From an uncultured Candidatus Saccharibacteria bacterium (GTDB taxonomy: Bacteria > Patescibacteriota > Minisyncoccia > Phycocordibacterales > JAACPR01): 64,000 nucleotides of DNA. The stretch covers positions 344-64,343 of the forward strand of contig CAZDRR010000001.1 in NCBI GenBank assembly GCA_964507955.1, written 5' to 3'. Shown piece by piece: positions 1 to 64,000 of this stretch. Position 1 is the stretch's first letter. Each line of letters opens with the position of its first letter. The notes beneath the pieces are model-generated. The model was not told where the DNA came from and made no database searches. It worked only from the letters and a program-made list of their open reading frames with translations. The position numbers were made by a program, and so were the translations under genes.

Positions 1-46
1 GAACTCTCCAATCCAATTCAAAGGCACCGATTCAATCAGTGATATT

Positions 47-319
47 TTGTCTAACTTCGGCAAGATCAAGACGAACCGCACGCTGCGGTTTACTTTGAGC
101 ATCAAGCTTGATAGCAAGATGCAAGTGGTGAATGTTCCTATCATCCCGAACAAGGATGACAAGGCGAGCGCGATGGAATCCCTAACGGAAACCGAACGGG
201 CGGAATTTGAACGCCTGACAGCGAAACTTGATAGGGAAGCGAAACGCCTTGCTAGTCTAAGAATCGACGGCGCGACTCAAGAGCGATGGACTACACGCGG
301 CGAGTGCGAGCTTGTCTAA
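47..319 (+). CDS. hypothetical 90-aa protein in an atypically GC-rich segment
   Basis: Intact ORF with in-frame stop upstream at 41-43; about 50% GC against about 33% for the window; immediately followed by strong intrinsic terminator; no recognisable motif. Confidence 0.35.
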   Translation: MSNFGKIKTNRTLRFTLSIKLDSKMQVVNVPIIPNKDDKASAMESLTETERAEFERLTAKLDREAKRLASLRIDGATQERWTTRGECELV

Positions 320-332
320 CCGAATCTAACGG

Positions 333-367
333 CCCTCCCCGTCGGAAACGATGGGGAGGGTTTTTTT
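333..367 (+). terminator. rho-independent terminator (8-bp GC stem CCCTCCCC/GGGGAGGG, GAAA-containing loop, T7 tract)
   Basis: ccctccccgtcggaaacgatggggaggg followed by ttttttt directly after stop of ORF 47..319. Confidence 0.75.
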
Positions 368-630
368 AAAGGTTTGTTCTAACGGTTAGAAATTGAAAAA
401 CGGGCGGGGGTGGGTATTACTATGAACTACCACCTTCTCAACCATTCCACATAAATAAACAAACGAATACATCATCCATCAACCATCCCAACTAAAAACA
501 TCTTTCTTCTTGCTTATATCCCTACCTATATATATCAAGAAAAAAAAGAACCCATGGGGGTTTTCTGAAAATCCACCTTTAACAAACCAAAGCACCGAAT
601 CTCCGAGGCCTAAAAAAAAGGGGCCACCTA

Positions 631-900
631 TTATTTCTGGCACTCTTTGTCCCGAATACCATTTTTATAAGTGAATCCTCCCGTTTCTATGTCTATGGAG
701 AATTCTTTACAAATATCCAAAACAACCCACCTTGGAGCATCTGTTTTTGCTTCCCTCCATAAAGGAATATGCCCCGTTTTGAATTTTCGGTAATAGATTA
801 AACTAAAGCCCCTCTTAAATAATTCATTAAAAAAGATATCTTCAAGAAATGAATGCTCGCTTTCCGTAGCCCGCAAGGTGAAAAAACATCCTTCTTTCAT
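631..900 (-). CDS. hypothetical small protein (early-gene cassette)
   Basis: 89-aa ORF, start overlaps stop of upstream gene (ATGA), part of co-oriented tightly packed minus-strand array. Confidence 0.4.
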   Translation of the reverse strand: MKEGCFFTLRATESEHSFLEDIFFNELFKRGFSLIYYRKFKTGHIPLWREAKTDAPRWVVLDICKEFSIDIETGGFTYKNGIRDKECQK

Positions 901-1175
901 TTTTTATCTTCTCTAGGAGCGTAAAGTGTTGGAAAGTTTTCGGGCATCTTATGGATTTTTTTATAGTCCGTTTGTCCTATACTATCATTATATTGAATAA
1001 ATTGAACAATATAAGCGTAAGCATCCGCCAATCCCCTATCTCGGGATCTCATTATTTCAGGCCGAGAAACATCGTTGGCCCGAGAATCATTTTGTTGATA
1101 ATGATAAAGGGCGGCAAAATAAACATTCTCCAATAATTTTTTATGTGATAGTTTTTTCATGTTAAATCCTTCCAA
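897..1175 (-). CDS. hypothetical small protein
   Basis: 92-aa ORF in coupled minus-strand array. Confidence 0.4.
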   Translation of the reverse strand: MEGFNMKKLSHKKLLENVYFAALYHYQQNDSRANDVSRPEIMRSRDRGLADAYAYIVQFIQYNDSIGQTDYKKIHKMPENFPTLYAPREDKK

Positions 1176-1573
1176 GCCGTATTTCTCTGAACTCCTTCAC
1201 AATCACAAACATCATAAGAATAATCGGTATGATCGTGACCTGTGGCAATGTATTTTTGCATGATTGGTTTCTCGCAACAAGAACAAACCCAGCATCCATA
1301 CATTTTCCTTGTAGTAATGTTTATGCCCATTTCTTTCCAAACCGCCTTTGCTTCATGAAGCGCGGATGTTTTGACATTTCTATCATAATCCATCTCAAAA
1401 ATAGGAACTTCATTAGTGGCCCAAAAATTCTCAATTTCTTTTATTCTCCTATGGACATCTCTAACCTCAGATTCGTAATGTTCTTTTAAAGATTTCAGGC
1501 TGTCTTTTTGTCTTTGGATATCCTCTAAAATTCTTTTTTTTTGTTGGGGAGTTGTAGAAACTTTTATTTTCAT
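1157..1573 (-). CDS. hypothetical Cys-rich (putative zinc-binding) protein
   Basis: 138 aa; N-terminal coiled-coil-like basic region, C-terminal cluster GCWVCSCCEK...HDH...CDCEG consistent with metal binding. Confidence 0.45.
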   Translation of the reverse strand: MKIKVSTTPQQKKRILEDIQRQKDSLKSLKEHYESEVRDVHRRIKEIENFWATNEVPIFEMDYDRNVKTSALHEAKAVWKEMGINITTRKMYGCWVCSCCEKPIMQKYIATGHDHTDYSYDVCDCEGVQRNTAWKDLT

Positions 1574-1574
1574 T

Positions 1575-1808
1575 TTAAGCAGTTTTTTTGGTTGTTTCTT
1601 CTTTTACGAAAGGAATGATATTGTTTGGCTTAATCGAAATTTTGAAGTCAATAATTTCGGCAGGGGAAGCCGCCGAAAACATAAATTCACCATTCTCATT
1701 CATCAATCCCTCTATTTGCAAAAGTTTGGCCAGATTAATCAAAATCTCCACTACTTGAGCGGCCTTGTCTTCGGGAGAAAGTTCCACTACATCGTTATTT
1801 TCACTCAT
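1575..1808 (-). CDS. hypothetical small acidic protein
   Basis: 77-aa ORF; stop/start 1 nt from next gene. Confidence 0.4.
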   Translation of the reverse strand: MSENNDVVELSPEDKAAQVVEILINLAKLLQIEGLMNENGEFMFSAASPAEIIDFKISIKPNNIIPFVKEETTKKTA

Positions 1809-1849
1809 ACCTTCTTATATTCGACCCCTAGAGAAAGTCAAGAATTTTT

Positions 1850-2314
1850 TCAATCAAAAAGCAATGATCCAATATCCACCCCAAAAGAATACAAGGAAGT
1901 AAAAACAAAATCTTCTTTTCTCAGAATGGCTTTAAAAATATCATCGCAATCTCTTCTTGATAAAGGAAAATCATCTTTTTTGTGAAATTGTAGTAGCGCA
2001 TCATGGGCTAAGGAAGCAAAAATAGTGGCCTTGAAATCTGGCGCTCCAAACCACAAACCGAAAATACAATATTTTGGAGTGCATCCATCCCATTGATAAC
2101 CCTTGTGAACGATCATTTCATATGCTTTAAGGGTCAGGAGAGGATTACCGTGTTTGTCGCGATAAACAATTTTATTTCCTATTGGCAATATTAATTCAGA
2201 GCTTTTAAAAGAAATGTCGCATAATGTTTCAAAACGATATTTAAAGAAAATATCCTTTGGATCACAATATTTAAAATTCTGATTTACTACTGGAGATGGA
2301 CATAGAACGTTCAT
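1850..2314 (-). CDS. hypothetical protein
   Basis: 154-aa ORF; start overlaps preceding gene (ATGA at 2311-2314). Confidence 0.4.
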   Translation of the reverse strand: MNVLCPSPVVNQNFKYCDPKDIFFKYRFETLCDISFKSSELILPIGNKIVYRDKHGNPLLTLKAYEMIVHKGYQWDGCTPKYCIFGLWFGAPDFKATIFASLAHDALLQFHKKDDFPLSRRDCDDIFKAILRKEDFVFTSLYSFGVDIGSLLFD

Positions 2315-2595
2315 GATTCGGTATATTTTCTAATTCCCATAATAACATGATCCGCAATCCAGCAAGCGGCTGCAACAGCAAATCCAAATTCCAATGCTTT
2401 GTCAAGCGATAAATCGCGAATAACCCAATTAATCCAGAATCCAATATGGAACCCCAAACATAAAGAGCAAGAAAACAATTTTTTGAAAAAGTCTATTCGC
2501 GACAAGAATTCTCTTATTTCTTTCAGGATGCTTCCATATCGCAGGACAAAGCATAGCCCGATATAAAACAGATATTCTTGTATGAACGCTTCCAT
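2311..2595 (-). CDS. hypothetical small membrane protein with CxxC pair
   Basis: 94 aa; two hydrophobic segments, CSLC motif. Confidence 0.4.
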   Translation of the reverse strand: MEAFIQEYLFYIGLCFVLRYGSILKEIREFLSRIDFFKKLFSCSLCLGFHIGFWINWVIRDLSLDKALEFGFAVAAACWIADHVIMGIRKYTES

Positions 2596-2774
2596 TATTT
2601 TTGTTGAATTTTAATTAGAGCTTCTGGCAAAAACGCGGCTTGTTCTGGAGTTAAAACAGCTACTCCTCCAAAATCATCCACAATTTTAATAAAACCATTT
2701 TCCTCTACGGAAATGACTGGACAATTACCTGAACAACATATGGAAACTGCGGTTTCTGAAATTTTTTTAATCAT
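2595..2774 (-). CDS. unlisted 59-aa ORF (MIKKISETAVSICCSGNCPVISVEENGFIKIVDDFGGVAVLTPEQAAFLPEALIKIQQK)
   Basis: Found by hand translation of the reverse strand; below the 60-aa track cutoff; stop overlaps start of 2311..2595 (TAATG); CCSGNC motif; first gene of the minus-strand cassette next to the divergent promoter region. Confidence 0.3.
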   Translation of the reverse strand: MIKKISETAVSICCSGNCPVISVEENGFIKIVDDFGGVAVLTPEQAAFLPEALIKIQQK

Positions 2775-2858
2775 ATTGATGATTACACTTTAATTTTAGT
2801 CGAAATAATTTAGAATTTTACTGATAAGTAAATTATCTATAAAGTGTAAAAATAACAG

Positions 2859-3614
2859 ATGCAATCTACTTCTTCCCGTCCAAAAAAGGGCGCAATCAAA
2901 AATGATATCGAGTCTTCGTTAGAAGCAAATTTCAAAGAGTTCGATTTTAAACTAAAGAAAAGGGAATTCAAGTTTACAGACAAGCAAAAATCCTTGATAG
3001 AATTGATCAATAGAGAAGGAACAAAAATTGTCCTTATTGAAGGCCCCGCAGGAACATCCAAATCCATCATTGGAGTATATTGTGGTCTGATGCAGTTGAA
3101 GGAGAAGCGAGTAACCAACATTATGTATCTTAGATCTGTTGTTGAAAGCGCACAAAAATCAATGGGATATCTCCCAGGTTCGTCCGACGAAAAATTATCA
3201 TTCTTTACGGCAATTGTAGATGATAAATTATCTGAACTTGTGGAACCTCAAGATATCAGCGGCTTTCATGCCAAGAAAAAACTTGAGACGATGCCCCTCA
3301 ATTATATCCGTGGGTGTAGTTGGAGAAAACAATTCATTCTTGCTGACGAAGCGCAAAACTATAATCTAAAGGAACTATTAAGCACCATGACTCGTATTGG
3401 GGAAGGAAGTGTTATGGTTATCTGTGGTGATAGAACCCAATCTGATATCAATAACAGCGGATTTGGGCAAGTTATCGAGATTTTCGACAACGATGAGGCT
3501 CGTTCAATGGGCATTCATACTTTTCAATTTACAGAAGACGATATTGTTCGTTCAGAAATTGTTAAATTTATTGTAAAAATGTTTAAAAGTGTGGAAAAAA
3601 AAGAAAAAGTGTAG
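2859..3614 (+). CDS. phoH: PhoH-like ATPase
   Basis: Walker A LIEGPAGTSKS, Walker B ILADEAQN, and PhoH-type VICGDRTQSD motif; 251 aa typical of phage PhoH. Confidence 0.85.
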   Translation: MQSTSSRPKKGAIKNDIESSLEANFKEFDFKLKKREFKFTDKQKSLIELINREGTKIVLIEGPAGTSKSIIGVYCGLMQLKEKRVTNIMYLRSVVESAQKSMGYLPGSSDEKLSFFTAIVDDKLSELVEPQDISGFHAKKKLETMPLNYIRGCSWRKQFILADEAQNYNLKELLSTMTRIGEGSVMVICGDRTQSDINNSGFGQVIEIFDNDEARSMGIHTFQFTEDDIVRSEIVKFIVKMFKSVEKKEKV

Positions 3615-3657
3615 ATTATTAGTGTATGGATGCAACAATCCTGCGTAATAATCTACT

Positions 3658-4038
3658 ATGAATAAAGAATTCTGTATGTCGTGTGGCCACAAAAATCTCT
3701 TTGAGATTAATAGGCCGAAATTCTGTGCTGGATGTGGATCGCCATTGAATACAAGTTTGGCGTCCATTACTAAAAGTAATTCTCCTTCCAAACAATCGTC
3801 TGATGATGAAGACTCTTTGGAAGAATTCGATTTGGAAAGTATTGATATCAATGCTATGCGCAATGGTATTCAGTTTGAAGGATTAGGTCGCAAAGTTTCT
3901 TTGGATGATCTGTGGCGTTCTCCAGCACCAAGCGATGGCACCCGCCGTCCACCAGCAAAAGGACCAGAAGGCAAGGAATTGCTGAAAGTCGTGCAAACAG
4001 AATGCGGTCCATCCAAATCAAGAGATATTGATGAGTAA
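3658..4038 (+). CDS. zinc-ribbon protein (CxxC...CxxC) with acidic/Ser-rich tail
   Basis: N-terminal CMSCGH...CAGCGSP four-Cys ribbon; low-complexity C-terminus. Confidence 0.45.
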   Translation: MNKEFCMSCGHKNLFEINRPKFCAGCGSPLNTSLASITKSNSPSKQSSDDEDSLEEFDLESIDINAMRNGIQFEGLGRKVSLDDLWRSPAPSDGTRRPPAKGPEGKELLKVVQTECGPSKSRDIDE

Positions 4039-4711
4039 TTTCAAATTTGAAGATAAAATAGATGATATCAATGATTTGCTATCCCGATATAGGGCTAAAT
4101 GGCAATTGAATGCCATTGCGTGGATGGATTATGATGATGTGTGTCAAATAATCCGTCTTCATTTTTATAATAAATGGCATTTGTGGAATCAGGATATGCC
4201 ATTCAAACCTTGGGCGTCAATGGTAATATCCAACCAGATGAAAAATATCGGTAGGAACAATTATTCCAACTTTGCCAAACCTTGTTTGAAATGTCCGCAT
4301 TTTCTTGGCAATGATGGTTGTGGGTGGACTAAAAGTGGAGTTCAGGATGAGGAATGCCCAGCAATGAAAAAATGGAAAGCTAAAAAAGAAAAAGTATATA
4401 ACCTGAAATTACCCCTTCCAATAGAAGAAGGGATCTTTATCGGACAAACTCATAAAGATGATCATTTCGACTATTCTTCTTCTGTGGATAGGCTACACGC
4501 TTCCATCATGGCGAAATTGAATGACAAGCACAAAATTATTTATGAAATGATTTATATTCATGGTAATACTGATGAGGAAATTGCGGAAAGATTCAAATTT
4601 AAATCTGATCCATCCAAACGCAAGCGCACACGTTATAAGCAAATAGCAAATCTAAAAAAGAAATTTTACGAATTGGCTGCAAAAATTTTAGAAGAGGAGG
4701 ATATCATATGA
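4028..4711 (+). CDS. hypothetical Cys/His-rich protein, possibly a divergent sigma-like or DNA-binding regulator
   Basis: CLKCPHFLGNDGCGW...ECP cluster; C-terminal segment EEIAERFKFKSDPSKRKRTRYKQIANLKKKFYEL resembles a sigma-70 region-4 style HTH; weak. Confidence 0.3.
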   Translation: MMSNFKFEDKIDDINDLLSRYRAKWQLNAIAWMDYDDVCQIIRLHFYNKWHLWNQDMPFKPWASMVISNQMKNIGRNNYSNFAKPCLKCPHFLGNDGCGWTKSGVQDEECPAMKKWKAKKEKVYNLKLPLPIEEGIFIGQTHKDDHFDYSSSVDRLHASIMAKLNDKHKIIYEMIYIHGNTDEEIAERFKFKSDPSKRKRTRYKQIANLKKKFYELAAKILEEEDII

Positions 4712-5772
4712 ATGAGGAATTCCAATTAACGGATGAACAAAAAGCTCAAATTCTGGAAGAGTTCAAAAAAAATCCAGATTTAAGAACTGTTGTCCAAGCC
4801 GTTTTCAATAATCCTGCCATAGATGGCCGTAGTGTTCAAGGTAGGGCCGTAAGATCATTTTTGGCAGAACAAAATAGACCCTATAAAACATCTCTTTTTG
4901 AACGTGCGGATTATGTTGAATTCACTTCCGAACAGAAAGAGTTCATGATGAGCAATAATGTTGAGGCGGGAATGAATGCCTTGGAAGTTGCTCGTTTGAC
5001 TTTCAAAGATAATAACATCGCTTCTTTAAGCCTTAAACATAGGGCTGTTTCTGAATTCTTGACGAAATACCGTCCAGAGATATTGGACGAAAATACAATG
5101 CTTGCTACGGAAAAATGGATAGCCCCAAAAGCTTTGTCAAGAGCTATAAAAAAAGTAAATGATTTTACTGGTAGCGAATGGGATGAACTAACCATGCCTA
5201 CCAAAATAAAAAGAAACTGCGAAAAGCTTTTGATTTATTTAAGAAGCCCTAGATTTTGTAGTTTAATCAATCAATTCAATACTGTCGCGGACAGGGAATT
5301 GTTTGAAAGCGAATTTGTCAGAGTTGTTTGGGATAAGGCTGATTTGACAAACGATGAATTAAATCTATACATTACTGTTTGTGCGAACTATATACGACAA
5401 AAAAATATCCAGTCCAGATTGGATAAATTGAATGCTTTATTGGAAGATGCGGAAAATGAACGTGATATTACTCTTCGATTGACTGAAATCATCAAGGCAA
5501 CCAGCGAAGAATTGAACCAGTGTGAAAAACGTATTGAGTCAATGTTGAAAGATCTAAACGGAAGTCGCACCAACCGTTTAAAAGCTCAAGGGGAACAAAA
5601 CTCCAATATTTTAGCTCTCGTTCAAGCATTTCAAGATGCGGAAGAACGTAGTCGTATGCAAAAAATGGCACAAATGCAAAATAGTTTAATTGAAAAAGAG
5701 TCGAATCGTTTAGAATCTATGGATGAGTTCAAGGCCAGAATCCTTGGAATAACGAAACGAGAATTATTATGA
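4708..5772 (+). CDS. hypothetical protein with long C-terminal coiled coil
   Basis: 354 aa; SD GAGGAGG upstream; heptad-rich Q/E/K/L C-terminal half; start overlaps upstream stop. Confidence 0.4.
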   Translation: MNEEFQLTDEQKAQILEEFKKNPDLRTVVQAVFNNPAIDGRSVQGRAVRSFLAEQNRPYKTSLFERADYVEFTSEQKEFMMSNNVEAGMNALEVARLTFKDNNIASLSLKHRAVSEFLTKYRPEILDENTMLATEKWIAPKALSRAIKKVNDFTGSEWDELTMPTKIKRNCEKLLIYLRSPRFCSLINQFNTVADRELFESEFVRVVWDKADLTNDELNLYITVCANYIRQKNIQSRLDKLNALLEDAENERDITLRLTEIIKATSEELNQCEKRIESMLKDLNGSRTNRLKAQGEQNSNILALVQAFQDAEERSRMQKMAQMQNSLIEKESNRLESMDEFKARILGITKRELL

Positions 5773-6710
5773 GCAATGTTTGTTTGGAATGCGGCAAGGA
5801 TTTTCCTTCTTTAAGGGCTTTACATGGGCATCTTAAAGCTCACGAAACATGCATCGGGGATTATTATGTAAAAAATTTCCAAAGAAGGGATTTGCTCACA
5901 AAAGATCTTCTCCAATTCACTAATTATGATAAATATTTCAATGAAGATTTTTCTTCTTACGAGAATTATTTGAATTGGATTAGAACCGCTCCACAACAAA
6001 CAGTCAAGGAATATATTGTCAAAAAAGCTAAAACCAAATTTGTTGAAAAAAATATACGAAAAGCCCCTCCAGACCTTTATTATAAATTAGGCAAAATGGC
6101 TGGAGTAAATGAATTGAATGTCCATTTTGGCAATTACGAAAATTTTTTGTCGGAAATTGGATTGGAGAATCATTTTAATAAAATGCTTCCAGATGAATTT
6201 TGGGAAACGAACTGTGCGGATATTCCAATCTGGATTGATACCAGAGAACAAAACCCCATTCATTTCCACAATGGTTTTTTTCATAAATTGGATTTCGGGG
6301 ATTATACAACTAATGGTAAATTATATTCAAAAACATTCATAGATAGAAAGGCACAAGATGATTTTAGAGGAACATTTGGAAAAGGTATCGACAGGTTTAA
6401 GAAAGAAATGGATCGTTGTAAGGATTTTGGCTCTTACATGTTTGTTGTGGTCGAATCTAGCATCAATAAAATCGAAGAAGACAACCGATCTTCGCGATTT
6501 AAAAGTAATCTGGAATTTGCATGGCACAATGTCAGGGAATTGATGTTGGATTATCCAGATAATATACAGTTTATTTTCGCGCACTCCCGCGAGGGAGCTA
6601 AAAAGATCATTCCTAAAATTCTGTATTATGGTAGGGATTTATGGAATGTTGACCTGCAATTTTTCTTAACAAAACGAATTAATGAGTTGGCACAAAGGAA
6701 TTCAAAATGA
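5769..6710 (+). CDS. C2H2 zinc finger fused to ERCC4/XPF-type nuclease domain
   Basis: N-terminal CLECGKDFPSLRALHGHLKAH (C-x2-C-x12-H-x3-H); central WIDTRE...LDFGDY...IDRKAQDDF matching the ERCC4 signature (V/IDxRE, GDY, ERKxxxD); overlaps start of terminase gene. Confidence 0.5.
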   Translation: MSNVCLECGKDFPSLRALHGHLKAHETCIGDYYVKNFQRRDLLTKDLLQFTNYDKYFNEDFSSYENYLNWIRTAPQQTVKEYIVKKAKTKFVEKNIRKAPPDLYYKLGKMAGVNELNVHFGNYENFLSEIGLENHFNKMLPDEFWETNCADIPIWIDTREQNPIHFHNGFFHKLDFGDYTTNGKLYSKTFIDRKAQDDFRGTFGKGIDRFKKEMDRCKDFGSYMFVVVESSINKIEEDNRSSRFKSNLEFAWHNVRELMLDYPDNIQFIFAHSREGAKKIIPKILYYGRDLWNVDLQFFLTKRINELAQRNSK

Positions 6711-8577
6711 ACGCCTAGAGTTCTCATCCGCAGAGTTGGATAAAGAACTTGAAAAGTATGATGGCAAGCATATGTCGGAAGAAGATGCCAAATATTGGCT
6801 ATATCGTTTCTTGCGCAATAATGTAACTTATTCTGCCGAACTGTTCTTGGGCGTTAAATTATTCCCGTTCCAATCCATGGCAATCAAAGGAATGTTGATT
6901 TCCGATTATTCCATGTTTGTTTTTTCCCGTGGTATGTCCAAGACTTATTCTACGGCTATTTATATTTTAATGGAGTGTTTGCTTCACCCGAAAGCCAATA
7001 TTGGCGTTATCGCGGGATCATTCCGTCAGGCGAAGATGATTTTCCTAAAAATGGAAGATATTTTATCGAAACCAGAAGCAAAATTAGCTAGAGATTGTGG
7101 TTTCAAAATCACAAAAGGAACAGACATGTGGACTTTGGAACTAGGTAATAGTAAGGCTATTGCTTTACCTTTGGCTAATGGAGAACGTCTTCGTGGTTTC
7201 CGTTTTAATAGGATCGTTCTTGACGAGTTCATCACTATTCCAGAAAAGATCTTTACCGAAGTTATTCTTCCTTTCATTGGTGTTATCGAAAACCCTACGG
7301 AAAGAGAAGATTTGTATAATTTGGAAAGTCAGTTGATTGATGCGGGTGGAATGACGGAAAATGACCGTTATGTTTGGCCAAATAACAAATTAATCATTCT
7401 TTCTTCTCCCTCTTATAAATTTGAATACATGTATAAATTGTATAAAAAATATGAGGCTTTAATTTTTGGAGAGGACGCTTCTCAAGAGGATGATGATGAA
7501 GATACTGTGGATAATGCTTATCGGCTTATCATGCAATTAAGTTATGAGTGCGCTCCAGTAAGATTATATGACCAAAACTTGCTCAAGCAAGCTAAAGCAA
7601 CAATGTCCGAAATGCAATATGCAAGAGAGTTCGGGGCGCAGTTTGTTGATGAAAGTGATGGTTATTATAGATTGTCTAAAATGTCTGCCTGCACGATTCC
7701 AGAAGGGGAAAAACCTCATGTGGAAATTGTAGGCAATCCAAAAGATGAATATACTCTTTCTTTTGACCCTAACTGGGCTGGAAATAGCAGCGCCGACCAT
7801 TTCGCAATGCATGTTTTCAAGCTTTTAAGAGATGAACAAAAAGCCGTTCTAGTTCATAGTTATGCTATAGCTGGAGTGGATTTGAAACTACATATGTTTT
7901 ATTTCTTATATCTATTGACTCACTTCAATATTGTTGGAATGTGTGGTGACTATAACGGTGGGCTTCAATTCATCAATTCCTGCAATGAAAGCGAAATCTT
8001 TAAAAAGGCAGGAATTAATATTAAATTAATAGAAGTAGATTTGGACAAGCCAGAAGTCTATCATGATGATCTTTTAGAAATGAAGAATCAATATAATTTG
8101 AAAGATCGTCGTATTTGTATCTTGCGCAAACCAACTTCCAATTGGATCAGAATTGGCAACGAAATGCTTCAAGCCGCAATTGATCATAAACACATCTTAT
8201 TCGCATCAAGGGCTGTGGAAGAGGATTTTGATATCCAAAGGAAACAACATTTGCCAATCGAACAATTAAAATGGGATCTTGGGGTGCCGAAATCATCTCC
8301 AGATAGTCTGAAAATTGATTTTCTTGATCACCAAAAAACAATTATTGAATTAACAAAAACCGAATGTGCGAATATCGAAGTTGTCTCCAATCCTCAAGGT
8401 AGCCAATCTTTCCAATTGCCTCAAAATTTAAAAAGACAAACTGGACCTAATCGCGCCCGCAAGGACTCTTATTCAGCATTGGTCTTGGGTAACTGGTTCA
8501 ATAAGGTATTCTTTGATATGGGTAAGGTCAAGGCAGAAAAGCCACCAACAGCAACGTTTATTCCATTTACAATCTGA
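6682..8577 (+). CDS. terminase large subunit
   Basis: 631 aa; Walker A-like FSRGMSKTYS, Walker B IVLDEF, C-terminal acidic nuclease-like region; position before portal-size gene. Confidence 0.8.
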   Translation: MSWHKGIQNERLEFSSAELDKELEKYDGKHMSEEDAKYWLYRFLRNNVTYSAELFLGVKLFPFQSMAIKGMLISDYSMFVFSRGMSKTYSTAIYILMECLLHPKANIGVIAGSFRQAKMIFLKMEDILSKPEAKLARDCGFKITKGTDMWTLELGNSKAIALPLANGERLRGFRFNRIVLDEFITIPEKIFTEVILPFIGVIENPTEREDLYNLESQLIDAGGMTENDRYVWPNNKLIILSSPSYKFEYMYKLYKKYEALIFGEDASQEDDDEDTVDNAYRLIMQLSYECAPVRLYDQNLLKQAKATMSEMQYAREFGAQFVDESDGYYRLSKMSACTIPEGEKPHVEIVGNPKDEYTLSFDPNWAGNSSADHFAMHVFKLLRDEQKAVLVHSYAIAGVDLKLHMFYFLYLLTHFNIVGMCGDYNGGLQFINSCNESEIFKKAGINIKLIEVDLDKPEVYHDDLLEMKNQYNLKDRRICILRKPTSNWIRIGNEMLQAAIDHKHILFASRAVEEDFDIQRKQHLPIEQLKWDLGVPKSSPDSLKIDFLDHQKTIIELTKTECANIEVVSNPQGSQSFQLPQNLKRQTGPNRARKDSYSALVLGNWFNKVFFDMGKVKAEKPPTATFIPFTI

Positions 8578-8628
8578 AATTGAAAGTTGAAAAGTGACTT
8601 TTGAAAGTTTTAGTGTAACTTTTAAAGC

Positions 8629-10689
8629 ATGAACGACGGACAAAAAAGAGGCTATCAAAAACGATCTGATTATTGGAACAAGTTTCAGAAAAAAGATGTT
8701 TCCATAGAATCTTTTCTGACACCAACAACTACCTACGAACCAGAATTAATTGGTGAAAGTTTTTATCAGGCTTCGGCATCTACCACGTCGTCTGGTTCTT
8801 CCAATGCAAGCCGTAGCAATCGCATTCACAAATCTTCTACAAAGGATAGATTTAAAAATATTGCAGAGGGTCTTTTGCCATTCAATTATACTTCTGATTT
8901 GGTAAATGCGAGCGAAGCTATCGAGCTATGCCAAAAAGCTTACTTCAATATCCCTACTTATAGGGCTACGATAGATTTAATGGCTGAATTTGCTGATGCA
9001 GAACTCTATCTTGAAGGGGGTTCTGCAAATGCAAAAAAGTTCATTAATGCTTGGTGGAAGCGCATTCAAATACATAATTTGAAGGGGCAATTTTTCAGGG
9101 AATATTATCGTTCGGGAAATGTTTTCTTTTTTCGTTTTGACGGAAAATTTAAATCAAATCAATCCAAGAAGGTCATTGAAGCTTATGGAGCGACAAATGC
9201 CAGAGCAGGAGTCCCTGTGAAATATCTTTTGCTTAACCCAACTACAATCGGCACCAATTCTACCCTTTCTTTTGATAATAATTATTGTAAGATTCTTACT
9301 TCTTATGAAATTGCACGCTTGAAAAAACCTTTGACGGAACAAGAAAAAGAATTCTATGAAGCTTTACCTCCAGAAGTTAAACAATCTTTGCAAGCCTCCT
9401 CGCGAGTAGGAAACCATATCCAATTTCCATTGGATAAAAGCAGGTTACATGCTGTTTTCTTCAAAAAGCAAGACTATGAGCCTTTTTCAATTCCATTAGG
9501 TTTTTCTGTTCTTGATGATATCAACAAAAAACTGGAACTCAAGAAAATAGACCAAGCTATCGCGAGGACTATTGAAAACGTTATTCTGCTTGTTACAATG
9601 GGCGCGGAACCCGACAAAGGCGGAATCAATGCTGCGAATATGGCAGCAATGCAAAATATTTTCAAAAATCAAAGCGTAGGTCGGGTTCTTGTGGCCGATT
9701 ATACAACAAAAGCGGACTTTATCATTCCTGACTTGAATAAAGTTTTAGGTAAAGAAAAATACGAAGTTCTGAATAAGGATATTGAAGAAGGTTTACAAAA
9801 TGTATTACTTGGCGAATCAAAGTATGCGGATACTCAACTTAAATTGCGCATTTTCATGCAACGTTTGGAAGAGGCTCGCGAGGTTTTCCTTGTAGAATTC
9901 CTACAACCAGAAATCAAGAGAATCTGCCTAAATCTTGGTATTAAAAATATTCCAGAAGCAAAATTCAAAACAACTGATACTTTGGACAATGCAGATTTGC
10001 AGAAATTAGTTATTAGAATGACTGAATTGGGTATTCTAACTCCAGAACAAGGAATCTCCACAATCAATACGGGAGCGTTTCCAAAGGCAGAAGAACTCGC
10101 ACCAGCACAAGAAAAATTCCTTTCGGAACGCGAATTAGGCTATTGGACTCCTTTGGTGAACAGCATTCAAATTCAACAACAGGAAGATCAATTGAAGCAA
10201 CAAGAGTTCGATAATCAATTGGCGCTGAAACAGCAAAAACTGAGCGAAAAAACCGCTGAAAATCAAGTCAAGATCGCCAAACAAGCGGCTACTCAAAAAC
10301 AAGCGAATAATAAAACCGCATCTGTTTCTGGACCTTCGGGCGGAAGACCAATGGGAACATCGAAAGCCGAACAATACTCGGCCAAGAATATTTCCCAAGC
10401 CGTGAAATTGATCAACGAATTCGAATTAAGAGCTTTTAGGGATTTTGCTTTGAAATTTGGGCTTGAACAACTTGAAGGATCGAAGCAAGAAACTGTGGAA
10501 AAAATCTGCGAACAAATCATTTCTTCTACAGAAATAGGTGAATGGGATGATGTTCTGGCCAGCGTTGTTGAAGATATATCAAACTTGGCTGAGAAAAAAA
10601 TCTCGGATAATGTTCTACAAATTGCTGAAAAACACCAATTGGATGATTTAGCTGCATCAATTTTATATCATTCAACAAAAATTGTGTAA
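8629..10689 (+). CDS. portal protein (putative)
   Basis: 686-aa ORF immediately downstream of terminase; size and position typical; C-terminal Q-rich coiled coil; no motif-level confirmation. Confidence 0.5.
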   Translation: MNDGQKRGYQKRSDYWNKFQKKDVSIESFLTPTTTYEPELIGESFYQASASTTSSGSSNASRSNRIHKSSTKDRFKNIAEGLLPFNYTSDLVNASEAIELCQKAYFNIPTYRATIDLMAEFADAELYLEGGSANAKKFINAWWKRIQIHNLKGQFFREYYRSGNVFFFRFDGKFKSNQSKKVIEAYGATNARAGVPVKYLLLNPTTIGTNSTLSFDNNYCKILTSYEIARLKKPLTEQEKEFYEALPPEVKQSLQASSRVGNHIQFPLDKSRLHAVFFKKQDYEPFSIPLGFSVLDDINKKLELKKIDQAIARTIENVILLVTMGAEPDKGGINAANMAAMQNIFKNQSVGRVLVADYTTKADFIIPDLNKVLGKEKYEVLNKDIEEGLQNVLLGESKYADTQLKLRIFMQRLEEAREVFLVEFLQPEIKRICLNLGIKNIPEAKFKTTDTLDNADLQKLVIRMTELGILTPEQGISTINTGAFPKAEELAPAQEKFLSERELGYWTPLVNSIQIQQQEDQLKQQEFDNQLALKQQKLSEKTAENQVKIAKQAATQKQANNKTASVSGPSGGRPMGTSKAEQYSAKNISQAVKLINEFELRAFRDFALKFGLEQLEGSKQETVEKICEQIISSTEIGEWDDVLASVVEDISNLAEKKISDNVLQIAEKHQLDDLAASILYHSTKIV

Positions 10690-10698
10690 GGAGAATAA

Positions 10699-12252
10699 AT
10701 GGATCTATCCGAGAACGTTCTTCACGCAAGTTTCAATGGCAGTATTCGTGCTGTGGACGAAGATGTTTTGTCCAAAATGGGAGTTTCCCAAGCATCTATC
10801 AACGAAAATGCGGCACCATTATTTCCCGAAGGATTTGACAAAAACAAAAACGTGGATGTTCTACCTGTTGTCTTTAATTTAGCTGTAGTTAATCAATTTA
10901 ATAAAAATGGAGATGGGATAGATGCAAAAACAGCTATGGCCGCTGTTAAACATTTTATCAACAAACCTATTAATGTTGAACATAAAAAGGACAAGATCGT
11001 TGGACATATTCTCAATGCTTCTTTTTCTTATGATGAACAGGATTTTAAAGATAATGATTTAGAAGCTTTTGCCTCTGAAACAAAACCTTTTTATATTACT
11101 GCCGCAGGAGTCATCTATCGAAAGATATTCCCAAAATTAGCGGCGGCAATCATTAAGGCGTCAGATGAAGAAAGTCCTGAGTATAAAAGTATTTGCACAA
11201 GTTGGGAGATTGCTTTCAAAGAGTTTTTGATGACTAAAGGATCTTCCATGTTGGAAGATTGCACTATCATTTCCGATCCAGATGAAATTGCCAAAGCTAA
11301 AAAATGCCATAAAGCTTTTGGTGGCAAAGGTGTTGATGAAAATGGAGTTATCATTAATAGATGGATTGTGGGAGAAACTTTACCGTTAGGTGCGGGCTTG
11401 ACATATGCTCCCGCCGCAAGTGTTGAAGGCGTTTTTGTCGTGGAAGATTTTGAAGAAGAAGATGATTTAGAAGAAACAGATGACGACGAAGAAGAAAATT
11501 CAGCAAATAATAAACAAAAAAATTCCCTTATAACTAAAAATGTTGTAAGGATTGGAAAATTCAAAGAAATTTTAAATATGGATAACGAACAATTCGATAA
11601 ATTCCTCCAAAAGTTAGAAGAGTCTGTGGCTTCTATCGGAACTGCTGGAGAAGGCCAAACCAAATCCGTAGGTTTGGTTGTTAAGGATGCTCTCGTTGAA
11701 TACAACAAGGTTTGGGAAAATAAAGTGGAAGCGGAAAAGCAATCTGCTGCTGCGGACAAACAAGCTTTGGCAAGTCTTCAAGAACAATTCCAAGCCGTGC
11801 AGTCCGAACTCGCGACTCTGAAACAAGAACAGGAAACTCAAGCGGCTGCATCCCTATTCAATCAACGCATGAACTTCATTGATGAAACTTATGTTTTAGG
11901 CGAAGATGAAATCAAGTTGGTAACAGAAGAACTTAAAGCCGTCGCTTCTACTGACGAAGCATTCGATGCTTTTAAAAACAAAATCGGCATCCTATTCGGT
12001 CATAAATCCAAGGCTTCTATCGCTGCAAACGAAAAAGCTATCGCTGATCGTATCGAAGAAGAAGTGGCAAAGAGAAGCAAGTCTCTTGAATCCAACGCTT
12101 CCACTACCGATAACAAGGAAGAAAATCAAGAAGATCTTGAAATCGAAGAAACTCAAGGATCTTCAATTCCAAACAATAACGAAGGAAATTCAAAACAAGA
12201 ATCTTTAATCGAAAAATTCCGCAAGAGTTTCGAAGTTAAAGTAGAAATCTAA
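10699..12252 (+). CDS. putative prohead protease/scaffolding protein
   Basis: 517 aa; AAGGAG SD; globular N-half then highly acidic segment (EDFEEEDDLEETDDDEEE) and long coiled coil, as in scaffold proteins; between portal and capsid genes. Confidence 0.35.
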   Translation: MDLSENVLHASFNGSIRAVDEDVLSKMGVSQASINENAAPLFPEGFDKNKNVDVLPVVFNLAVVNQFNKNGDGIDAKTAMAAVKHFINKPINVEHKKDKIVGHILNASFSYDEQDFKDNDLEAFASETKPFYITAAGVIYRKIFPKLAAAIIKASDEESPEYKSICTSWEIAFKEFLMTKGSSMLEDCTIISDPDEIAKAKKCHKAFGGKGVDENGVIINRWIVGETLPLGAGLTYAPAASVEGVFVVEDFEEEDDLEETDDDEEENSANNKQKNSLITKNVVRIGKFKEILNMDNEQFDKFLQKLEESVASIGTAGEGQTKSVGLVVKDALVEYNKVWENKVEAEKQSAAADKQALASLQEQFQAVQSELATLKQEQETQAAASLFNQRMNFIDETYVLGEDEIKLVTEELKAVASTDEAFDAFKNKIGILFGHKSKASIAANEKAIADRIEEEVAKRSKSLESNASTTDNKEENQEDLEIEETQGSSIPNNNEGNSKQESLIEKFRKSFEVKVEI

Positions 12253-12270
12253 TCTCAATAAACTACGACT

Positions 12271-12870
12271 ATGGCAAATACAATTACAAGAATGCTACCA
12301 TTCCGTCAGTATAATGAACAAGATGTTGTCAACATCTATGCTCTTGATGCTGCTACAGGGCAAGCTGGTTCTCTTGTTAAGGTAAGCAGTGCTGATCTTA
12401 ACGCAGAAACCATCGAACTCGTCAACTATGGCTTTACTAACCAAATGGGCCATGCTTCCTCCCAATATCCACAAAACCCACTAAAGGTTTCGAAAGTTAC
12501 CGCAACGGGTCAAGTAGCTTTGGGTATTCTTCTACGCGACGTTCGCACTGTAGATGAAAATGGTGAAAACCTTCTTTTCTATCCTCAGAAGAAAGACGAA
12601 CTTCAATGCGTTGTTTCTGGCGAAACAGTGCCTATCGCAACTCGCGGTCTGTTCATGTTCAACGTGGCAGGATTAGCGGGTGGTGTGGCACCAGCGATCA
12701 ACTCTTACGCTATTCCTGTGGGCGATGGCCTATTGACAGGCGTTGCTTCTCCAAGCGCAACCCAACTCCAATATTCTGTTGGCAAGTGGATTGCTACTGG
12801 TAGCCGTGCTTCCGTCTCCGATACGGACGCTTTCGAAGGTGCATATGCTCTGTTAAAACTTGAACTCTAA
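12271..12870 (+). CDS. hypothetical head protein (decoration/auxiliary capsid protein?)
   Basis: 199 aa; elevated GC and C-ending codon bias like the capsid gene; directly upstream of MCP. Confidence 0.3.
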   Translation: MANTITRMLPFRQYNEQDVVNIYALDAATGQAGSLVKVSSADLNAETIELVNYGFTNQMGHASSQYPQNPLKVSKVTATGQVALGILLRDVRTVDENGENLLFYPQKKDELQCVVSGETVPIATRGLFMFNVAGLAGGVAPAINSYAIPVGDGLLTGVASPSATQLQYSVGKWIATGSRASVSDTDAFEGAYALLKLEL

Positions 12871-12884
12871 TACCTTATAACTAG

Positions 12885-14021
12885 ATGAAAATTACCCTGA
12901 AAAAAACTGACGAGCAAGTTGCCTTGGTAAAGGCGATGGCAAGCAACAACCGTGATGAAGCTTATGAAGCGCAAGCTGCTGTAGCTACTCTGATGGGTCC
13001 AGTGCTTAATGAAGTGGTTAACAATGCTCCTACAGTGAGCAATGTTTTCACCACAATGTCTTTCAACGAAGACGACAATCCATCTCTTCCATTGGACTTG
13101 TTCCATGACATTACTGATGAAGATTTCATCACCGTTTACTCTCAACAAGTAGCGGGTGGTCTTCCATACAGCCAAGTGTTCCCTGCTCACAATGAATTGA
13201 AATTCACAACCTACAACCTTGATAGCGCGTTCGCTTTCGATAAGAAATACGCTCGCCGTTCCCGTTTGGACGTTGTTGGAAAGACATTCACCCGTATGGC
13301 GCAGGAAATCCTGTTGAAGCAAGAAAAAACCTCCTTCAATGTTTTGGCTTCCGCTCTTATCAACGCTCAAACCATCTCTACTGCGGGTGGTTCCAAGGCA
13401 AAGGGCAACCATATCATTGCAGCGACAACCGCTGATAGGTTCGTCTTGCATGATTTCAACCGTCTGATCACTCTTAGCAAGCGCATCAACGCTTCCTTCT
13501 CTAATGGAACTCCAGTTGGAGGTTCTAAGGTTGGGGTAACTGATTTGCTTGTATCTCCAGAAATGGTGCAAGAACTTCGTGCGATGGCTTACAATCCAAT
13601 CAACACATCCGAAGCTCCTTTTGGTTCGGCTCTTAAAGATTCGATTGCGGCTCCAGAAGCTCTTCGTATGCAACTCTATACCGCTGCTGGTCTTCCAGCG
13701 TTCTACGGCATCAACATTGTTGAAGTCCTTGAACTTGGTATCGGACAACGTTTCAACAAGATCTTTGATGCTCTTCTTACCGCCAATAGCGTATCGCTTT
13801 CTGGATGGTCTCAAACGGCTGACGAAATCTTGATTGGTATTGACCGCTCCCGCGATTCCTTGATTCGCCCTGTGGTTCAAGCCGAAGACGCTCCTTCGGA
13901 ATTCAATCTGATGGTGGATGATCAATTCGTTGGTCGCCAAAACAAGATTGGATATTACGGCAAGCTTGATGAAGGTCGTATGTGTATTGATGACCGCGCA
14001 TTAGTCGGTATCTACGTCTAA
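12885..14021 (+). CDS. major capsid protein (putative)
   Basis: 378 aa; highest GC/codon bias in the window; followed by a very strong terminator; canonical position after scaffold. Confidence 0.6.
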   Translation: MKITLKKTDEQVALVKAMASNNRDEAYEAQAAVATLMGPVLNEVVNNAPTVSNVFTTMSFNEDDNPSLPLDLFHDITDEDFITVYSQQVAGGLPYSQVFPAHNELKFTTYNLDSAFAFDKKYARRSRLDVVGKTFTRMAQEILLKQEKTSFNVLASALINAQTISTAGGSKAKGNHIIAATTADRFVLHDFNRLITLSKRINASFSNGTPVGGSKVGVTDLLVSPEMVQELRAMAYNPINTSEAPFGSALKDSIAAPEALRMQLYTAAGLPAFYGINIVEVLELGIGQRFNKIFDALLTANSVSLSGWSQTADEILIGIDRSRDSLIRPVVQAEDAPSEFNLMVDDQFVGRQNKIGYYGKLDEGRMCIDDRALVGIYV

Positions 14022-14037
14022 TAAACCATAACAACTA

Positions 14038-14069
14038 GGGTCGTCCCGCTGGGGCGACCCTTTTTTTTT
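14038..14069 (+). terminator. rho-independent terminator after capsid gene
   Basis: gggtcgtcccgctggggcgaccc hairpin plus T9 tract. Confidence 0.8.
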
Positions 14070-14103
14070 GTTTAAAATTTAGATTTTCTTTTTATCATAT
14101 AGT

Positions 14104-14544
14104 ATGAGCATTGATCCACAAAAATATCAAGAAGCTGAGAAAGAATATTCTCAAGAAGAACCAAAAAAAGATCTCGATTTATCAACCGTTGAAGAATTTG
14201 AAGTCGCGGATGGTAAAGATCGTGACGAAAAACAATTGGATGAACTGCGTAATTTGGAGGCTTTATTTGGAATCAAGGAGTCAAATCCTTATGGCACAAT
14301 GAATCGCCAAATTTTTAATGAAAAATTGGAAGAAATGACTGCTACTGATATGCAAAATCTTGCGATGAGAGTTGGAGTTCCCCCTTCTCGTAATAAAAAT
14401 GATTTACGCAGATTATTGATTAATTCTTTTAATGATTTTGTTAAAAGACATGATTACGGTGTAGCTTCTGCAATTAAACCAGTCATTAGTCCTTCTTCCC
14501 CTAACTATGAATCTGCTGTAAAGCTATTTAAGGAAGGCATTTAA
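14104..14544 (+). CDS. hypothetical protein (head completion region)
   Basis: 146-aa ORF, acidic N-terminus. Confidence 0.4.
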   Translation: MSIDPQKYQEAEKEYSQEEPKKDLDLSTVEEFEVADGKDRDEKQLDELRNLEALFGIKESNPYGTMNRQIFNEKLEEMTATDMQNLAMRVGVPPSRNKNDLRRLLINSFNDFVKRHDYGVASAIKPVISPSSPNYESAVKLFKEGI

Positions 14545-15029
14545 TGAACGATTTCGGTGATATCGCATATGACATTGTAAAATATGACTTTAAGGAAGAC
14601 GTTTCTCGTTTTCCTATCTCTTATATTTCTGGTTGGTTAGAAACTAATTTAGGAGAACTTAATGCGATAACACACGAAGAATTCTATATTAATGATAGTG
14701 GAAATATCGGGCCTAGTGGTTTAGCTCCAGTTGAAGAAAATATCTTTCGCAAATTATATACAATCCATTATTATAAAAAAGCTTCGCGAGAAGTTCTGAG
14801 AGGAATTGTCTGGAGCGATTCTTCCAGCGCGTCTGACTGGATTTCTATTAAAGAAGGAGACTCTTCCGTTCAAAGAACCAGTAAGAATTCCATTGCCAAA
14901 ACTCTTTCAGAAATGGCCACGAAAGAAGAAGAGGAATTAAAATTTCTTGTTTATTCTTATAATTCTGCCAAAGCCTCCCCTATTCAAGTTTTTGGAGAAG
15001 ACGCTTATTCTCCATTAATAACTAATTAA
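14544..15029 (+). CDS. hypothetical protein (head-tail connector region)
   Basis: 161 aa; AAGGAAGG SD; start overlaps previous stop. Confidence 0.4.
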   Translation: MNDFGDIAYDIVKYDFKEDVSRFPISYISGWLETNLGELNAITHEEFYINDSGNIGPSGLAPVEENIFRKLYTIHYYKKASREVLRGIVWSDSSSASDWISIKEGDSSVQRTSKNSIAKTLSEMATKEEEELKFLVYSYNSAKASPIQVFGEDAYSPLITN

Positions 15030-15031
15030 CA

Positions 15032-15478
15032 ATGCCTTCTCTTTTATCAGATGCCGAAAAAACAAGTGTTAATGCTATCTTGAGGGATTTGCATGATACC
15101 TTTGCGCAAGATATTGTCTTATATACAGAAATTAGAGAAGAGATTGTCGATGATAGTGACTATAATCCCCTTTATGGTCGAAAGAAAAATAATGGACAGA
15201 GTTCTTCATCTATTTCTTTTGCTAAAGAAACTGTTCAAGCTAGAGTCGCATATGTAAACGATCAAACTGATTTGCCTGACGCTTTAAGCAATCAATCAAA
15301 TATTTCTATTTCGAAAGGAATTGTTCGTTTGAAAATAAAAGAGGATATTTTTGAAAAAATAAAAAATGCAGCGAAGATTGAGATTGATGATCGGCTTTTT
15401 TCTTTAATTTCCGACGCGCAAATTGCGGGTCCATTCGGTTCTGAATTTTTTATTGTCTTTTTACAACGTGAAGGCTAA
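15032..15478 (+). CDS. hypothetical protein (head-tail joining region)
   Basis: 148-aa ORF. Confidence 0.4.
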   Translation: MPSLLSDAEKTSVNAILRDLHDTFAQDIVLYTEIREEIVDDSDYNPLYGRKKNNGQSSSSISFAKETVQARVAYVNDQTDLPDALSNQSNISISKGIVRLKIKEDIFEKIKNAAKIEIDDRLFSLISDAQIAGPFGSEFFIVFLQREG

Positions 15479-15560
15479 ATTTTTAAAAACGTCCACGTTC
15501 AATGTCACTGTTAATTCCAAACAGTTGATGAAAGAACTGTCTAATAGTAGGAGTCCGAGC

Positions 15561-16094
15561 ATGACGACTCTTATTACAGAACACGTTCGCCCTCGCGTTC
15601 TAGCGGCTCAAGAAGAAGCTATTCAACAATTTACTCTCCATCCTGTCACTGTGGAAATCCATGGAGGACCATACGCCTCTAATTCATCCAAATTGCTTGG
15701 AGGTATCGGAAACCTATTTTCCTTTATTGGGTTTGAATATGATGATGATCCTACCGAACCAATCTATAATATTCTACAAAGAGATATAAAATTGCATACA
15801 GTCCGCAGAGGGGCTGCTGGCAAATTTACAATCAAAATGGTATTACCAACAAAACAAGAAATTTTTGCGGAAACTCCTATGCCATGGGCCGCAGGACAAA
15901 GTTGGGCGGAAGGTATCGAAAAAGGTATTGCTGGTTTCGGCAAATACATGTATAATGATGAAATTGGATGGAAATCTTCAAGATCGGATAGTGGTTTGGA
16001 GGCTAAAGGAGATTTCCGAAGCGGTAAATTTAAAAATACGAAATATATTTCTGAAATCATCAGGGATTTTCATAAGAAAATAGGAATTAAATGA
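15561..16094 (+). CDS. hypothetical protein; start moved to internal ATG with AGGAG SD
   Basis: Track ORF 15423..16094 overlaps the previous gene by 56 nt; in-frame ATG at 15561 is preceded by taggag. Confidence 0.4.
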   Translation: MTTLITEHVRPRVLAAQEEAIQQFTLHPVTVEIHGGPYASNSSKLLGGIGNLFSFIGFEYDDDPTEPIYNILQRDIKLHTVRRGAAGKFTIKMVLPTKQEIFAETPMPWAAGQSWAEGIEKGIAGFGKYMYNDEIGWKSSRSDSGLEAKGDFRSGKFKNTKYISEIIRDFHKKIGIK

Positions 16095-16963
16095 ATACGC
16101 AATTTGATCACATCTTATTATCTAGTTTTTATTTATGGTTTGAACATGAATTGATCAGTTCGAACTCTAAGGCTTATGTCACAAATTTATCCAATGAATT
16201 CAAAAAAATCAATTTTACAGACTTGCCTTCTAATGTTTATGGATATCAAGGGATGTATAGGCAATTGGTTGCAGATAATTCCGTGGATGTTATTAATTCT
16301 GGCATTTTTATTAATGGAAATTTCATTTCTGGAGGAACTCCTAACATCTTTTTGGACTATGATAATGGAAGAGTTATCGTCCCAAAAGCTTCTGGTGCCT
16401 CATTAACTATTACCGCTAATTCTACGGTAAAAGAAATCAATACCTATATTGCGAATGATGATGATGAACATCTTTTGATTCACGGAGATTTTGTCGAACA
16501 AAACGCATCTCAACCATATTTCTATAATAAGGACAATCAACTTGATGAAAAAACGTATTTCTTACCTGCTTGTTTTATTTCTTTAACCAATTCTGAAAAC
16601 GAGGAATTTTCTTTTGGAGGAGAAGAGAATACAAAAACTCGTATTCATGTAACCGTTGTTACAAAGGACGATTATTTATTAGATTCTGTTCTATCGTATT
16701 TCAGAGATAGGGCGAGGGAAATGATTGTTCATATCCCATATGAACAATATCCTTATGGACGGTTCTCTTCTATTAAAAATTATCCATATAGTTATGAGGC
16801 TTTGAAAAATTCTCAAACCATTACTTCTGCCAACGTATCTTTGATTGATAAAGTCTCTTGTTCAAAGATCACCAATTCCGCTGTAAGAAAAGCGATCAAT
16901 AAAGACTTTTCGGTAGGATTTTTAGATTTTGATCTGGAAACTTATAGATTCCCTAGAATTTAA
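16091..16963 (+). CDS. hypothetical protein (tail completion/neck region)
   Basis: 290-aa ORF overlapping upstream stop. Confidence 0.4.
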   Translation: MNTQFDHILLSSFYLWFEHELISSNSKAYVTNLSNEFKKINFTDLPSNVYGYQGMYRQLVADNSVDVINSGIFINGNFISGGTPNIFLDYDNGRVIVPKASGASLTITANSTVKEINTYIANDDDEHLLIHGDFVEQNASQPYFYNKDNQLDEKTYFLPACFISLTNSENEEFSFGGEENTKTRIHVTVVTKDDYLLDSVLSYFRDRAREMIVHIPYEQYPYGRFSSIKNYPYSYEALKNSQTITSANVSLIDKVSCSKITNSAVRKAINKDFSVGFLDFDLETYRFPRI

Positions 16964-16995
16964 AAATGTGTAATTACAGGAAATAACTTACCATT

Positions 16996-18123
16996 ATGGC
17001 TAGAACAAGAATTATTTCTCAATCCAAAGCGGTGTATGCTTCTTCCACTGGCGCACCAACAACTCCTGATCAACTTCACAGAATTGATAAATTCTCTTTC
17101 GACGTTGATATCGCAGGCGCACGACAAGATGTTCGTGAATTCGGTCAATTAGCCCGTATCGCAACTGTTAGAGCGTCTGAATTAACTCCAAAAGTTTCCT
17201 TCGGTTATTATCTGACAGATGGTGAAAATGAAGGACATTTGGGTTTTAACATCAAAGGACTTACAGGATCAGTTGGAGGAATTGGATTGTCTGGGACAAG
17301 TCAATTTATTTCGGGTATTCTATCCGAAGACGCATCCAAAAAAGAAAAGAACATTTATGTAGTAACCGTAGGAGAAGGCGTTGATGCTTTTGATACGAAC
17401 TTCACTGGACAAAGAGCAAATCACTCTACCATCGGTTTCGGTAATGCGAACGTAACAAGTTATACAGCGAACTTTGCTGTCGGTGAAATCCCACGCGCAG
17501 ACGTTGAAATGGAATGCGGAAATATTATTTTCTATTCTGGATCTACTGGTATTAATCCTGCCGTTAATCGTCAAACTGCTGCATCTATTGGTGGCAGCTT
17601 TACTCTCCCTGCTCCTTCAACTGGAGACAGTGCTGTTGACGTATTAAAAGCGGGCGATGTTGCAGTAAGTTTCTCCGCTTCGTCTTTTGGTATTGGTGGA
17701 GCAAATTTCTCCAATATACATATTCAAAGCGCAAGTATTGAAGTTCCTCTTTCCCGCGCTCCAATCGAAAAACTCGGAAGCCAACTCCCATTTGCTCGCA
17801 CTTTGGAATTCCCAATTAATGTTACTTGCACAATCAATGGTATTGTCGATGACTTCACCACTGGAACACTGCAAACTCTATTGACTGGTTGCACAATCAG
17901 CGCAGGAACAGATATTGGAATTGTTGTTACTGATCGTTGTGGAACTAGCGCAAGAAAAGTTGTTTATCTATTGAAGAATGCCGTTCTCGATAGCCAAAAC
18001 TTCTCTATCGGCCTTGATGATAACGAAACAGTTGACTTAACATTCTCGGCGCAAATCGCGGGAACAACCACAACTACGGCTGGTGTGTTCATGTCGGGTT
18101 CTTCTACAACGACATTCGCGTAA
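16996..18123 (+). CDS. major tail (tube) protein, putative
   Basis: 375 aa; elevated GC/codon bias; Gly/Thr/Ser-rich beta-rich composition; followed by strong terminator; located before chaperone-like pair and tape measure. Confidence 0.45.
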   Translation: MARTRIISQSKAVYASSTGAPTTPDQLHRIDKFSFDVDIAGARQDVREFGQLARIATVRASELTPKVSFGYYLTDGENEGHLGFNIKGLTGSVGGIGLSGTSQFISGILSEDASKKEKNIYVVTVGEGVDAFDTNFTGQRANHSTIGFGNANVTSYTANFAVGEIPRADVEMECGNIIFYSGSTGINPAVNRQTAASIGGSFTLPAPSTGDSAVDVLKAGDVAVSFSASSFGIGGANFSNIHIQSASIEVPLSRAPIEKLGSQLPFARTLEFPINVTCTINGIVDDFTTGTLQTLLTGCTISAGTDIGIVVTDRCGTSARKVVYLLKNAVLDSQNFSIGLDDNETVDLTFSAQIAGTTTTTAGVFMSGSSTTTFA

Positions 18124-18142
18124 CCAAAATTGAATGATAATA

Positions 18143-18179
18143 CCGCTCCTCCTGTTTGGGGGGAGCGGTTTTTCTTTTT
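18143..18179 (+). terminator. rho-independent terminator after major tail gene
   Basis: ccgctcctcctgtttggggggagcgg hairpin plus tttttcttttt. Confidence 0.75.
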
Positions 18180-18194
18180 AGTGTAAAATGTAGT

Positions 18195-19118
18195 GTGTCA
18201 GTAACCCGTGTTCATTCTAGTAACTCTCAAATTTCTGTTAACGGAACCAGATTAACAGGCGTCTCACAATTTTCTTTCTCAAAAGAACAAGATGCTACTG
18301 ATTTAAGAGGTCTTGGCAGTTTTTATGTAGATGATCGAATTACACAATCTAATTCTAAAATAGAAACAACTATAGAATGGGCTTTAGGCAAAAACATTTC
18401 CGATCCATTTTTCGATATTCAACAAAGCGGACTTCTCTCTATAGAAAATTTCTTAATTGAAGCTAAAGATACTGTCGGAACTAATACTTTTAGTGGAGCT
18501 TATTTAACATCTTACGGTATCAATGCTTCCGTTGGGGATATCATCAAAGGCACCGTCAAATATGATGTGGATTCTCAAAATTGGAGTCCAAACGCCTTAT
18601 CTATTACCGATCAAACAAATGATTCCTGCCTTCCTTTTGTTCCAAGTAGAATAACAATTCATTCTACTGCCGAAGGGGGAGTTTCTTCCTCTGGAATGTC
18701 GATTCAATCCTTTAATTTTTCACTTCCTATTAATAGAAAGCCTGTTAAACGTGCTGGTAGTAAAAATGTTTCATTTAGATATCCAGAATTGCCGATTATT
18801 GGAGATATTTCGTTTTCTATTTTGAAAAATACCTTAACGGGTATGAAAGAAATCACGGTTTTGGAAAAAGGAACTATAGAAATCAATCTTGAAGACTGTT
18901 TAACTTCTGGAGAAAGAAATTTTCTTTTTCAAAATTGTAATTTGATTTCAATTAACGAATCTCTCAGTTTAGATGGGAATGCTTCTATTGATTTTGGTTA
19001 TAAATTTTCTTATGTTGATGTTTACGATACTCAAAATTATCTTCTTGATTCCAATAATTTAATTATGAAATCTTCTGAAGGTTATATTCTTCTTCCAACA
19101 TTAGTTTTTGCACCATGA
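18195..19118 (+). CDS. tail-associated hypothetical protein (start uncertain)
   Basis: Track start 18156 is a TTG inside the terminator stem; first plausible in-frame start is GTG 18195; no in-frame ATG nearby. Confidence 0.35.
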   Translation: MSVTRVHSSNSQISVNGTRLTGVSQFSFSKEQDATDLRGLGSFYVDDRITQSNSKIETTIEWALGKNISDPFFDIQQSGLLSIENFLIEAKDTVGTNTFSGAYLTSYGINASVGDIIKGTVKYDVDSQNWSPNALSITDQTNDSCLPFVPSRITIHSTAEGGVSSSGMSIQSFNFSLPINRKPVKRAGSKNVSFRYPELPIIGDISFSILKNTLTGMKEITVLEKGTIEINLEDCLTSGERNFLFQNCNLISINESLSLDGNASIDFGYKFSYVDVYDTQNYLLDSNNLIMKSSEGYILLPTLVFAP

Positions 19119-19567
19119 AAGTATATTCCCAACAAAATCTTCATAGTGATTTCACGGCTAATTTAGAGTTTACAATCAATTCTCCTTCAGAAATTTTTGC
19201 TTTCTCTGTCGGTCTTGGCACGGGCGAAGGGTTTTTCCAAACAGGATTTTCTTTTTCTGGCTATAATGGTTATTTATTTGATCAAAGTGGAAATTTCTTT
19301 GGAGGATATCAAAGTGGCAAATCTTTTTCCATTCAAGCAAATGTTTTCGATGGGAATAGACTTAGTTATTTTTATAACGATACTCTTATTGCGAATAATA
19401 TTGCTGTAGCAACAGGATTGAATTGCTTTGAATTTAATAAAAATTCCGATGATTCAGTTCAAATTAGTTTTGCATCTATTAAACCGTCAAATTATCTAGG
19501 ATTTTTAAATGATGTTGATGGAATTTATCTTCTTTCTTCTGAAACTTTGTTCTTGAAGACAAATTAA
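19115..19567 (+). CDS. hypothetical tail protein
   Basis: 150 aa; ATGA overlap with upstream gene. Confidence 0.35.
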   Translation: MKVYSQQNLHSDFTANLEFTINSPSEIFAFSVGLGTGEGFFQTGFSFSGYNGYLFDQSGNFFGGYQSGKSFSIQANVFDGNRLSYFYNDTLIANNIAVATGLNCFEFNKNSDDSVQISFASIKPSNYLGFLNDVDGIYLLSSETLFLKTN

Positions 19568-19606
19568 TTGAAATATTCGTTTTTGCGCCTATAATTTATC
19601 ATAGAA

Positions 19607-20467
19607 ATGAAAGAGATCTACACTTTTATCGCAACAAGCAAGGTTGAAAAACAAGTGCCAATTATGAAAAAGGTTGGCAAGGAAAATGTCCAATCTACAA
19701 AATCTGTAATTGAAGACGTAAAAACCAGAATTGTCTTCGTCAAGCCTTCAATGTCCACGGTGGAAGCTGCCGAATTCTTTTACGGACAAAAATTTAATGA
19801 ATATATTAATGCTGGTTTCTTGACCAGAGCCATGTTGAATAAAAAGATGGGGGATATTGGTGGACTAGCATCTAAAATGACTCAAGAGGGTCTTCAAAAA
19901 CTGATTCTGGATAATATCAATGCAACACAACTTGTAGAATTTTATGGAGGTTCTAAAACCCTCAACGAAGAACAAACTAAATTGCTGGAACAAGCTAAAG
20001 AAAAAATCGTTTCGACAAGAACTGAAATTTTGGAATACGAACAAGCCATGCGTTCCCAATTCTCGCAAACAGCAGATACTAAAGCAGAACAAAAATTAAT
20101 TGAATGGCTTGTTTTCAACCAATCTTTTTATGAAGAAGAAGTTGATAATAAGAAACAACTTTTCCCATTGTTCGCTGGCGACTCCTTCGATGAAAAAAGA
20201 GCTTTATATTTGGAACTTTGCGAAGATATCTCAGATATCCAAGATCCAACTGTTTTAAAAATTAAAAACATTTTTGACCAATCTTTCTCTACTTTGGTAA
20301 GGGTAGCGAGCATTTGGTATAATAAAATTGCAGATACTCAGGAAACGATTGATAAAGCTTTGCAGGAAATGTTTGACGATACAGAAGTAAAAGTTGATAC
20401 ATTGACCTCTCCTGAACAAGCTCAAGATGAAACAGGAGCAACAATCGAAGCTTCTCAAGAGGGCTAA
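19607..20467 (+). CDS. putative tail assembly chaperone (G-like)
   Basis: 286 aa; second-to-last gene before tape measure; 41-nt overlap with next ORF in a different frame. Confidence 0.4.
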   Translation: MKEIYTFIATSKVEKQVPIMKKVGKENVQSTKSVIEDVKTRIVFVKPSMSTVEAAEFFYGQKFNEYINAGFLTRAMLNKKMGDIGGLASKMTQEGLQKLILDNINATQLVEFYGGSKTLNEEQTKLLEQAKEKIVSTRTEILEYEQAMRSQFSQTADTKAEQKLIEWLVFNQSFYEEEVDNKKQLFPLFAGDSFDEKRALYLELCEDISDIQDPTVLKIKNIFDQSFSTLVRVASIWYNKIADTQETIDKALQEMFDDTEVKVDTLTSPEQAQDETGATIEASQEG

Positions 20468-21317
20468 TTCAGCTTTATTGGATATATATCGAGGCCATAG
20501 CGTGTTAAACGCGAATGGCCGTATTTTTTATTTTAAGCACTTCTCCATTTTAGATACTTTAAAAATGGAGGAAGAATACGAAAAATATTTGCTGATTGCT
20601 AAAAAGAATGGCATTAAAACCGAAGAAGAATTGATTGATATGGCCATCAGTCAAAAAAAATGGTCAAAAGCCAAGGAAGAATCCCAACAATCTTTAAGAT
20701 GGAGTATAGATAAGTTGAATGAAACTTTAAAGAAAATTTCTGATACTCAAATGCAGAAAAATGTCAAAGCTTCGATTGAAGGCAAAGAAAAGGAACTTGA
20801 ATCTCTTGCCTTGGAGCGTAAGGCAATTACTAATTACAGCGCCGAAAATTTTGCAGAACATAAAAGAATGAAGTATTTACTGGAAATCAGTTGTTTTGAA
20901 GATGAAGCCTGCACGACTAATCTTAAAGAAGAAGATCTACTTATTGCTTATTTTGCATTCTTTGAAAAATTAGGAGAATTGAATGAACGCAATTTTTTAT
21001 TAAATGTCGCGTTTAATACTCCGTTTTTTGAATTGTTTTCTTTAAACTATAGACAACCAAGCGTTCTATTTGAAAAATCGGGCCTTAATCTAACCATTTT
21101 TCAGAGAAATTTGTTGGTTTACGCAAATTCCCTGTTAAATAAATTGAAGTCCACAACTATTCCTGATGGTATAGCGAATGATCCAGTGAAGATTCTGGAT
21201 TATTCAGAAGAAACGGCTAATACAAAAGCTTCAAAAGTTTCTCATGGTATTGGAGATTTAGTTGAAAAGAATAAAGCCAGAGGCGGAACTTTAAAACCCG
21301 AAGATTTTCTGACTTAA
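20427..21317 (+). CDS. putative chaperone extension (GT-like, +1 frame) or independent ORF
   Basis: 296 aa; begins inside the 3' end of the previous ORF in the +1 frame; immediately upstream of tape measure. Confidence 0.35.
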   Translation: MKQEQQSKLLKRANSALLDIYRGHSVLNANGRIFYFKHFSILDTLKMEEEYEKYLLIAKKNGIKTEEELIDMAISQKKWSKAKEESQQSLRWSIDKLNETLKKISDTQMQKNVKASIEGKEKELESLALERKAITNYSAENFAEHKRMKYLLEISCFEDEACTTNLKEEDLLIAYFAFFEKLGELNERNFLLNVAFNTPFFELFSLNYRQPSVLFEKSGLNLTIFQRNLLVYANSLLNKLKSTTIPDGIANDPVKILDYSEETANTKASKVSHGIGDLVEKNKARGGTLKPEDFLT

Positions 21318-21336
21318 TTATGTGTAATTAAGATAG

Positions 21337-24300
21337 ATGCCTCAAGGTCAAGGAAGTTTTAATGTTAGTGCGAATCTGGTTCTGAATCCTCAGAGCCTTG
21401 TTCAAGCGTCTCGTCAAGCTAAACAAGCTTTGGGACGTATTACTGGACAAGCTTCGGAATTCCAAAAATCTCTGGATGCATCTACAGCGCGTGTTTTCGC
21501 GTTCGGCGCTACTACAAGCGTTTTAACAGGTGTGGCTTCTGCTTTTAAAGCTTTGGTTGCTTCGACTATTAGCGTTGAAAAACGTTTGGTCGAAATTAAC
21601 TCTATTTTAAATGCTTCGGCATCTGATTTTGCTGACTTTAGAAACACAATTTTCTCTGTAGCAAAATCTACTGGACAATCTTTTGATATTGTCGCTGATG
21701 CGGCTGCGGAATTAGCTCGTCAAGGTTTAAGTGCCGCAGAGACAGCAAAAAGATTAGAAGCGGCGTTAATTTTGACTCGCGTATCGGGTTTGGATTCTGT
21801 TAAATCAGTTAATGCCCTTACAGCCGCAATTAATGGCTATACTTCTGCTGGACTCACTGCCGAACAAATTACTAATAAATTAGTTGCTGTGGATACGAAC
21901 TTTGCTGTATCTGCAAAAGATTTAGCGGAAGCTTTAAGTCGTGCGGGTTCTACGGCGGAAGATGCTGGGGTTAGTTTCGATGAATTATTGGGTATCGTTA
22001 CCGCCGTTCAACAAACAACGTCGCGTGGTGGCGCTGTTATTGGTAACGCTTTAAAATCCATCTTCACTCGTTTAGGTAGAGGAAAAACTATTGATTCCTT
22101 ACAAGCTCTTGGTGTAGCTATTGATGCTTCGCAATCTGGCGTTCAAAAGTTACAAGCATTAGCTTCGGCATTATCTCAAATTAGTGATCCAACACAAGCA
22201 AACGCTATTAAAGAACTCGCTGGTGGTGTTTATCAAATCAACCTTGTAAGTGCGGCTTTAAAAGATTTACAATCGCAATCTTCGATTTTTTCTCAAGCTA
22301 CTGCGATTTCTTCTAAAGCAACGAATGAAGCATTAATTAAAAACGAACAATTAAATCAATCTATTGCAGCTCAAATTAATACTTTGGTCGCTGGAGTTAC
22401 TAATTTAGCTGAAAAAATTGGACAATTGACATTTGCCCCTGTTCTAAAAAGTCTTCTTTCTTTAACCAATAAATTTGTTGGATGGTTGGATACAGCTTTA
22501 GATCCAGAAAAAGGTAATAAATTTATTCAAGCATTATTTAAAACAATAGGTTCTTTCTTAGGAGGTCCAGCTATCGTATTAGTAACAGCAGCATTTTTGA
22601 AAATTTTTACATTAGTTGCTAGATATGCTAAAGAAGGTTTTAAAACGGTTCTAAATATCGGCACACAAACTGAACGTATTAAAAATCTTGAAGCTGGGAT
22701 CAAAACATTCCTAGACAAAAATGCCAAACTCCATGAATTAATTAGCAATTCTACATTAACAGAAGCTCAAAAACATCAATTAATTTTAGATGTTATTAAA
22801 CAAGAAAATAGAGAATTAGCAAAACAGCAACAATTATTAACAAGTCTAGCAAATTTTGCATATTCAAAAGGCGTTCGTGGTTTCAATGAAGATTTATCCG
22901 CTTATGGGAAAGGCGGTAAGAAAATCAGCGCGGCTGGTTTTATTCCTAATTTCGCCAATGGGCAAATGCTTGAAAATATTGGGGCGCAACAACATGGCTA
23001 CAAAGCTGGAAAAGCCCGCCAAATCCGCATCCACGATGGAAATGGAAAATCTTTTAATTCTTTCGTAAACGACAGGGAAAAGATCTTTAACTTCACTAAC
23101 TCGAAAGGTAATAGAGCAACCATTGTTCGTCCTCCAAATGGATTCGGCGCAGGAACGCAAGTTGCTGGTATGGCATCTGGATTTATTCCTAATTTTGCGA
23201 ACTTTGAAGGTTGGAGTCGTGCTGCTTTAGACGCAGTATTAAATGGTTTAAGAAAAAGTCCTCGCGAATTACAAGCAAAACTTTCAGGAGCAAGAACCAC
23301 TCCCGCAGAATTACAAGCTATTCAATTTTTATTGAAAGCCATGGGTTCAGGCACTTTTAATAAAAATGAAATCAAACAAGAAGTTGAAGCTCTGATTAGA
23401 AAACCTCGCGAAGTAGCAAAAGAATTTGTTACTCCTCAAAGTTTAAATCAAGGAGACAGTTTAAGATTAATTCTTGGGAAGATTGGAGCTAAATCTATTG
23501 ATGATCTAGCTAAATATAAAAATGCTGGTTTAGACTCTTATAATTTATCTTCTCTTGGAGGATCTTCGAAAGTTTATCGTTCTGTATTAGATAGTTATTT
23601 TTCCAGAAATGCCCAAGCAAGATTTGAAAATCAAGCCAAAGAAGAAAAAAATCGCTTAGAAAATTTCATTGACGAATATACTGTCAGCGCAAATAGCATC
23701 GGAGGTATTGGATTAATTAGTCCTCGTTTCGGAGGGCAGGGCAGAACTTTTGCTAAAATGCCTTTATATGGAATTAACTCCCTATATAAACTAAAAGGAG
23801 CGGATGGAACGCCATTTTTAGGCAAGAAAGACGAAAAAGCTATATTTAATAAGAAATCTACAATGACGATTTCTGACATTACAACTTCTGGAGTGCCTTC
23901 TGGTCAAGATGTTGTAGATATATCTAAAAATATAAATGAATTCTTCGCGGGACCATTAGTTAATCTTGCGGATAGCATGTATGGTCAATTGTTTGATGTA
24001 TCCAATCGTTCGGAATTCCAAAACGATTTAGCTAAATTTAAAGCTACAAGTGCGGGGGGTATATTATCTCCATCCGCAGAAGGAGCTATTTTTGAATCTG
24101 CAAGTAAAATTGCTCTTTCTTCGATGAAAGAGATGAAGAGTATTTTTGATCCTACTGATACAAATAGGCCATTTGACTTTTCAAATTCCGCCGCTCTTAA
24201 AAAAATCTTAGGTATTAATGTTCTTAAAGGTGAAGCTAAAAGGCTTGGTGAAAAACAAATAACTGGACAAACCAACGGCCTTGTTATCAAGGCTTTCAAT

Positions 24301-27300
24301 GATCCAGATTATAGCCCAAAATTAATCAAGCAAATGTATGAACAATACTTGTCTTCTCCAAATCGAGTATTAGAAAAAACGAAAAAAGCTGCAAGTGGTT
24401 TTATCCCAAATTTTGTAGGTAAGAGTTCTTTAATTGGAGAGGGATTCTTTGGAAAGTTTCATAAATTAAACGATACTTTGGGAGTGAAACGTTTTAAGAA
24501 AAATCGTTATAAGAACCCCGACGCCCTTTCAGAAGCGATAGCCGAAGAATTCGCGATTTCTAAAATTCTTGCAGAAGAACCTTTGGTTTCTGGCGTAGAT
24601 GCTCCAGATGTTGTCGATACTTTACAACGAGCATTGCAAGCTAAAAGCGTTCGCAAAAAAATAATTTCTGATCCAGTTGCGATAAAGGCTATTGGTGGAC
24701 ATGAATCTAATCAATTAGGCGATGTTATCTCTAATTTGTTAGATAACGCGGGCATGCAAGCAGAAGACTTGCATGGCAATAACTTCACAGTAAATCAAGC
24801 TGCCGAAGAATATATTCGTAAAAATGATGATTGGTTAACTTTAAAATCGTCTTTTGAAAGAACATATGCTGGTAATAAAAATTATTTACAAGATATTGCT
24901 CAAGCAGGAGGTAAAATTAACATTTTGGACGCAGGTTATATGCGCCCAATGACTGAGCATTTATTTAATCTCTATAAAAAATATAGCACTCTACCAGCAT
25001 CACAAGCCGCAGGTTTCATTCCAAACTATTCCAAAGCATTAAAAGACGCTGTTAAACGTGAAATTTCCGCAGGAGTAGATCCTTCCAAGGTTTATATTGA
25101 TCAACATTCTTCATTACGTTCTTCCCGTAATCCAAGTGGATTAATGGTAGCGAATACTATTGATGAACCAAAAGGAGGAATCCAAGGAATTAATAGGGCC
25201 AGAAAAGAAGGTCGTAATCCAAAAATGTATGGTGCCGCAAAAGGATTTATTCCTAATTATGCAAAAAAAAGATATGGTAAAAAAGAGAATAAAATATCTG
25301 ATACTTCTCAAATTACTACTCCTCTTTTACCACAAATTAAAGAAAATGCATTAATTGCTTTGCCGAAAGAAATTAATGATATGATTCGCAATGCTCATAA
25401 TTTTAACGTAGCTTCTTTAGAAGCGTCTAAAGATTTACAAAAATTAAATAAAGAATTATCTCCAGAAAAAACGCCTTTTTCAAAAAAAATTTCTAAATTA
25501 AAAGAAAAAACGTCTCTTTTTACAGAAGCTTATTCTGAATCTAGTTTGAAGAGAGACCAAGGCCAAGGATTTTTAGGAAAAATTCAATCTCATACAGGTA
25601 AAATTCAAGGATCTTTATTGAGCTTGTCTTTAGGAGCAAATATGCTTGGAGATTCAATGCCAGAATTATCTGATACTATTACAAAAGCAACTACAGCTCT
25701 TTCTATTCTTGATTTATCAAGTGGTCTTTTTGGCCCTCTAGTTTCTGGAATAAAAGGTTTATCCGCTGCTATAGGAGGAGCAACTGTTGGAATTTTTGCA
25801 ATTACAGCGGCAGCAGCAGGCGTATCCGCATACTTATTCAATAAAGAAACAAGTAGGTTAGTAGATGCTCAAGAAAAAAATATTGCAGGTATAGAAGAAG
25901 AAACCCGAGTAAGGGCGCAAAAATTGACATTAAGCAGAACTGCAAAAGAAGCTGGAGTTACTGATTTGACAGGTTTGTATAGGCAAACTCGCGGAACAAA
26001 AATTGGTAATCAAATTAATTCTTTGCAAGATCAATTAAAACAAGCCTATAAAGCAAATGATTACGATAAAATCGAAGAAGTTCGTCAAAAATTATTAGAG
26101 GCATTTCGAGAAGCTGCTAAAGAAACTAATATTTATAATATTCAATTAAAGGAATTAAAAGATAGTTCTTTATTACTTGCCGATACATTCATCGCTCAAT
26201 CTGATAAAATCTCCACCGCTATTGGAAAAATAGTTTCTAAACTAGAAAATCAAGCTTTAGCCAATAAAGTTGCAAGCAATGTTCCTTTAAGAGACGAAGC
26301 CAAATATGGAGATAGACTAAGTAATTTGTTAAAAATTCAATCTAATAAAAACCAAGCTCTTCAAGCGAATGCTGGATTTTTACAGTCCTTTTTCCAAAAG
26401 GCAAAATTTGATGAAGCGGGCAAATTAACTTCTGGAGGTATTTTTGATTTGATCAAACAACGTTTGGAAACAGATCAAGCTTTTGGTCTAACAAGTCCCA
26501 CTGGTTATAACAAGCAACAAGATATCAGTAATCAAATTACTTCTGGAAAGTTTTTGAAAGATTCATTCAAGTCTTTTATGGAAGGCGGAACAGACGCTTT
26601 AAAATCAAAGTTAGAAGAAGCAATCGGTCCTATTAAAGATAATGAAGCGGGGCAACAATTTTTAGATTCTGTCAAAGAAGCGGCTCTAAATTTTCGTGAT
26701 CAAACTATTGAAGCCTACCAATCGGTTAAAAATACTCAGTTGGAAATCATTAATAAATTAATTGATTCTATTAGTGAATTAAAAAATGCACAAAATGAAT
26801 CCTTGAGGACTCTTCCTTCAAAAGTTTCAGAAATTAAATCAGGTGAATCTGTCGATCCATTATTCTTGTTCAAGAAATTTCAAGAAGCGGCAAAATTATT
26901 GAATTCTTCTGATTTATCTACACGCGCACAAGGAACTAATATTTTAGGATCTATTTCTGGAGGCACAGATATCTTTAAAAAACTTTTTGGGGACAAGGCT
27001 TTGACAAGCCTCCAAGTATCGGCGGGATTAAAACCTTCCGATGTTTCCAAGGCTGTCGGTTCTGCAACAATGGATAGAACAAATTTCGCAATGATAAAAA
27101 ATTCTATCAAAGAAATGTTTGGCGGTAATGAATTTTTCAGAGCATCTCAAGCATTAGATAAAGCCAAGCAAGATCCAACAAAAATTAATGATCTAATTAA
27201 TATAATTAAATCTTCTTTAACAACAAGAAATGCTGAAAAAGGAAAAGCTTTAATTAACACTTTGACATCTATTTCTCAAGCTTCTTTTGAAAATGAAGAA

Positions 27301-27558
27301 GTTGAAAAAATTAAAAAGAGCCAAAACGAATTGGCTTCAAAATTACAAGAAACAACAATCGAAGTCGAAAAATTCCGCACTCTTATGAAAGATACTGGAA
27401 TTCCAGACTCTATTGATAGCCTAAGCAAATCTGTATTTGAAGCATCTGAGAATCTTAAAGATTTTAACTCTTTTACAAAAAGTTTATCAAACCTATCTCT
27501 TTCTGTAACTTCTCGTTTAGATGAATTAACTCAAAGAGTCAATAAATTAAGCTCTTAA
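21337..27558 (+). CDS. tail tape measure protein
   Basis: 2073 aa; long alpha-helical Ala/Gln/Leu-rich protein; hydrophobic Gly-rich segment (GLSAAIGGATVGIFAITAAAAG); five GFIPN[FY] repeats. Confidence 0.85.
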   Translation: MPQGQGSFNVSANLVLNPQSLVQASRQAKQALGRITGQASEFQKSLDASTARVFAFGATTSVLTGVASAFKALVASTISVEKRLVEINSILNASASDFADFRNTIFSVAKSTGQSFDIVADAAAELARQGLSAAETAKRLEAALILTRVSGLDSVKSVNALTAAINGYTSAGLTAEQITNKLVAVDTNFAVSAKDLAEALSRAGSTAEDAGVSFDELLGIVTAVQQTTSRGGAVIGNALKSIFTRLGRGKTIDSLQALGVAIDASQSGVQKLQALASALSQISDPTQANAIKELAGGVYQINLVSAALKDLQSQSSIFSQATAISSKATNEALIKNEQLNQSIAAQINTLVAGVTNLAEKIGQLTFAPVLKSLLSLTNKFVGWLDTALDPEKGNKFIQALFKTIGSFLGGPAIVLVTAAFLKIFTLVARYAKEGFKTVLNIGTQTERIKNLEAGIKTFLDKNAKLHELISNSTLTEAQKHQLILDVIKQENRELAKQQQLLTSLANFAYSKGVRGFNEDLSAYGKGGKKISAAGFIPNFANGQMLENIGAQQHGYKAGKARQIRIHDGNGKSFNSFVNDREKIFNFTNSKGNRATIVRPPNGFGAGTQVAGMASGFIPNFANFEGWSRAALDAVLNGLRKSPRELQAKLSGARTTPAELQAIQFLLKAMGSGTFNKNEIKQEVEALIRKPREVAKEFVTPQSLNQGDSLRLILGKIGAKSIDDLAKYKNAGLDSYNLSSLGGSSKVYRSVLDSYFSRNAQARFENQAKEEKNRLENFIDEYTVSANSIGGIGLISPRFGGQGRTFAKMPLYGINSLYKLKGADGTPFLGKKDEKAIFNKKSTMTISDITTSGVPSGQDVVDISKNINEFFAGPLVNLADSMYGQLFDVSNRSEFQNDLAKFKATSAGGILSPSAEGAIFESASKIALSSMKEMKSIFDPTDTNRPFDFSNSAALKKILGINVLKGEAKRLGEKQITGQTNGLVIKAFNDPDYSPKLIKQMYEQYLSSPNRVLEKTKKAASGFIPNFVGKSSLIGEGFFGKFHKLNDTLGVKRFKKNRYKNPDALSEAIAEEFAISKILAEEPLVSGVDAPDVVDTLQRALQAKSVRKKIISDPVAIKAIGGHESNQLGDVISNLLDNAGMQAEDLHGNNFTVNQAAEEYIRKNDDWLTLKSSFERTYAGNKNYLQDIAQAGGKINILDAGYMRPMTEHLFNLYKKYSTLPASQAAGFIPNYSKALKDAVKREISAGVDPSKVYIDQHSSLRSSRNPSGLMVANTIDEPKGGIQGINRARKEGRNPKMYGAAKGFIPNYAKKRYGKKENKISDTSQITTPLLPQIKENALIALPKEINDMIRNAHNFNVASLEASKDLQKLNKELSPEKTPFSKKISKLKEKTSLFTEAYSESSLKRDQGQGFLGKIQSHTGKIQGSLLSLSLGANMLGDSMPELSDTITKATTALSILDLSSGLFGPLVSGIKGLSAAIGGATVGIFAITAAAAGVSAYLFNKETSRLVDAQEKNIAGIEEETRVRAQKLTLSRTAKEAGVTDLTGLYRQTRGTKIGNQINSLQDQLKQAYKANDYDKIEEVRQKLLEAFREAAKETNIYNIQLKELKDSSLLLADTFIAQSDKISTAIGKIVSKLENQALANKVASNVPLRDEAKYGDRLSNLLKIQSNKNQALQANAGFLQSFFQKAKFDEAGKLTSGGIFDLIKQRLETDQAFGLTSPTGYNKQQDISNQITSGKFLKDSFKSFMEGGTDALKSKLEEAIGPIKDNEAGQQFLDSVKEAALNFRDQTIEAYQSVKNTQLEIINKLIDSISELKNAQNESLRTLPSKVSEIKSGESVDPLFLFKKFQEAAKLLNSSDLSTRAQGTNILGSISGGTDIFKKLFGDKALTSLQVSAGLKPSDVSKAVGSATMDRTNFAMIKNSIKEMFGGNEFFRASQALDKAKQDPTKINDLINIIKSSLTTRNAEKGKALINTLTSISQASFENEEVEKIKKSQNELASKLQETTIEVEKFRTLMKDTGIPDSIDSLSKSVFEASENLKDFNSFTKSLSNLSLSVTSRLDELTQRVNKLSS

Positions 27559-29078
27559 TGTCCTTATTAATTCATAATGTTTTAAGTTGTTCATCCAAAA
27601 TAGATTTTTCTTATTTGGATGGAACGGCTTCTTTCGGATATAACGTTTCCAACACTTATACGATTGATATTTCTGACGTTCAATTCTTCGATGGGGACAT
27701 TCCCCTATTAAGCGGAGAAGCGGCCTTAAAAGAGGCTTATATGCGTCCTAATTTAGTCGCCCGTATCGGCACCGACGAATTTATCAATGGGCGAATTACA
27801 AACCTATCTTTGCCTTCTTCTTCATTAAGCGGATCTTCCACGGCAACAATTACAATTGAAGAATCTAAAAAGTTGGATTCATATGCGAACAATGTTTTCG
27901 CGCAAAACATCCCTTCTCCGCATCTTTTAGATTCCTTTCAGGAGAACTTCTCTTTTTCTCGTTCCGAGGATTCTTATTCTTATACCAGAACTGTTTCTAT
28001 AAAATATAAGCAAGGTATTGGGGATCAATTTCTAAATCACGCCCACTTTTTCTTAAAAAACTTCTATTTTGTAAATAGACCGAACTTTGGCTATGCCGTC
28101 GATGGAATTTCTGAAAATGCCAGAACGGATTCTGGTTTCAAACCCCTGTTAACGGAATCTTATGATTTAATAGATCTTTCGGTTTCTCTTACAGAAAATT
28201 TTGAATCATCCTCTATTAGTGGAGATGTATCCGTAAAAAAGAGTTACAACATTGGTATTAACGAGTCTGGATTTACTGAAAAAAAATATACAATTGAAAT
28301 CAAGGCTTTAAAAGAACCTTTGGAAATTGTTGCGAATAATGCTTGCGCCGATATCTTAGACAATTTGATTTACGAAAATTCTTCTTTCAATAACCCCGTT
28401 TCTATTGAAAAAGGGATTAATAAAGATGGTGGCATTATTAGCCTTTCTGTAGAATTTTCCAACGATCCAAGCAAATCTGAAACAAATAAAATCTCTTATA
28501 CTGTCACTAAAACCAAAAGAGACGCATTTTACGATTATACTTTATCCATTAATTTTTCATCTTTAGGAAAATCTTATACAGAACGTTTTATTAAAACAAA
28601 AACGCTTTGGAAAGGATTTCAGTCTTCTATAAAGACAAAAATCCAAACTATGTTCCCCGAAGCCAACCCTATTTACGAAAAATCGCATTCAACAACTTTT
28701 GCAAAGTTAGAGGGTAAAATTTCTGAATCCGTAGTTTATACGGACGATCCTGCGTATATACAAGATGGTCTTCCAGAAAATGCTTTAAAATTAAAAGTGA
28801 CTAATAAAGTCACAGAACAAAACAGCCGATTTTTTAGATTTCTTAATCTTCTTGATTTAAAAGAAAAATTTATCTTATCTGAATTACCAACAATTGGAGA
28901 AGGAAGTATCTCTATCGAAATAGTTACTAAAACTCCAGAAGATATTTTTGGCGGATATAAAATTCTGCAATCAATGTCTTTTTTAAATGGAAATCAATAC
29001 CCAACTTCTGACGTTATTACAATTGATACTGCCAATGGCGCGACTACCCGTGTAATTGGTTATGTATTCTATCAATGA
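27558..29078 (+). CDS. distal tail protein (putative)
   Basis: 506 aa; directly follows TMP (TAATG overlap). Confidence 0.4.
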   Translation: MSLLIHNVLSCSSKIDFSYLDGTASFGYNVSNTYTIDISDVQFFDGDIPLLSGEAALKEAYMRPNLVARIGTDEFINGRITNLSLPSSSLSGSSTATITIEESKKLDSYANNVFAQNIPSPHLLDSFQENFSFSRSEDSYSYTRTVSIKYKQGIGDQFLNHAHFFLKNFYFVNRPNFGYAVDGISENARTDSGFKPLLTESYDLIDLSVSLTENFESSSISGDVSVKKSYNIGINESGFTEKKYTIEIKALKEPLEIVANNACADILDNLIYENSSFNNPVSIEKGINKDGGIISLSVEFSNDPSKSETNKISYTVTKTKRDAFYDYTLSINFSSLGKSYTERFIKTKTLWKGFQSSIKTKIQTMFPEANPIYEKSHSTTFAKLEGKISESVVYTDDPAYIQDGLPENALKLKVTNKVTEQNSRFFRFLNLLDLKEKFILSELPTIGEGSISIEIVTKTPEDIFGGYKILQSMSFLNGNQYPTSDVITIDTANGATTRVIGYVFYQ

Positions 29079-30634
29079 TTGTCAAATATGGTAACTATTT
29101 TTTCCCATCTCCTCTGCCGTTTGTTGCAGTAGAAGATAATCCAATTATTGCCGAAGGGAATATTGATAGCGTTCTTAAAAAAATTACTTTAATTGGTTCT
29201 ATTACTGGAGAAAATTTGCCAACATTAGCTTCTGGCAAAAGAGATATTTTATCAGGACTAAAATCTGAATATTTGGGATTAACAATTGGGGATCAATCCT
29301 TTTCTTGCGTCAAACCTGTTTCTCTATCTTTTGATGAGTCGCCATTAACCACAGTTTTACCTTATTCCATAGAATTCGAAGTATATGAAGAAACTACTTT
29401 CTCAAATTATTTTAGAGTTAAAAATCCTGTTAATACTTGGACTTTTACCGAACAACAAGGGAGAATTGTCAAGGCTTCTCACCAAGCATCTGCTGTAGGA
29501 GCCAAAGTCGATAATGAAGACCCTTTGGTTAATGCGAAAACTTTTGTTGATAATTTATTTAATGGTCTGGAAAATCTAAGTGTTTTTAATAGCGGGACTT
29601 ACCCTATACTCAGCGCCTCCACAGAAGAAATTGATAGACAAAAAGGCAGCTACTCACGTTCTCAAGAATTTACTTTCTCCACAAGTTCAAATTTGATAAA
29701 TACGGGGGCAATTATTTCCGCCACAACGCAATTATCTTATTCACAAGAAGGAAATCTACAAGCGTCTGTGAATGGTTCTATTGTCGGTCCATTAAATGGA
29801 GATATGGTTAATACGGGAATGTTTTCGCCATCCCACGCAACGGAATTAGCGAAAAATGCTGCCATCAACAGTATGTCGGCTTATGAAAATGATCTTTACG
29901 GATACATTTGCAATGGCCCTTCTTCTTACAATTATGAAGTAAATGAAGCGGCAAATTCAATTAATTTTACTTTCAATTTTAAAGATCCTACCGACGAAAC
30001 ATCAACAAATATCTACAATAACCAAACAGTTGTAGTTTCTGCAACAAAAGATTCAAATATTTTCAATGTAAGTGTCAATGGCAATATTACTTATAGGTCT
30101 GATTTTGATATTTTTGGGGGAGGAAATATTGATACAAATCAACGATTTGTGTTAATCGAAGATGCCTTTGAAAAAATTGATTTCGCAGCAGTCGCTTTGG
30201 ATGGTCTAGTTACTTTCTTAGACGGGGTTGAAAACTATGATTCCAAAGCTTATATCAATCCTCAACCAAGGGAATCCTCTGTTACTAAAAATCCATTTAT
30301 CCCATCCATAGATTATGATTATACTTTCACGAATGCCATAGATTTTTCAAATGGACAATTAAATAATCTTTCTTTTACTATTTCCGATAATCTTCCAATT
30401 GCCATTACGGGAGTAAAAGAATCTATTGCGGGCTTTGTCGCCCAAAAAATCATGGACAGAAAACTTGGAGAATTGGACGTTCAAGCTTCCTGCAAAGATG
30501 GAATCGACAAATTGCCTACGTTAAAATCCATTACTACAGGATTATTTAAAGATAAAATCTGTGAAAGAATTACAACCAGCAACTACACTTCTGGCGAATC
30601 TCTTCTTAATTATTCCTTTACCTCATTATATTAA
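29075..30634 (+). CDS. tail/baseplate protein (putative)
   Basis: 519 aa; Asn/Ser/Thr-rich beta composition; coupled to neighbours. Confidence 0.4.
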   Translation: MIVKYGNYFFPSPLPFVAVEDNPIIAEGNIDSVLKKITLIGSITGENLPTLASGKRDILSGLKSEYLGLTIGDQSFSCVKPVSLSFDESPLTTVLPYSIEFEVYEETTFSNYFRVKNPVNTWTFTEQQGRIVKASHQASAVGAKVDNEDPLVNAKTFVDNLFNGLENLSVFNSGTYPILSASTEEIDRQKGSYSRSQEFTFSTSSNLINTGAIISATTQLSYSQEGNLQASVNGSIVGPLNGDMVNTGMFSPSHATELAKNAAINSMSAYENDLYGYICNGPSSYNYEVNEAANSINFTFNFKDPTDETSTNIYNNQTVVVSATKDSNIFNVSVNGNITYRSDFDIFGGGNIDTNQRFVLIEDAFEKIDFAAVALDGLVTFLDGVENYDSKAYINPQPRESSVTKNPFIPSIDYDYTFTNAIDFSNGQLNNLSFTISDNLPIAITGVKESIAGFVAQKIMDRKLGELDVQASCKDGIDKLPTLKSITTGLFKDKICERITTSNYTSGESLLNYSFTSLY

Positions 30635-31992
30635 TGTCCTTTAATGCTCTTACATATGTTTTGGATGAAAATGCCTTAAATGATAGTTTGAAGGTTTGTT
30701 ATGATTTTGGAAATTACTCCGTTGTTACTTTAGGAATTCAACAAGGAGTTTTGGAAAATATTGCCCCTTTATCGTCGGGAGTAAATAAGGGGATTATCTA
30801 TAACGGAACTGGAACAACAACTAATCAAGCATTAAATCAAATTACAGGAGCCAACAAATTTTTATCCAATAGTGGATCAGGCGATTTCTCTAAAAGCAAT
30901 ATTCTGATTAGTGGCAATGTTGATTTTAATCTCAATGGCAGTTCTGCTATTTTTCAATTCCATAATATCAATGCTTATAAAAATGGTATCATTTTTGGAT
31001 GTTTAGAACATCTCACAGAAACTTATAATGGGGTAGATTACAAAAGCGCAAAAGGTATAAATTTTGGCATAACGGATCGAGGCCATCTATTCATGGAACT
31101 TTTCTCAAATAATGGTCCAGAAATTCATGTTTTTAATAATATAGAATTATCTCCAAAAAACATTGTATCTTTTTCTATTGGCGCTGGAGAAATTGAAGTC
31201 TGCCGATTTGATTATATCAATCAACAAACATATTCTGAAAGTTTCAATTTTGATACAAGTCTAATCATTAATCCTTCAAATATTTATTTAGGAGCTTCTC
31301 CTTCTTATTATAGGGCTAGTGGAATTGCGACCCCAACTTTTAGCGGATATATCAACAACTTTTTGCTTTTCTCCGAAAGATTGAATAAAGACACTTTATA
31401 TCGAGTTGGAGAGGGGCTTGTTTCTGAATATTATTATTCATCAGGTATTGAAGAAACTGCATCCCGAATTACAGGTTATAATTCCATACCTCTCTACAAT
31501 ACAGGAATTACAGGATATTCTTTCTCCCAAACTGGTTATTTACTATTACCATCTGGATCTTCTTTTCTTTCTGGAGGATTTGCGATGACGGGAACATATT
31601 CCATAAGGGAAGGAGATCGCTATTTTATTTTTACAAGCGGCCAAAATCCAGAAATCGAAACCTATTTTAAAGAAGAAGTCGGATTTTTGAATCCTACTTT
31701 GTTCGGTTCATATGAACCCACGGGAACAAATGCTTTTGATACACTTGGTTTACAAAATTCAAGCGGTATTGTAACTGGTTATACAGAAACAACTGGTTTT
31801 TATACTAATTACGTTCAACAACCTTTATATGATATACAACCATTAACTGGCATAACTACCGAAATCACAGGTTATTCCAGCACTCCTTTATATGAGGAAT
31901 ATTTGATTTCTCGTCCAAATTCTTCTGGCATTGCCCTTTCAGGGTCTTCCTATGGTTACTTGAAAAACTATTTATTTTATTTGGATCAATGA
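30634..31992 (+). CDS. tail/baseplate protein (putative)
   Basis: 452 aa; Gly/Tyr/Ser/Thr-rich repeats (TGYxxxxxYxxxxxxP-like) in C-terminal third. Confidence 0.35.
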   Translation: MSFNALTYVLDENALNDSLKVCYDFGNYSVVTLGIQQGVLENIAPLSSGVNKGIIYNGTGTTTNQALNQITGANKFLSNSGSGDFSKSNILISGNVDFNLNGSSAIFQFHNINAYKNGIIFGCLEHLTETYNGVDYKSAKGINFGITDRGHLFMELFSNNGPEIHVFNNIELSPKNIVSFSIGAGEIEVCRFDYINQQTYSESFNFDTSLIINPSNIYLGASPSYYRASGIATPTFSGYINNFLLFSERLNKDTLYRVGEGLVSEYYYSSGIEETASRITGYNSIPLYNTGITGYSFSQTGYLLLPSGSSFLSGGFAMTGTYSIREGDRYFIFTSGQNPEIETYFKEEVGFLNPTLFGSYEPTGTNAFDTLGLQNSSGIVTGYTETTGFYTNYVQQPLYDIQPLTGITTEITGYSSTPLYEEYLISRPNSSGIALSGSSYGYLKNYLFYLDQ

Positions 31993-32756
31993 ATATTAAC
32001 TTTGAATTAAATACTGGAAGTTCAACCTTGTCTGGATGTAGATCGCTATCCAGAATTTCGAATTATTATGCTTCCACTACAGAACAAACAATCTATTTCA
32101 ATAATACGATTACGGGAGATAATAGCACTAAACTTTCTTTGAATTCCCAAACATTAACAGAAGGGCCATTGGAAATTGTTGATCTGGCTTTCGAAGATTT
32201 ATATCTTTCTTCTGGCGATTATTACTTATTACCGAATACTAATAAAGTTGCCTCTATTACCAATGATCTTACTTTAAATGAAATAGAAGGAGATATTACT
32301 ATTTTATACGAATCTCGTCCACAAGCTTCTGGCGCTATTTTTATCTTTTCTAACTCTGGAGAAGTTAATACTGGACTAAAAAATCAGATTAATCTGAACT
32401 TGCCAACATATACAAATAATTTAAGTGCATTAGATTTCTTTTTGAACGGACAAAAAATTTATAGTGGAGAATCTTATACTATTACAGGAGCGAACAATGG
32501 ATTTTCTTATCTATCAAATGTTACTGGAAAAATTTTCGCAATTCCAAAATATTCAAACCTTTTAAATATTACTGGAGAATCAGGCCAAGTTTATGCTACA
32601 GAATTCATAGAAAACAACAATGCCATTTATTTAAATGGAATGGAACAAGCAAGTATATCTTGGCTTGAAATTAATACTGGTGTAAATATGATTGTCAAAA
32701 ATAATCCTGTAAATTTTACGATAGATAATCCTTTTTATCAAACATTTGCATTATGA
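31989..32756 (+). CDS. tail/baseplate protein (putative)
   Basis: 255 aa; coupled ORF. Confidence 0.35.
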   Translation: MNINFELNTGSSTLSGCRSLSRISNYYASTTEQTIYFNNTITGDNSTKLSLNSQTLTEGPLEIVDLAFEDLYLSSGDYYLLPNTNKVASITNDLTLNEIEGDITILYESRPQASGAIFIFSNSGEVNTGLKNQINLNLPTYTNNLSALDFFLNGQKIYSGESYTITGANNGFSYLSNVTGKIFAIPKYSNLLNITGESGQVYATEFIENNNAIYLNGMEQASISWLEINTGVNMIVKNNPVNFTIDNPFYQTFAL

Positions 32757-35302
32757 GCATTTCTAATATTGAAATTAATCTTTCTTCTAATGGCAGTCCC
32801 CATCAAGCAACTGTCACAGAGGTTATTGGTAAAAATGCTTGTGATCGAAAATCTATAGCTTCTATTATTAGTGCATCTAAGGGGCAAAGCCTTCGCGTCA
32901 ACAACGATAAAATCAATAATTTATTATCGCAATTTGTTATAGAATCTATTACGACAACTGTTGATCCTTCTTCTGAAAAGAAAGATTATAAATTAATTGA
33001 TAAATTATCCGCTATCCTAGATAGTTATATTGTTTTAGTAAGAGGAATTACGGCTCCTCCTATTATCGACAAATTTCCTTCTCCTATAGAATTTTTAAAT
33101 GATCCTAAATTTCCAAATAGCAAAACTGTTTTTGCAGGGCCAGTATTTCCATCTTCTGAACTCCCTTTAAGTGCTTTCGGACCTACTACAGAAGGAGCAA
33201 CTACCTCTGTTTATAAACCCAAAGCTATTTTGGATACTAGAGGAAGCTATTCTTCTCCTATAATTGATATTCTTGGTAATGTGGTTATTCTCGGTTCCAC
33301 ATATAGTATTATAACTCAACAGATCCATAACGAACGTTCTTTTCAAACATACAATAAAGGAAAAAAAATTAGTAAACTTTCTGAAAATTCTCAATATACG
33401 GAACCTGTTGTCATTATGGATAACGGAGATCCTCCAAAAGAAATAAAATTTATTGATCCTTTAGAGGGCCAGAAACAAGATCCAACAAAAGCGACTATAA
33501 AATATGGATATACGGCTAAAGAATTTTTTAAAATTTTTGACCTATTATCCATTAAATTCGATAAAAATCCATTAAAAAATATGGATAATGTTTTATTCGA
33601 AACTACTGGTAATTTAAGAGATTGTCTTTCCGCTATTTGTTCTTTTTATGGATATTATTGGTATATTCAATTAAATAGCGATTCTAATAAATTTCCATCT
33701 TTATACATTTTATCATCAGAGGAAGCGTTTGCTTTAACAATAGAAGATCCTCGCACAGAAGCATTATCTGATCCGTCTTTAGTATCCTATTCCTTTTCCG
33801 AAGGAGGAAGATCTCCTTATACAGTAGCTTCTTTTGTAGGAAATTCCGCCCCTCCAGAAAGAGCAGACCAATCGCCTTTCCAAATTGAAGATACTCCTAT
33901 TCATAAAGAATTTAAAAGAGTAAACTGTGAAAAATTTTTCAAAATTCGCTCTGAAAATATCTCAGAGGAAGAAGCTAAAACAATTGAAGCCTTTTTCTTA
34001 TTTTTTTATTCGGAAGAAGCTGATTCAACAGAATCCTTTGATAAATTTTTTCTTTTGGGCAAACATTTCTTTGAAAATTTTCAATGCGATTATTTTTATG
34101 ATTACAAAATTGCAGACAAATATAAAGGTTTCGCAAAATATTTAAATGAAGCGGCTTCCGAAGAATCTGCCGATATGAGTTTGATTAAAGAAACGATTAA
34201 AAATTCAAAATACAGCGGTGCTTTCCCTATAGATACTTCTAAAACTTTAACAATGCTTCAAGAAGAAGGGTCTCCACTTCCTTTGCCAAGCACTATGACT
34301 GTTTATACAATTTTCAAAAACTATTTTAAATATTTTGGATCTCTATTTATTTCTAATGGATATTCGAAATCTTTTACCGAAAGAGTTAATTTTACAGGTG
34401 GAGATATTTCCATCTCAAAAGCTTATTTAGGATCTACAAAATTATCAGAAGTAGAAGAATTAGTTGATTTTAATAATTTCTTAGAGGCTTTTGGAATTAA
34501 GAATGTAACGATGCAGGACTTAGCTAATTATGCCAATGTAAATATTGGATTAGGCACTGATAAATATTTTTATATTGCCATGTTGCCAATCAATAAAACT
34601 CTTGGCGCAAAGACAAAAAATGATGAAGCTAGTTTTGAAGCAAAACGTTTTGAATTTTTAGAAAAAAAAGTTTGGCTAGGATTCCCTTTGGGATCTTCCG
34701 CTTCTCGTCAAGTTATTTTATATAATATCTCAACAGAAGAAGAAGCCGATATGCGCAAAAAAATTAATGATTTATATACTACTTCGCGAGAAAAATTCTT
34801 AAAAGCCCACAAAAATTTAAAAGAAAGAGTTCTTGTCCAAATGTCTCGTATAGATAATGGTCCAGATGGCACAGAAGACTCTGGAGAAAGAGAAAGACTT
34901 TCTTTTGAGAATTCTATTTATAAAATTTTCATCCCAACAATTGATGGGAAAGAACGTTCTATTTCTATGGTAAAAGCCGAATTGAAAACTTTTACTGGAA
35001 GTATCACCGATATAAAAACATTAATAAAAGCAAATAGATCTCAACTCATAGGTCTTGACTATAATTTAAATTCGGCAAGCAAAACTTATTATAGATTATA
35101 TATCCCAACATTTTCAATAAAAATTGATTCAATTTCTATTCAATTTGCCAATGATGGTATCTCTACAACTATTGCGGAAAGTAATAAAGGAATTATTCCT
35201 GTAGATCAAACATTAATCTTAAGCGACTCTAAAGTTGCAAGATCTTCTAACTTTAGAACATTCTTTACCGCTGGCCAGAAGAATTTCTTTAGAATGAATT
35301 AA
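32753..35302 (+). CDS. large tail fibre/baseplate protein (putative)
   Basis: 849 aa; last gene of the + strand structural block. Confidence 0.35.
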   Translation: MSISNIEINLSSNGSPHQATVTEVIGKNACDRKSIASIISASKGQSLRVNNDKINNLLSQFVIESITTTVDPSSEKKDYKLIDKLSAILDSYIVLVRGITAPPIIDKFPSPIEFLNDPKFPNSKTVFAGPVFPSSELPLSAFGPTTEGATTSVYKPKAILDTRGSYSSPIIDILGNVVILGSTYSIITQQIHNERSFQTYNKGKKISKLSENSQYTEPVVIMDNGDPPKEIKFIDPLEGQKQDPTKATIKYGYTAKEFFKIFDLLSIKFDKNPLKNMDNVLFETTGNLRDCLSAICSFYGYYWYIQLNSDSNKFPSLYILSSEEAFALTIEDPRTEALSDPSLVSYSFSEGGRSPYTVASFVGNSAPPERADQSPFQIEDTPIHKEFKRVNCEKFFKIRSENISEEEAKTIEAFFLFFYSEEADSTESFDKFFLLGKHFFENFQCDYFYDYKIADKYKGFAKYLNEAASEESADMSLIKETIKNSKYSGAFPIDTSKTLTMLQEEGSPLPLPSTMTVYTIFKNYFKYFGSLFISNGYSKSFTERVNFTGGDISISKAYLGSTKLSEVEELVDFNNFLEAFGIKNVTMQDLANYANVNIGLGTDKYFYIAMLPINKTLGAKTKNDEASFEAKRFEFLEKKVWLGFPLGSSASRQVILYNISTEEEADMRKKINDLYTTSREKFLKAHKNLKERVLVQMSRIDNGPDGTEDSGERERLSFENSIYKIFIPTIDGKERSISMVKAELKTFTGSITDIKTLIKANRSQLIGLDYNLNSASKTYYRLYIPTFSIKIDSISIQFANDGISTTIAESNKGIIPVDQTLILSDSKVARSSNFRTFFTAGQKNFFRMN

Positions 35303-36060
35303 TTCAATTCGGACAACATCTTTGTTAAAATTCTACATTCTTTTGTTGGAATGTCTTTAAACGATTTCCATTGAGAGCAATCATCATTACGATATTTATT
35401 CTCTTTCCAAAGAGTTCTCAACCATTGGATAAATTGATCGAAATTTAAATTCTTTTCTTCTGCTGTTTTTTCAAGAAGCGCCCAAGGTTTTAAAATAACA
35501 TTTTCTTCTTCCGTTTGAGAACTTTCTGATCCAGAAGAACGCATGATTTCATCTGCCCCGACAATATGGATATTTAAAAAATTGCGCACGGCACGGACAA
35601 AAGCCCTATTACAAGCCATGGTTTCTAAAAATTTTTGACCAAAATCATCTGTATTTTTTACAGATGCATTTGCGCAATCCGAAAATTTTACAACATAAGG
35701 TGTTTCATAATTCGGAATCCATGTAATTGTGCAGGTAGCTATAGCATTTTCTGTATTACCAGAAATATTATATGAGACTTCGGAAAATCCCCTTAATTTA
35801 GCTAACTCTTTAATACCCCCGAGCATTATTAATAATTGTTTGTCTTTTAAGCCTTCAATAGAAGAAGGAATTGGCTTTTGTCTGTTTTCAAACCATTCCT
35901 TATTCACATAAAGGAATTCTGGTTTGATCATTTCTCTCCAATTAATTGATCCATCTTCATTAAAGACGTATGCAACATTAGGATAAAGTCCTGTAGAAGT
36001 ATTACGAGAATATTTTTGAACAGCTTGCTCTACAAGCGTTGCGGGGATTTCTTCACTCAT
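35299..36060 (-). CDS. hypothetical protein
   Basis: 253 aa; terminal gene of minus-strand operon; start overlaps the stop of the upstream gene (CATCAT at 36053..36060). Confidence 0.4.
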   Translation of the reverse strand: MSEEIPATLVEQAVQKYSRNTSTGLYPNVAYVFNEDGSINWREMIKPEFLYVNKEWFENRQKPIPSSIEGLKDKQLLIMLGGIKELAKLRGFSEVSYNISGNTENAIATCTITWIPNYETPYVVKFSDCANASVKNTDDFGQKFLETMACNRAFVRAVRNFLNIHIVGADEIMRSSGSESSQTEEENVILKPWALLEKTAEEKNLNFDQFIQWLRTLWKENKYRNDDCSQWKSFKDIPTKECRILTKMLSELN

Positions 36061-37186
36061 GATTGTTACTATAAATATACATCCAGTCTAAGTCAAGTAA
36101 AAACAAGTCCATAGACTTGTAAACTGCGAATATATTTGGATAAACGTCCGCGCCACAAACAATTTTTTTATTAGATATAATCGAAATATCTTCGTAAGAA
36201 GCGTTATTGATTTTTTGTCGATTGTCTTCTATCGTTTTTTCAACATTAAAATTAATAATGGCGTTATTGAAAAACTTAGCTCTTTCGTTTTTTAAATTTT
36301 CCTCGTTTGTGCAAATTAAATTAACTGGAATACCAAGTAATTTTAAATCTTCCACAAATTTCTTATCGAAAGATCCTGAAACATAATTGACACATAGAAG
36401 ATTTTTAACGAAAGGAAAGTTTAAGTTAAATGGTTGCGCCGTAGTTACTTCTCCAGTATTGCGCGAAAGAATATCTACCATTATTTTATGAGTTTCCATA
36501 TCACAAAATAAATCAAGTCTAATATTGACATTTTTTAAAACTAATGGACAGGGTAAAGATGGAATAATATCTATACATTTATCTTTATATCTCAAACCAG
36601 CATAAATCGTTTTAAATGGAATGTTATTGTTAAATCCAAGCATCTCAAGAATAGTTTGAGCAATAATTTCGGGATTTATTTTGTTGATTTTTTTAGGGAA
36701 TTCATTTAATATAAAAGATGGATTTTCATCTTTTTCGCGAGGAGTTTCGATAAGAAATTGTTTCTTTTTATCTCCCCAATATGGTGCCGAACAATTCGCA
36801 AAAGATTCCCCGAAAATAGCCGTAATTGGTTTGTTATAAACACTCGCAATTTGTGCTGCCAAAGAATCTACTCCAACAAATGCCATGCTGTTCTTAATGA
36901 CATTTGATGTTTGTCTAAAATTTAACTTGCCTCTTAAATCCAAATCACATTGCACGGATGGGTCTTTTAGAGAACCAATTTGAACAACCTTTATATTTTC
37001 ACGTTGCAAAAATGGCAAACAGAGATTCAAAACTAAATTCCAATGGTCATAATCTCTTAAATTGTTTTTTTTAGAAGCGTAAAAACAAATATATTTATCA
37101 AAAACTATAGGATAGTAATGTTCCAAAATTTCTATGGAAGAAATTGGAACGCCTGTCGATAATGCATATCTCTCAATTAAATGCAT
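36053..37186 (-). CDS. GT9 (heptosyltransferase-like) C-terminal domain protein with about 230-aa extension
   Basis: N-terminal 150 aa carry GT9 C-domain motifs (YASKKNNLRDYDHW ~ GASxxxKRWP; GVDSLAAQIASVYNKPITAIFG ~ GNDSGPMHLAAALGxPxVALFG); no GT9 N-domain present in this ORF. Confidence 0.55.
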   Translation of the reverse strand: MHLIERYALSTGVPISSIEILEHYYPIVFDKYICFYASKKNNLRDYDHWNLVLNLCLPFLQRENIKVVQIGSLKDPSVQCDLDLRGKLNFRQTSNVIKNSMAFVGVDSLAAQIASVYNKPITAIFGESFANCSAPYWGDKKKQFLIETPREKDENPSFILNEFPKKINKINPEIIAQTILEMLGFNNNIPFKTIYAGLRYKDKCIDIIPSLPCPLVLKNVNIRLDLFCDMETHKIMVDILSRNTGEVTTAQPFNLNFPFVKNLLCVNYVSGSFDKKFVEDLKLLGIPVNLICTNEENLKNERAKFFNNAIINFNVEKTIEDNRQKINNASYEDISIISNKKIVCGADVYPNIFAVYKSMDLFLLDLDWMYIYSNNHE

Positions 37187-37190
37187 GTTC

Positions 37191-38897
37191 TTATTCTTTA
37201 ATGTTCAAAGTAATGATATCGTTGCCATGATGCAAGTAATCCAAATGTTTTTGAGTCCCAATATGAGGCAGAAAACAAATTTCGAAATATCCTTTATGAG
37301 ATCCTTGTCCTTCCATCATGAATAAATTTTCCATATGAGGATGAAAATCAAGCACTTTATAGATGAACCTATTGCCTAAAAGAATTTCTTTGAATTGGGG
37401 CTTTGTAGCGAAATAAATGTCTTTATCTGGATAAGCCTTTTTGATTGATGGCAGCAAAGCTGTAGATAAAAAGACATCTTCTTCGGATTCTGGCATCACG
37501 AACAAAATACGATCTTTCCTTTCTTTATCTAAAAATGAATCAAAAGGAATCACTTTTAATTCTTCGGAAGGCTTGGCATTTTTGAAACTTATTATGGGTT
37601 GCTTTACTGTTTCGAGAATTTTTCCTTTTAGATTCTCAACAATTTTCTCAACGCTAAATTCTGCTTCTATCCATTTCTTGCCATTATCAACTAATTCTTG
37701 TTTTCTCTCTTGATCCAATCCATAAACATACAACAATGTATTACATATCGAATTAGCGTCGGTAGAAGCTTTGATGAATTGGGATTGGGGTTCTCTATAT
37801 TCATGCCATTTTAAAGGAAGTCCCCCTTGATGCTCATAGCACGAATCTGTGCCACAAGAGTATTCTGTAACCAATGTAATTAAGCCTGCGGCTTTAGCTT
37901 CTTGAATTGGTAATTCTTGCCCTCCAGAAGTAAATGGATGACAATATACGTCCATACAATTATAAACTTCATTTAATTGTTCCTCGGTTAATCCAGCAAT
38001 CGCTGTTTTTGTTTTAAAGGTTTTGGCCGAATTGCAGAATGGGCAATTAATTTCCGCACCTTCAAAATTTTTAATAGAATATCGTCCGCAAGAACTACAA
38101 CGATAAGTTGCTAAAACATCATGCGGACTAATCTTCTTTTCTTTTAAATATCGAACGATATCCCAGCCAGCTTGATTATCTCCCCAATCCGTATGCAAAA
38201 TTAGTTTAGCTTCTGGAACTATTTGTTTGAATAATTTAAATCCATCTAGGAGATTTGGAACAGATTTTCTCAATTGATTTTTGAAAACAAAACCTATGAC
38301 AAAATTTTTATCAAGGCCGTGTCTTTGGCGAATTTCGCGTCTATTTTCAAGAGGTTTAAAATGATTTAAATCAATAGCCCCATGTATTGTTGAAATATTA
38401 TGAATGCCAAATTTTTTCATTTCCTGTGTGGCGAAATCAGCCCAAACAAGAAATTTGTCGCAAGACTTCGCCATAATCATAGATTCTTCCATCAATGGAA
38501 GGCTGTCTAACGTTGTCCAAATGATTTTATGGGTAGTGTTCCACCAAGGCTTTGCAACGAAGCCAGAGAAGGCCCAAATGTCTTCAATGCCTACGTAAAC
38601 ATCTGGTTTTACAATATCAATAATCTTGTCTATTTCGTAATAGCCATATGATGCAGCGCGGTTTTTAAACGGATCGTTTGCAATTGAAGCCAATACTTCT
38701 GGATTCTCTGTCATAGTTCCATAACAAGGCCAAGGAGTCTTAACATCCCTACCAAATGGAACGCCATTCGCTGCTTCATAAACCTCAATATCTGGATCAT
38801 TATGCAATGCGAGAAGAACATTCTTCATGTTCTTCCCGAATCCAGTAACCATTCTACTGTAATTAGAATGAAAAAGAACTTTGATTTTCTTGTTCAT
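37191..38897 (-). CDS. GT4-type glycosyltransferase with inserted zinc ribbon and C-terminal GT9 N-domain-like module
   Basis: GT-B C-domain E-x7-E region GGQELPIQEAKAAGLITL; inserted CSSCGRYS...CPFCNS; C-terminal 150 aa (ILFVMPESEEDVFLSTALLPSIKKAYPDKDIYF...) resemble the N-terminal domain of WaaC/WaaF-type GT9 enzymes. Confidence 0.6.
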   Translation of the reverse strand: MNKKIKVLFHSNYSRMVTGFGKNMKNVLLALHNDPDIEVYEAANGVPFGRDVKTPWPCYGTMTENPEVLASIANDPFKNRAASYGYYEIDKIIDIVKPDVYVGIEDIWAFSGFVAKPWWNTTHKIIWTTLDSLPLMEESMIMAKSCDKFLVWADFATQEMKKFGIHNISTIHGAIDLNHFKPLENRREIRQRHGLDKNFVIGFVFKNQLRKSVPNLLDGFKLFKQIVPEAKLILHTDWGDNQAGWDIVRYLKEKKISPHDVLATYRCSSCGRYSIKNFEGAEINCPFCNSAKTFKTKTAIAGLTEEQLNEVYNCMDVYCHPFTSGGQELPIQEAKAAGLITLVTEYSCGTDSCYEHQGGLPLKWHEYREPQSQFIKASTDANSICNTLLYVYGLDQERKQELVDNGKKWIEAEFSVEKIVENLKGKILETVKQPIISFKNAKPSEELKVIPFDSFLDKERKDRILFVMPESEEDVFLSTALLPSIKKAYPDKDIYFATKPQFKEILLGNRFIYKVLDFHPHMENLFMMEGQGSHKGYFEICFLPHIGTQKHLDYLHHGNDIITLNIKE

Positions 38898-39523
38898 TAA
38901 AATGGAACATCGTCGTCAACATCATTGTCATCTACTTCTTCCGATTGGGAATTTTTGGAATTGGAAGATTGATTGTCTAAACCGAAATCATCATCATTTT
39001 GATTCTTATCGTTTTGTTTATTGTCAGGACGGAATTCTTCCTTCGCAGCATATAAAACTTGGGCAATAAATTCTTTTAAAAGAACGGCTAAAACTTCCGT
39101 TTCTCCAGCTTCTAAAGCAATCTTGAATGTCAATGCGGAATTTTTAACAATAGAAAGGCCAAAAGCATCAGAATCATAAGTCAAATTCTCATCTTTACCT
39201 TTGATTGTTCTTGGCTTATCCCAAGGAGTAAATTTGATAGAAGTTGAATCGTCGTTATTCTTATGGAAGGTAGCATAAGGAATTCTCGTCTTTAGAGATG
39301 ACAGTAATTCTCCAGCTTCATTCGCATTTAACTTGATTGTAATTGATTTTTTAGGGTTCTTAGCATTTTCTTTAAAAGACCCTGTTTTTGAGTTATCATT
39401 CCAACTGCTTTGGAGGACTGCGGAAACGAATAAAGCTACTCCTCCATCTCGGAGAGTGCCGATTTCAAAGCTCATTGCGCAACCATTATTTTTTGAGTTC
39501 GGTTTATAAAGAGTGTATTTCAT
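38897..39523 (-). CDS. ssDNA-binding protein candidate with bacterial-SSB-like acidic tail (DDDVPF)
   Basis: C-terminus ...EEVDDNDVDDDVPF closely mimics the E. coli SSB tail tip DDDIPF; long acidic/Asn-Gln linker before it; start placed at MKYTLYKP (alternatives 39475 or 39640). Confidence 0.45.
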   Translation of the reverse strand: MKYTLYKPNSKNNGCAMSFEIGTLRDGGVALFVSAVLQSSWNDNSKTGSFKENAKNPKKSITIKLNANEAGELLSSLKTRIPYATFHKNNDDSTSIKFTPWDKPRTIKGKDENLTYDSDAFGLSIVKNSALTFKIALEAGETEVLAVLLKEFIAQVLYAAKEEFRPDNKQNDKNQNDDDFGLDNQSSNSKNSQSEEVDDNDVDDDVPF

Positions 39524-39562
39524 TTTGAAATAAGTGTAATTTCTTCTGACATATTGTAAAAG

Positions 39563-41116
39563 ATGTATTCCAAAATTCAACCCCAACAAATCAATTTGCA
39601 TACATTTTCCAGCCCAAGCGGACATTTTACGATTTCGCAAGGTTCCGATTATGTTTATCTTGATTTAAACAAGTATTTAACTGGAGATTTTAATTTTACA
39701 GGAAATATTTTAATTAATGGATCTCCTATTTTTACATCGGATACCACTAATGTCGTTGATCATTCTGATAATTTAATTTTATTGGGATCAAATAATACAG
39801 CCAATGGAACAGGAAACGTCATTGTAAATTCTATTTCAACAACAATTCATGGAACGAATAATCTTGTTTTAAATTCTTTTCCTGCTGGAACTTTTGACCA
39901 AAGCGTTACAAAATGCACAATTTTAGCAGGAACTTATGCTGGATTTAATAATAGTATTTCTGGATCAACTATTTTAAAAGATCAATCCAATTCAACATCT
40001 TGCACCGCTACAAAAAATAATGCTCTTTATGTTTCTTTTGTTGGAGGGAGTTATTTTGATGGCAATGTTAATTTTAGTAATTCTGTTTCTCTGGAAGATT
40101 TTGCCGATTTAAAATTAGCATCACAAAGTTCGGGCCTCTTTTCTGGAGATATTAATGTTTTAGGTAATATCTATTGGAAAAATACTTTAATTCCTTCTAT
40201 TAGTGATGTTACAGGAATTAGCGGAAGCTTACAGACTCAAATTACCAATTCTGGAGCTTTGTTAACAAGCGATTTAGACGCCTTAGAATTTCTTGTTACT
40301 GGAACATCTACAAATCTAAGTGGCAAAAGTGTTTTTACAACAGGCGATCAAACAATTTCTGGAATTAAAACTTTTTATAATGATATCCTTTTATCTTCTT
40401 CTTCTTTAATTGGAGATACGGGAATAAGTAACTTTATTCAATTTGCGGATAAAAACGTCGTTAATTCTTCTGGTGATTTGCTCAAAATAGTTTCAAAAGA
40501 CTCTTGCGCTATTTTAATTGATTCTAATGATACTAAGTCTGGAGATTCAAATTTCTTTAATGGAGATACTTCTTTCAATAATTCTTTTGTTATTGGTAAG
40601 GGATTTGATGATTTGGATGGGGCAGATCCTTTAATGGCAGTAGATTACTATGGCAATTTAGTTGTTACTGGAAATTTAATCTTAAAAAATAGTGCGGGAT
40701 TAGTGCCTACTGGAGATTCTGACGCTATAGGAACTCATGGAGCTTTTGTTCAAAAAAATCAATATCTTTACATTAAAAATAACAATACTTGGATGAGATT
40801 CTCTGGAATCAGCACTTGGGATAATTCTAATCCAGATATCATCGCAGCGGGTTATCAAATTGTGCCAAATAATGGAACTGCCAATAGTCATGGATTTTTC
40901 CGCTCAAATGGCACTACACCAAGTTCTTCTGGACTTGATCTTGCCAGCGGCATATATACGGCAACCGTTATTTCTCCACCAGTATTAATTGCATGGTCCT
41001 ACACAACCTCAGATGCGCAATGGCCAAGTTATGCGGAGTGTTCAATAAGCACTCATACTATCAGAACAACTTATGATTTGGAAAATGAAGCCTTTTATGT
41101 AAAGGTTATTTCTTAA
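39563..41116 (+). CDS. beta-helix tail fibre/tailspike-like protein
   Basis: 517 aa; Asn/Gly/Ser/Thr-rich short repeats typical of right-handed beta-helix receptor-binding or depolymerase proteins; lone + gene; start overlaps divergent neighbour, so one start is miscalled. Confidence 0.45.
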   Translation: MYSKIQPQQINLHTFSSPSGHFTISQGSDYVYLDLNKYLTGDFNFTGNILINGSPIFTSDTTNVVDHSDNLILLGSNNTANGTGNVIVNSISTTIHGTNNLVLNSFPAGTFDQSVTKCTILAGTYAGFNNSISGSTILKDQSNSTSCTATKNNALYVSFVGGSYFDGNVNFSNSVSLEDFADLKLASQSSGLFSGDINVLGNIYWKNTLIPSISDVTGISGSLQTQITNSGALLTSDLDALEFLVTGTSTNLSGKSVFTTGDQTISGIKTFYNDILLSSSSLIGDTGISNFIQFADKNVVNSSGDLLKIVSKDSCAILIDSNDTKSGDSNFFNGDTSFNNSFVIGKGFDDLDGADPLMAVDYYGNLVVTGNLILKNSAGLVPTGDSDAIGTHGAFVQKNQYLYIKNNNTWMRFSGISTWDNSNPDIIAAGYQIVPNNGTANSHGFFRSNGTTPSSSGLDLASGIYTATVISPPVLIAWSYTTSDAQWPSYAECSISTHTIRTTYDLENEAFYVKVIS

Positions 41117-41490
41117 AATTCAATAATTGCAGATTTTGTCTCAATTTTCTTTGGCGTATCTTTTAAGTGCTTTTTACCCTTATTTTTCTTCTTATAATCG
41201 TCAAAGAATTTACGTTTAACAGGATCTTCTCCAGTTGCAGATGCCCGTTTTTCAGAAAGTTCGGCAGATAAATCCATCATATCTCCAACAGTTCCTTTTT
41301 TGGAACCTGTTTTATTTACGAAATCTTTTGCAGAATGAGGATCAATAGTTGTATCTATTGAGGCATTTGGAATAGTAAAAATTCTTTTCCACGCAATACC
41401 ATCTTGGTAATACTCATGTTTGTCATTCATGCCTTGGAGAATTTCTTTGATTTCTCCAGTTTCTTCATTCTGGTAAAGGTAAAGTGGCAT
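41113..41490 (-). CDS. hypothetical basic protein
   Basis: 125 aa; Lys-rich C-terminus. Confidence 0.4.
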   Translation of the reverse strand: MPLYLYQNEETGEIKEILQGMNDKHEYYQDGIAWKRIFTIPNASIDTTIDPHSAKDFVNKTGSKKGTVGDMMDLSAELSEKRASATGEDPVKRKFFDDYKKKNKGKKHLKDTPKKIETKSAIIEF

Positions 41491-42569
41491 TATAGCATCT
41501 TTGTTAAAATTTGATCAACTGTATTTTTATAAGTAAATTGTTTCCCCATTATCAATCCGTTTGTATTGACGGTTTTGGCTTTTAATACCGCTCTTTCCAT
41601 ACCATCAATCAAAGAATCTTCGCTAAGAAGAAAGTAATTGCCCTGATTAAAAGGAAGACCTTTTCTGAAAAAGAAATTATCGTAGCACGGTTGTTCTCCG
41701 ACAGGCTCAACAAGAATTGAATTATCTTCTGTAGCCCAATCTTTATGAGAAGAACAATTAGAAACTACCGACCATTTTCCTAAAGCCGTCGTATTAAATG
41801 CCCCCATATTCCAACCCTCTCCATTCGAAAAACCAGATAAATCAATATCTATAGCGTTCATCAATTCAAGAACTTCGGAATTTGTATCGAGCGATGGAAG
41901 AAAATTGATATTTGTCCACTCTTTATCCCCAAGGGTTTCTTGTAAAATTTGTTTGTATTGTTCTGGAGTAAAAAAGGGATTATTGACAAGGCAAGTTAAT
42001 AAATATTTTGGGTCGTTGCCATATTTTTTCAACCAAGTTTGGATAATTTGTCGAGTATTTTTCCTGCGTTCAAATTTTCCAATTAATCCAAAATGTATAA
42101 CGTCATCGTTAAACTTTTTATCAATTACATGAAAGTCTTCGTCAAATCCTAAAGGAACATGGGAAACATTATCGCAGCCAGCATTTTTAAAGATATTTGC
42201 GGCAATGGAACTTGAAAAGAAAACATGTTCTTGACTTTTCACTAAAGCGATTTCTTCTTGGGTTGGAGAAGAAACTTCGTAATATGTATAAAGAAATTGT
42301 TTTGGAGCAATTCTGTTTTCAGAACCATTGATATGCCAATTTTTAAGAACAGGATACTTTTTGTCCAACGTTTTGAATCTATTCTGTCCAGATTCCTTAA
42401 TCCAATCAATGAATTCTTTTGGAGCTTTGTCGAAGGCTTGGAAATTAGCCTGATCGCCTACGGGGAAAAGGGAAACTTCGGCATTTCTTTTCCAAAGTTC
42501 CTTTAAAAAATTCATTGATACATTCCCTAAACTCAAGGAATTGATGGGGCCATTAAAGTGAAGTTTCAT
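41490..42569 (-). CDS. GT-B glycosyltransferase (GT1/GT4-like)
   Basis: HFGLIGKFERRKN and SGFSNGEGWNMGAFNTTALGKWSVVSN resemble GT-B C-domain sugar-donor binding motifs. Confidence 0.55.
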   Translation of the reverse strand: MKLHFNGPINSLSLGNVSMNFLKELWKRNAEVSLFPVGDQANFQAFDKAPKEFIDWIKESGQNRFKTLDKKYPVLKNWHINGSENRIAPKQFLYTYYEVSSPTQEEIALVKSQEHVFFSSSIAANIFKNAGCDNVSHVPLGFDEDFHVIDKKFNDDVIHFGLIGKFERRKNTRQIIQTWLKKYGNDPKYLLTCLVNNPFFTPEQYKQILQETLGDKEWTNINFLPSLDTNSEVLELMNAIDIDLSGFSNGEGWNMGAFNTTALGKWSVVSNCSSHKDWATEDNSILVEPVGEQPCYDNFFFRKGLPFNQGNYFLLSEDSLIDGMERAVLKAKTVNTNGLIMGKQFTYKNTVDQILTKML

Positions 42570-43146
42570 TTTCTTCTATTTTTTTGAGAATTTTTGAGAG
42601 ATTTTTATCATGTATTCCAATACATCCTTGAATAGATAGATTCATTTTTTCGGCAACTTCTTTCCATGCTTTTAATTTCCCGTTAGTTGTAGAAAAATAT
42701 CTTTCCATAAAGATTTCTTTGATACGCTTATCAGTAAATGAGTCAAGAGCTTTATTAATTTTTTCAAGCAATTCACTTTTCTCCATGGCGCAATCAGGGC
42801 TATCACTTTCCGAAGGAAGACAATAACCTAAAGAATCGAAATCTACAATATTCGCGCTTTTTTTGTTATTTGTTTTGTTTGTCAAACATAAGTATCTTGT
42901 GCGTAAAGCTAAAAAAGTAGAAAATTTGCTTTTTGTTGGATCGTAATTTAATGCCGCATTATAAATATTGTAATTCTTTTCAAGCATTAAATCGTCAAAT
43001 TGGGTATCTGTCAAACTTGATCCACCATACTTCATTATCATGTCAACGTAAATACCAGAATGTCTTTGGATCAATTCATCCAAAGCCATAGGATCATTTT
43101 CTTGTTTAACTTTATCTACTAATTGGCTATCTAAAATTTCTGTCAT
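42553..43146 (-). CDS. sigma-70 family RNA polymerase sigma factor (phage-encoded)
   Basis: 197 aa; region-2-like FSTFLALRTRYLCL and C-terminal region-4-like segment (KEVAEKMNLSIQGCIGIHDKNLSKILKKI). Confidence 0.6.
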   Translation of the reverse strand: MTEILDSQLVDKVKQENDPMALDELIQRHSGIYVDMIMKYGGSSLTDTQFDDLMLEKNYNIYNAALNYDPTKSKFSTFLALRTRYLCLTNKTNNKKSANIVDFDSLGYCLPSESDSPDCAMEKSELLEKINKALDSFTDKRIKEIFMERYFSTTNGKLKAWKEVAEKMNLSIQGCIGIHDKNLSKILKKIEENETSL

Positions 43147-43745
43147 AGAAAATACTTAATATTGTTCATAACGAAAGACTCACACAATTTTTTTGACATG
43201 ATTTTCAAATCTTCTGGAGTTTTGGCGGAAGGCCAATCTATTTGAAAGTCTGCATTTTTATGCAGGACTGGATCATTGCGTTTTTCGTCTTCGTTTGGAG
43301 CTTTAAAATATTTCTTTTTGTCTGCCACAAGATCAAAGCGTTTAATATGAATTAATTTACCATTTTGATTTTTAAGCCAAAACAATTCATCCGCTTCGTT
43401 GTCAGCATATCGAATATCTGAAATGATATATACGTCGGCTTTCTCAATGTCCATTCTTTGTTGCAACATAGATGTGAAATATCCGCCTTTGGTAGCTATT
43501 CGCTTGGCATATCCATAAGCGACCAATAAAGGGCGAAATCGTTCTTTTTCTTCACCATCTAATTCAAAGACATCGACATTAAATTTTTCTTTTAAGAAAG
43601 GGGCCATTTCTTCTTTTAAGCACTGCGCTAAAGAAACCCTCTGAACGTTAAGATTTGGAAAGGAATTTTTGATTTCCTTTTCCAAGGCGTCCGCGATTGT
43701 ATCTTTTCCAGAACGAGCTAATCCTGATACTCCAATAATTTTCAT
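43143..43745 (-). CDS. deoxynucleoside monophosphate kinase (T4 gp1-like)
   Basis: MKIIGVSGLARSGKDTIAD closely parallels the T4 gene 1 N-terminus MKLIFLSGVKRSGKDTTAD; 200 aa. Confidence 0.7.
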   Translation of the reverse strand: MKIIGVSGLARSGKDTIADALEKEIKNSFPNLNVQRVSLAQCLKEEMAPFLKEKFNVDVFELDGEEKERFRPLLVAYGYAKRIATKGGYFTSMLQQRMDIEKADVYIISDIRYADNEADELFWLKNQNGKLIHIKRFDLVADKKKYFKAPNEDEKRNDPVLHKNADFQIDWPSAKTPEDLKIMSKKLCESFVMNNIKYFL

Positions 43746-44251
43746 AATCCTGTGCTGCCAAAGCCTCCTTCTCCTCTTTCGGATTCGCCCACTTCGCCAA
43801 CCTCCAAAGTTGGAACGGAAACTGGCATGAACACCAATTGGGCAATTTTATCTCCTTTTTTGTAAATGTTTTGAAAGCCTGACCAATTGCTGACACTTAC
43901 CTGAATCCCAATTAAATCCTTGAAAACAAGATCTTTGGGCTGAATAATGTATTTAAATCGGACAATTAAATTTCCTTTGTAAGAAGGGTCAATGACACCT
44001 ACAGAATTTGCCAAAACCAAATCGTATTTTGACAAAGAGGATCTTGGGATAATCATCGTAAAAAATCCCTGTGGGGGATTTACTTTTACACCAGTATCAT
44101 ACTCAATATAGTCAATTCTTGTCCAATCACCATTAAAATTCTTTTCTCCAACAATTTTTGGATCTGTGGCTGCGATCAAATCGAATCCTACGTCTCCCTC
44201 AAGTGCTGGGGTGCGGATGCCATCTAAATTAGAAACCGTTGCTTTCGACAT
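43742..44251 (-). CDS. dut: dUTP diphosphatase
   Basis: dUTPase motifs GDVGFDL, RSSL, VGVIDPSYKG, and C-terminal glycine-rich motif. Confidence 0.85.
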   Translation of the reverse strand: MSKATVSNLDGIRTPALEGDVGFDLIAATDPKIVGEKNFNGDWTRIDYIEYDTGVKVNPPQGFFTMIIPRSSLSKYDLVLANSVGVIDPSYKGNLIVRFKYIIQPKDLVFKDLIGIQVSVSNWSGFQNIYKKGDKIAQLVFMPVSVPTLEVGEVGESERGEGGFGSTGL

Positions 44252-44295
44252 TGCCTTATAGTAAATTTTGTGTTCGAAATGTCAAGAACTTTTTA

Positions 44296-44333
44296 CGATT
44301 ACAAAAAAAGTTGCCCGATTACAAAAAAAGTTG
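44296..44333. repeat. two tandem 18-bp direct repeats cgattacaaaaaaagttg (2-bp spacer)
   Basis: Exact copies at 44296-44313 and 44316-44333 in the dut/RNR divergent intergenic region. Confidence 0.8.
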
Positions 44334-44513
44334 TTGAATTCCTTTTTTTCGTGCCTATATATTTAAGTGGGTTCTGATGGATCAAACTTAATCTTACGAT
44401 AACCAAATTTAACTATAACTTCGTTTAGTTTAAATATAGTTACGTTAAAGTTATTTAATTACTCACTACGTTCGTAATTAAATGGGAAATTTGGGTTCCG
44501 AGCAAAAAAGTTC

Positions 44514-44541
44514 TTGACAAGAAAAATTTCCTTGTTATAAT
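44514..44541 (+). promoter_or_regulatory. consensus sigma-70-type promoter TTGACA-16-TATAAT directed toward the RNR gene
   Basis: TTGACA at 44514-44519 and TATAAT at 44536-44541; about 290 nt upstream of the RNR start. Confidence 0.55.
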
Positions 44542-44630
44542 TAAAAAGTCCAAGCTAGTTGCGACAAAGTTTCGCACTTGATCAATTCCGATTATTGGGC
44601 TAAGGTTACGACAAAATTAAAACGCCCAAT

Positions 44631-44658
44631 GGGACTCACAAGTTCGTCCCCCTTTTTT
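44631..44658 (+). promoter_or_regulatory. terminator-like hairpin within the RNR 5' leader (possible attenuator/riboswitch expression platform)
   Basis: gggac-tcacaagttc-gtccc followed by cctttttt then aaaaaa; lies between the promoter and the start codon. Confidence 0.4.
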
Positions 44659-44835
44659 AAAAAATTATTTCTAAGACTCTGTGCTAACGTCAAAGTTCCG
44701 ACTTCTTCTTCGAAGAAAAGCTAGTGAAATCTCGCAAGCTCGATTTCATATTATACATCGCGTTTATGAAAAATTTTTGGCAAAAATGTGTTGCCAATTT
44801 TGGATATCGCGTTAGAATGTGTAAGATAAGAGACT

Positions 44836-46839
44836 ATGATTGACGTGCGCGATTTACGACAAAATGAGGTTAGAGAGTATCATGAAAAATATTGCATTTC
44901 CGAACTACTTCCAGAAGATTTTTTAAACAAATACAAGAATAAACAGCCTAATTGGGGCTTTAATGGGTTGGGCTATATTGTTTACAAAAGGACTTACGCT
45001 AGAGAAATTGTCAAGGGATTGACGGAGGAATGGTGGGAAACAGTTGCTCGTTGCGTTAACGGTGCGCAAAAAATTGGTGCGAAATATTCTGTTGAAGAAG
45101 CCCAAAGATTATATGATCTAGTCTTCAATTTAAAATGTAATTTTGCAGGACGAATGCTTTGGCAGTTGAATACGTCAACTGTTGAAAGATTCGGACTTGC
45201 CAGTTTGCTCAATTGCTGGTATTGCGCGATGAGGGACATTGATGACTTTTGTTTTGTATTTGAACATTTGATGTTAGGTGGGGGAGTGGGTTTTTCGGTC
45301 AAAAGGGAAGACGTTCATGAACTGCCTAGAGTTAAAAAAGGAGTAAGGATTACTCATGAAAAAACCAAAGATGCTGATTTTATTGTCCCTGATTCTCGAC
45401 AAGGATGGGTTGAATTGTTAAGAAAAACCATGCAATCATTTTTTGTCACGGGTAAATCTTTTTCATATTCAACAATTCTTGTGCGTGGCGCTGGAGAAAA
45501 AATTGCTGGATTCGGCGGCACTGCGAGCGGCCCACAAATCTTGATAGACGGAATCCAACAAATCGCGAATATTATCGCGAAAAGAGAAGGTAAAAAATTG
45601 CGTTCAATAGACGTTTTAGATATTAACAATATTATTGGCGATATTGTTGTGGCGGGCAATGTCAGGAGAAGTGCGGAAATTGCAATTGGAGATGCGGATG
45701 ATTATTTATATTTAAGGGCTAAAAATTGGAGTAATGGCAATATTCCAAACTGGAGGAGTAAATCGAACAATAGTATTGAAGCAGATTCATTTGAACACAT
45801 CAGCGATGAACTTTGGGAAAATGGTTATGTTCTTGATCCAAAGACAGGATTAGCAAAAGGCGAAGCTTACGGCTTCATCAATTTACAACTTTGTAAACAA
45901 TATGGGCGCTTAGGGGAAGAAAGAAAGGAAAACTGCGAAGGAGTTAATCCATGTGCGGAAATCACTCTTGCGGATGGGGAAGCATGTAATTTGGCAGAAC
46001 TTTATTTAAACAATATTGATTCTAAAGAAGAATTAATTGAATGTGCGAAACTACTTTATAAAACCCAAAAAGCGGTTTGGAATCTACCAGCACTTTACGA
46101 GAAAACAGAAAAAATTGTTTCCAAGAACAGGCGTATTGGGCTTGGAGTAACAGGTGTATGCCAATCTCTTGATAAACTTGATTGGTTGGACGAATGTTAC
46201 GTTACTCTTAGAGAATATGATAAAGAATGGAGTGCGCAAAATGGACTTCCAGAGAGCATCAAATTAACAACAGTTAAGCCAAGCGGCACCCTTTCCTTAT
46301 TGGCTGGATCAACAGCAGGAGGACATGCGGGCTATTCTCGTTGGATGATCAGAAGAGTAAGAATGGCTTCAACAGACCCTCTTATCAAGTTGTGCAGAGA
46401 AGCTGGATATAAAACCGAATACCTGTTACGCTTTGATGGAACAGAAGATTATTCTACAACTGTTGTAGAATTTCCTTGTGAGTTTTCTCCAGAAACCGTA
46501 TTGGCGAAAGATTTATCGGCTGTGGACCAAATGAATTTGGTGAAAAAGTTACAGACAATTTGGGCTGACAATTCCGTATCGGTGACGATTTATTATCAAC
46601 CAGAAGAATTGGATTCCATCAAAGATTGGATGAAGGAAAATTATAAAAATAGCACGAAAACACTAAGCTTTTTAATGCATAACAAACACGGATTTAAACA
46701 AGCTCCATTAGAAGAAATTTCCGAAGAAACATATCGCAAGATGATTAAAAAAGTTAAACCAATTGAACAAATTTTTGATATTGGTTCTACTCTCATTGAA
46801 GGTTTGGAATGCGAAGGAGGAGCATGTCCATTGAGGTAA
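44836..46839 (+). CDS. ribonucleotide reductase, class II-like (B12-dependent type), monomeric size
   Basis: 667 aa; active-site VNPCAEITL...EACNLAELYLNN matching RNR NPC[GA]E...CNL.S motifs; C-terminal CEGGAC redox pair; no NrdB-like partner in window. Confidence 0.6.
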   Translation: MIDVRDLRQNEVREYHEKYCISELLPEDFLNKYKNKQPNWGFNGLGYIVYKRTYAREIVKGLTEEWWETVARCVNGAQKIGAKYSVEEAQRLYDLVFNLKCNFAGRMLWQLNTSTVERFGLASLLNCWYCAMRDIDDFCFVFEHLMLGGGVGFSVKREDVHELPRVKKGVRITHEKTKDADFIVPDSRQGWVELLRKTMQSFFVTGKSFSYSTILVRGAGEKIAGFGGTASGPQILIDGIQQIANIIAKREGKKLRSIDVLDINNIIGDIVVAGNVRRSAEIAIGDADDYLYLRAKNWSNGNIPNWRSKSNNSIEADSFEHISDELWENGYVLDPKTGLAKGEAYGFINLQLCKQYGRLGEERKENCEGVNPCAEITLADGEACNLAELYLNNIDSKEELIECAKLLYKTQKAVWNLPALYEKTEKIVSKNRRIGLGVTGVCQSLDKLDWLDECYVTLREYDKEWSAQNGLPESIKLTTVKPSGTLSLLAGSTAGGHAGYSRWMIRRVRMASTDPLIKLCREAGYKTEYLLRFDGTEDYSTTVVEFPCEFSPETVLAKDLSAVDQMNLVKKLQTIWADNSVSVTIYYQPEELDSIKDWMKENYKNSTKTLSFLMHNKHGFKQAPLEEISEETYRKMIKKVKPIEQIFDIGSTLIEGLECEGGACPLR

Positions 46840-46997
46840 CAAAGTGTATCTGTCACAATATCTCTTTTCAGGAGATTCTCAAAAAGAATAAACCCCTTCC
46901 TCTTTTACAGGAGGCGGGGGTTTGTGCTAATAAATGTAAATTATGCGTTCCCTTTTTGGAAAAAATAATTTTGAAAAAAGAAGAGAAAAATGAATAA
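46824..46997 (+). CDS. small Bfd-like [2Fe-2S]-binding domain protein (putative)
   Basis: 57 aa from in-frame ATG 46824; CICH...CANKCKLC gives the C-x-C...C-x2-C pattern of BFD-like domains; overlaps the RNR 3' end. Confidence 0.35.
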   Translation: MSIEVTKCICHNISFQEILKKNKPLPLLQEAGVCANKCKLCVPFLEKIILKKEEKNE

Positions 46998-47003
46998 TCT
47001 GAT

Positions 47004-47852
47004 GTGGACGTATTATTCATTTCAGATTTTAATTTAGAACATAACTCTGGCGGTGCGCAGGTAAGCAATGACGCTATTATTCGTGCAGGACGAGAACGAG
47101 GATTGTCTATTACAGAATTTAATCATGATACAAGTTCTTTAAAATTAATGTATCGGTATGATTTGTTGATTAGTTCCAATTTGGAAGTTTTGAGTCATCG
47201 TTCTGATTATATATTTGATAGGATTATTAATCACCCAAACCATATACGATTAGAACACGATTCCTGTAGTTATCTGCCTGCGGATAAACGTCGTAAACTG
47301 TTTTCTTCGACAAAGAAAAATTTCTTTTTATCGCAGTTTCATCTGGATTTCTTTAAAGAAGCATATGGTGATTATTTCGAGAATGTAGAAATAAACTTTG
47401 ATCCTATTGATACTAAAATTTTTTATCCAAGTTCCAATAAAAAGCGAAAGTATGATATTGTTTATTGCGGATTCTTGCATGAGCTAAAAGGAGCATATAA
47501 TCTCATTCATACTGCGGTTTTCAATCCCCAAAGGAAATTTGATGTTTTTGGATGGAGCGACAATGAGAGATTGATAAAGGAGTTGCAACAATATCCAAAT
47601 ATAGAATTACATCAACCCGTCCCTTTAAATGAAGTCGGAGAGATTTATAGAAATGCAAAATTTATTTTCCATGATCCAGTTGTTAACGAACCATTTTGTA
47701 GAATGGTTGGTGAGGCACTGATTTGTGGTTGCGAATTGATGGGCAACGGAGATAAAATTGGCAGTTATCAGGAATTTTACAAATTAGGGAGTGACGAATT
47801 CCGCGCACAAACAGAGAAAGCACAACACACGTTTTGGGATAAAATTTTATGA
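47004..47852 (+). CDS. GT-B glycosyltransferase (GT4-like)
   Basis: C-domain EPFCRMVGEALICGCELMGNGD matches the GT4 E-x7-E donor-binding region; GTG start per track. Confidence 0.6.
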   Translation: MDVLFISDFNLEHNSGGAQVSNDAIIRAGRERGLSITEFNHDTSSLKLMYRYDLLISSNLEVLSHRSDYIFDRIINHPNHIRLEHDSCSYLPADKRRKLFSSTKKNFFLSQFHLDFFKEAYGDYFENVEINFDPIDTKIFYPSSNKKRKYDIVYCGFLHELKGAYNLIHTAVFNPQRKFDVFGWSDNERLIKELQQYPNIELHQPVPLNEVGEIYRNAKFIFHDPVVNEPFCRMVGEALICGCELMGNGDKIGSYQEFYKLGSDEFRAQTEKAQHTFWDKIL

Positions 47853-48580
47853 AATCAGTTTCCGCAATTATTAATTGTTTTCAACGCCCACACGCTTTAA
47901 GAAGTCAATTTGAAGCGATAGAATCTCAATCTATCAAGCCGAAAGAGATTATGATTTGGCAAAATGCCCCAATGAATGGAGCGCAATTTGATTATTCTTT
48001 TTTAAATAAATCAATTATTAGCTTAAATAATTATAATTATGGAGTATGGGCTCGATTCGCATTTGCTTTAAATTCTCATTCTGATTATATTTGTATATTT
48101 GATGACGATACTATTCCAAACGAAAATTGGTTTGAAAATTGTTTAGAACAAATTGAACAAAATGGGAATGGTCTTTATGGAACTATTGGAGTAACATTTA
48201 ACGATTTAGATTATCGTTCTTATATTCGTCATGGTTGGGCGAATCCAAATAATAAGGTTGAGCAAGTAGATATTGTAGGACATTCTTGGTTCTTCCATAG
48301 AGATTTATTATCTGCATTTTGGAGAGAAACAGATTTGCCACTTTCCTATTTGTGTGGTGAAGACATGCATTTTTCATATTCAATTCAGAAATATCTTGGA
48401 TTAAATACTTTTGTGCCTCCTCATCCGATAGAAGATTTGTCTTTATGGGGTAGCCGACCCCAATCAGCGATGGAATTAGGCGTTGATAATAATGCTATTT
48501 CTGTGAATTTTCATTCACAAATTTTTGGAGAATCTTTAAAGCATTATCATAAAAAAGGCTTTAAATTATTAAATTTATGA
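47849..48580 (+). CDS. GT-A fold glycosyltransferase (GT2-like)
   Basis: N-terminal Rossmann-like SAIINCFQRP, DxD-type motif FDDDTI; 243 aa. Confidence 0.6.
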   Translation: MKSVSAIINCFQRPHALRSQFEAIESQSIKPKEIMIWQNAPMNGAQFDYSFLNKSIISLNNYNYGVWARFAFALNSHSDYICIFDDDTIPNENWFENCLEQIEQNGNGLYGTIGVTFNDLDYRSYIRHGWANPNNKVEQVDIVGHSWFFHRDLLSAFWRETDLPLSYLCGEDMHFSYSIQKYLGLNTFVPPHPIEDLSLWGSRPQSAMELGVDNNAISVNFHSQIFGESLKHYHKKGFKLLNL

Positions 48581-49584
48581 AAAAAATACTTGTAATATAT
48601 GGGACTCGCCCAGAATATTTAAAAGTTAAAAATTTCTTGAAAAAAAATGACGTTTTTGACATAAAAAGTTTACATATTAAACAACACTCTAATATCATTA
48701 ATTTTGGCGATCCCGATTATTTAATAGAAATTGAAAATAAAAATATAGATAGGTTAAACAATATTTTTAGTGAAATTTTTTTAAAATTACCAGAAATTAT
48801 TAAAGACTTTGATTATATTGTTATTCAGGGAGATACGGCATCTGTTATGGCTTCTGCTGTTTGCGCTTTTAATTTGAAGAAAAAAATTATTTATATTGAA
48901 TCAGGATTAAGAACTTGGGATTTGGATAATCCTTTTCCAGAAGAGGGATATAGACAAATGGTTGCGCGTATTTCATATATAAATTTTTGTCCGACAGAAC
49001 GTTCTAATTTAAATTTAATTAAAGAAAATATTAACCAAAATTGTTTTGCTGTAGGCAATACGTCTTTAGATAATTTATTGAATTTAAAAGAAAAATGCTC
49101 TTATCAGGACAAGGTTTTAATTACTTTACATAGAAATGAAAATTTAAATATTTTATCAGAATGGTTGTCCATAATAGATCAATTTGCAAGAGAACATCCA
49201 GAATTAATGTTTATTTTTCCAGCGCATTTAAATCCTATTGTGCAAACAGCGGCGTCTAAAACAAAATATTTAAAAATAATTAAACCTTTAGAACACGAAG
49301 ATCTTTTAGATATTTTAAAAGATGCAAAATTCGTTATTACTGATTCTGGAGGAATCCAAGAAGAGGCTTGTTTTTTAAATAAAAAAATTATTGTATGTCG
49401 TAAAACAACAGAACGTCCAGAAGGCATTTCGACTGGACATATAAAAATTGCAGAAGATCCTTCTAAATTGAAAAATCTATTAGAAGAAGTAAATACGAAT
49501 TTTATAATAGATGGATCATGCCCATATGGAGACGGGCAATCTACCCAGCGAATTTTACGAATATTAGCAAATGAAAGACTTTAA
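48577..49584 (+). CDS. UDP-N-acetylglucosamine 2-epimerase family enzyme (WecB/NeuC/CapG-like)
   Basis: Signature motifs GTRPE (N-terminus), VIQGDT, DSGGIQEE, TERPE. Confidence 0.8.
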   Translation: MKKILVIYGTRPEYLKVKNFLKKNDVFDIKSLHIKQHSNIINFGDPDYLIEIENKNIDRLNNIFSEIFLKLPEIIKDFDYIVIQGDTASVMASAVCAFNLKKKIIYIESGLRTWDLDNPFPEEGYRQMVARISYINFCPTERSNLNLIKENINQNCFAVGNTSLDNLLNLKEKCSYQDKVLITLHRNENLNILSEWLSIIDQFAREHPELMFIFPAHLNPIVQTAASKTKYLKIIKPLEHEDLLDILKDAKFVITDSGGIQEEACFLNKKIIVCRKTTERPEGISTGHIKIAEDPSKLKNLLEEVNTNFIIDGSCPYGDGQSTQRILRILANERL

Positions 49585-50263
49585 ACAAGAATTATTAATA
49601 ATGCATGATAGACTTATAAAAGGAGAGTCGTTTGCATTTTCTAAATATGCGGATGGGGAATGGGCCGCGATGTTAAATTTACCTTTAGATAATAGAGAAT
49701 TTAAAAACGAAAATTCTTTCGAAACTTCTCGCAAAGAGTTAATTGAATCTTTTAGATTTAAACACCCAAACTATTTTGTTGGAATTTCTTGTGAGTGTTG
49801 TCAAGGAGAAAACCATTTTCGAATGAAAGAATTTTCAACACAACCTATTGAAAATTTAACTTATGCGAATTTATTTGTTAATAGCAATTATCCGATTTAT
49901 AAACAATTATTTCTTCCAGAATATGAAAAAAGAGATGTTCATTTAGTGTGCAATAAATTATCGAAAATAGAAAATTTACCTTTTGTGCCAGAAGAAACAT
50001 ATTTTGTTGGATATAATGCATGGGTAGAAGACCACGATCTTATTAAAAAAATACAAGATAAGAATTTATCGGATAAATTATTTTTATTTTGTTGCGGGCC
50101 ATTCGGTAATTTATTAGCCCACCAACTATTTTCGTCAAATCAAAAAAATATATATTTAGACATTGGATCAACATTAAATCCGTGGTTACAATCAGAAGGA
50201 TTTAAAAGAGATTATTATTCTAATGGATTCTACGCTGGTCGAAAATGTTTTTGGAGGGAATAA
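49571..50263 (+). CDS. hypothetical protein, possible GT-D/DUF1792-like glycosyltransferase
   Basis: 230 aa; N-terminal FSKYADGEWAAM (DxE-type metal motif); weak. Confidence 0.3.
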   Translation: MKDFKQELLIMHDRLIKGESFAFSKYADGEWAAMLNLPLDNREFKNENSFETSRKELIESFRFKHPNYFVGISCECCQGENHFRMKEFSTQPIENLTYANLFVNSNYPIYKQLFLPEYEKRDVHLVCNKLSKIENLPFVPEETYFVGYNAWVEDHDLIKKIQDKNLSDKLFLFCCGPFGNLLAHQLFSSNQKNIYLDIGSTLNPWLQSEGFKRDYYSNGFYAGRKCFWRE

Positions 50264-50265
50264 CA

Positions 50266-51117
50266 ATGATACAAAAAAATAAACGATACTTAATTACTGG
50301 AGGAACTGGATTTTTGGGAGAGGCTTTAATTGCTCGACTACAAAAATTCGGATGCACAATAAGAATTTTGGCAAGAAATGAGGGAAAGCTAATAGCTTTA
50401 AAACAAAAATATCCAAATTTAGAAATTCATACAGGAGATATTTCAGATCCTTTTGAAGTAAAACAAGCAATGAAGGATGTCGATGGAGTTTTCCATCTAG
50501 CAGCTTCAAAACACGTTGGATTAGCAGAAACATTTGTTAGAGAATGCGTTAAGTCTAATACTATAGGATCATTAAATATATTAGAAAATTCATTGAATCA
50601 AAAATTAGATTTTGTTATCGGAATTTCGACAGATAAAGCCGCCCAAGTAGCAGGGGTTTATGGAGCTTCAAAACTTTTAATGGAGCGTTTATTTAAACAG
50701 TTTGAGGAATTAAATCCTCTTTGTAAATATAGAATTGTTCGATATGGTAACGTTTTATATTCTACAGGTTCGGTTTTGTGTAAATGGAAAGAATTAATTC
50801 AATCAGGACAACCATGTGCAGTTTCAGATTTAAATGCTACTAGATTTTATTGGACAGTAGAACAGGCAATTGAGTTAATTTTTGAATGTTTATCCAAAGC
50901 AGAAAATGCTTCCCCTTTTGTTCCTCAAATGAAGTCTATTAGAATCAAAGATTTATTAGAAGCAATGTATGAAAAATATGGCAATGGATTTCAGTTAAAT
51001 CCAATTGTTTATGGATTACAACAAGGGGAAAATTTACACGAAAGGATTTTGGAGGATGGACCTTATTCCAACGAAGTTCCCTTATATAGCAAGAAAGAAA
51101 TTTTAGAACTGATATGA
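50266..51117 (+). CDS. UDP-GlcNAc 4,6-dehydratase, PseB/CapE/FlaA1-like SDR
   Basis: TGGTGFLG NAD motif; ISTDKAAQVAGVYGASK (YxxxK); RYGNVLYSTGSVLCKWKELIQSGQPCAVSDLNATRF closely parallels PseB RYGNVMASRGSVIPLFIEQIKANQPLTITDPNMTRF; start moved to ATG 50266 with GGAGGG SD. Confidence 0.8.
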   Translation: MIQKNKRYLITGGTGFLGEALIARLQKFGCTIRILARNEGKLIALKQKYPNLEIHTGDISDPFEVKQAMKDVDGVFHLAASKHVGLAETFVRECVKSNTIGSLNILENSLNQKLDFVIGISTDKAAQVAGVYGASKLLMERLFKQFEELNPLCKYRIVRYGNVLYSTGSVLCKWKELIQSGQPCAVSDLNATRFYWTVEQAIELIFECLSKAENASPFVPQMKSIRIKDLLEAMYEKYGNGFQLNPIVYGLQQGENLHERILEDGPYSNEVPLYSKKEILELI

Positions 51118-51788
51118 AAGAACTAACTTTATTAATTGGTAGTTGCGATAACTATGCTTCTTTATGGCCTATTTGCGCAGATTTAATTCAAAAATATTGG
51201 GAGATTGATTGCGATAAAATTATAGTTGCAGAAAATTATTCACAATCATGTCCACAAGAATTTAAGTTAATTAATGCTGGGTGCAGAACTTGGACGGAAA
51301 GAATGTTATATGCATTAGATTCTGTTAAAACTCCGTATGTTTTTTTTATATTAGAAGATTATTTTTTAAGCGAAAGAGTTTCTAAGGAAATGATTGATCA
51401 ATTTTTATTTTTTCTGAAAATTCACGAAGCTAATAAAATAGCTTTAACAACAATTCCAGAAGGATTTTATAAAACATCGAAATTTTATGAAAATTTATAT
51501 GATAATATTTATAAAATGGATGACGATAGCGATTACTTAACAAGTGTTCAACCTGCAATTTGGAAGACTTCTTTTTTAAAAGAATTATTACAACAAGATA
51601 ATTGGAATCCATGGGAATTTGAAATTATTGGTAGCGCAAGGATAAAAGGGAAGGATAATAAAATTTTTATCAAGAAAAAAAATGACCCAATTTATTTTAA
51701 TGCAGTTAGAAAAGGAGGTTATTTTTCAGAAGGTTATTTTGAATTTATAGAGAAAGAATTGAATAAAGAAGTTGACAAGAATCATTGA
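51114..51788 (+). CDS. hypothetical protein in sugar-nucleotide operon
   Basis: 224-aa coupled ORF; no recognisable motif. Confidence 0.4.
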   Translation: MKELTLLIGSCDNYASLWPICADLIQKYWEIDCDKIIVAENYSQSCPQEFKLINAGCRTWTERMLYALDSVKTPYVFFILEDYFLSERVSKEMIDQFLFFLKIHEANKIALTTIPEGFYKTSKFYENLYDNIYKMDDDSDYLTSVQPAIWKTSFLKELLQQDNWNPWEFEIIGSARIKGKDNKIFIKKKNDPIYFNAVRKGGYFSEGYFEFIEKELNKEVDKNH

Positions 51789-52879
51789 ATACGCATAATA
51801 TGAACGCGAATATGAAAAAAGTGCTAATAACAGGAGTCACAGGAATGGACGGGAGCCTTATGGCAGATTATTTATTAAAGCATACAGATAATTTTATTGT
51901 TGGAGGTATTCGTAGATTGAGTGTGCCGAATCATAAAAATATAGAACATCTCATTGGGCATCCTAGATTTAAACTTATTGATTTAGATATTACAGATGCG
52001 ATTAATGTTGCGTTAGTGATTAAAGAAGAACGACCAGATTATTTTATTAATTTTGCGGCGAATTCTTTTGTAGGCAATAGTTGGACGATGCCAGTTAATC
52101 ATTTTACGACGAATTGTTTATCGGTGCTTTATCAATTAGAAGCTATTCGCAAATATGCTCCAAACTGTCATTATTATAATGCAGGCTCTTCTGAGGAGTT
52201 TGGTGATGTTGTAACTGTTCCTCAGTCAGAAAGTCATCCTTTACGCCCACGAAGTCCTTATGGGGCAGCTAAGGCTTCTTCAAGACATCTTGTGAAGGTT
52301 TATAGAGAATCTTATAATCTTTACGCTATTCAGGGTTGGTTATTTAACCACGAAGGAATTCGCAGGGGAGAAGAATTTGTCACCCGCAAAATTACCAAAG
52401 GCGTTGCAAGAATTAAACATGCCATTGAAAATAAACTTCCATTTGAACCTCTTGAACTCGGTAATCTTGATTCAACAAGGGATTGGAGCGATGCAGAAGA
52501 TTTTGTAGATGGTATATGGAAAATGCTCAATCAAGAATTTCCAAAAGAATATGTTCTATCGTCTAATGAGACCCATTCTATTAAAGAATTTGTAGAATTA
52601 GCTTTTTTATCGGCTGGGATTCATGGTGTTTGGGTTGGAGAAAAATTAGATACATTATATCTTCTTCCAAATGCTGACGCGGAATATTGTGAATTTGCAT
52701 CAATTAAATTAGTAAAAATTAATGAAAAATTTTATCGCCCAGCAGAAGTAGAAATTCTTTATGGGGATTCAAGTAAAGCACGGACAGAATTAAATTGGCA
52801 ACCAAAAATTTCTTTTAAAAACCTTGTAAAAAAAATGGTTGAAAACGATATAAAAGAATATGCCAAAACCCATTCGTAA
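51785..52879 (+). CDS. gmd: GDP-mannose 4,6-dehydratase
   Basis: ITGVTGMDGSLMADYLL, SPYGAAK, LFNHEGIRRGEEFVTRKIT, YFRPAEVE and the C-terminus align closely with E. coli Gmd. Confidence 0.92.
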   Translation: MNTHNMNANMKKVLITGVTGMDGSLMADYLLKHTDNFIVGGIRRLSVPNHKNIEHLIGHPRFKLIDLDITDAINVALVIKEERPDYFINFAANSFVGNSWTMPVNHFTTNCLSVLYQLEAIRKYAPNCHYYNAGSSEEFGDVVTVPQSESHPLRPRSPYGAAKASSRHLVKVYRESYNLYAIQGWLFNHEGIRRGEEFVTRKITKGVARIKHAIENKLPFEPLELGNLDSTRDWSDAEDFVDGIWKMLNQEFPKEYVLSSNETHSIKEFVELAFLSAGIHGVWVGEKLDTLYLLPNADAEYCEFASIKLVKINEKFYRPAEVEILYGDSSKARTELNWQPKISFKNLVKKMVENDIKEYAKTHS

Positions 52880-53210
52880 ATTTTCTAAAGAAAGAAAAAT
52901 TTTCATTCAGAGAATGCTTCAAGGCCGTCCAAAGAATTTCGCTTTGGAAATGAAAACGGCTTATGAGCTTTTCGAAATGCACGAATTTGACTTGAATTTT
53001 TTCGAGAAAGTTTCTCCTCCTCCATTTAAAATCAATAGCCTTTTATGGTTTAAAACCAGAGATGGTTTAAAGTTCTTGGCTAAGAAAAAAATGGAAATGA
53101 AGTTCCAAGTGCCTGAATATGAAAAAGTTGTTGAAATTGGGGAGAAATGCGGAGAAGATACATTGACTGAAATCAAACCACGAACAATCAGAAAATTTTT
53201 AAATGGCTAG
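52860..53210 (+). CDS. hypothetical protein
   Basis: 116-aa ORF. Confidence 0.4.
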   Translation: MPKPIRKFSKERKIFIQRMLQGRPKNFALEMKTAYELFEMHEFDLNFFEKVSPPPFKINSLLWFKTRDGLKFLAKKKMEMKFQVPEYEKVVEIGEKCGEDTLTEIKPRTIRKFLNG

Positions 53211-54363
53211 AACAAAAAATAATCCAACAACTCCAGAACAAGATAAAAAAGAAAAGCCTGATGATCAAGCTTTTGCTTCGTCTTTCTTTAATTCTAATAA
53301 AGAATTCCACTATAATCTTGTGGAAGAAGCGGAAGATTTTACCGTATCAAGCGGCTCATTAAAATTTGACTATATTCTTTCTGGAGGTTTTAAAAAAGGA
53401 CTATTCCGTTTTACAGGCGTAACAGAAGGCGGCAAAACTTCATGTGCTTTGACAGTTTTGAAAAACATGCTGGATACCGTTCCTAATTCCAAAGGGATTT
53501 ATGTCAAGGCGGAAGGACGTTTGCGTAAAGAGATTCAGGAGAGATCTGGTATTAAATTTGTTTTCTCTCCCGAAGAATGGGAAGTAGGAACTTGTCTTGT
53601 TTTCGAATGTAATGTTTTCGAAACAGTATTTGATTTTTTTAGGGGTTTGTTAAAAAATAATCCTAAGAAAATTCGTTTCGGTTTTATTGTTGATTCTGCT
53701 GATGGATTAATTCCAAAAGGCGATTTGGAAAAATCTTCGGAAGAGGCTGGGAAAGTTGCGGGTGGAGCTTTATTAAGTTCTGACTTCTTCAAGAGAGTTT
53801 CTTTGGGAATGTCTAAATTCGGGCATTTAGGAATCTTTTTATCTCAAGTTCGGGCTAGAGTCGAAGTGAATCAATACGCTCCAAAAGATCAAAACAACAG
53901 GACTTCTGCGAGTGGCGGCAACGCCCATTTGCATTATCCAGATTGGATTATCGAATTCAAGAGACCGAATAAGGACGACTTTATTGCAAAAAATCCAGAA
54001 GCACCTTTATCTTTAGATAATCCTCCTATTGGTCATAAGGCAAAAATTCTTATCTGCAAATCTCCTAATGAAACTACTGGTATGATTTTGGATTATCCAA
54101 TCAAACATGGTAGAACTGGAGGTCGTTCTGTTTGGATCGAAAGAGAAATTATTGATCTATTATTAATGTGGGAATTTTTCACTAAGAAAGGATCATGGTA
54201 TTCTTTTGACGAAGAGATTCAAGCTCACTGTCAAGAATTCGGTTATGATTTGTCGAACGCCATTCAAGGTATTCCAAACTTATACAAACTCTTGGAAGAA
54301 GACGCAAAATTAGCAGAAATTTTGAAGAACTTTGTAAAAGTTAACTGTTTAGTAATGAAATGA
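53203..54363 (+). CDS. RecA/UvsX-family recombinase
   Basis: Walker A GVTEGGKTS, Walker B FIVDSADGL, GGNAHLHY region comparable to RecA GGNALKFY. Confidence 0.75.
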   Translation: MARTKNNPTTPEQDKKEKPDDQAFASSFFNSNKEFHYNLVEEAEDFTVSSGSLKFDYILSGGFKKGLFRFTGVTEGGKTSCALTVLKNMLDTVPNSKGIYVKAEGRLRKEIQERSGIKFVFSPEEWEVGTCLVFECNVFETVFDFFRGLLKNNPKKIRFGFIVDSADGLIPKGDLEKSSEEAGKVAGGALLSSDFFKRVSLGMSKFGHLGIFLSQVRARVEVNQYAPKDQNNRTSASGGNAHLHYPDWIIEFKRPNKDDFIAKNPEAPLSLDNPPIGHKAKILICKSPNETTGMILDYPIKHGRTGGRSVWIEREIIDLLLMWEFFTKKGSWYSFDEEIQAHCQEFGYDLSNAIQGIPNLYKLLEEDAKLAEILKNFVKVNCLVMK

Positions 54364-54773
54364 TTTTTAAATCAGCAACATCTAATAAAAATGTTAAACT
54401 CAGAAATGCCACTCGATATTTAATAAAATGGAATGGTAAATGTAGGAGTAAAATACAAGCCAAGGTAAAGGACAAACTTTACCCATTTTGGTTTGCAGAT
54501 ATCGTTTTTGAAGAGTTGCCAGTTGTAGGAACCCGATTGACGTTAGATTTTTATAACGCTAATAAGCAAATTGCTATTGAAGTAGATGGTTCCCAGCATT
54601 ATAAATTCAATAAATTTTTCCACAATAACTCCCGTATAAAATTTTTAAATCAACTTGAGAGAGACGATATCAAAGAAAAATTCTGTGAGAAAAACAATAT
54701 CAAGCTTGTTAGAATTTTGGATACAGATGTGCTTGACAAAGAGCTATTTAGGAAGTTAGGATTAATCAAATGA
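54360..54773 (+). CDS. DUF559/Vsr-like PD-(D/E)xK endonuclease domain protein
   Basis: LDFYNANKQIAIEVDGSQHY...ERDDIKEKFCEKNNIKLVRI matches the DUF559 pattern; inserted between recA-like and dnaB-like genes. Confidence 0.55.
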   Translation: MIFKSATSNKNVKLRNATRYLIKWNGKCRSKIQAKVKDKLYPFWFADIVFEELPVVGTRLTLDFYNANKQIAIEVDGSQHYKFNKFFHNNSRIKFLNQLERDDIKEKFCEKNNIKLVRILDTDVLDKELFRKLGLIK

Positions 54774-54988
54774 AGGCAACAAATAATATTCCAGAAACCT
54801 TATTAAGTAAGGTCTTTGACGCAACAGGCTCCGCTTCTGGCGGCAATAGAGGTTATATTATTGCCATGGTTAATTCCAATGGAGACCCGACAATCATTTC
54901 TCGATTTGAAAATTCTTGTGTGAGCCTTGCTTTGAGAAAAGCCCTTGAATTATTTGTTGACACAGATAATCAACAATTAAACCAATGA
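54770..54988 (+). CDS. hypothetical small protein
   Basis: 72-aa coupled ORF. Confidence 0.35.
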   Translation: MKATNNIPETLLSKVFDATGSASGGNRGYIIAMVNSNGDPTIISRFENSCVSLALRKALELFVDTDNQQLNQ

Positions 54989-56541
54989 TTTATTCTTACG
55001 AGTTGGAAAAAAAAGTGCTGTCTGGTATTTTACAGCACCAACATAAATGGGCGGAAATATCCCTTTTTTTAAAGGAGTCGGATTTTTATTCTGACGATTC
55101 TAAAGTAAACGTTTCCATTTTTCGTTTGTTAAAAAATGCATTGGATAATAAAGAAGTTGTTGATGAAACGATTTTAACACAAAGAATTCAACAATTAAAA
55201 GTTAGTTTTCCAGATTGTATTGATATCGGAGAATATATCTATTCTTTGGCGTTTTATAAAATTTCGGAAGATGTTTTTATTTCATCAATCAAAGAACTCA
55301 AAAAGTTTTCTGCCCGAAGAGGAATCTACATTGCTGCTAAAGACGTAGCTTCTTTTGTCAAAAAAACAGATCCAAATTTATCCTATTCTTCTATTGTCGA
55401 ACAGGCGGATAAATTATACAACGACGCAATTCAAAAATTTGAGTCTTTAGATTCTGGCCCCATTAATTTGTTTGAAGTAATGGAGGAAATGATTGAAGAA
55501 CGCGGGAATAATCCTATACAAGAGTTTGGATTAATGGGTCCTCATCCACGCATTAATCAAATTTATGGCTCTTTGCTTAGAGGAGGGAATATTACGGTTA
55601 TTGTAGCTCGTTCTGGAGTGGGCAAGAGTCAATTTGCGATGGATTTTTCTACCAAAGTTGCAGCGATGAATAACGATATTCCCGTGCTTCATTTGGATAA
55701 CGGAGAAATGAGCGAAGAAGAGCTTATTTTCCGTCAGATGGCCGCTATGACAGGTTTACCCGTTCACTTGTTCGAAACAGGTTTATGGCGCTCTTGCACA
55801 TACAAAGACATGTCTTCTAGGGAAATTGTTGACTTAGTTCGTCATACATTTTCAAAGATTAAAAACATGAAGTTCTTTTACGTTAATGTCGCGGGCATGA
55901 CGGTTGAGGAAATGGTAGCTTTGACAAAGAGATTTTACTTTTCCAAGGTTGGACGCGGGAACAAAATGATTCTCAGTTTCGACTATATTAAGAGTGATTT
56001 TAGCAATATAGGTAAAGCAGACGGATGGCAACAAGTAGCCTTTATGGTTAATAAATTTAAACAATGTATCCATCGGGAACTTTGTTTTGATGGTGATCGT
56101 CCCGTGGCTATGATTACATCCGTTCAGTCAAATAGGCTGGGTATTACGACGAATAGGGCTGCTGAAAATATTGTTGACGATGAAAGCGTTGTTAGTTTAT
56201 CAGATGCTATTACTCAATTTTGTTCTCATTTGTTTTTGTTGCGCAAAAAAGTAATGGAGGAGATTCAGGAGGAGGGAACAAAGTTTGGCACCCATAAATT
56301 TATCAATTTAAAATCTAGGCATTTGGGCAAAGACCCAATGAGGGCTATTAATCCCGTCACGATGCCTGATGGTTCTAAAAAGAACAATTATATCAATCTG
56401 GATTTCAATAACTTTTCTATTACAGAGAAAGGCGATCTTGTTGATTGGGTTGAAACAATGAATGGTGGAGGCTCAACAGAATTGGAGACTTTTGATGCGG
56501 AATTTGTTGATGATATTCCAGAATTATTAACTAATGGTTGA
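54985..56541 (+). CDS. DnaB-like replicative helicase
   Basis: DnaB-type N-terminal domain; RecA-fold ATPase with Walker A VIVARSGVGKSQ and Walker B LHLDNGEM. Confidence 0.75.
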   Translation: MIYSYELEKKVLSGILQHQHKWAEISLFLKESDFYSDDSKVNVSIFRLLKNALDNKEVVDETILTQRIQQLKVSFPDCIDIGEYIYSLAFYKISEDVFISSIKELKKFSARRGIYIAAKDVASFVKKTDPNLSYSSIVEQADKLYNDAIQKFESLDSGPINLFEVMEEMIEERGNNPIQEFGLMGPHPRINQIYGSLLRGGNITVIVARSGVGKSQFAMDFSTKVAAMNNDIPVLHLDNGEMSEEELIFRQMAAMTGLPVHLFETGLWRSCTYKDMSSREIVDLVRHTFSKIKNMKFFYVNVAGMTVEEMVALTKRFYFSKVGRGNKMILSFDYIKSDFSNIGKADGWQQVAFMVNKFKQCIHRELCFDGDRPVAMITSVQSNRLGITTNRAAENIVDDESVVSLSDAITQFCSHLFLLRKKVMEEIQEEGTKFGTHKFINLKSRHLGKDPMRAINPVTMPDGSKKNNYINLDFNNFSITEKGDLVDWVETMNGGGSTELETFDAEFVDDIPELLTNG

Positions 56542-57586
56542 TTATAGAAATATTTTAGAGAATTTGGGCTACAAGCTAATAGATCGAGGATCATATTGGC
56601 ATACAGCCGCTATTTTTCGTAATGGAGATAATCCAACAGCAATTCAAATTTATAAAGATACTGGAGTATGGCGAGATTTTGTAGAAGATTCTCCTTTTGC
56701 TCCATTTGAGGCTTTGGTAAAAAAAACTTTAAATACGAATGATTCATCGCTCATTAAAAGCATATTAAATAATAATAGCAACGATATAGAAGCCGTTTCC
56801 TCGAAAAAAAAATTATTGAAAGAAGAGCGCGTTTTCGAAAGTTCTTGTTTGAAAAGACTATTGCCACATTACGACTTTTATACTTCTCCAGAGAGAAATA
56901 TTTCAATCCAAACGCTTGAAGATTATCAATGCGGATTGGCTACTTCTGGTAAATTTTATCAAAGATTAGTTTTTCCTATTTTCAGATATGACGGCAAAAT
57001 ACATGGGTTCTCTGGTAGAAAAATTCTCGAAAGCAACAACAAAAGCAAGTGGTTTCATTCTGGCAAAGTTGCTAATTGGGTATATCCAACTTACACCACT
57101 CCTTTTACAAGTTCGGCTATTTTAAATAAGAAAAGAGTATTTCTTGTAGAATCCATTGGAGATTCGTTGGCGATGTATGATAAAGGAATTCAAGAAAATC
57201 TTGTTTCTTTTGGTTTATCTATTTCTCCAAAATTAGCTGCTCATTTAGGATCATTAGAAGTTGAGAAGATTGTTTTCGCATTCAATAACGATTTTGAAGC
57301 AGAAAAAAATAGGGGTGTAATCGCCGCTGTTAAAAATATCATCAAACTTTCTAGTCACTTGGATTTCACAAAAATTTATATATGTCCTCCTCATAAAAGT
57401 GATTTTGGCAAAATGACGGATCAAAAAGATTTTGAACTTTATCTAAAATATTTTGATAATATGACTCACGAAGAGTCTATGCGCAAAGTAGTCGATCAGG
57501 CGGAAGCGTTAGGAAATAATGTTTCTGACGATTTTAAAATATTAAGAAGAAAGTTCAACAAACTCTATTCATTCCATTATGAATAA
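56534..57586 (+). CDS. DnaG-like primase (Toprim) with degenerate zinc-binding domain
   Basis: Toprim-like FLVESIGDSLAMYDKG; N-terminus follows the DnaG zinc-domain pattern but with SYWH...TGVW replacing CxxH...CxxC. Confidence 0.5.
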   Translation: MVDYRNILENLGYKLIDRGSYWHTAAIFRNGDNPTAIQIYKDTGVWRDFVEDSPFAPFEALVKKTLNTNDSSLIKSILNNNSNDIEAVSSKKKLLKEERVFESSCLKRLLPHYDFYTSPERNISIQTLEDYQCGLATSGKFYQRLVFPIFRYDGKIHGFSGRKILESNNKSKWFHSGKVANWVYPTYTTPFTSSAILNKKRVFLVESIGDSLAMYDKGIQENLVSFGLSISPKLAAHLGSLEVEKIVFAFNNDFEAEKNRGVIAAVKNIIKLSSHLDFTKIYICPPHKSDFGKMTDQKDFELYLKYFDNMTHEESMRKVVDQAEALGNNVSDDFKILRRKFNKLYSFHYE

Positions 57587-58619
57587 ACCATTATCAGCTT
57601 CCAGAATCAAAGTCTTACAAACTTGCTCTTATTTATATTGGGCGAAGTATCATTTAAAACTTCCCGATAAGGCTAACGAGGGTAGTTTGAGAGGCAACAT
57701 TTGTCATACTGTTTTTGAAGTTCTTGGCGATCCTCGCCATAGGAAACATTATGATGCAATTGTCTCTTTGCAAGATGTTGCTGCTTCACAAGCAATAGAG
57801 AGATTGATTTTGTCTTATGCCAAAAAGAATGGCATAGATTCTTTCGAGAATTTGGATTTAATCAACAAGATGATCTTGGAAGGATTGAATTATGATTTTT
57901 TTGGAACCAAAAATGGGAAACCCACATATGGATTAAGCGAATGCGATTTCGATATTGATGTGAATACTGATAAGAAAAATTATCGCATTTTGGGTTTCAT
58001 AGATAAATTGTTCTTGTTCAAAAAGAAAAAACTAGCAATTATTCGTGACTTTAAAACATCAAAGGGAATTTTTTCTGGAGAAGAAGTCGAGGATAATTTG
58101 CAAAATTTAATGTATTGCCTTGCAGTAAAATACTTGTATCCAGAATATTTACAGAGAAAAATGGAATTTCTGTTTTTGAAATTTGATTTGAATAACGGAG
58201 GCTTGCTGGAAATGGCAGAGGTTTCAACAGATGAATTGGAAGGTTTCGAAATTTTCTTGACTCAGGTTCAAAAAGTTATCAATAATTTCAACGAAAAAGC
58301 CGCATTGGCAGATATGGCGTATCACAAAGGCTTTGGACAAGGATTTACTGGAAGGACAGTATGCGGACAAGGAATGAACCCAAATGCTCTTAAAAAGGAT
58401 GGAACGCCCATGTGGGCATGTGCGGCAAAATGGCCTTTCGACTATTATGTATTATTGGATGAAAAGAAAACTGTGATAGGCTCTTCGTTAGATAAAATTG
58501 ATTTGGAGCAAAAACAAACAAAGTATCCAAATTCTAAAATTGAAAAACGCAAATATGAAGGATGCCCAGCTTGGAACGTAAAGAAGAAAATTCTTGACAA
58601 ATACGATCCATTTTTATAA
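57579..58619 (+). CDS. Cas4/RecB-family PD-(D/E)xK exonuclease with Fe-S cysteine set
   Basis: IIRDFKTSK and QNLMYC (QxxxY) nuclease motifs; one N-terminal Cys plus three C-terminal Cys. Confidence 0.55.
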   Translation: MNKPLSASRIKVLQTCSYLYWAKYHLKLPDKANEGSLRGNICHTVFEVLGDPRHRKHYDAIVSLQDVAASQAIERLILSYAKKNGIDSFENLDLINKMILEGLNYDFFGTKNGKPTYGLSECDFDIDVNTDKKNYRILGFIDKLFLFKKKKLAIIRDFKTSKGIFSGEEVEDNLQNLMYCLAVKYLYPEYLQRKMEFLFLKFDLNNGGLLEMAEVSTDELEGFEIFLTQVQKVINNFNEKAALADMAYHKGFGQGFTGRTVCGQGMNPNALKKDGTPMWACAAKWPFDYYVLLDEKKTVIGSSLDKIDLEQKQTKYPNSKIEKRKYEGCPAWNVKKKILDKYDPFL

Positions 58620-59316
58620 AAAAAGAATAGTGATTCCATTATTTAAAACTCATTACAGCGTTGGAAAGAGTATTTTAACTCCTTCTAATATTTTTTCATT
58701 TATAGATGATTCTCCGCAGGTTGTTTTTGTTGAGGATAGTTTTTGTGGTTTCCGTAATATTTTCAATGAGGCTACGAAACATAAAAAGCAATTGATTTTT
58801 GGAATTCGGCTACCAGTTATCCAAAATTCTTTGGAAGAACGTCCGAGTAAACTTGTTTTTTTTGCAAAAAACGATGAAGGAGTTGGGGATTGCAAACAAC
58901 TTTTTTCAAAAACTTATTGTTCTGATGAAAAAGTTTTAAAATTAGGGGATTTAAAACCCAAGAATCTTAAAAACATCAAAATAGGAGTGCCTTTTTATGA
59001 CTCTTATGTTTACAATAACGTATTTTATTTTGGGTTGTCGGAATTGCATTTGAAAAAATTTGATCATTTTTACTTTGAAGAAAGCAACAATCATCCTTTT
59101 GATTTTCAAATTTCGAATGCCCTAAAAGAAGTTTCAGAAGAAACAGTCTTGGCGAAAACAATCTTGTATAAGAATTACGATGATTTTGATGCCTTTACAA
59201 TGTATAAGGCAATTTGTAATAGAGGTCACGGGAAATCGCCAACGCATTCAGCGCCGAATATCAATCATCTATGTTCCAACGAATTTTGCTGGGAATCTTT
59301 CAAATTAAATAAATGA
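58594..59316 (+). CDS. degenerate PHP-domain protein (detached N-terminal domain of Pol III alpha)
   Basis: LFKTHYSVGKSIL, FVEDSFCGFRNIFNEATKHKKQLIFGIRL and LVFFAKNDEGVGDCKQLFS parallel DnaE PHP-domain segments but lack the metal-ligand histidines. Confidence 0.45.
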   Translation: MTNTIHFYKKRIVIPLFKTHYSVGKSILTPSNIFSFIDDSPQVVFVEDSFCGFRNIFNEATKHKKQLIFGIRLPVIQNSLEERPSKLVFFAKNDEGVGDCKQLFSKTYCSDEKVLKLGDLKPKNLKNIKIGVPFYDSYVYNNVFYFGLSELHLKKFDHFYFEESNNHPFDFQISNALKEVSEETVLAKTILYKNYDDFDAFTMYKAICNRGHGKSPTHSAPNINHLCSNEFCWESFKLNK

Positions 59317-59978
59317 GCTTACCATTTGACCAAAAATACATAACCTTTGATACAGAAACAGAAGGCTTGAATTTACATAATTCTCGTCCATGGCAATTGG
59401 CGTGGAATCGAGCAAAAGGAAACAAGTCTCTTAATGCAGAAAATAGATTTTTATATTGGTCTGATTTAAAAGTATCAAGAGACGCGGCGAGGATCACAGG
59501 ATTTGATATAGATTTTTATGAAAATATTGGCAGGGATAATCATAAATACAAAATTTTTGGCAAGGAGTTTAAAGCGGAAAATCCAGAGGTCGTTTTAAAC
59601 GATTTTGAAAAAGAGTTGTATGATCCCAAGAACATTATTGTTGGGCAAAACTTATTAGGATACGACGTTTATATTATTGCCACTTTACAACGTATTTGTG
59701 GCAAAAAACAGGATTTCTCTTATTTATCCCGCATTTATGATACGAGACCGCTGGGTATGGCTTATAGAGAAGGATTGACAAAACCAAAGAATTGCGACAT
59801 GCTTTCTTGGCAATATAAAATATTAAATGACGCATCTTTGAAAGCAAAAGTTTCACAACTCGCACAATTGAAATTTTTAGGCATTGAATTTGATGAAACG
59901 AAACTTCATGATGCCTTATATGATAATGAAATGTGCTTCCAAATTTTTCAAGCACATAAAAAGAATTTAAGCCTATGA
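59313..59978 (+). CDS. DnaQ-like DEDDh 3'-5' proofreading exonuclease
   Basis: Exo I FDTETEG, Exo II GQNLLGYDV, Exo III HDALYDNEM; ATGA-coupled to both neighbours. Confidence 0.8.
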   Translation: MSLPFDQKYITFDTETEGLNLHNSRPWQLAWNRAKGNKSLNAENRFLYWSDLKVSRDAARITGFDIDFYENIGRDNHKYKIFGKEFKAENPEVVLNDFEKELYDPKNIIVGQNLLGYDVYIIATLQRICGKKQDFSYLSRIYDTRPLGMAYREGLTKPKNCDMLSWQYKILNDASLKAKVSQLAQLKFLGIEFDETKLHDALYDNEMCFQIFQAHKKNLSL

Positions 59979-62545
59979 TTTTTCATGATGTAAAACCATA
60001 TGTCGAACCAGAGCCAGTAGGCGTCGAACTACCTAAAATTTTTGTTACAGAACAAGAATTAAAAGAAATTGACGACAAACTTACCGTCAACAGCAGCAGT
60101 TTTGATCTTTTGAAGTCGCTGGTCAGAAAGGGATTGAAAGACAAGGGAATTGTTAATCGAGACGATAAACAAACATATTTTGATAGGGCAAAACAAGAAC
60201 TGGATACTTTCGAAGAATTGGGATTCACAGACTATGTTCTTTTAAATTGGGACATTTTGAATTTTTGTCATAAGAACAATATCCCTACAGGCGCGGGCAG
60301 AGGTTCTGCGGCAGGCAGTTTAGTTCTTTTTTTATTAGGGGTTACAAATATAGATCCGCTTGAACATAATTTATTCTTCGAAAGATTCGTTTCCAAATCC
60401 CGTGCGAAGAAAATCCTTTCCAAATCAGGAAAACAATTTCTTGTTGGAAGCTTGTTACCCGACGTTGATTCAGACATTTCATATGATCAACGCTCCAAAG
60501 TTATCGCTTATATTGAGGAAAAACACAGAGGAAAGACTTCTAAAATTTTGACCTTTAATACTTTCAGTTCCAAACTTTGCATTAGAGAAACAGCGAAGTA
60601 TTTTTGTGAAGCTTCTGAATTTGAAGCCAGTGAAGTTAGCGACATGATTCCGAAATTACACGGAGTCGTTGCTGATTTGGAAGATGCATATGAAGAAGTT
60701 GAATCTTTTAAAAATTGGGCAAACCGTTATCCAGACGCTTATAAAAATGCTTTAAAAATAGAGAACTTGAATAAAAATACGGGAGTTCATCCTTCTGGAA
60801 TTGCTATTTGCTCCGATACAATTTCGAATATTATTCCTCTTCAAAAAACAAAGGATGGAGATTTGGTGTCGGGTTATGATATGAATGGAGTATCGGATTT
60901 GATGGTTAAATTCGATATCTTGGGACTAAGAACACTTACTGTCGCCCAAAATACCTGTAATCGTCTAGGCATCTCTCTGGACGATATTCCATATAATGAT
61001 GAGTTCATTTATAAAGCGTTACAGGATTTCAAACATCCGATGGGATTATTCCAAATTTCTGCGGATACAAACTTTAGGGTAGCGCAAGCAATTAAGCCAA
61101 GCAACTTACAAGAATTGTCTGATGTTATCGCTCTTGCAAGGCCCGGAGCCTTGCAATTCCTTACAGACTATAAAGAGAACAAACAGACCTTAAAAGAACT
61201 TGGTATGCATGAAGAGTTAGATCATATTCTTTCATGGTCAAAGAATGTTATCTTATATCAGGAACAATTGATGATGATCGCCAACAAGGTTTTCGGATTC
61301 TCTTTAGAAGAAGCTGAAATCTTGAGAAGAATTGTTGGTAAGAAAAAACGTGATGAGATGCCCCCATGGAAAGAAAAAATTTATAATGCGGGCAAAGAAA
61401 GAGGATTGGATACAAAAATCAGCGATTTCTATTGGTCCGCTCTTGAAGCCTCTGCGGATTATTCTTTCAATTTAAGTCATAGCGTTAGTTATGCGACTTT
61501 GGCGGCGAAAACCGTATATTTGAAATACAAGTATCCTCAAGAATTCTTTATTTCTCTATTAGAATCTGCTGAATTCGAACCAGATCCATTAGCGGAAATT
61601 TCCCTTATCCAAAAAGAATTACAGGATTTTGGTATTAAACTTCTTCCACCTTCCCTTGAAGTATCCGATATGACATTTTCGGTTGAAAATGAAAATATTC
61701 GTTATGGATTAAGAACTATTAAAGGTATCTCCTCCAAGTCATTAGCTTCATTGGTTGATTTTCGAGGCAAGAAATTTGCAAATAAGTATGAAGTGTTTTC
61801 TGCGGCCAAGAATGCAGGTATCAACATTTCTGTTCTCGCGGCATTGATTCAGGCTGGAACAATGGATCAGTCTGGACAGAATAGAAGTCGCATGGTTCTG
61901 GAGGCACAAGCATTTAACCTTTTAACAGATAGGGAAAAGCGTAATTTTATGCTTATCGGAGAAAGATTTGGATTTGACCTGTTGAATACAATTGCTGATG
62001 TGGTGGACAAACAAATTATTGGAGACGATAATCGGGTGATTATGTCCAATAAAAGGTTGGAAACCTTCAAACGCGATTTCCAAAAATATCTGACAATTTA
62101 TCGCCAAAATCGCAAGTATGATAAATTTGCAAAATGGTGGTATGAGAACACATTATTAGGGTATAGTTATTCGATTCTTTTAAAAGATTGTTTTGTTGAT
62201 ACGTTTGGTGTTTTGGATAACATTAAGGATTTGGAAGAAGCTGACGATAGATCGACATTTAAAGTTGCTGGTCAAGTTGAAGATTTCTTTGTTAAAACGA
62301 GCGCGGCTGGAAATAAATATATGTCCATTCTTCTTTCAGACAATACAGCGACCCAAAAATTTCTTTTTATGGATAATCGCAGGGCAGCTAAATTAACAGA
62401 ATTTTTAGAGTTTAATAAACTGATCAAAAAGGATATAATCGTATTGACAGGGACAAAAAGTTCGGATAGCTTATTTGTGAATTCTATAGAAAAAATAGAC
62501 TGTTCAATTTACATGAAACCGAAAGATATCAAAGATGAATCTTGA
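59975..62545 (+). CDS. dnaE: DNA polymerase III alpha catalytic core (lacking PHP domain)
   Basis: GAGRGSAAGSLV, PDVDSDI catalytic aspartates, FERF, C-terminal OB-fold; begins where DnaE thumb/palm starts. Confidence 0.85.
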   Translation: MIFHDVKPYVEPEPVGVELPKIFVTEQELKEIDDKLTVNSSSFDLLKSLVRKGLKDKGIVNRDDKQTYFDRAKQELDTFEELGFTDYVLLNWDILNFCHKNNIPTGAGRGSAAGSLVLFLLGVTNIDPLEHNLFFERFVSKSRAKKILSKSGKQFLVGSLLPDVDSDISYDQRSKVIAYIEEKHRGKTSKILTFNTFSSKLCIRETAKYFCEASEFEASEVSDMIPKLHGVVADLEDAYEEVESFKNWANRYPDAYKNALKIENLNKNTGVHPSGIAICSDTISNIIPLQKTKDGDLVSGYDMNGVSDLMVKFDILGLRTLTVAQNTCNRLGISLDDIPYNDEFIYKALQDFKHPMGLFQISADTNFRVAQAIKPSNLQELSDVIALARPGALQFLTDYKENKQTLKELGMHEELDHILSWSKNVILYQEQLMMIANKVFGFSLEEAEILRRIVGKKKRDEMPPWKEKIYNAGKERGLDTKISDFYWSALEASADYSFNLSHSVSYATLAAKTVYLKYKYPQEFFISLLESAEFEPDPLAEISLIQKELQDFGIKLLPPSLEVSDMTFSVENENIRYGLRTIKGISSKSLASLVDFRGKKFANKYEVFSAAKNAGINISVLAALIQAGTMDQSGQNRSRMVLEAQAFNLLTDREKRNFMLIGERFGFDLLNTIADVVDKQIIGDDNRVIMSNKRLETFKRDFQKYLTIYRQNRKYDKFAKWWYENTLLGYSYSILLKDCFVDTFGVLDNIKDLEEADDRSTFKVAGQVEDFFVKTSAAGNKYMSILLSDNTATQKFLFMDNRRAAKLTEFLEFNKLIKKDIIVLTGTKSSDSLFVNSIEKIDCSIYMKPKDIKDES

Positions 62546-64000
62546 TTATTATACCTCTCAATTACAATTTGTTATTAAAGAAAGCGAAAGGTTCGCTCAA
62601 AACAATGGATTTAAATATGTAACAGAAGATATTCTGTTTTATTCTTTAATATCTTCTCATAGTTCAACTTGTATTTTAGCATTTGAGAAGGCCCAAATTA
62701 ATATAGCGGCATTAGCGGGAGAAGCGATTAAATCAATTATTCTTCCTAAAAAACATCAAGAATTTTGTGGTTTTTCCAAAAAGGCAAAATCTATATTAAA
62801 ATTTGCGGAAGCTATCGCTGCGAGTCAATTCCGTCAGGAATATTTGTCTCCAGAAATTGTGCTGTTAGCTTTCTTTTCTCAAGAGCATTTGCCGAAAGCT
62901 TTGAAGAATTTTTTCAAAGTGAGTTTAACAGAAGAAATCTTGGAAAACCCTCAAGTGTTGTCTTTATTTGAAGGCGTTGCAATTGTGGTAAAAGATTTAG
63001 ATTTCTCAATTAAGGAAGAAGTTGAGCCAGAAAATGAGGATGTTAATAACATCCCTATGTTTGAATTGAATCCGATTCTTTCTCAATTTTCGGATAATTT
63101 GAATTTACAAGCAGCTATTGGGTTGTTTGATACCATTGTGGATTTTGATTCCAAGATAGATGAAATTGCGACAATTTTATGCCGCAAAAAGAAACCGAAT
63201 GCGATTTTGGTAGGTCCTGCGGGGACGGGAAAAACAAGTTTAGTGCAAGGTTTGGCTACAAAAATTGTAAAGGGAGAAGCTCCTGATTTACTTTTGAATA
63301 AGGTAATTTACTCAGTAAACTTATCTTCTATGGTGGCAGGGACACAATATCGCGGACAATTCGAAAAGCGCCTTGAAGATTTTATTAATGAAGCCAAGAA
63401 ATATTCCAACTTGATTCTTTTTATTGATGAAATTCACACGCTTGTAGGCGCGGGAGGAGGATCTTCATCTTCTCTTGAAGCCTCCAATATATTAAAACCT
63501 GAATTGGCAAGAGGAAGCATTTCTTGTATTGGAGCGACAACAATTAACGAATATACGAATACTATTAAAAAAGATTCAGCATTGGATCGTCGTTTTGAAA
63601 AAGTAATTGTCAGGGAACCGTCTAAGTTTCAAATGGAGAAAATTCTTCCTGAAATTTTGAATTATTATGAAGAGTTTCACGGCGTTGAATATACAGAAGA
63701 ATTTGTAAATAACATCATTTATTTTTGTGAACAGTTCTTGCCAAACAGAAGATATCCAGATAAGGCGATTGATGTTATAGACCACTGCGGAGCGCAAGCC
63801 AAAGTTAAGTTTTGGGAAATGGATGCTGAATTGAAAGATTACCAAAAGCATATTCGCGAAGGTATTGAAGAAACTGGTGAGGTTGATCAAAAAGCTTTGG
63901 ATCTTTTAAATAAAAAAATAGATGTGTGGGAAGGCAAACTGTTGTCGGAAACCGCTAAAGTTCAATTAAGCCATTTGAAAGCATTCTTCCTTAATAAAGG
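62534..64000 (+). CDS. ClpA/ClpC-like AAA+ unfoldase (5' partial, runs off window end)
   Basis: Hand-translated open frame with no stop by 64000: Clp_N-like N-domain, Walker A ILVGPAGTGKT, Walker B LFIDEIHTLVGAG, sensor/arginine-finger region ALDRRFEKVIVREPS, DKAIDVIDHCGAQ. Confidence 0.75.

Follow-up and report, generated by a model that had tools for sequence, protein, structure and literature searches.

A predicted zinc-finger/ERCC4 nuclease encoded in the terminase operon of an uncultured marine phage clade

Introduction

Why should a bacteriophage carry an XPF-type nuclease beside the gene for its large terminase subunit (TerL)? ERCC4 nucleases are textbook repair enzymes of archaea and eukaryotes, and the few phage versions that have been annotated are uncharacterised. 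A survey published in 2012 recorded the family in archaea and eukaryotes only (PMC3424549). The occurrence of annotated ERCC4 nucleases in phages and archaeal viruses is already known, and what is unusual at the present locus is the fusion of domains and the location of the gene.

The window, by which we mean the whole stretch of DNA that was analysed, covers 64 kb of a genome of about 139 kb. A sequence-only reading of it had described an open reading frame combining a C2H2 zinc finger with an ERCC4 nuclease domain and overlapping terL by 29 nt, and had proposed that such a nuclease could act in concatemer processing or packaging, as a substitute for the small terminase subunit (TerS) or the HNH nuclease found at this position in many phages. 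Several questions follow. Is the protein what its motifs indicate? Is the gene a resident of the terminase operon or a mobile insertion? What might an enzyme of this type contribute to the phage? We consider these issues in turn.

Domain structure of the nuclease

The product of the gene has three parts, an N-terminal C2H2 finger, a helical module and a C-terminal ERCC4 domain of the XPF/Mus81/Hef type. The open reading frame, the finger pattern and the nuclease motifs were all found as the earlier reading had them. The features are as follows.

5769..6710 (stop codon included), + strand: zinc-finger/ERCC4 nuclease gene, 313 aa, from the ORF list, with an ATG start
5775..5846, + strand: C2H2 zinc finger, residues 3-26 (Pfam zf-C2H2_6, profile, conservation and model)
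5781-5783, 5790-5792, 5829-5831 and 5841-5843, + strand: codons of the finger ligands Cys5, Cys8, His21 and His25
5847..6212, + strand: helical linker domain, residues 27-148, all-helical in the AlphaFold model
6213..6641, + strand: ERCC4 (XPF/Mus81-type) nuclease domain, residues 149-291
6237-6239, 6246-6248, 6300-6302, 6342-6350 and 6360-6362, + strand: codons of the ERCC4 catalytic motif residues D157, E160, D178, D192-R193-K194 and D198

A protein with 100% identity is present in a public collection, and the G+C content of the gene agrees with that of its neighbours. The AlphaFold model has a pLDDT of 93.2 and a pTM of 0.87, the latter value suggesting that the predicted protein is a single compact unit. 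With the sequence of the window protein itself as the query, no solved structure was matched significantly; family profiles alone reached C2H2 fingers and Hef/XPF.

The N-terminal segment carries the full C2H2 consensus as read from the sequence, C5-x2-C8-x3-F12-x5-L18-x2-H21-x3-H25. Pfam zf-C2H2_6 matches the window protein with an E value of 2.2e-5 and 24.8 bits, slightly below the 25-bit cutoff, and solved C2H2 fingers are matched by the family profile at E 2e-7. In 58 distant members of the family Cys5 is invariant, with Cys8, His21 and His25 at least 90% conserved. The model places two short strands before a helix formed by residues 15-25, which is the beta-beta-alpha arrangement of such fingers. 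Pattern, Pfam and profile matches and ligand conservation therefore agree with the classic C-x2-C-x12-H-x3-H finger originally described, and the protein has a predicted C2H2 zinc finger.

The helical linker is the least conserved domain of the family, with a mean identity of 25%, and is presumed to be a DNA-binding module. It probably contains a unit like the 'homing endonuclease associated repeat'. Pfam HNH_repeat (PF18780) matches the linker regions of 11 out of 24 family members, with a best E value of 3.7e-5, and the window's own linker does not reach E 1 against this profile. Reading by eye, we would place the repeat-like unit at about residues 98-135 (PPDLYYKLGKMAGV..FGNYENFLSEIGL). A helix-hairpin-helix in the linker (L..MAGV....FG.Y) was considered and dropped, since no HhH family matched and HNH_repeat matches this region in other members.

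In the C-terminal domain every residue of the ERCC4 catalytic motif is intact (D157, R159, E160, G177-D178-Y179, D192-R193-K194 and D198), within the segments I156-D157-T158-R159-E160, G177-D178-Y179 and I191-D192-R193-K194-A195-Q196-D197-D198-F199 that had been quoted in support of the assignment. The family profile aligns its DtRE, GDY, ERK and D elements with DSRE, GDY, ERK and D of Hef, and the same alignment holds for the Aeropyrum (A. pernix) and human XPF proteins. D157, R159, E160, D178, K194 and D198 are invariant in the family; the window protein has D192 where the family consensus is glutamate. Pfam ERCC4 (PF02732) gives 18.4 bits and E 0.0021 on the window protein, under the 24-bit gathering cutoff, and matches 53 of the 58 family members at E<=1 (best E 1.2e-11), while a C2H2 finger is matched in 48 of them. 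The model has the alpha/beta, restriction-endonuclease-like core of ERCC4 domains and aligns in fold and motif with Hef, XPF and MUS81. Since profiles show ERCC4 similarity and the GDY and ERK elements fall on the catalytic positions, the original assignment stands.

The tandem helix-hairpin-helix domain, (HhH)2, of XPF, Mus81 and Hef has no counterpart here. Only two helices follow the nuclease core in the model, and HhH families were absent both from the matches to the window protein and from the 25 families best represented in the scans of individual members. The (HhH)2 domain is a feature of the canonical enzymes and not of the ERCC4 domain itself.

The terminase operon

A chain of overlapping genes runs from 3658 to 8577. 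The members that concern us, with the gene that follows terL, are listed below.

4028..4711, + strand: Sigma-70/ECF-like protein (NCBIfam TIGR02937, E 3.7e-10; Pfam Sigma70_r2, E 2.1e-4)
4708..5772, + strand: all-helical protein of 354 aa, immediately before the nuclease gene, with a 4-nt ATGA overlap
6682..6710, + strand: overlap of the 3' end of the nuclease gene with the start of terL, 29 nt
6682..8577, + strand: large terminase subunit TerL, 631 aa (Pfam Terminase_6N, E 2.7e-9; phrog_2, E 3.4e-26)
8629..10689, + strand: 686-aa protein, portal candidate by position, downstream of terL with conserved synteny

The Sigma-70/ECF-like gene lies near the upstream end of the chain, and its synteny is conserved. 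The 686-aa protein has no family match; portal proteins come after TerL in related SPbeta-type phages. The structural proteins of this phage clade match nothing in PHROGs. Promoter and terminator scans gave results at chance level, Rfam had no match in the window and no tRNAs were found there. Many long metagenomic contigs stop a few kb upstream of the operon; since their end points vary and in some cases lie inside genes, we did not treat them as physical ends of the genome.

The overlap between the nuclease gene and terL is real and is mostly conserved in relatives. Residues W3, G6 and Q8 at the very start of TerL are at least 90% conserved among 12 homologues, which supports the terL start codon and hence the 29-nt overlap. 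In 65 of 65 TerL-anchored loci the two genes overlap or abut (-25 to +17 nt). A minority of more distant loci have insertions of 170-1100 nt between them, and in some relatives an unrelated gene intervenes, so that tight translational coupling to TerL is not essential.

Does the nuclease take the place of a small terminase? The proposed substitution is supported only in part, and for TerS it did not hold. A helical protein of about 355 aa is always found upstream of the nuclease gene, in the position of the YonG-like putative small terminases of SPbeta-type phages, the nearest cultured relatives by TerL. In its model (pLDDT 78) the 354-aa protein of the window has three small domains, all helical, and a long hairpin of helices at residues 215-346. 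No significant family or structure match was obtained for it with PDB, Pfam, PHROG and NCBIfam profiles, hhalign gave no homology to Slash_31 or to the 294-aa upstream protein of a Staphylococcus SPbeta-like phage, and neither it nor the nuclease resembles a known TerS family or fold. By position only, the 354-aa protein is a candidate small terminase.

TerL itself retains its invariant residues, namely the Walker A set (R83, G84, S86 and K87), D181-E182, D362, D423 and D595. D362 aligns with the 'ATLDCS' segment of T4 gp17 in a stretch where the alignment is weak. With its own candidate nuclease aspartates kept, TerL has no obvious need of an outside cutter.

Distribution and inheritance

The nuclease belongs to a large, uncharacterised family in a widespread group of uncultured marine phages. 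At E<=1e-3, 581 homologues were found in a database clustered at 90% identity; 408 representatives of 50%-identity clusters match at E<=1e-30, nearly all with the same full-length architecture. The ligands of the finger and the motif residues of the nuclease stay invariant, or conserved to at least 90%, in members with as little as 26-30% identity. Hundreds of homologues and conserved motif residues put the finger/ERCC4 pattern far beyond chance. The family occurs in TARA and many other marine data sets and is globally distributed. Contigs of 137-147 kb are examples of complete genomes of the clade, and Flavobacteriaceae are a weak lead as to the host. A tblastn search of 50,697 deposited phage genomes with the nuclease gave no match at 1e-5, and no relative from a cultured bacteriophage is among them; at E<=1 the only matches are ERCC4 genes of haloarchaeal viruses, which are weak (E 0.2-0.8).

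Gene order was compared across related loci. Wherever there is enough sequence, the order is the helical protein of about 355 aa, the nuclease and TerL. The nuclease gene has the same order and strand in all 87 nuclease-anchored loci, and in searches anchored on TerL it is present in every locus having upstream sequence, 65 of 65 and 41 of 41 (106/106). Across 118 loci the identity to the window co-varies between nuclease and TerL with r=0.94. Since it is present in all related loci with enough sequence and co-diverges with TerL, the nuclease gene belongs to the core of the terminase operon in this large clade of uncultured marine phages and is inherited vertically; a sporadic homing endonuclease was rejected on these grounds. 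Its position shows co-inheritance and probable co-expression, from which no physical or functional link to packaging follows.

Another form of the homing explanation merits discussion. A site-specific endonuclease of homing type could have inserted between the terminase genes and become fixed there. By now it would have been domesticated, or it would persist as a weapon against related competitors, cutting their genomes when both infect the same cell. The combination of nuclease, zinc finger and probable homing-endonuclease-associated repeat resembles that of modular homing endonucleases, and homing endonucleases of the PD-(D/E)XK type exist. The slot upstream of TerL holds an HNH insertion in Bacillus phage Slash and none in Stahl, and one relative carries a LAGLIDADG intein in terL. 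Against these points we set the universal distribution in TerL-anchored loci with room for the gene, the co-divergence, and a base composition in keeping with the neighbours. The catalytic residues are moreover invariant at about 30% identity, which is unexpected for a selfish element with no empty sites left. We regard the explanation as improbable.

Possible roles of the nuclease

Our preferred reading, held tentatively and by analogy with better known systems, is that the nuclease debranches recombination-derived DNA for packaging. It would be made together with the terminase, late in infection, and would be, like its XPF-family relatives, an endonuclease that works as a dimer, depends on metal and selects DNA by its shape. 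Its substrates would be the forks, flaps and four-way junctions left by recombination-dependent replication of the UvsX type, and once these were cut the terminase could feed DNA free of branches into the capsid. Anchoring on duplex DNA, which the (HhH)2 domain provides in canonical XPF enzymes, would here fall to the finger and the helical module. In T4 and T7, packaging is blocked by branches in the DNA, which a junction-cutting enzyme has to remove. A structure-specific role is suggested by the nearest sequence relatives of the nuclease domain, the stand-alone phage proteins of phrog_3490, which lie in recombination modules. Genes for a UvsX-like recombinase, a PD-(D/E)XK exonuclease, a DnaB-like helicase, a primase and a polymerase are present in the window. 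In the 64-kb window, where ORFs of 120 aa or more were scanned, we found no resolvase of the RuvC, RusA, endonuclease VII or endonuclease I type; another resolvase may be encoded elsewhere in the genome of about 139 kb.

Some observations weigh against debranching. A zinc finger and a homing-endonuclease-type repeat are more typical of sequence-specific than of structure-specific nucleases, and the canonical (HhH)2 domain of XPF/Mus81 is absent.

The main rival is an accessory nuclease of the terminase that makes genome ends, the finger and helical module reading a cos- or pac-like site and the ERCC4 domain nicking or cutting together with TerL. HNH proteins such as HK97 gp74 have this role in many cos phages, with an unrelated catalytic domain. 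There is good documentation of phage HNH endonucleases encoded next to cos sites and terminase genes, and additional zinc-binding domains are often present in them (PMC3592412; PMC9410871). The nuclease gene comes after that of the TerS candidate and before terL, usually overlapping the latter, and its product carries predicted DNA-binding modules of a kind that reads sequence. The HNH gene of Slash occupies exactly the same slot. That gene is however missing from the sister phage Stahl, and the precedent accordingly looks like a sporadic, mobile insertion and not a packaging nuclease. TerL retains putative nuclease residues of its own, and the characterised enzymes of the ERCC4 family are all structure-specific. 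A role in making ends seems rather unlikely to us.

Might the place in the packaging operon have no functional meaning beyond late expression, the enzyme being a general nuclease of phage recombination and repair? Stand-alone relatives are found in recombination and replication modules, the ERCC4 gene lies far from the terminase in haloarchaeal tailed viruses, and in magroviruses an ERCC4 nuclease is listed with replication genes (PMC10160649). Yet the position adjacent to terL is kept throughout the clade, with the replication module about 45 kb away, and the extra domains at the N-terminus point to a new way of recruiting the substrate. We think such a general role has a small chance of being correct.

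Finally, the protein might not be a DNA nuclease at all, and might serve in anti-defence by hydrolysing signalling nucleotides or some other phosphodiester, an activity claimed for EP364R, an ERCC4-domain protein of African swine fever virus. Viral proteins matched by fold include EP364R-like ones from giant viruses. The zinc finger and HNH_repeat-like unit are, in contrast, predicted DNA-binding modules, the XPF nuclease motif is complete, the gene is located in a packaging operon, and no context of defence or anti-defence was seen. We consider this explanation very improbable.

In a bolder proposal, packaging in this abundant marine phage lineage would depend on the ERCC4 nuclease as an obligatory third part of the machinery, recruited by the finger and helical module to the terminase, the portal or the DNA substrate, where it would make ends or remove branches at the motor. 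This is possible, and we hold it with more doubt than conviction. If true, it would link an XPF/Mus81-type nuclease to the packaging of a viral genome for the first time, and the enzyme would be a counterpart of the terminase-associated HNH proteins and of T4 endonuclease VII while homologous to neither. Tailed phages have known solutions to the delivery of DNA in HNH helpers and in the resolvases endonuclease VII and endonuclease I; an ERCC4 enzyme active at packaging would be a third, unrelated way of delivering clean, unbranched and correctly ended DNA to the motor. In any case the ERCC4 domain of this family has acquired a C2H2 finger of eukaryotic style and, probably, a DNA-binding repeat of the homing-endonuclease type, and has been fixed in a terminase operon. 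It may offer structural and mechanistic comparison with a compact, probably homodimeric XPF-type enzyme that has a different DNA-anchoring module, and for this uncultured phage clade it supplies a marker gene as well as a lead on function.

Comparison with known systems

The archaeal Hef and XPF nuclease domains (PDB codes 1j22 and 2bgw) and the XPF, MUS81 and FANCM proteins (PF02732) share the nuclease domain with the window protein, which lacks the (HhH)2 domain and any helicase domain. Its predicted DNA-binding modules are N-terminal and of another kind, a C2H2 finger and a helical repeat, and it is encoded by a bacteriophage.

The closest relatives in sequence are phage nucleases of the phrog_3490 type, with about 30% identity over residues 151-287. 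The phrog_3490 profile matches the window protein at E 4.9e-9, aligning residues 151-288 with profile positions 8-165 of 175. These proteins, for example from Bacillota prophages and Bacillus phage vB_BteM-A9Y, consist of the nuclease domain alone, about 175 aa (174-178 aa in the examples), have no finger fusion and are encoded outside the terminase operon, whereas the window protein has 313 aa and an N-terminal extension of 148 residues. Stand-alone phage ERCC4 nucleases are located in recombination/replication modules (PMC10535572). In the examples we examined their genes adjoin those for Sak4-like, Gam, SSB-like and primase proteins, and in 9 of 10 Bacillota loci the ERCC4 gene is beside a Sak4-like annealing protein, upstream of primase/helicase. 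Viral ERCC4 domains also occur in haloarchaeal tailed viruses (HF1, HF2, HRTV and HCTV) and magroviruses, as stand-alone proteins of about 154 aa that have archaeal hosts and are not adjacent to the terminase. The best fold match in a library of viral structures is a Halorubrum virus protein.

T4 endonuclease VII (gp49) and T7 endonuclease I (gp3) are junction-cutting enzymes that clear branches from replicated DNA for packaging. We propose them as possible functional analogues of the window nuclease, to which they have no relationship in sequence or fold, and their genes are outside the terminase operon. There is a likeness in gene arrangement to the HNH proteins of the HK97 gp74 type and of Slash, where a small nuclease gene likewise adjoins or overlaps that of the large terminase. 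Terminase-associated HNH nucleases often have zinc-binding parts for DNA recognition (PMC3592412). The catalytic domains are nevertheless unrelated, HNH as opposed to ERCC4: no HNH catalytic domain was matched in the window nuclease or family members, and hhalign found no similarity between the nuclease and the Slash HNH protein (probability 0.15%). The two also differ in distribution, which is sporadic for the HNH gene of Slash and universal within its clade for the ERCC4 gene.

Domain structure of the nuclease

The nuclease gene is followed directly by the gene for the large terminase.

5769..6710, + strand, nuclease gene, ATG start, 313 aa
6682..8577, + strand, terL, 631 aa (Pfam Terminase_6N E 2.7e-9, phrog_2 E 3.4e-26)

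The ORF list and a direct reading of the sequence bear out the 29-nt overlap proposed in the sequence-only reading, with the terL ORF beginning inside that of the nuclease. Conservation of TerL residues W3, G6 and Q8 among homologues supports the terL start codon and hence the overlap. The G+C content of the nuclease gene is that of its neighbours.

The proposed C2H2 pattern is present at the N-terminus (C5-x2-C8-x3-F12-x5-L18-x2-H21-x3-H25) and the ERCC4 motifs are found at residues 156-160 (IDTRE), 177-179 (GDY) and 191-199 (IDRKAQDDF). The finger matches Pfam zf-C2H2_6 with E 2.2e-5 and 24.8 bits, set against a cutoff of 25 bits; a C2H2 model is matched by 48 of 58 family members, and the family profile matches solved C2H2 fingers (best E 2e-7). 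The nuclease matches phrog_3490, annotated as ERCC4-type nuclease, with E 4.9e-9. Against Pfam ERCC4 the window protein scores below threshold (18.4 bits, E 0.0021), and 53 of the 58 members match that model, with a best E of 1.2e-11. A profile of the nuclease domain only finds Hef (E 8.8e-6), Aeropyrum pernix XPF (E 9e-4) and human XPF (E 0.02), and the family DtRE, GDY, ERK and D align with the same motif in all three enzymes. Given these profile matches and this alignment, the two points on which the ERCC4 assignment had been made to depend, similarity in profile searches and GDY/ERK at the catalytic positions, both hold.

With 24 homologues as input, AlphaFold gives a confident model (pLDDT 93.2, pTM 0.87), in which the linker, residues 27-148, is helical. 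Among family models, Pfam HNH_repeat (the 'homing endonuclease associated repeat') alone recurs in the linker, matching 11 of 24 members with a best E of 3.7e-5; the window's own copy gives no HNH_repeat match, and no helix-hairpin-helix domain was found in the linker. Judged from its sequence, the protein has its XPF-type active site intact and combines it with a conserved finger and a linker of DNA-binding type.

Family size and conservation

In a protein collection clustered at 90% identity there are 581 homologues, most of 300-317 aa, many from marine surveys and almost all lacking annotation. One, from a 138,977-bp contig, is 100% identical to the window nuclease. When 1.84 billion cluster representatives were searched exhaustively with a profile, 2,958 proteins scored E<=1e-3 and, of these, 408 reached E<=1e-30; the match spans the whole profile in nearly all of the top 150. 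Aligning 58 members, down to 26-30% identity, reveals ten invariant residues (C5, D157, R159, E160, D178, K194, D198, R209, E213 and D295); conservation is 90% or more at C8, H21, H25, G177, Y179, R193 and E229. The window nuclease carries DRK where the family consensus is the canonical ERK.

Synteny and inheritance

The gene order of the window is repeated in four loci fetched through individual homologues, and all 80 of 80 nuclease-anchored IMG/VR loci encode, on a single strand, a sigma-like protein, an approximately 355-aa protein, the nuclease, TerL and an approximately 686-aa protein. To remove the ascertainment bias of a nuclease-anchored search, loci were also collected by way of TerL. 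Of the close loci that extend 1 kb or more upstream, 65 of 65 contain the nuclease gene, placed -25 to +17 nt relative to terL; in a broader search down to 52% TerL identity it is present in 41 of 41 loci with room. Across 118 distinct loci, nuclease identity to the window copy tracks TerL identity (Pearson r=0.94), and the mean divergence of the nuclease equals that of the portal candidate. Universally linked to terL and co-diverging with it, the nuclease gene belongs to the core of the packaging operon and is inherited vertically. That linkage and co-divergence rule out a sporadic mobile element. They also fit poorly with a homing-type nuclease that has become fixed, an explanation with which the protein architecture does agree and which we regard as improbable.

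In a minority of loci an insert of 170-1100 nt separates the nuclease gene from terL. Two of these (L185 3893-4981, L192 3946-5004) hold an ORF of approximately 355 aa with a hydrophobic C-terminus and, by eye, subtilisin-like motifs (DTG, HGTH-like, GTSMA); it looks like a putative subtilisin-type protease. In L192 an additional ORF, of 209 aa, separates the upstream protein from the nuclease gene. The terL of another relative (L006 1150-4383) is 1,077 codons long with precomputed Pfam matches to Intein_splicing and LAGLIDADG_3, indicating an intein with a homing endonuclease inside TerL.

The phage

The window is DNA of a tailed phage. Its products include a tape measure protein of 2,073 aa, ribonucleotide reductase, a UvsX-like recombinase, DnaB-like helicase, primase, PD-(D/E)XK exonuclease, PhoH and two sigma-like proteins. 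The polymerase matches phrog_405, and its sole cultured-phage match with a specific annotation, in Chryseobacterium phage MA9V-3, is annotated as DNA polymerase III alpha. No close cultured relative was found, TerL and polymerase being approximately 25-30% identical to the best matches among deposited phages. Overlapping genes run in a chain (3658-8577) and encode a zinc ribbon, a sigma-like protein, the 354-aa upstream protein, the nuclease and TerL. Other features are as follows.

1-600, G+C 0.45 vs about 0.35-0.39 over the next 11 kb
4028-4711, + strand, sigma-70/ECF-like gene (TIGR02937 E 3.7e-10), close to the upstream end of the chain of packaging genes
42553-43146, - strand, second sigma-70/ECF-like gene, in the leftward nucleotide-metabolism block (phrog_351, phrog_36)
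36053-42569, - strand, and 47004-52879, + strand, several glycosyltransferase and nucleotide-sugar epimerase genes (phrog_2170, phrog_540, Glycos_transf_1, Glycos_transf_2)
54360-54773, + strand, small HNH/homing-endonuclease-like gene (phrog_559 E 3.8e-16), immediately following that of the UvsX-like recombinase (53203-54363)

The two sigma-70/ECF-like genes may specify phage-encoded, stage-specific sigma factors, and the HNH-like gene is probably a free-standing mobile endonuclease. The sugar-modification gene set is unusually large for a phage. Scanned ORFs of the structural region after terL (8629-21317, 27558-35302) gave no PHROG match, the exception being the tape measure protein between the two spans; in this clade, virion proteins are virtually uncharted.

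Related ERCC4 genes

In deposited phage genomes the only matches are weak (E 0.2-0.8), to ERCC4 genes of haloarchaeal tailed viruses; that of HRTV-10 encodes a 154-aa stand-alone protein and, in contrast to the window gene, lies far from the terminase. In a viral structure library the nuclease domain alone is matched, by a Halorubrum virus protein and EP364R-like giant-virus proteins; no full-length structural analogue was found there. Full-length homologues in bacterial genomes are confined to contigs assigned by binning to a Flavobacteriaceae MAG (L212, L213) and a Neomarinimicrobiota MAG (L214), a weak hint at the hosts of such phages that may be a binning artefact.

Bacillota genomes hold relatives of the nuclease domain alone, of approximately 175 aa (phrog_3490, E 1e-46 and 5e-38). 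In nine of ten such loci (L215-L224, from genomes and MAGs) a Sak4-like annealing protein adjoins the ERCC4 gene; Gam is present in five, and seven of the nine continue downstream into a primase/helicase. An SSB-like gene and primase/helicase accompany the ERCC4 gene in the tenth. The fixed module that recurs in the nine runs Gam (five loci), Sak4-like, then the ERCC4 gene and the gene of an unknown 184-aa protein, in either order, with primase/helicase last. The neighbours place the stand-alone phage form in recombination and replication modules, and suggest that it and the Sak4-like protein are an uncharacterised recombination pair.

Function

The nuclease would be made together with the terminase and act on replicated phage DNA. 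Our preferred reading, advanced tentatively, is that it debranches recombination intermediates before or during packaging, for which T4 endonuclease VII and T7 endonuclease I are precedents. To our knowledge all characterised ERCC4 enzymes are structure-specific, which favours debranching, as do the occurrence of the nearest phage relatives in recombination modules and the combination of a UvsX-type recombinase with no canonical resolvase among scanned window ORFs of at least 120 aa. TerL also retains candidate nuclease aspartates of its own (D362, D423 and D595, although alignment to T4 gp17 is weak), again in favour of debranching.

The main rival, an accessory nuclease that forms DNA ends, is less likely; in its favour, the N-terminal modules have a sequence-reading look and partnership of HNH endonucleases with terminases is documented (PMC3592412; PMC9410871). 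A repair enzyme independent of packaging is unlikely, and action on a non-DNA substrate very unlikely.

Comparison with known systems

The closest cultured relatives of the window TerL are SPbeta YonF-type terminases. In those phages the protein immediately before TerL, with no nuclease between, is YonG-like and 274-299 aa long; its label in phage Kirov is 'putative small terminase'. After TerL, c-st and Kirov have a YonE-homolog or annotated portal. The 354-aa upstream protein of the window is the positional equivalent, and a small terminase candidate by position. Its model is all-helical with a long hairpin, and profile and hhalign comparisons gave no positive match. Bacillus phage Slash has the same layout as the window, with an HNH_3 endonuclease (L225 3321-3896, Pfam E 9e-15) between a 289-aa protein and TerL and overlapping terL by 13 nt. 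The HNH gene looks like a mobile insertion because the sister phage Stahl (L230) lacks it in this slot. Slash and Stahl show that nuclease genes can insert at this junction.

A 2012 survey described the ERCC4 family as archaeal and eukaryotic only (PMC3424549). Viral ERCC4 domains are already annotated in PHROGs, haloviruses, magroviruses (PMC10160649) and one Bacillus phage (PMC10535572); no characterised viral ERCC4 protein was found in the literature searched. What is new is the combination of C2H2 finger, HNH_repeat-like module and ERCC4 domain in one protein, the fixation of this fusion in a terminase operon and the size of the family. The nuclease is a solid, testable lead, the function of which we infer. 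Compared with the stand-alone phage form, the marine form has 148 additional N-terminal residues and has moved to the terminase operon.

Follow-up and report, generated by a model that had tools for sequence, protein, structure and literature searches.

The stretch of DNA analysed here (the window; 64,000 nucleotides, that is, 64 of about 139 kb) belongs to an uncultured aquatic tailed phage that is the carrier of a glycan locus. The phage setting is borne out by genes for terminase, tape-measure protein, DnaB, primase and PolIII-alpha on either side of the region; the genome is siphovirus-like, encodes PolIII-alpha and has a tape-measure protein of 2,073 aa. No relative of this phage was found among 50,697 deposited phage genomes; its relatives, hundreds in number, are in IMG/VR and other metagenomes. 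The coordinates and strands given for the island in the sequence-only reading agree with the list of open reading frames, and the features are as follows:

16996-18123, plus strand: conserved tail-module protein with a hypervariable Thr/Ser/Gly-rich C-terminal extension (placed by gene order)
36053-37186, minus strand: GT9-like C-terminal (nucleotide-sugar-binding) half of a two-ORF GT-B enzyme (PF01075, TIGR02201)
37191-38897, minus strand: GT4-like GT-B transferase with an inserted zinc ribbon and a GT9-like N-terminal piece
39563-41116, plus strand: variable fibre-like protein among the conserved transferase genes (weak BppL_N match)
41490-42569, minus strand: family-conserved "core" GT-B glycosyltransferase, GT4-like
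44514-44541, plus strand: candidate extended sigma-70 promoter, 5' of the RNR-cassette-Gmd-RecA string (consensus match)
47004-47852, plus strand: cassette gene 1, probable short GT-B-type transferase
47849-48580, plus strand: cassette gene 2, GT2-family (GT-A) glycosyltransferase
48577-49584, plus strand: cassette gene 3, non-hydrolysing UDP-GlcNAc 2-epimerase (WecB/MnaA type)
49571-50263, plus strand: cassette gene 4, GT-D-like (DUF1792-type) glycosyltransferase
50266-51117, plus strand: cassette gene 5, PseB/CapE/FnlA-class UDP-GlcNAc 4,6-dehydratase
51114-51788, plus strand: cassette gene 6, GT-A-fold glycosyltransferase
51785-52879, plus strand: Gmd, GDP-mannose 4,6-dehydratase, widespread in the phage family

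The identification of Gmd from the letters alone was correct. The protein matches PF16363 with 338 bits (E = 9e-101), aligns with the whole length of solved GDP-mannose 4,6-dehydratases (E = 3e-74 to 6e-64) and has the catalytic motifs GVTGMDG, SSEE and Y159GAAK; its TIGR01472 score of 309 bits lies under the equivalog cut-off of 415. Gmd homologues occur in 246 deposited phage records, with the best matches in cyanomyophages (42-44% identity), and copies about 60% identical adjoin RNR in 45 of 64 related loci. The PseB/CapE-like dehydratase was likewise confirmed (PF02719, E = 6e-60). Its best solved matches are CapE (3e-41), FlaA1/PseB (2e-37) and FnlA (4e-36), followed by Megavirus Mg534 (4tqg; 8e-27), and it scores 173 bits against the TIGR03589 PseB model (cut-off 408). 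It has the motifs TDK and Y132GASK; the Tyr of YGASK is shared with PseB and Mg534, whereas CapE and FnlA have Met there. The enzyme is probably inverting, with a UDP-2-acetamido-2,6-dideoxy-hexos-4-ulose as the predicted product. It is called as a 283-aa gene in independent assemblies and has almost no homologues in the 50,697 deposited phage records.

The remaining nucleotide-sugar enzyme had been described as WecB/NeuC/CapG-like, and the WecB part of this description stood, whereas the NeuC and CapG parts did not. The protein matches PF02350 (E = 6e-66). Because TIGR00236 (wecB) scores 223 bits, above its cut-off of 210, solved WecB/MnaA structures (E = 8e-49) outperform CapG (E = 1e-20), and the NeuC model reaches just 57 bits, we assign the enzyme to the WecB type, with UDP-ManNAc as its predicted product. 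Phage copies are 57-60% identical; the best cellular relative among 185,579 species genomes is merely 37% identical.

The cassette transferases are of several folds. The product of 47004-47852 is a probable GT-B enzyme, its PF00534 (GT1) match being sub-threshold (24.4 bits, cut-off 26.4; E = 2e-5); copies 38-43% identical are found only in three relatives (L119, L138 and L141). The GT-A assignment of 47849-48580 was confirmed (PF00535, 36.2 bits, cut-off 23.3; FDDDT motif), with copies at 56-57% identity in L087 and L119. The suggested GT-D enzyme (49571-50263) gained support through its homologues, 31 of 33 of which match PF08759 (best E = 1e-7), the window protein itself scoring 14 bits against a cut-off of 27. 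Its invariant residues are D28 and E30 of a D28-G-E30 motif and Cys74, Cys76, Cys77 and Cys226; it has 729 metagenomic homologues and none in the 50,697 deposited phage records. ORF 51114-51788, a further GT-A-fold transferase, was missing from the original list.

On the minus strand, the core transferase (41490-42569) is, as proposed, a GT-B enzyme and is GT4-like. Its homologues number more than 1,457, of which the 120 best share 58-71% identity; its closest solved structure is chlorovirus B736L, and its nearest structural neighbours are chlorovirus, giant-virus and archaeal-virus transferases. The zinc-ribbon GT4 protein (37191-38897) matches the glycosyltransferase family phrog_2170 over residues 5-425 (E = 5e-22), with sub-threshold matches to PF00534/PF13692; the ribbon, CSSC...CPFC (CxxC...CxxC), spans residues 266-287, and the last ~110 aa are the N-terminal piece of a GT9-like enzyme. 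The GT9-like half encoded by 36053-37186 is followed by ~190 aa of no assigned function. This protein, which has no membrane segment, scores 22.7 bits against PF01075 (cut-off 22), aligns through residues 83-144 to TIGR02201 model positions 244-304 (E = 7e-7) and is 33-49% identical in four closer relatives (L153 and L157-L159). The proposed split of the GT9-like enzyme across two ORFs is supported: concatenation lifts the TIGR02201 score from 28.5 to 35.9 bits. The junction between the two ORFs reads TAA-gaac-ATG. In L122, L125 and L147, the region equivalent to residues 463-567 of 37191-38897 is a separate 109-aa ORF adjoining a 188-aa ORF, and four heptosyltransferase models match this free-standing ORF through their positions 1-65 (E = 0.002-0.02).

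Structurally, these genes are not the single island first proposed. The glycan system is two-layered, with a family-conserved transferase set and a hypervariable, swappable cassette. Four closer relatives retain all minus-strand genes from 35299 to 44251 but lack all six cassette genes; across the family, the transferases of that strand (36053-38897 and 41490-42569) are conserved and Gmd is common. The six-gene cassette (47004-51788), located 3' of RNR, is swapped for unrelated glycan genes in every closer relative examined: (i) Methyltransf_24 and a CAP59-like protein; (ii) GT2, FkbM and Exostosin_GT47; or (iii) GT4-like proteins and methyltransferases. Among 150 neighbour-gene clusters of related loci, GT2, SDR/RmlD, FkbM methyltransferases and GT1 variants are the commonest, and a DegT aminotransferase cluster has members in 19 relatives. 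The cassette also has a lower GC content than its flanks (0.285-0.32 versus ~0.35), as would host or contaminant DNA fused to a phage contig through misassembly. Such an artefact is, however, very improbable: the cassette genes run in the direction of RNR and RecA and overlap stop codon to start codon; the window agrees at 100% identity with two independent Logan assemblies, over 48873-51723 and 49399-51612; the same backbone, again with a cassette at this point, recurs in many IMG/VR, JGI and Logan contigs; and WecB is closer to phage copies than to its nearest cellular homologue.

The genes interleaved with the transferases were also identified correctly: a sigma factor, nucleotide metabolism (dNMP kinase, dUTPase and class II RNR) and an SSB whose last residues are DDDVPF. 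The core GT belongs to a conserved gene string that runs dUTPase, dNMP kinase, sigma factor, GT, then RNR, Gmd and RecA, and the compact relatives L103, L107 and L123 have nearly nothing beyond it. This string favours DNA hypermodification, in which the transferases would glycosylate a hydroxylated base (5hmC, 5hmU or 5hoC) to evade restriction and the unusual nucleotide sugars would come from the phage itself, as with the UDP-arabinose of RB69 and DLP3. Known clusters of this kind (T4 glucosyl-hmC, RB69/DLP3 arabinosyl-5hoC and metaviromic 5mYOX/ThyS-GT) likewise join GT4-like GT-B enzymes to nucleotide kinases and nucleotide-sugar genes in replication modules (PMC13326640), metaviromic GT clusters acting on DNA number in the thousands (bioRxiv 10.1101/2023.12.21.572611), and one relative has a Mom-family gene. 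We nevertheless regard this role as improbable. The known clusters include a base-hydroxylating enzyme, a ThyA homologue or a methyltransferase with 5mYOX. By contrast, searches of the window and, with an E. coli ThyA query, up to 10 kb from RNR in 64 relatives found no thymidylate-synthase homologue, the ten most widespread neighbour clusters include no ThyA-like gene, and the window ORFs gave no match to a C5-methyltransferase or TET/5mYOX domain, nor is there a dioxygenase gene nearby. Such pathways are normally clustered, and GT contigs lacking ThyS/5mYOX neighbours have been judged less likely to be DNA-modifying. Moreover, the dUTPase is ordinary and trimeric, not a MazG-type dCTPase, T4 alpha-glucosyltransferase ranks just 36 among the structural neighbours of the core GT, and ~7 transferases of four folds far exceed the needs of known DNA glycans.

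Both dehydratases yield 4-keto intermediates, and the window lacks genes for a 4-keto reductase, an aminotransferase, a NeuB/PseI-type synthase or a CMP-transferase; the pathways are therefore incomplete as seen in these 64 of ~139 kb. The earlier suggestion of FucNAc, QuiNAc or a nonulosonate precursor is thus unsupported, since the window lacks a 4-keto reductase or aminotransferase, and the epimerase is WecB-type rather than CapG/FnlC or NeuC. PBCV-1 A118R Gmd alone also performs the reduction to GDP-D-rhamnose, and by analogy the lone Gmd may be enough for the 6-deoxyhexose step. The 4-keto intermediates with no downstream enzyme visible in the window, and the occurrence of Gmd without cassette genes in compact relatives, also suit a use with no defined glycoconjugate: a drain on host GDP-mannose and UDP-GlcNAc might halt envelope synthesis, or the product might be a glycosylated small molecule, a glycosylated host protein or a free polysaccharide. 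This seems unlikely, because the seven transferase-like genes cover four folds and include three that are strongly conserved, which points to ordered glycan assembly and not just to a depletion of pools.

Virus-directed glycan synthesis, as a general inference, stands. Since three sugar-nucleotide enzymes accompany ~7 soluble transferases, some shared by the whole phage family and some swappable, the phage probably makes its own type-specific glycan. We infer as follows which donor sugars arise after the first enzymatic reactions, in what order they are transferred and to what acceptor. The genes would be transcribed early from a host-type promoter, alongside the nucleotide-metabolism and replication genes. 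The first layer comprises the core GT-B, the zinc-ribbon GT4-like protein and the two-subunit GT9-like enzyme, with Gmd as usual companion, and the second adds the WecB-type epimerase, the PseB-class dehydratase and the GT-B-like, GT2, GT-D-like and GT-A transferases. Host GDP-mannose would be diverted through GDP-4-keto-6-deoxymannose to a 6-deoxyhexose, and host UDP-GlcNAc to UDP-ManNAc and a UDP-2-acetamido-2,6-dideoxyhexose derivative, from which the soluble transferases would build the glycan stepwise. The candidate promoter (TTGACA-16-TATAAT with a TG extension, 12/12) lies in a 585-bp divergent intergenic region; promoter-like sites as a whole are no more numerous in this region than expected by chance, and a consensus match is not evidence of function.

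No membrane segment was found in any island protein, the tape-measure protein is the only multi-pass membrane protein in the window, and no Wzx/Wzy/WecA/Gtr-type family was found across all window ORFs. Soluble transferases also work on undecaprenyl-linked intermediates on the inner side of the membrane, so a host-envelope target is compatible with the lack of membrane segments. Remodelling of the LPS, capsule or S-layer glycan during infection, in which phage-specified sugars would be placed on cytoplasmic lipid-linked intermediates and exported by host flippases and ligases, blocking superinfection or keeping progeny off debris, is a possible, somewhat less likely alternative. WecB, PseB/CapE-class enzymes and Gmd are classic O-antigen/capsule enzymes, the GT9-like enzyme resembles LPS heptosyltransferases, cassette swapping as in O-antigen loci could follow host serotype, and early expression of the host-promoter type suits host takeover. 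Comparable cyanomyophage sets have been read in this way (PMC9602691), as is usual for cyanophage "LPS genes". However, the window has no flippase, polymerase, ligase, priming phosphoglycosyltransferase or Gtr-type membrane protein. Retention of the three core transferase genes at 58-71% identity in very many phages is unexpected for a hypervariable acceptor, and the cassette enzymes are not recent host copies, because they are remote from cellular homologues (WecB at most 37%).

We consider cytoplasmic glycosylation of phage structural proteins, which would be produced in the same cytoplasm and are the likeliest acceptors, to be the best reading (probability about 0.4), with host-envelope remodelling as a close rival. 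The evidence for a virion target is circumstantial: the variable fibre gene lies between two conserved transferase genes, which adjoin the tail module, a conserved tail protein has a hypervariable, low-complexity C-terminus, the core GT has viral structural neighbours, and there is a link through the GT-D-like protein. GT-D enzymes (DUF1792/dGT1) take part in protein O-glycan synthesis. Against a virion target, the glycan genes are in an apparently early, replication-linked transcription unit, not with the late structural genes. Two proteins would be candidate acceptors. The first, a Ser/Thr-rich (24%) product of 39563-41116, had been called a beta-helix fibre; a weak BppL_N match is its sole family match, with none in PHROG or PDB. 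Its identity to the counterparts in closer relatives is just 28-43%, its place being taken there by proteins of 340-380 aa or by a 750 + 571 aa pair, and it is a possible glycan acceptor or receptor-binding protein. The second, encoded by 16996-18123, has no match in family and PDB searches; on gene order alone, it would be the major tail protein. Its core is 46-77% identical across ~30 relatives, and the G/T/A/N/S/P-rich sequence beyond FSAQ(I/V)GG varies between relatives from 11 to 52 aa (TTTTTAGVFMSGSSTTTFA in the window). A role of this Thr/Ser-rich extension as glycan acceptor is speculative.

Comparable glycan gene sets are already known in tailed phages, contrary to the statement that these rarely encode so much: the 13 such proteins of cyanomyophage S-SCSM1 include Gmd, Fcl, three fucosyltransferases and five other GTs (PMC9602691). 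The "LPS / cell-wall" clusters of Synechococcus phage S-SCSM1, S-CAM7 and ACG-2014f similarly combine Gmd, several GTs and other nucleotide-sugar enzymes in tailed marine phages. They belong, however, to T4-like myoviruses of a different lineage and carry Fcl (GDP-fucose synthase) and fucosyltransferases, whereas the window lacks a reductase but encodes a GT-D-like enzyme and, with WecB and the PseB-class dehydratase, a UDP-GlcNAc branch. Bacterial O-antigen/capsule loci (S. aureus cap5/8 CapE-F-G, Pseudomonas WbjB-C-D and Gmd-Fcl or Gmd-Per modules) share the enzyme families and the hypervariable low-GC cassette in a fixed place; unlike them, the present locus is virus-borne, has only soluble proteins and lacks Wzx, Wzy, Wzz, WaaL, an ABC transporter, an initiating transferase and a CapF/FnlB reductase.

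The proposed virion glycosylation would resemble that of mycobacteriophages and giant viruses. The mycobacteriophages Che8 and Corndog are also siphovirus-type with their own soluble transferases; they use few transferases of their own and host nucleotide sugars, and no sequence relationship was found. Their glycans are placed on C-terminal extensions of capsid/tail-tube subunits (Freeman et al. 2023, as summarised in PMC12619734), which the C-terminus of 16996-18123 resembles. Giant viruses differ in being eukaryotic viruses; in Mimiviridae, clade-specific glycan clusters decorating virions are established (PMC9614988). The PseB-class dehydratase Mg534 of Megavirus shares its Tyr-x-x-x-Lys motif with the window protein; the Mg535 reductase is absent in the window, and Mg536 is a WbvD/WbjD-type rather than a WecB/MnaA-type 2-epimerase. 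Chlorovirus PBCV-1 likewise encodes its own Gmd and GTs.

The window is a fragment of a tailed-phage genome. Genes on the + strand up to position 35302 encode PhoH, the large terminase subunit, a 2,073-aa tape-measure protein and tail proteins, and those from 53203 onward encode DnaB, primase, a PD-(D/E)XK nuclease, PHP, an exonuclease, PolIII-alpha and a ClpB-like ATPase. Megablast searches with 44000–54000 and 6000–30000 gave no match in 50,697 deposited phage records, and tblastn against deposited phages found terminases of Bacillus, Clostridium and Staphylococcus phages that were ~25% identical at best. IMG/VR contained 486 terminase relatives at 70–80% identity, on contigs of up to 147 kb. 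Proteins identical to those of the window are encoded on an NCBI contig of 138,977 bp. The lack of a deposited megablast match and the 486 relatives therefore identify the phage family as an abundant and uncultured one; it is also aquatic, and homologues of its conserved GT-B enzyme (the core GT) number more than 1,400 across metagenomes, Tara Oceans data included. The genes discussed below are as follows.

16996–18123 (+): tail-module protein with a variable C-terminal extension
36053–37186 (−): 377-aa protein with the putative C-terminal half of a GT9-like enzyme
37191–38897 (−): 568-aa putative glycosyltransferase, ending in the putative N-terminal piece of the GT9-like enzyme
38897–39640 (−): SSB-like protein
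39563–41116 (+): putative fibre gene
41490–42569 (−): core GT
44836–46839 (+): ribonucleotide reductase (RNR)
47004–47852 (+): GT1-like candidate transferase
47849–48580 (+): GT2 transferase
48577–49584 (+): predicted UDP-GlcNAc 2-epimerase
49571–50263 (+): GT-D-like protein
50266–51117 (+): PseB/CapE-like dehydratase
51114–51788 (+): predicted GT-A-fold transferase
51785–52879 (+): GDP-mannose 4,6-dehydratase (Gmd)

The sequence-only reading had treated 36053–52879 as a single glycan biosynthesis island. Locus comparisons divide it instead into a conserved transferase set and a hypervariable cassette. Comparison of 64 related loci, anchored on RNR and taken with 10-kb flanks, revealed that (i) Gmd (~60% identical) adjoins RNR in 45 of them; (ii) the core GT, its small regulator, a sigma factor and a dNMP kinase are each present in 23–29; and (iii) each of the six genes at 47004–51788 is present in only 0–6. 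Four closer relatives, anchored on the core GT, keep the whole minus-strand block 35299–44251 at 28–71% identity, including both other transferase genes and the SSB, and have none of the six cassette genes (0/6). The cassette position in these four is occupied by other glycan genes, for example those for Methyltransf_24 and a CAP59-like protein, for GT2, FkbM and Exostosin_GT47 proteins, or for GT4-like proteins and methyltransferases. Among 150 clusters of neighbouring genes, the commonest are GT2 (7), Epimerase (6), RmlD-type SDRs (6), FkbM methyltransferases (6) and GT1 variants, and NTP-transferases, a carbamoyltransferase and a DegT aminotransferase also occur. The DegT/DnrJ-type PLP aminotransferase cluster has members in 19 relatives, in one of which (L122, 17407–18567) the gene immediately precedes Gmd; it indicates a GDP-perosamine- or colitose-type branch with no counterpart in the window. 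The cassette has a GC content of 0.285–0.32; its WecB is 57–60% identical to other phage copies, and a search of 185,579 species genomes returned only 31–37% matches, in unrelated MAGs.

RNR itself is also exchanged, being class II (B12-type) in the window and class I (R1 and R2) at the same position in some close relatives (L157, 5204–7877; L159, 5327–7974). The RNR homologues of three loci (L139, L140 and L144) are ~300 aa longer, which could reflect an intein or another insertion. An HNH endonuclease cluster has 23 members over the related loci (one at L130, 4193–4804), and one relative among the RNR-anchored loci L087–L150 carries a gene of the Mom family (DNA adenine modification).

The first committed steps from both GDP-mannose and UDP-GlcNAc are encoded in the window. 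The assignment of Gmd is in line with PF16363 (338 bits against a cut-off of 27, E 9e-101) and with solved structures, the eleven best matches all being GMDs, most of them near full-length (E 3e-74 to 6e-64); its TIGR01472 score of 309.5 bits lies under the equivalog cut-off of 415. The extended-SDR motifs are present, namely GVTGMDG at residue 17 (GxxGxxG), SSEE and Y159GAAK163. At the 5' end of Gmd (51785–51800), the longest ORF opens with a TTG codon overlapping the stop codon of the gene before it; translation could instead start from an ATG at residue 6 or residue 10, and alignments to solved GMDs set in around residue 10. The 50266–51117 protein matches PF02719 (Polysacc_synt_2; E 6e-60), which agrees with its earlier description as a PseB/CapE-like dehydratase, and its closest relatives are CapE, FlaA1/PseB, FnlA and Megavirus Mg534. 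Its ISTDKA and VYGASK segments align with the equivalent motifs of CapE, FlaA1 and FnlA, and the Tyr/Met-x-x-x-Lys motif has Tyr, as in PseB and Mg534, where CapE and FnlA have Met. The protein (283–290 aa) lacks ~40 C-terminal residues that PseB/FnlA enzymes have and scores under both equivalog cut-offs (PseB, 173 bits against 408; FnlA, 134 against 730). The 48577–49584 protein had been described as a WecB/NeuC/CapG-like 2-epimerase, of which only the WecB part was retained: TIGR00236 (WecB) scores 223.3 bits over residues 3–333 against a cut-off of 210.15, and solved WecB/MnaA enzymes match at E 8e-49. These matches identify it as a non-hydrolysing UDP-GlcNAc 2-epimerase, and a CapG/FnlC or NeuC type was rejected (CapG, E 1e-20; NeuC, 57 bits, where the cut-off is 236).

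FucNAc, QuiNAc or a nonulosonate precursor had been proposed as products, and the gene content does not favour them. The route to UDP-L-FucNAc, L-RhaNAc or L-QuiNAc (CapE-F-G; FnlA-B-C; Mg534-535-536) has in the window, 64 of ~139 kb, neither a CapF/FnlB/Mg535 4-reductase nor a CapG/FnlC/WbjD-type 2-epimerase, and no window ORF encodes a further SDR or RmlD-type protein. A search of all window ORFs for the nonulosonate (pseudaminic, legionaminic and sialic acid) families, that is, aminotransferase, N-acetyltransferase, NeuB/PseI synthase, CMP-transferase and hydrolysing NeuC-type epimerase, found none. The window has no 4-keto reductase or aminotransferase.

Transferase-like proteins in the window number about seven and span four folds. 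In the cassette, 47849–48580, suspected to be a GT-A enzyme, matches GT2 above threshold, and 47004–47852 matches GT1 below threshold only. The 49571–50263 protein itself scores 14.2 bits with PF08759 (GT-D, DUF1792; cut-off 27), 31 of its 33 homologues match this family (best E 1e-7), and D28-G-E30 and four cysteines are invariant among the homologues. An N-terminal DxE is the metal motif of the GT-D fold, as seen in the dGT1 structure. A profile search of the PDB with this GT-D-like family gave no match, and PDB sequence searches with the two Pfam-blank cassette ORFs gave none either. One cassette protein absent from the earlier list of transferases, 51114–51788, has no match in Pfam, NCBIfam, PHROGs or PDB sequence searches; on its predicted structure (pLDDT 94.6) it is a GT-A-fold transferase, and it has an invariant Asp within an (E/D)DY motif.

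In the conserved set, the core GT has no Pfam match and a predicted two-Rossmann GT-B fold (pLDDT 92.5), to which GT4 enzymes are nearest, in keeping with its earlier classification as GT-B. Its structural neighbours are mostly viral transferases, the closest solved structure being chlorovirus B736L, for which GDP-mannose was the best-bound of the nucleotides tried (PMC9614988). The 568-aa protein matches phrog_2170 ("glycosyltransferase", E 5e-22) and carries a CxxC...CxxC zinc ribbon, consistent with its proposed identity as a GT4 enzyme with a zinc ribbon. The 568-aa protein and the core GT were considered as close paralogues and rejected as such, hhalign revealing no real kinship outside the sugar-nucleotide loop.

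A GT9-like enzyme split between the end of the 568-aa protein and the 377-aa protein had also been suspected, and both halves are recognisable. The C-terminal half, in 36053–37186, scores 22.7 bits with PF01075 (cut-off 22) and matches TIGR02201 at E 7e-7. PF01075 does not reach into the N-terminal piece, which only the full-length NCBIfam heptosyltransferase models cover. In three relatives (L122, L125 and L147), the region equivalent to the final 105 residues of the 568-aa protein is a free-standing 109-aa ORF, and the one equivalent to the first 143 residues of the 377-aa protein is an adjacent free-standing 188-aa ORF, so that the break between two ORFs is common to these relatives and the window. 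The 109-aa ORF of a relative aligns to positions 1–65 of four heptosyltransferase models (E 0.002–0.02). The concatenated halves score higher against heptosyltransferase models than the halves apart; against the PDB they gave nothing meaningful. The window junction reads TAA-gaac-ATG and lacks a slippery site, and the spacing differs in a relative. These comparisons argue for a genuine two-polypeptide GT-B enzyme, and a frameshift or pseudogene was rejected. Because every score lies far under the equivalog cut-offs, the enzyme is best classed as GT9-like and not as a heptosyltransferase.

Joining of a host or contaminant segment by misassembly, which had been raised as a caveat, is very unlikely. 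Two independent Logan assemblies are 100% identical across 48873–51723, the cassette genes are co-directional with RNR and RecA and have overlapping stop and start codons, and the backbone recurs in many independent contigs. Between RNR and the divergently oriented dUTPase block, a 585-bp intergenic region contains a perfect match to an extended −10 sigma-70 promoter (TTGACA-16-TG-TATAAT; 44514–44541, +) ahead of RNR, which suggests early transcription by the host polymerase. An opposite-strand 10/12 promoter match (44285–44258) lies just upstream of the dUTPase gene.

We propose that a phage-type-specific heteroglycan would be assembled in the cytoplasm. Its building blocks would include a 6-deoxyhexose, ManNAc and a 2-acetamido-2,6-dideoxyhexose derivative, and the reductions for which the window has no separate gene would fall to a bifunctional Gmd like that of PBCV-1, to genes elsewhere in the genome or to host enzymes. 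As its acceptor we favour phage structural proteins, with a probability of roughly 40%. The strong conservation of three transferases argues for an acceptor that is itself conserved and phage-encoded. The fibre gene, which is variable, Ser/Thr-rich and next to the tail module, is flanked by two conserved transferase genes. In the tail-module protein 16996–18123, which is 46–77% identical over ~30 relatives (L001–L079), the motif FSAQ(I/V)GG is followed by a hypervariable, low-complexity extension of 11–52 aa rich in G, T, A, N, S and P (TTTTTAGVFMSGSSTTTFA in the window); the nearby capsid protein (12885–14021) is conserved to its final residue in most relatives. PDB, PHROG and Pfam searches identified neither the fibre nor this tail protein. 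The extension offers a circumstantial parallel to the capsid and tail-tube C-termini that are glycosylated in mycobacteriophages (PMC12619734), and the mainly viral structural neighbours of the core GT point the same way.

Remodelling of the host envelope is a near rival that we consider somewhat unlikely. The enzyme families are the classic ones of O-antigens and capsules, and such remodelling is the standard reading of cyanophage gene sets (PMC9602691). All proteins of the island are soluble, with no 19-residue stretch having a mean hydropathy of at least 1.6, and soluble transferases could act on lipid-linked intermediates. However, the window encodes no flippase, polymerase, ligase, priming, bactoprenol-linked or Gtr-type protein of the kind that GtrABC or Wzx/Wzy systems use, and its only multi-pass membrane protein is the tape-measure protein.

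Glycan hypermodification of phage DNA is quite improbable, even though dUTPase, dNMP kinase, GT, RNR and Gmd genes lie together and RB69 and DLP3 set a precedent (PMC13326640). Such pathways are normally clustered, yet the window (64 of ~139 kb) has no ThyA-like, C5-methyltransferase or dioxygenase/5mYOX gene. Likewise, tblastn with an approximate E. coli ThyA query found no ThyA homologue in the 10-kb flanks of RNR of 64 relatives, and the ten most widespread neighbouring gene clusters contain none; the sole match, an ordinary ThyA, came from the unrelated contig L086.

If structural proteins are the acceptor, the locus may be a virion "serotype" locus. In its full form this idea, a viral equivalent of an O-antigen locus in very widespread uncultured aquatic siphophages, is unlikely. 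Conserved "priming/core" transferases, together with Gmd and a cassette that is freely exchanged, would give each phage type its own glycan, carried on the variable C-terminal extension of the tail tube, on fibres or on both. Diversifying selection would then act on this virion glycan coat, with host defences, the specificity of adsorption and the loss of virions to particles and grazers as examples of its sources.

The supposed rarity of such a toolkit in tailed phages was overstated. Phage S-SCSM1, with 13 glycan genes, has a comparable or larger one (PMC9602691), and 246 deposited phage records contain Gmd homologues. Deposited phages rarely carry the UDP-GlcNAc branch: a PseB-class dehydratase occurs in six records, some doubtful, and the GT-D-like protein has no homologue in the 50,697 records. 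To our knowledge, a conserved core with a swappable cassette has not been described in a very abundant uncultured phage family. Phage glycan genes are usually filed under "auxiliary metabolic" or "LPS" functions with no known target, and this locus, with three fixed transferase genes beside a cassette exchanged like a serotype locus, is a clean system in which to settle the target. Were the glycan on the virion, glycan coats in tailed phages would reach well beyond mycobacteriophages, with consequences for how particles adsorb, how sticky they are and how long they persist in water; were it on DNA or the host envelope, the variety of cassettes would reveal a large range of unexplored modifications. 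Also emerging from the locus are a putative GT-A family without annotation at the sequence level, a clade of GT-D-like enzymes from phages and a probable naturally split GT-B enzyme.

Three further features of the window were noted. The 38897–39640 protein, without a Pfam or PHROG match, ends in DDNDVDDDVPF, an acidic tip typical of bacterial SSBs; since its longest ORF, which starts with TTG, shares ~78 nt with the fibre ORF on the opposite strand, the true start is probably farther downstream. The GC content, ~0.35 on average, peaks at 0.448 in 12000–14000, coinciding with the putative major capsid gene (12885–14021) and the gene preceding it. The replicative polymerase apparently occupies three consecutive + strand ORFs (58594–62545), namely PHP (58594–59316), an RNase T-like exonuclease (59313–59978) and the PolIII-alpha core (59975–62545), directly followed by a ClpB/ClpA-like AAA+ ATPase (62535–64000, +; Clp_N, AAA and AAA_lid_9) that runs past the window end and is an unusual cargo in a phage replication module.

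Follow-up and report, generated by a model that had tools for sequence, protein, structure and literature searches.

The 64-kb window, the whole stretch of DNA analysed here, comes from an uncultivated marine phage with a genome of ~139 kb and carries on its minus strand a gene whose product combines a Whirly-type core with a bacterial SSB-type C-terminal tail (Table 1). The mechanically called open reading frame, 38897..39640 (-), was confirmed, and its product ends in SEEVDDNDVDDDVPF. The first-pass annotation had called the start codon ambiguous among 39475, 39523 and 39640; the ambiguity was genuine, and it was settled at 39523 by an identical 208-aa protein already on record (P0001), by the N-termini of homologues, which are 180-210 aa long and begin in almost all cases with MK[YF]xLYKPNSKNxG, and by the genes called independently on another two contigs, which have the equivalent start. 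These sequence comparisons place the start at ATG 39523 rather than at 39640 or 39475 and make positions 39524-39640, the apparent N-terminal extension, non-coding. A TTG start at 39640 was rejected because the extension is unconserved and runs into the divergent gene at 39563, and an ATG start at 39475 because it would cut off the invariant residues Y6, K7, P8, N9 and G14. In relatives, a spacer of similar size (~40 bp) separates the Whirly gene from the divergent gene. Promoter and terminator scans gave chance-level results only, including two weak σ70-like sites on the minus strand (39580-39553 and 39560-39533), and Rfam and tRNA scans of the 64-kb window were empty.

The Whirly gene heads an operon with three glycosyltransferase-like genes, its stop codon overlapping the start of the first of them as TAATG, and the block accompanies the Whirly gene in distant clades as well as in 73-77 of the 80 IMG/VR loci. 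Genes for a dUTPase, a dNMP kinase, RNR and a sigma-like factor lie around it. At the far end of the window, an apparently ORF-free stretch (62.5-64 kb) is accounted for by a ClpB-like gene that continues past the window end.

Table 1. Features of the Whirly locus and of the phage replication/recombination module in the window.
Feature	Position	Strand	Remarks
CDS of Whirly-fold protein with SSB-type tail	38897..39523	-	Complete; 208 aa plus TAA stop at 38897-38899
Whirly core, residues 1-165	39029..39523	-	Predicted β4-α, β4-α, then long C-terminal helix 139-164
Linker, residues 166-199	38927..39028	-	Intrinsically disordered as judged from pLDDT (46-75); Asn/Gln/Asp/Ser-rich; hypervariable as judged from alignment gaps and column entropy
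Acidic tip NDVDDDVPF, residues 200-208	38900..38926	-	Terminal V-P-F; bacterial SSB-Ct architecture
Divergent intergenic spacer, 39 bp	39524..39562	.	Between Whirly start 39523 (-) and start of 517-aa gene 39563 (+)
Three downstream genes, 568/377/253 aa	35299..38897	-	Weak GT-B/GT9-like matches; same orientation as Whirly gene
Replication/recombination module	53203..62545	+	Candidate tip partners; about 14 kb from Whirly gene
UvsX-like recombinase	53203-54363	+	
DnaB-like helicase	54985-56541	+	
DnaG-like primase	56534-57586	+	
PD-(D/E)XK nuclease	57579-58619	+	
PHP	58594-59316	+	
DnaQ-like exonuclease	59313-59978	+	
DnaE Pol III alpha	59975-62545	+	

The core proved to be a Whirly domain whose homology to the ssDNA-binding Whirly proteins of plant organelles is remote but detectable. 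The AF2 model (mean pLDDT 86, above 90 in the core) displays the tandem β-β-β-β-α repeats and two antiparallel sheets of the Whirly fold, and each of the top 14 Foldseek matches was a plant Whirly protein (E 3.5e-6 to 8e-5). Matches to viral structures in BFVD were weak (TM <0.45) and involved unnamed jumbo-phage and giant-virus proteins. The window protein itself matched no Pfam family even at E ≤ 10, no PHROG and, by phmmer, no PDB sequence, so its homology rests on profiles and intermediate sequences. A profile of 111 family members matched StWhy2 at E 9.2e-5 and AtWHY2 at 2.1e-4, and hhalign of the family against plant Whirly proteins (E 5.9e-5, with a probability of only 65%) paired Q38/W41, E69/G71, H87 and E141 with plant invariants in RQYDW, TEIG, FFHD and AEF, respectively; a plant Whirly HMM built from 4 sequences was weak when used alone. 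Twelve of the 111 members matched Pfam Whirly (PF08536), and three members, P0155, P0154 and P0192, exceeded its gathering score (23 bits), P0155 reaching 26.6 bits across nearly the whole model. P0155 and P0154 also matched the window-family profile at about E 1e-33 and end in DVPF and GIPF, respectively. None of the 111 members matched a PHROG, and a profile of close homologues retrieved only spurious PP5 matches from the PDB. The earlier suggestion of a non-canonical, possibly gp2.5-like ssDNA-binding protein was therefore supported in its first part, as a non-OB candidate, but not in its second: neither an OB-fold SSB nor gp2.5 or gp32 appeared among the structural matches listed, and the nearest structural and sequence relatives, the plant Whirly proteins, are established binders of ssDNA.

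The residues invariant in the family are Y6, K7, P8, N9, G14, Q38, W41, G48, S49, F50, N53, K59, E69, G71, E72, R80, P82, H87, P100, W101, D102, K103, G122, E138, G140 and E141. Identity to plant Whirly proteins (StWhy1/PBF-2 p24, StWhy2, AtWHY1-3; PF08536) is only about 15%. The ssDNA-binding and hexamerisation motif KGKAAL, which is restricted to higher plants (PMC9070903), is not present; YKPNxKNxG takes its place in a longer β1-β2 loop, the equivalent region being YKPNSKNNGCAMSF. The phage protein also contains a 16-residue insert (residues ~42-57, with an invariant GSF..N) that plant Whirly proteins lack. A 2022 review described Whirly proteins as plant-specific, whereas the protein described here is phage-encoded and carries a linker and tip of bacterial SSB type. 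We did not find such a tip reported for plant Whirly proteins, for which a 'putative autoregulatory domain' is mentioned (PMC9070903). Likewise, no SSB-Ct tip is reported for T. brucei MRP1/MRP2, which anneal guide RNA to mRNA, for the PC4-like protein of phage T5, which has a type II (inter-molecular dimer) domain, or for the wider PC4-like/PUR superfamily.

The tail (residues ~166-208) is predicted to be disordered (pLDDT 46-53), and the net charge changes from +4 in the core to −11 in the tail. The linker, of ~35 residues, is hypervariable in sequence and length in the alignment of homologues, most of which have K/P/Q/E-rich linkers in place of the N/Q-rich composition seen here. Of 119 full-length homologues, 118 have Phe as the last residue and 118 have Pro as the one before it; V occupies position −3 in 94, A in 18 and I in 6. 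Asp/Glu makes up 61-85% at positions −4 to −9, and from −10 inward the columns have an entropy of about 3 bits or more. An xPF C-terminus is found in 74 of 80 IMG/VR loci, and an acidic run with a PF ending is unique to the Whirly ORF among the 353 window ORFs of at least 50 aa. These results bear out the claim that DDDVPF is a conserved bacterial SSB-Ct-like motif following a flexible linker; conservation of the terminal [IV]PF in related phages, set beforehand as a test, was clear. Judging from the alignment, the tip is under selection. In the wider Whirly family, tip types differ by clade (VPF, APF, IPF, PPF, acidic-F, acidic-W and NPF-x), with many switches between close relatives; about 15% of its members have a gp2.5-like ending, acidic-F without Pro. 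The tail is absent from about 30%, indicating that the tip is not essential to core function.

The phage SSBs T7 gp2.5 and T4 gp32 have acidic C-terminal tails that contact the phage replisome, and gp2.5 ends in Phe. The window protein shares with gp2.5 an acidic tail with a terminal aromatic residue, but gp2.5 and gp32 are OB-fold proteins and the likeness is one of functional analogy only. A closer parallel in plan is provided by bacterial SSB (PF00436), the E. coli protein ending in ...DFDDDIPF. Although the bacterial core is an OB fold, to which the phage core has no sequence or structural similarity, both proteins consist of a DNA-binding core, a poorly conserved disordered linker (about 35 aa in the phage protein versus 56 aa in E. 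coli SSB) and an acidic tip ending in [IVL]-P-F (DDDVPF versus DDDIPF). Bacterial SSB is a tetramer with four tails, an arrangement that is probable by analogy for the phage protein. The literature (PMC7145534) credits the 9-residue acidic SSB tip with recruiting at least 17 partners.

We propose, at a probability of roughly 55%, that the gene encodes the phage's own ssDNA-binding protein, in which a Whirly fold takes the place of the OB fold. The tail is best read as convergence of a non-OB phage SSB on the C-terminal hub of bacterial SSB. The protein would form a tetramer, as other Whirly proteins do, displaying four tails, and would use its β-sheet faces to coat the ssDNA of the phage's replication forks and recombination intermediates. 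Its tip could dock with SSB-interacting proteins in their basic and hydrophobic pockets, bringing these enzymes to ssDNA, and when no DNA is bound it may fold back on the DNA-binding surface, as in E. coli SSB and T7 gp2.5. Candidate partners are the phage DnaG-like primase, DnaE polymerase, UvsX-like recombinase and nuclease, or host SSB partners; because the phage encodes DnaB/DnaG/DnaE/UvsX-type machinery, partners from the phage are no less plausible than partners from the host.

Consistent with this proposal, a DnaB/DnaG/DnaE-type replisome encoded by the phage accompanies the Whirly family. The search for another SSB-like ORF gave nothing in the 64-kb window, which covers less than half of the ~139-kb genome, or in the 10 kb on either side of DnaE in 80 relatives; DnaE as a single-protein query found one distant locus only. 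In one sublineage (L071, L073 and L074), a canonical 127-aa OB-fold SSB ending in ADIPF is encoded about 5 kb from the Whirly gene, indicating that the Whirly protein is not always the sole SSB, and matches to the L073 SSB were confined to this small sublineage. It also counts against an SSB function that the operon partners of the Whirly gene are glycosyltransferase-like rather than replication genes, and that Whirly-fold proteins bind RNA too, as seen for MRP1/2 and for ChmC, which prefers ssRNA (PMC11077065).

The main rival, which we regard as unlikely, is that the protein is an RNA-binding chaperone or condensate former similar to jumbo-phage ChmC, with a Whirly tetramer binding phage mRNAs while the disordered Asn/Gln-rich linker and acidic end drive or tune condensation and suppress non-specific binding instead of acting as an SSB hub. 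ChmC (PhiPA3 gp61 / phiKZ gp67), the only characterised phage Whirly-fold protein found, is a homotetramer that binds ssRNA (58 nM) more tightly than ssDNA (184 nM) and has a disordered C-terminus that is N/G-rich and then S/D/E-rich (PMC11077065), resembling the N/Q/D/S-rich linker and acidic end of the window protein; in several relatives, a tubulin gene also adjoins the Whirly gene. However, ChmC is reported to have β3-α repeats, in contrast to the β4-α repeats found here, and acts at the phage nucleus, and the C-terminus of phiKZ gp67 (...FDEDMPSF) has an acidic patch and terminal Phe but no xPF end. Alignment of the broad family alignment A2 with phiKZ gp67 by hhalign detected no relationship (E 0.67), whereas similarity to ssDNA-binding plant Whirly proteins was detectable, and the jumbo-phage matches in BFVD were the weak ones described above. 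In addition, no homologue of chimallin or of the multisubunit phiKZ-type (nvRNAP) RNA polymerase was found in the window or fetched loci, which represent a partial genome: tblastn with phiKZ gp54, gp55, gp68, gp71 and gp74 gave no match at E ≤ 1. Finally, the N/Q richness is unconserved, and a condensate model does not require the conserved acidic xPF tip.

An improbable alternative is that the protein is primarily a decoy or host-takeover factor, in which the four tips of each tetramer titrate host SSB-interacting proteins (e.g. RecQ, ExoI, PriA, chi or Ung), shutting down host replication and repair or blunting defences, with ssDNA coating secondary. The near copy of the bacterial SSB-Ct consensus would fit such a role, as would the clade-wise variation and switching of tips, expected if they track the interaction pockets of different hosts, and the canonical phage SSB of L073 would free the Whirly protein for it. 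Nevertheless, the conserved nucleic-acid-binding core and the many tail-less members argue that the core has a function of its own, and the phage-encoded replisome proteins are natural partners for the tip.

We likewise give little credence to a transcription co-factor or nucleoid-architectural protein (PBF-2/Whirly- or PC4-like) that binds melted promoter DNA or compacts DNA under the neighbouring sigma-like factor. Whirly first came to light as a transcription factor, and the plant proteins have a nucleoid-architectural role (PMC9070903), and a σ70-like gene and a small putative regulator lie about 3 kb from the Whirly gene and are co-conserved in 58-62 of 80 loci. This synteny, however, reflects general gene-order conservation within one viral lineage. 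The homologues of distant clades lie a few kb after exonuclease-DnaE and have these genes and ClpB, not the sigma-like gene, as neighbours, and no role in transcription factors is known for a tip of SSB-Ct type. The idea that the tail is simple low-complexity sequence with an accidental likeness to SSB-Ct, which the composition of residues 165-208 might suggest (12 D, 8 N, 5 S and 4 Q in 44 residues), is effectively refuted already by retention of PF in nearly all homologues despite the hypervariable linker, by limitation of the acidic run to positions −4 to −9, and by recurrence of the tip on members with core identity of only about 30%.

If the Whirly protein is indeed the phage SSB, a non-OB fold joins the short list of replicative SSB architectures, and a hub made of a disordered linker plus an acidic aromatic tip has been reinvented on an unrelated core, which would argue strongly for selection on the hub rather than on the fold. 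With its varied tips and its members lacking a tail, all on one core, the family would then offer a natural system for dissecting the partner specificity of SSB tips. This family, a large piece of dark matter with 660 clusters at 50% identity and at least 409 IMG/VR contigs, would also be assigned a function; it occurs in abundant ocean phages for which no link to a cultured phage was found, and its members lack annotation and are all 'hypothetical'. Whirly proteins would gain detectable prokaryotic-virus relatives, making the origin of an organellar genome-maintenance family testable. A phage origin is accepted for other organellar replication proteins. More tentatively, and with the odds against so broad a claim, Whirly-fold proteins may constitute a large class of replicative SSBs, so far unrecognised, in uncultivated phages that are mostly aquatic and have bacterial-type DnaE replisomes. 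The class would have gained the SSB hub independently with swappable tips (xPF, acidic-F, acidic-W, NPF-x or none), and the plant organellar Whirly proteins would have a common ancestor with such phage SSBs and may even descend from them.

Searches of 50,697 GenBank phage records gave no match, either by tblastn with the window protein and three distant members or by megablast with 20 kb of the window, and for TerL and DnaE the identity to cultured phages does not exceed about 30%. Among 185,579 species genomes, only 8 MAG contigs, of mixed taxonomy, carry the family, compared with 409 IMG/VR contigs, and the family is therefore essentially viral. The sole hint of a host comes from two Flavobacteriales MAG contigs.

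The real start of the gene proved to be ATG 39523, giving a 208-aa protein. Nearly all of the 177 homologues of 180-210 aa begin MK[YF]xLYKPNSKNxG, a protein on record (P0001) is identical to the 208-aa product, and the gene calls of two independent short contigs take the equivalent of this start and retain the ~39-bp spacer to the divergent gene, settling the ambiguity raised in the first-pass annotation. A TTG start at 39640 was rejected because the extension is not conserved and overlaps the divergent 517-aa gene, and a start at 39475 because the invariant Y6, K7, P8, N9 and G14 would be lost.

An AlphaFold2 model built from a 46-sequence alignment (mean pLDDT 86; residues 1-160 at 92-98) predicted a beta4-alpha, beta4-alpha topology with a 26-residue helix at the end, and the best 14 Foldseek matches were all plant Whirly proteins (E 3.5e-6 to 8e-5). 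OB-fold SSBs, gp2.5 and gp32 were absent from the structural matches listed. The body is thus non-canonical, as had been proposed, with a Whirly fold in place of the gp2.5-like one suggested; since an OB fold was looked for and not found, we do not place the protein in the SSB or gp2.5 families. By itself, it had no match in Pfam, PHROGs or PDB sequence searches. A profile built from 111 diverse members of the family matched StWhy2 (E 9.2e-5) and AtWHY2 (2.1e-4) among PDB sequences, and hhalign against four plant Whirly sequences (E 5.9e-5 at a modest probability of 65%) paired the family invariants Q38xxW41, E69xG71, H87 and E141 with plant RQYDW, TEIG, FFHD and AEF. The Pfam Whirly model PF08536 was matched by 12 of the 111 members, its gathering score (23 bits) being exceeded by three. 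One of these, P0155, scored 26.6 bits, its match covering positions 10-134 of the 136 in the model; both P0155 (C-terminus ...DSDVPF) and P0154 (...DDGIPF) match the window-family profile at ~E 1e-33. Because of the Foldseek matches and this profile, hhalign and PF08536 evidence, we treat the window protein as a divergent, remote member of the Whirly superfamily. It differs from higher-plant Whirly proteins in lacking the KGKAAL motif, the equivalent hairpin reading YKPNSKNNG, and the phage family has a specific 16-residue insert with invariant G48, S49, F50 and N53.

The core (net charge +4) is followed by a tail of net charge -11, in which AlphaFold2 predicted residues ~166-208 to be disordered (pLDDT 46-53), in keeping with the flexible linker described by the first-pass annotation. 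The reported bacterial-SSB-type tip is also borne out: the E. coli SSB tip is DDDIPF, from which DDDVPF departs by a single conservative change. Among 119 full-length homologues, the final residue was F in 118 and the residue before it P in 118, position -3 was V (94), A (18) or I (6), and Asp/Glu made up 61-85% at positions -4 to -9; columns from -10 inward were near random (entropy ~3 bits or more), and linker length varied. An acidic xPF-type end was unique to this protein among the 353 window ORFs of at least 50 aa. The tail shares the architecture described for E. coli SSB, in which a disordered linker leads to an acidic tip recruiting 17 or more partners (PMC7145534).

The protein thus joins a Whirly core, homologous to ssDNA-binding proteins, to a variable disordered linker and a conserved SSB-Ct-type tip (SSB-Ct, the acidic C-terminal tip of bacterial SSB). 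On this basis we propose, with a probability of roughly 0.55, that it is a phage SSB, a tetramer that would coat ssDNA and recruit SSB-binding enzymes through its tips. Tetramerization would follow plant Whirly proteins, MRP1/2 and the jumbo-phage Whirly protein ChmC. The tetramer would act at forks and recombination intermediates, its tips bringing the phage primase, polymerase, recombinase or nuclease, or host SSB partners, to the coated ssDNA, and auto-inhibition may be a further role of the tip. Its tail logic would be like that of bacterial SSB or T7 gp2.5, and its core is like that of plant Whirly proteins.

The family is of viral origin and co-occurs with a DnaE-type phage replisome. 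A bacterial-type replication/recombination module lies ~14 kb from the Whirly gene and comprises a UvsX-like recombinase, DnaB, a DnaG-like primase, a PD-(D/E)XK nuclease and, each as a separate gene, PHP, a DnaQ-like exonuclease and DnaE; distant clades have exonuclease, DnaE and ClpB-like genes in this order, with the Whirly gene a few kb further on. No second SSB-like ORF was found in the 64-kb window (roughly half of the ~139-kb phage genome), and no SSB-like ORF within 10 kb either side of DnaE in 80 relatives or in the 10 kb past DnaE of one close relative. One small sublineage (L071, L073 and L074; also L090-L092) encodes a canonical 127-aa OB-fold SSB ending ...EFADIPF alongside the Whirly protein; in L071, L073 and L074, it lies ~5 kb upstream of the Whirly gene, whose product ends ...EDDAPF. 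Such a phage therefore has two ssDNA-binding folds, both xPF-tipped.

The serious rival, drawn from the literature on Chimalliviridae ChmC, is a ChmC-like RNA-binding role, which we consider unlikely. In the published description (PMC11077065), the phage protein ChmC forms a Whirly-fold homotetramer whose disordered C-terminus is N/G-rich, then acidic; the protein favours ssRNA, makes condensates and promotes mRNA export out of the phage nucleus, and its acidic C-terminal region is described as an S/D/E-rich electronegative cluster. The C-terminus of phiKZ ChmC (gp67), ...NNSYNDSAFDEDMPSF, combines an acidic patch with a final Phe and is reminiscent of SSB-Ct and gp2.5 tails. However, ChmC and the window family have no detectable sequence relationship, chimallin or phiKZ-type RNAP genes were not found in the window or the fetched loci, and N/Q-rich composition, unlike the xPF tip, is not conserved among homologues. 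We give still less weight to a tip acting as a decoy or takeover factor, and equally little to a transcription or nucleoid role. Chance resemblance of the tail to SSB-Ct is excluded; at the level of sequence, the tail is a conserved motif rather than low-complexity noise, the terminal xPF being conserved in 118 of 119 homologues and 74 of 80 IMG/VR loci.

A profile search, exhaustive over 1.84 billion cluster representatives, matched 660 at E <= 1e-3, 408 of them at 1e-10 or better. In IMG/VR, at least 409 viral contigs of up to 206 kb encode a relative; among 185,579 species genomes, relatives occurred on only 8 contigs, all in MAGs of unrelated taxa. The two closest of these were Flavobacteriaceae and Flavobacteriales bins, a weak hint at the host of the window phage. 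No family member was annotated, PHROGs had no family matching the window protein or 111 members, and tblastn with the window protein and three distant members against 50,697 GenBank phage records gave no match.

Ends varied across the 111 representatives (xPF 30, acidic-F 17, acidic-W 11, NPF plus 1-3 residues 9, tail-less 32, other 12), and, judged from these termini, the wider family has modular tails. Nearest neighbours by core similarity shared a tip class in 70 of 111 cases (~22 expected), so that tip class tracks core similarity, yet close relatives differ in many switches. The Whirly homologues of L064-L069 (contigs of 12-203 kb) and L079 end ...SEDPPF or ...DQDPPF; because these ends resemble the actinobacterial SSB tip, ..DEPPF, the comparison suggests that tip type may track host phylum.

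Whirly proteins were termed plant-specific in a 2022 review (PMC9070903). In open-access papers and bioRxiv, we found no phage Whirly protein beyond ChmC, nor did we find a Whirly-type SSB reported from a phage or an SSB-Ct tip reported on any Whirly protein. Tentatively, the family could be a major class of phage SSBs that has common ancestry with plant Whirly proteins.

Coordinates of the Whirly gene and of other features in the window and related loci
Feature	Locus	Position	Strand	Details
Mechanical ORF of the Whirly gene	window	38897-39640	-	product ends ...SEEVDDNDVDDDVPF
Three genes downstream of the Whirly gene	window	35299-38897	-	568, 377 and 253 aa; weak GT-B/GT9 (GT1/GT9) matches
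Divergent gene	window	39563-41116	+	517 aa; weak BppL_N match; Ser/Thr/Asn/Gly-rich
Split polymerase ORFs	window	58594-62545	+	PHP 240 aa (weak match); DnaQ-like exonuclease 221 aa; DnaE 856 aa
ClpB-like gene	window	62553-63989	+	matches residues 7-489 of L122 homologue
HNH/homing-endonuclease-like ORF	window	54360-54773	+	137 aa
PhoH-like ATPase	window	2859-3614	+	E 1e-45
Sugar-metabolism genes	window	47004-52879	+
Sugar-metabolism genes	window	41490-42569	-
Sugar-metabolism genes	window	36053-38897	-
Canonical OB-fold SSB	L073	4265-4648	-	inserted between sigma-like and glycosyltransferase genes
Tubulin-family gene	L005	8188-9372
Tubulin-family gene	L006	8051-9235
Tubulin-family gene	L063, L075, L077
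phiKZ gp67 (ChmC)	L119	12160-12900
Second sigma-70 region-4-like protein	L122	15892-16644		close relative

The window (G+C 35%) derives from a large uncultivated phage. The phage's TerL shares only ~25% identity with the terminases of SPbeta-like and Bacillus phages, and its DnaE is at most ~31% identical to any phage record. The Whirly gene lies within a minus-strand early-type region, with a dUTPase, a dNMP kinase, a sigma-70-like protein, a glycosyltransferase and a small regulator upstream. The three downstream genes are translationally coupled to it, the Whirly stop overlapping the first ATG (TAATG). Of 80 IMG/VR loci, 73-77 retain the block of four genes, as do distant clades; the three genes also follow the Whirly gene in L003, L005 and L008. 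They are conserved above the Whirly gene itself, with up to 55% identity across clades; the 568-aa protein has a CxxC...CxxC insert, and the 253-aa protein had no database match. In several related marine phage contigs, a tubulin-family gene (PF00091, PhuZ/TubZ-like) lies directly downstream of the Whirly gene, and in L046 upstream.

The divergent gene, which probably encodes a fibre or receptor-binding protein, breaks up the otherwise co-directional minus-strand block; in L003, a different 340-aa gene on the opposite strand takes this slot, which looks like a variable cassette. Sugar-metabolism genes are unusually dense in the window and include GT1-/GT2-type glycosyltransferases, a UDP-GlcNAc 2-epimerase, a polysaccharide-biosynthesis dehydratase/epimerase and a GDP-mannose 4,6-dehydratase, with several further GT-like genes interspersed with nucleotide-metabolism genes. 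The PhoH-like ATPase opens the plus-strand structural block, and the HNH-like ORF sits between the UvsX-like recombinase and DnaB-like helicase genes. The Pol III-type polymerase seems split into separate overlapping ORFs, the Pfam match of DnaE beginning at the NTPase domain. A ClpB-like double-AAA+ gene directly follows DnaE, an order conserved in distant clades, and runs off the window end (64000); in the close relative, the second sigma-like gene lies ~3 kb past DnaE.
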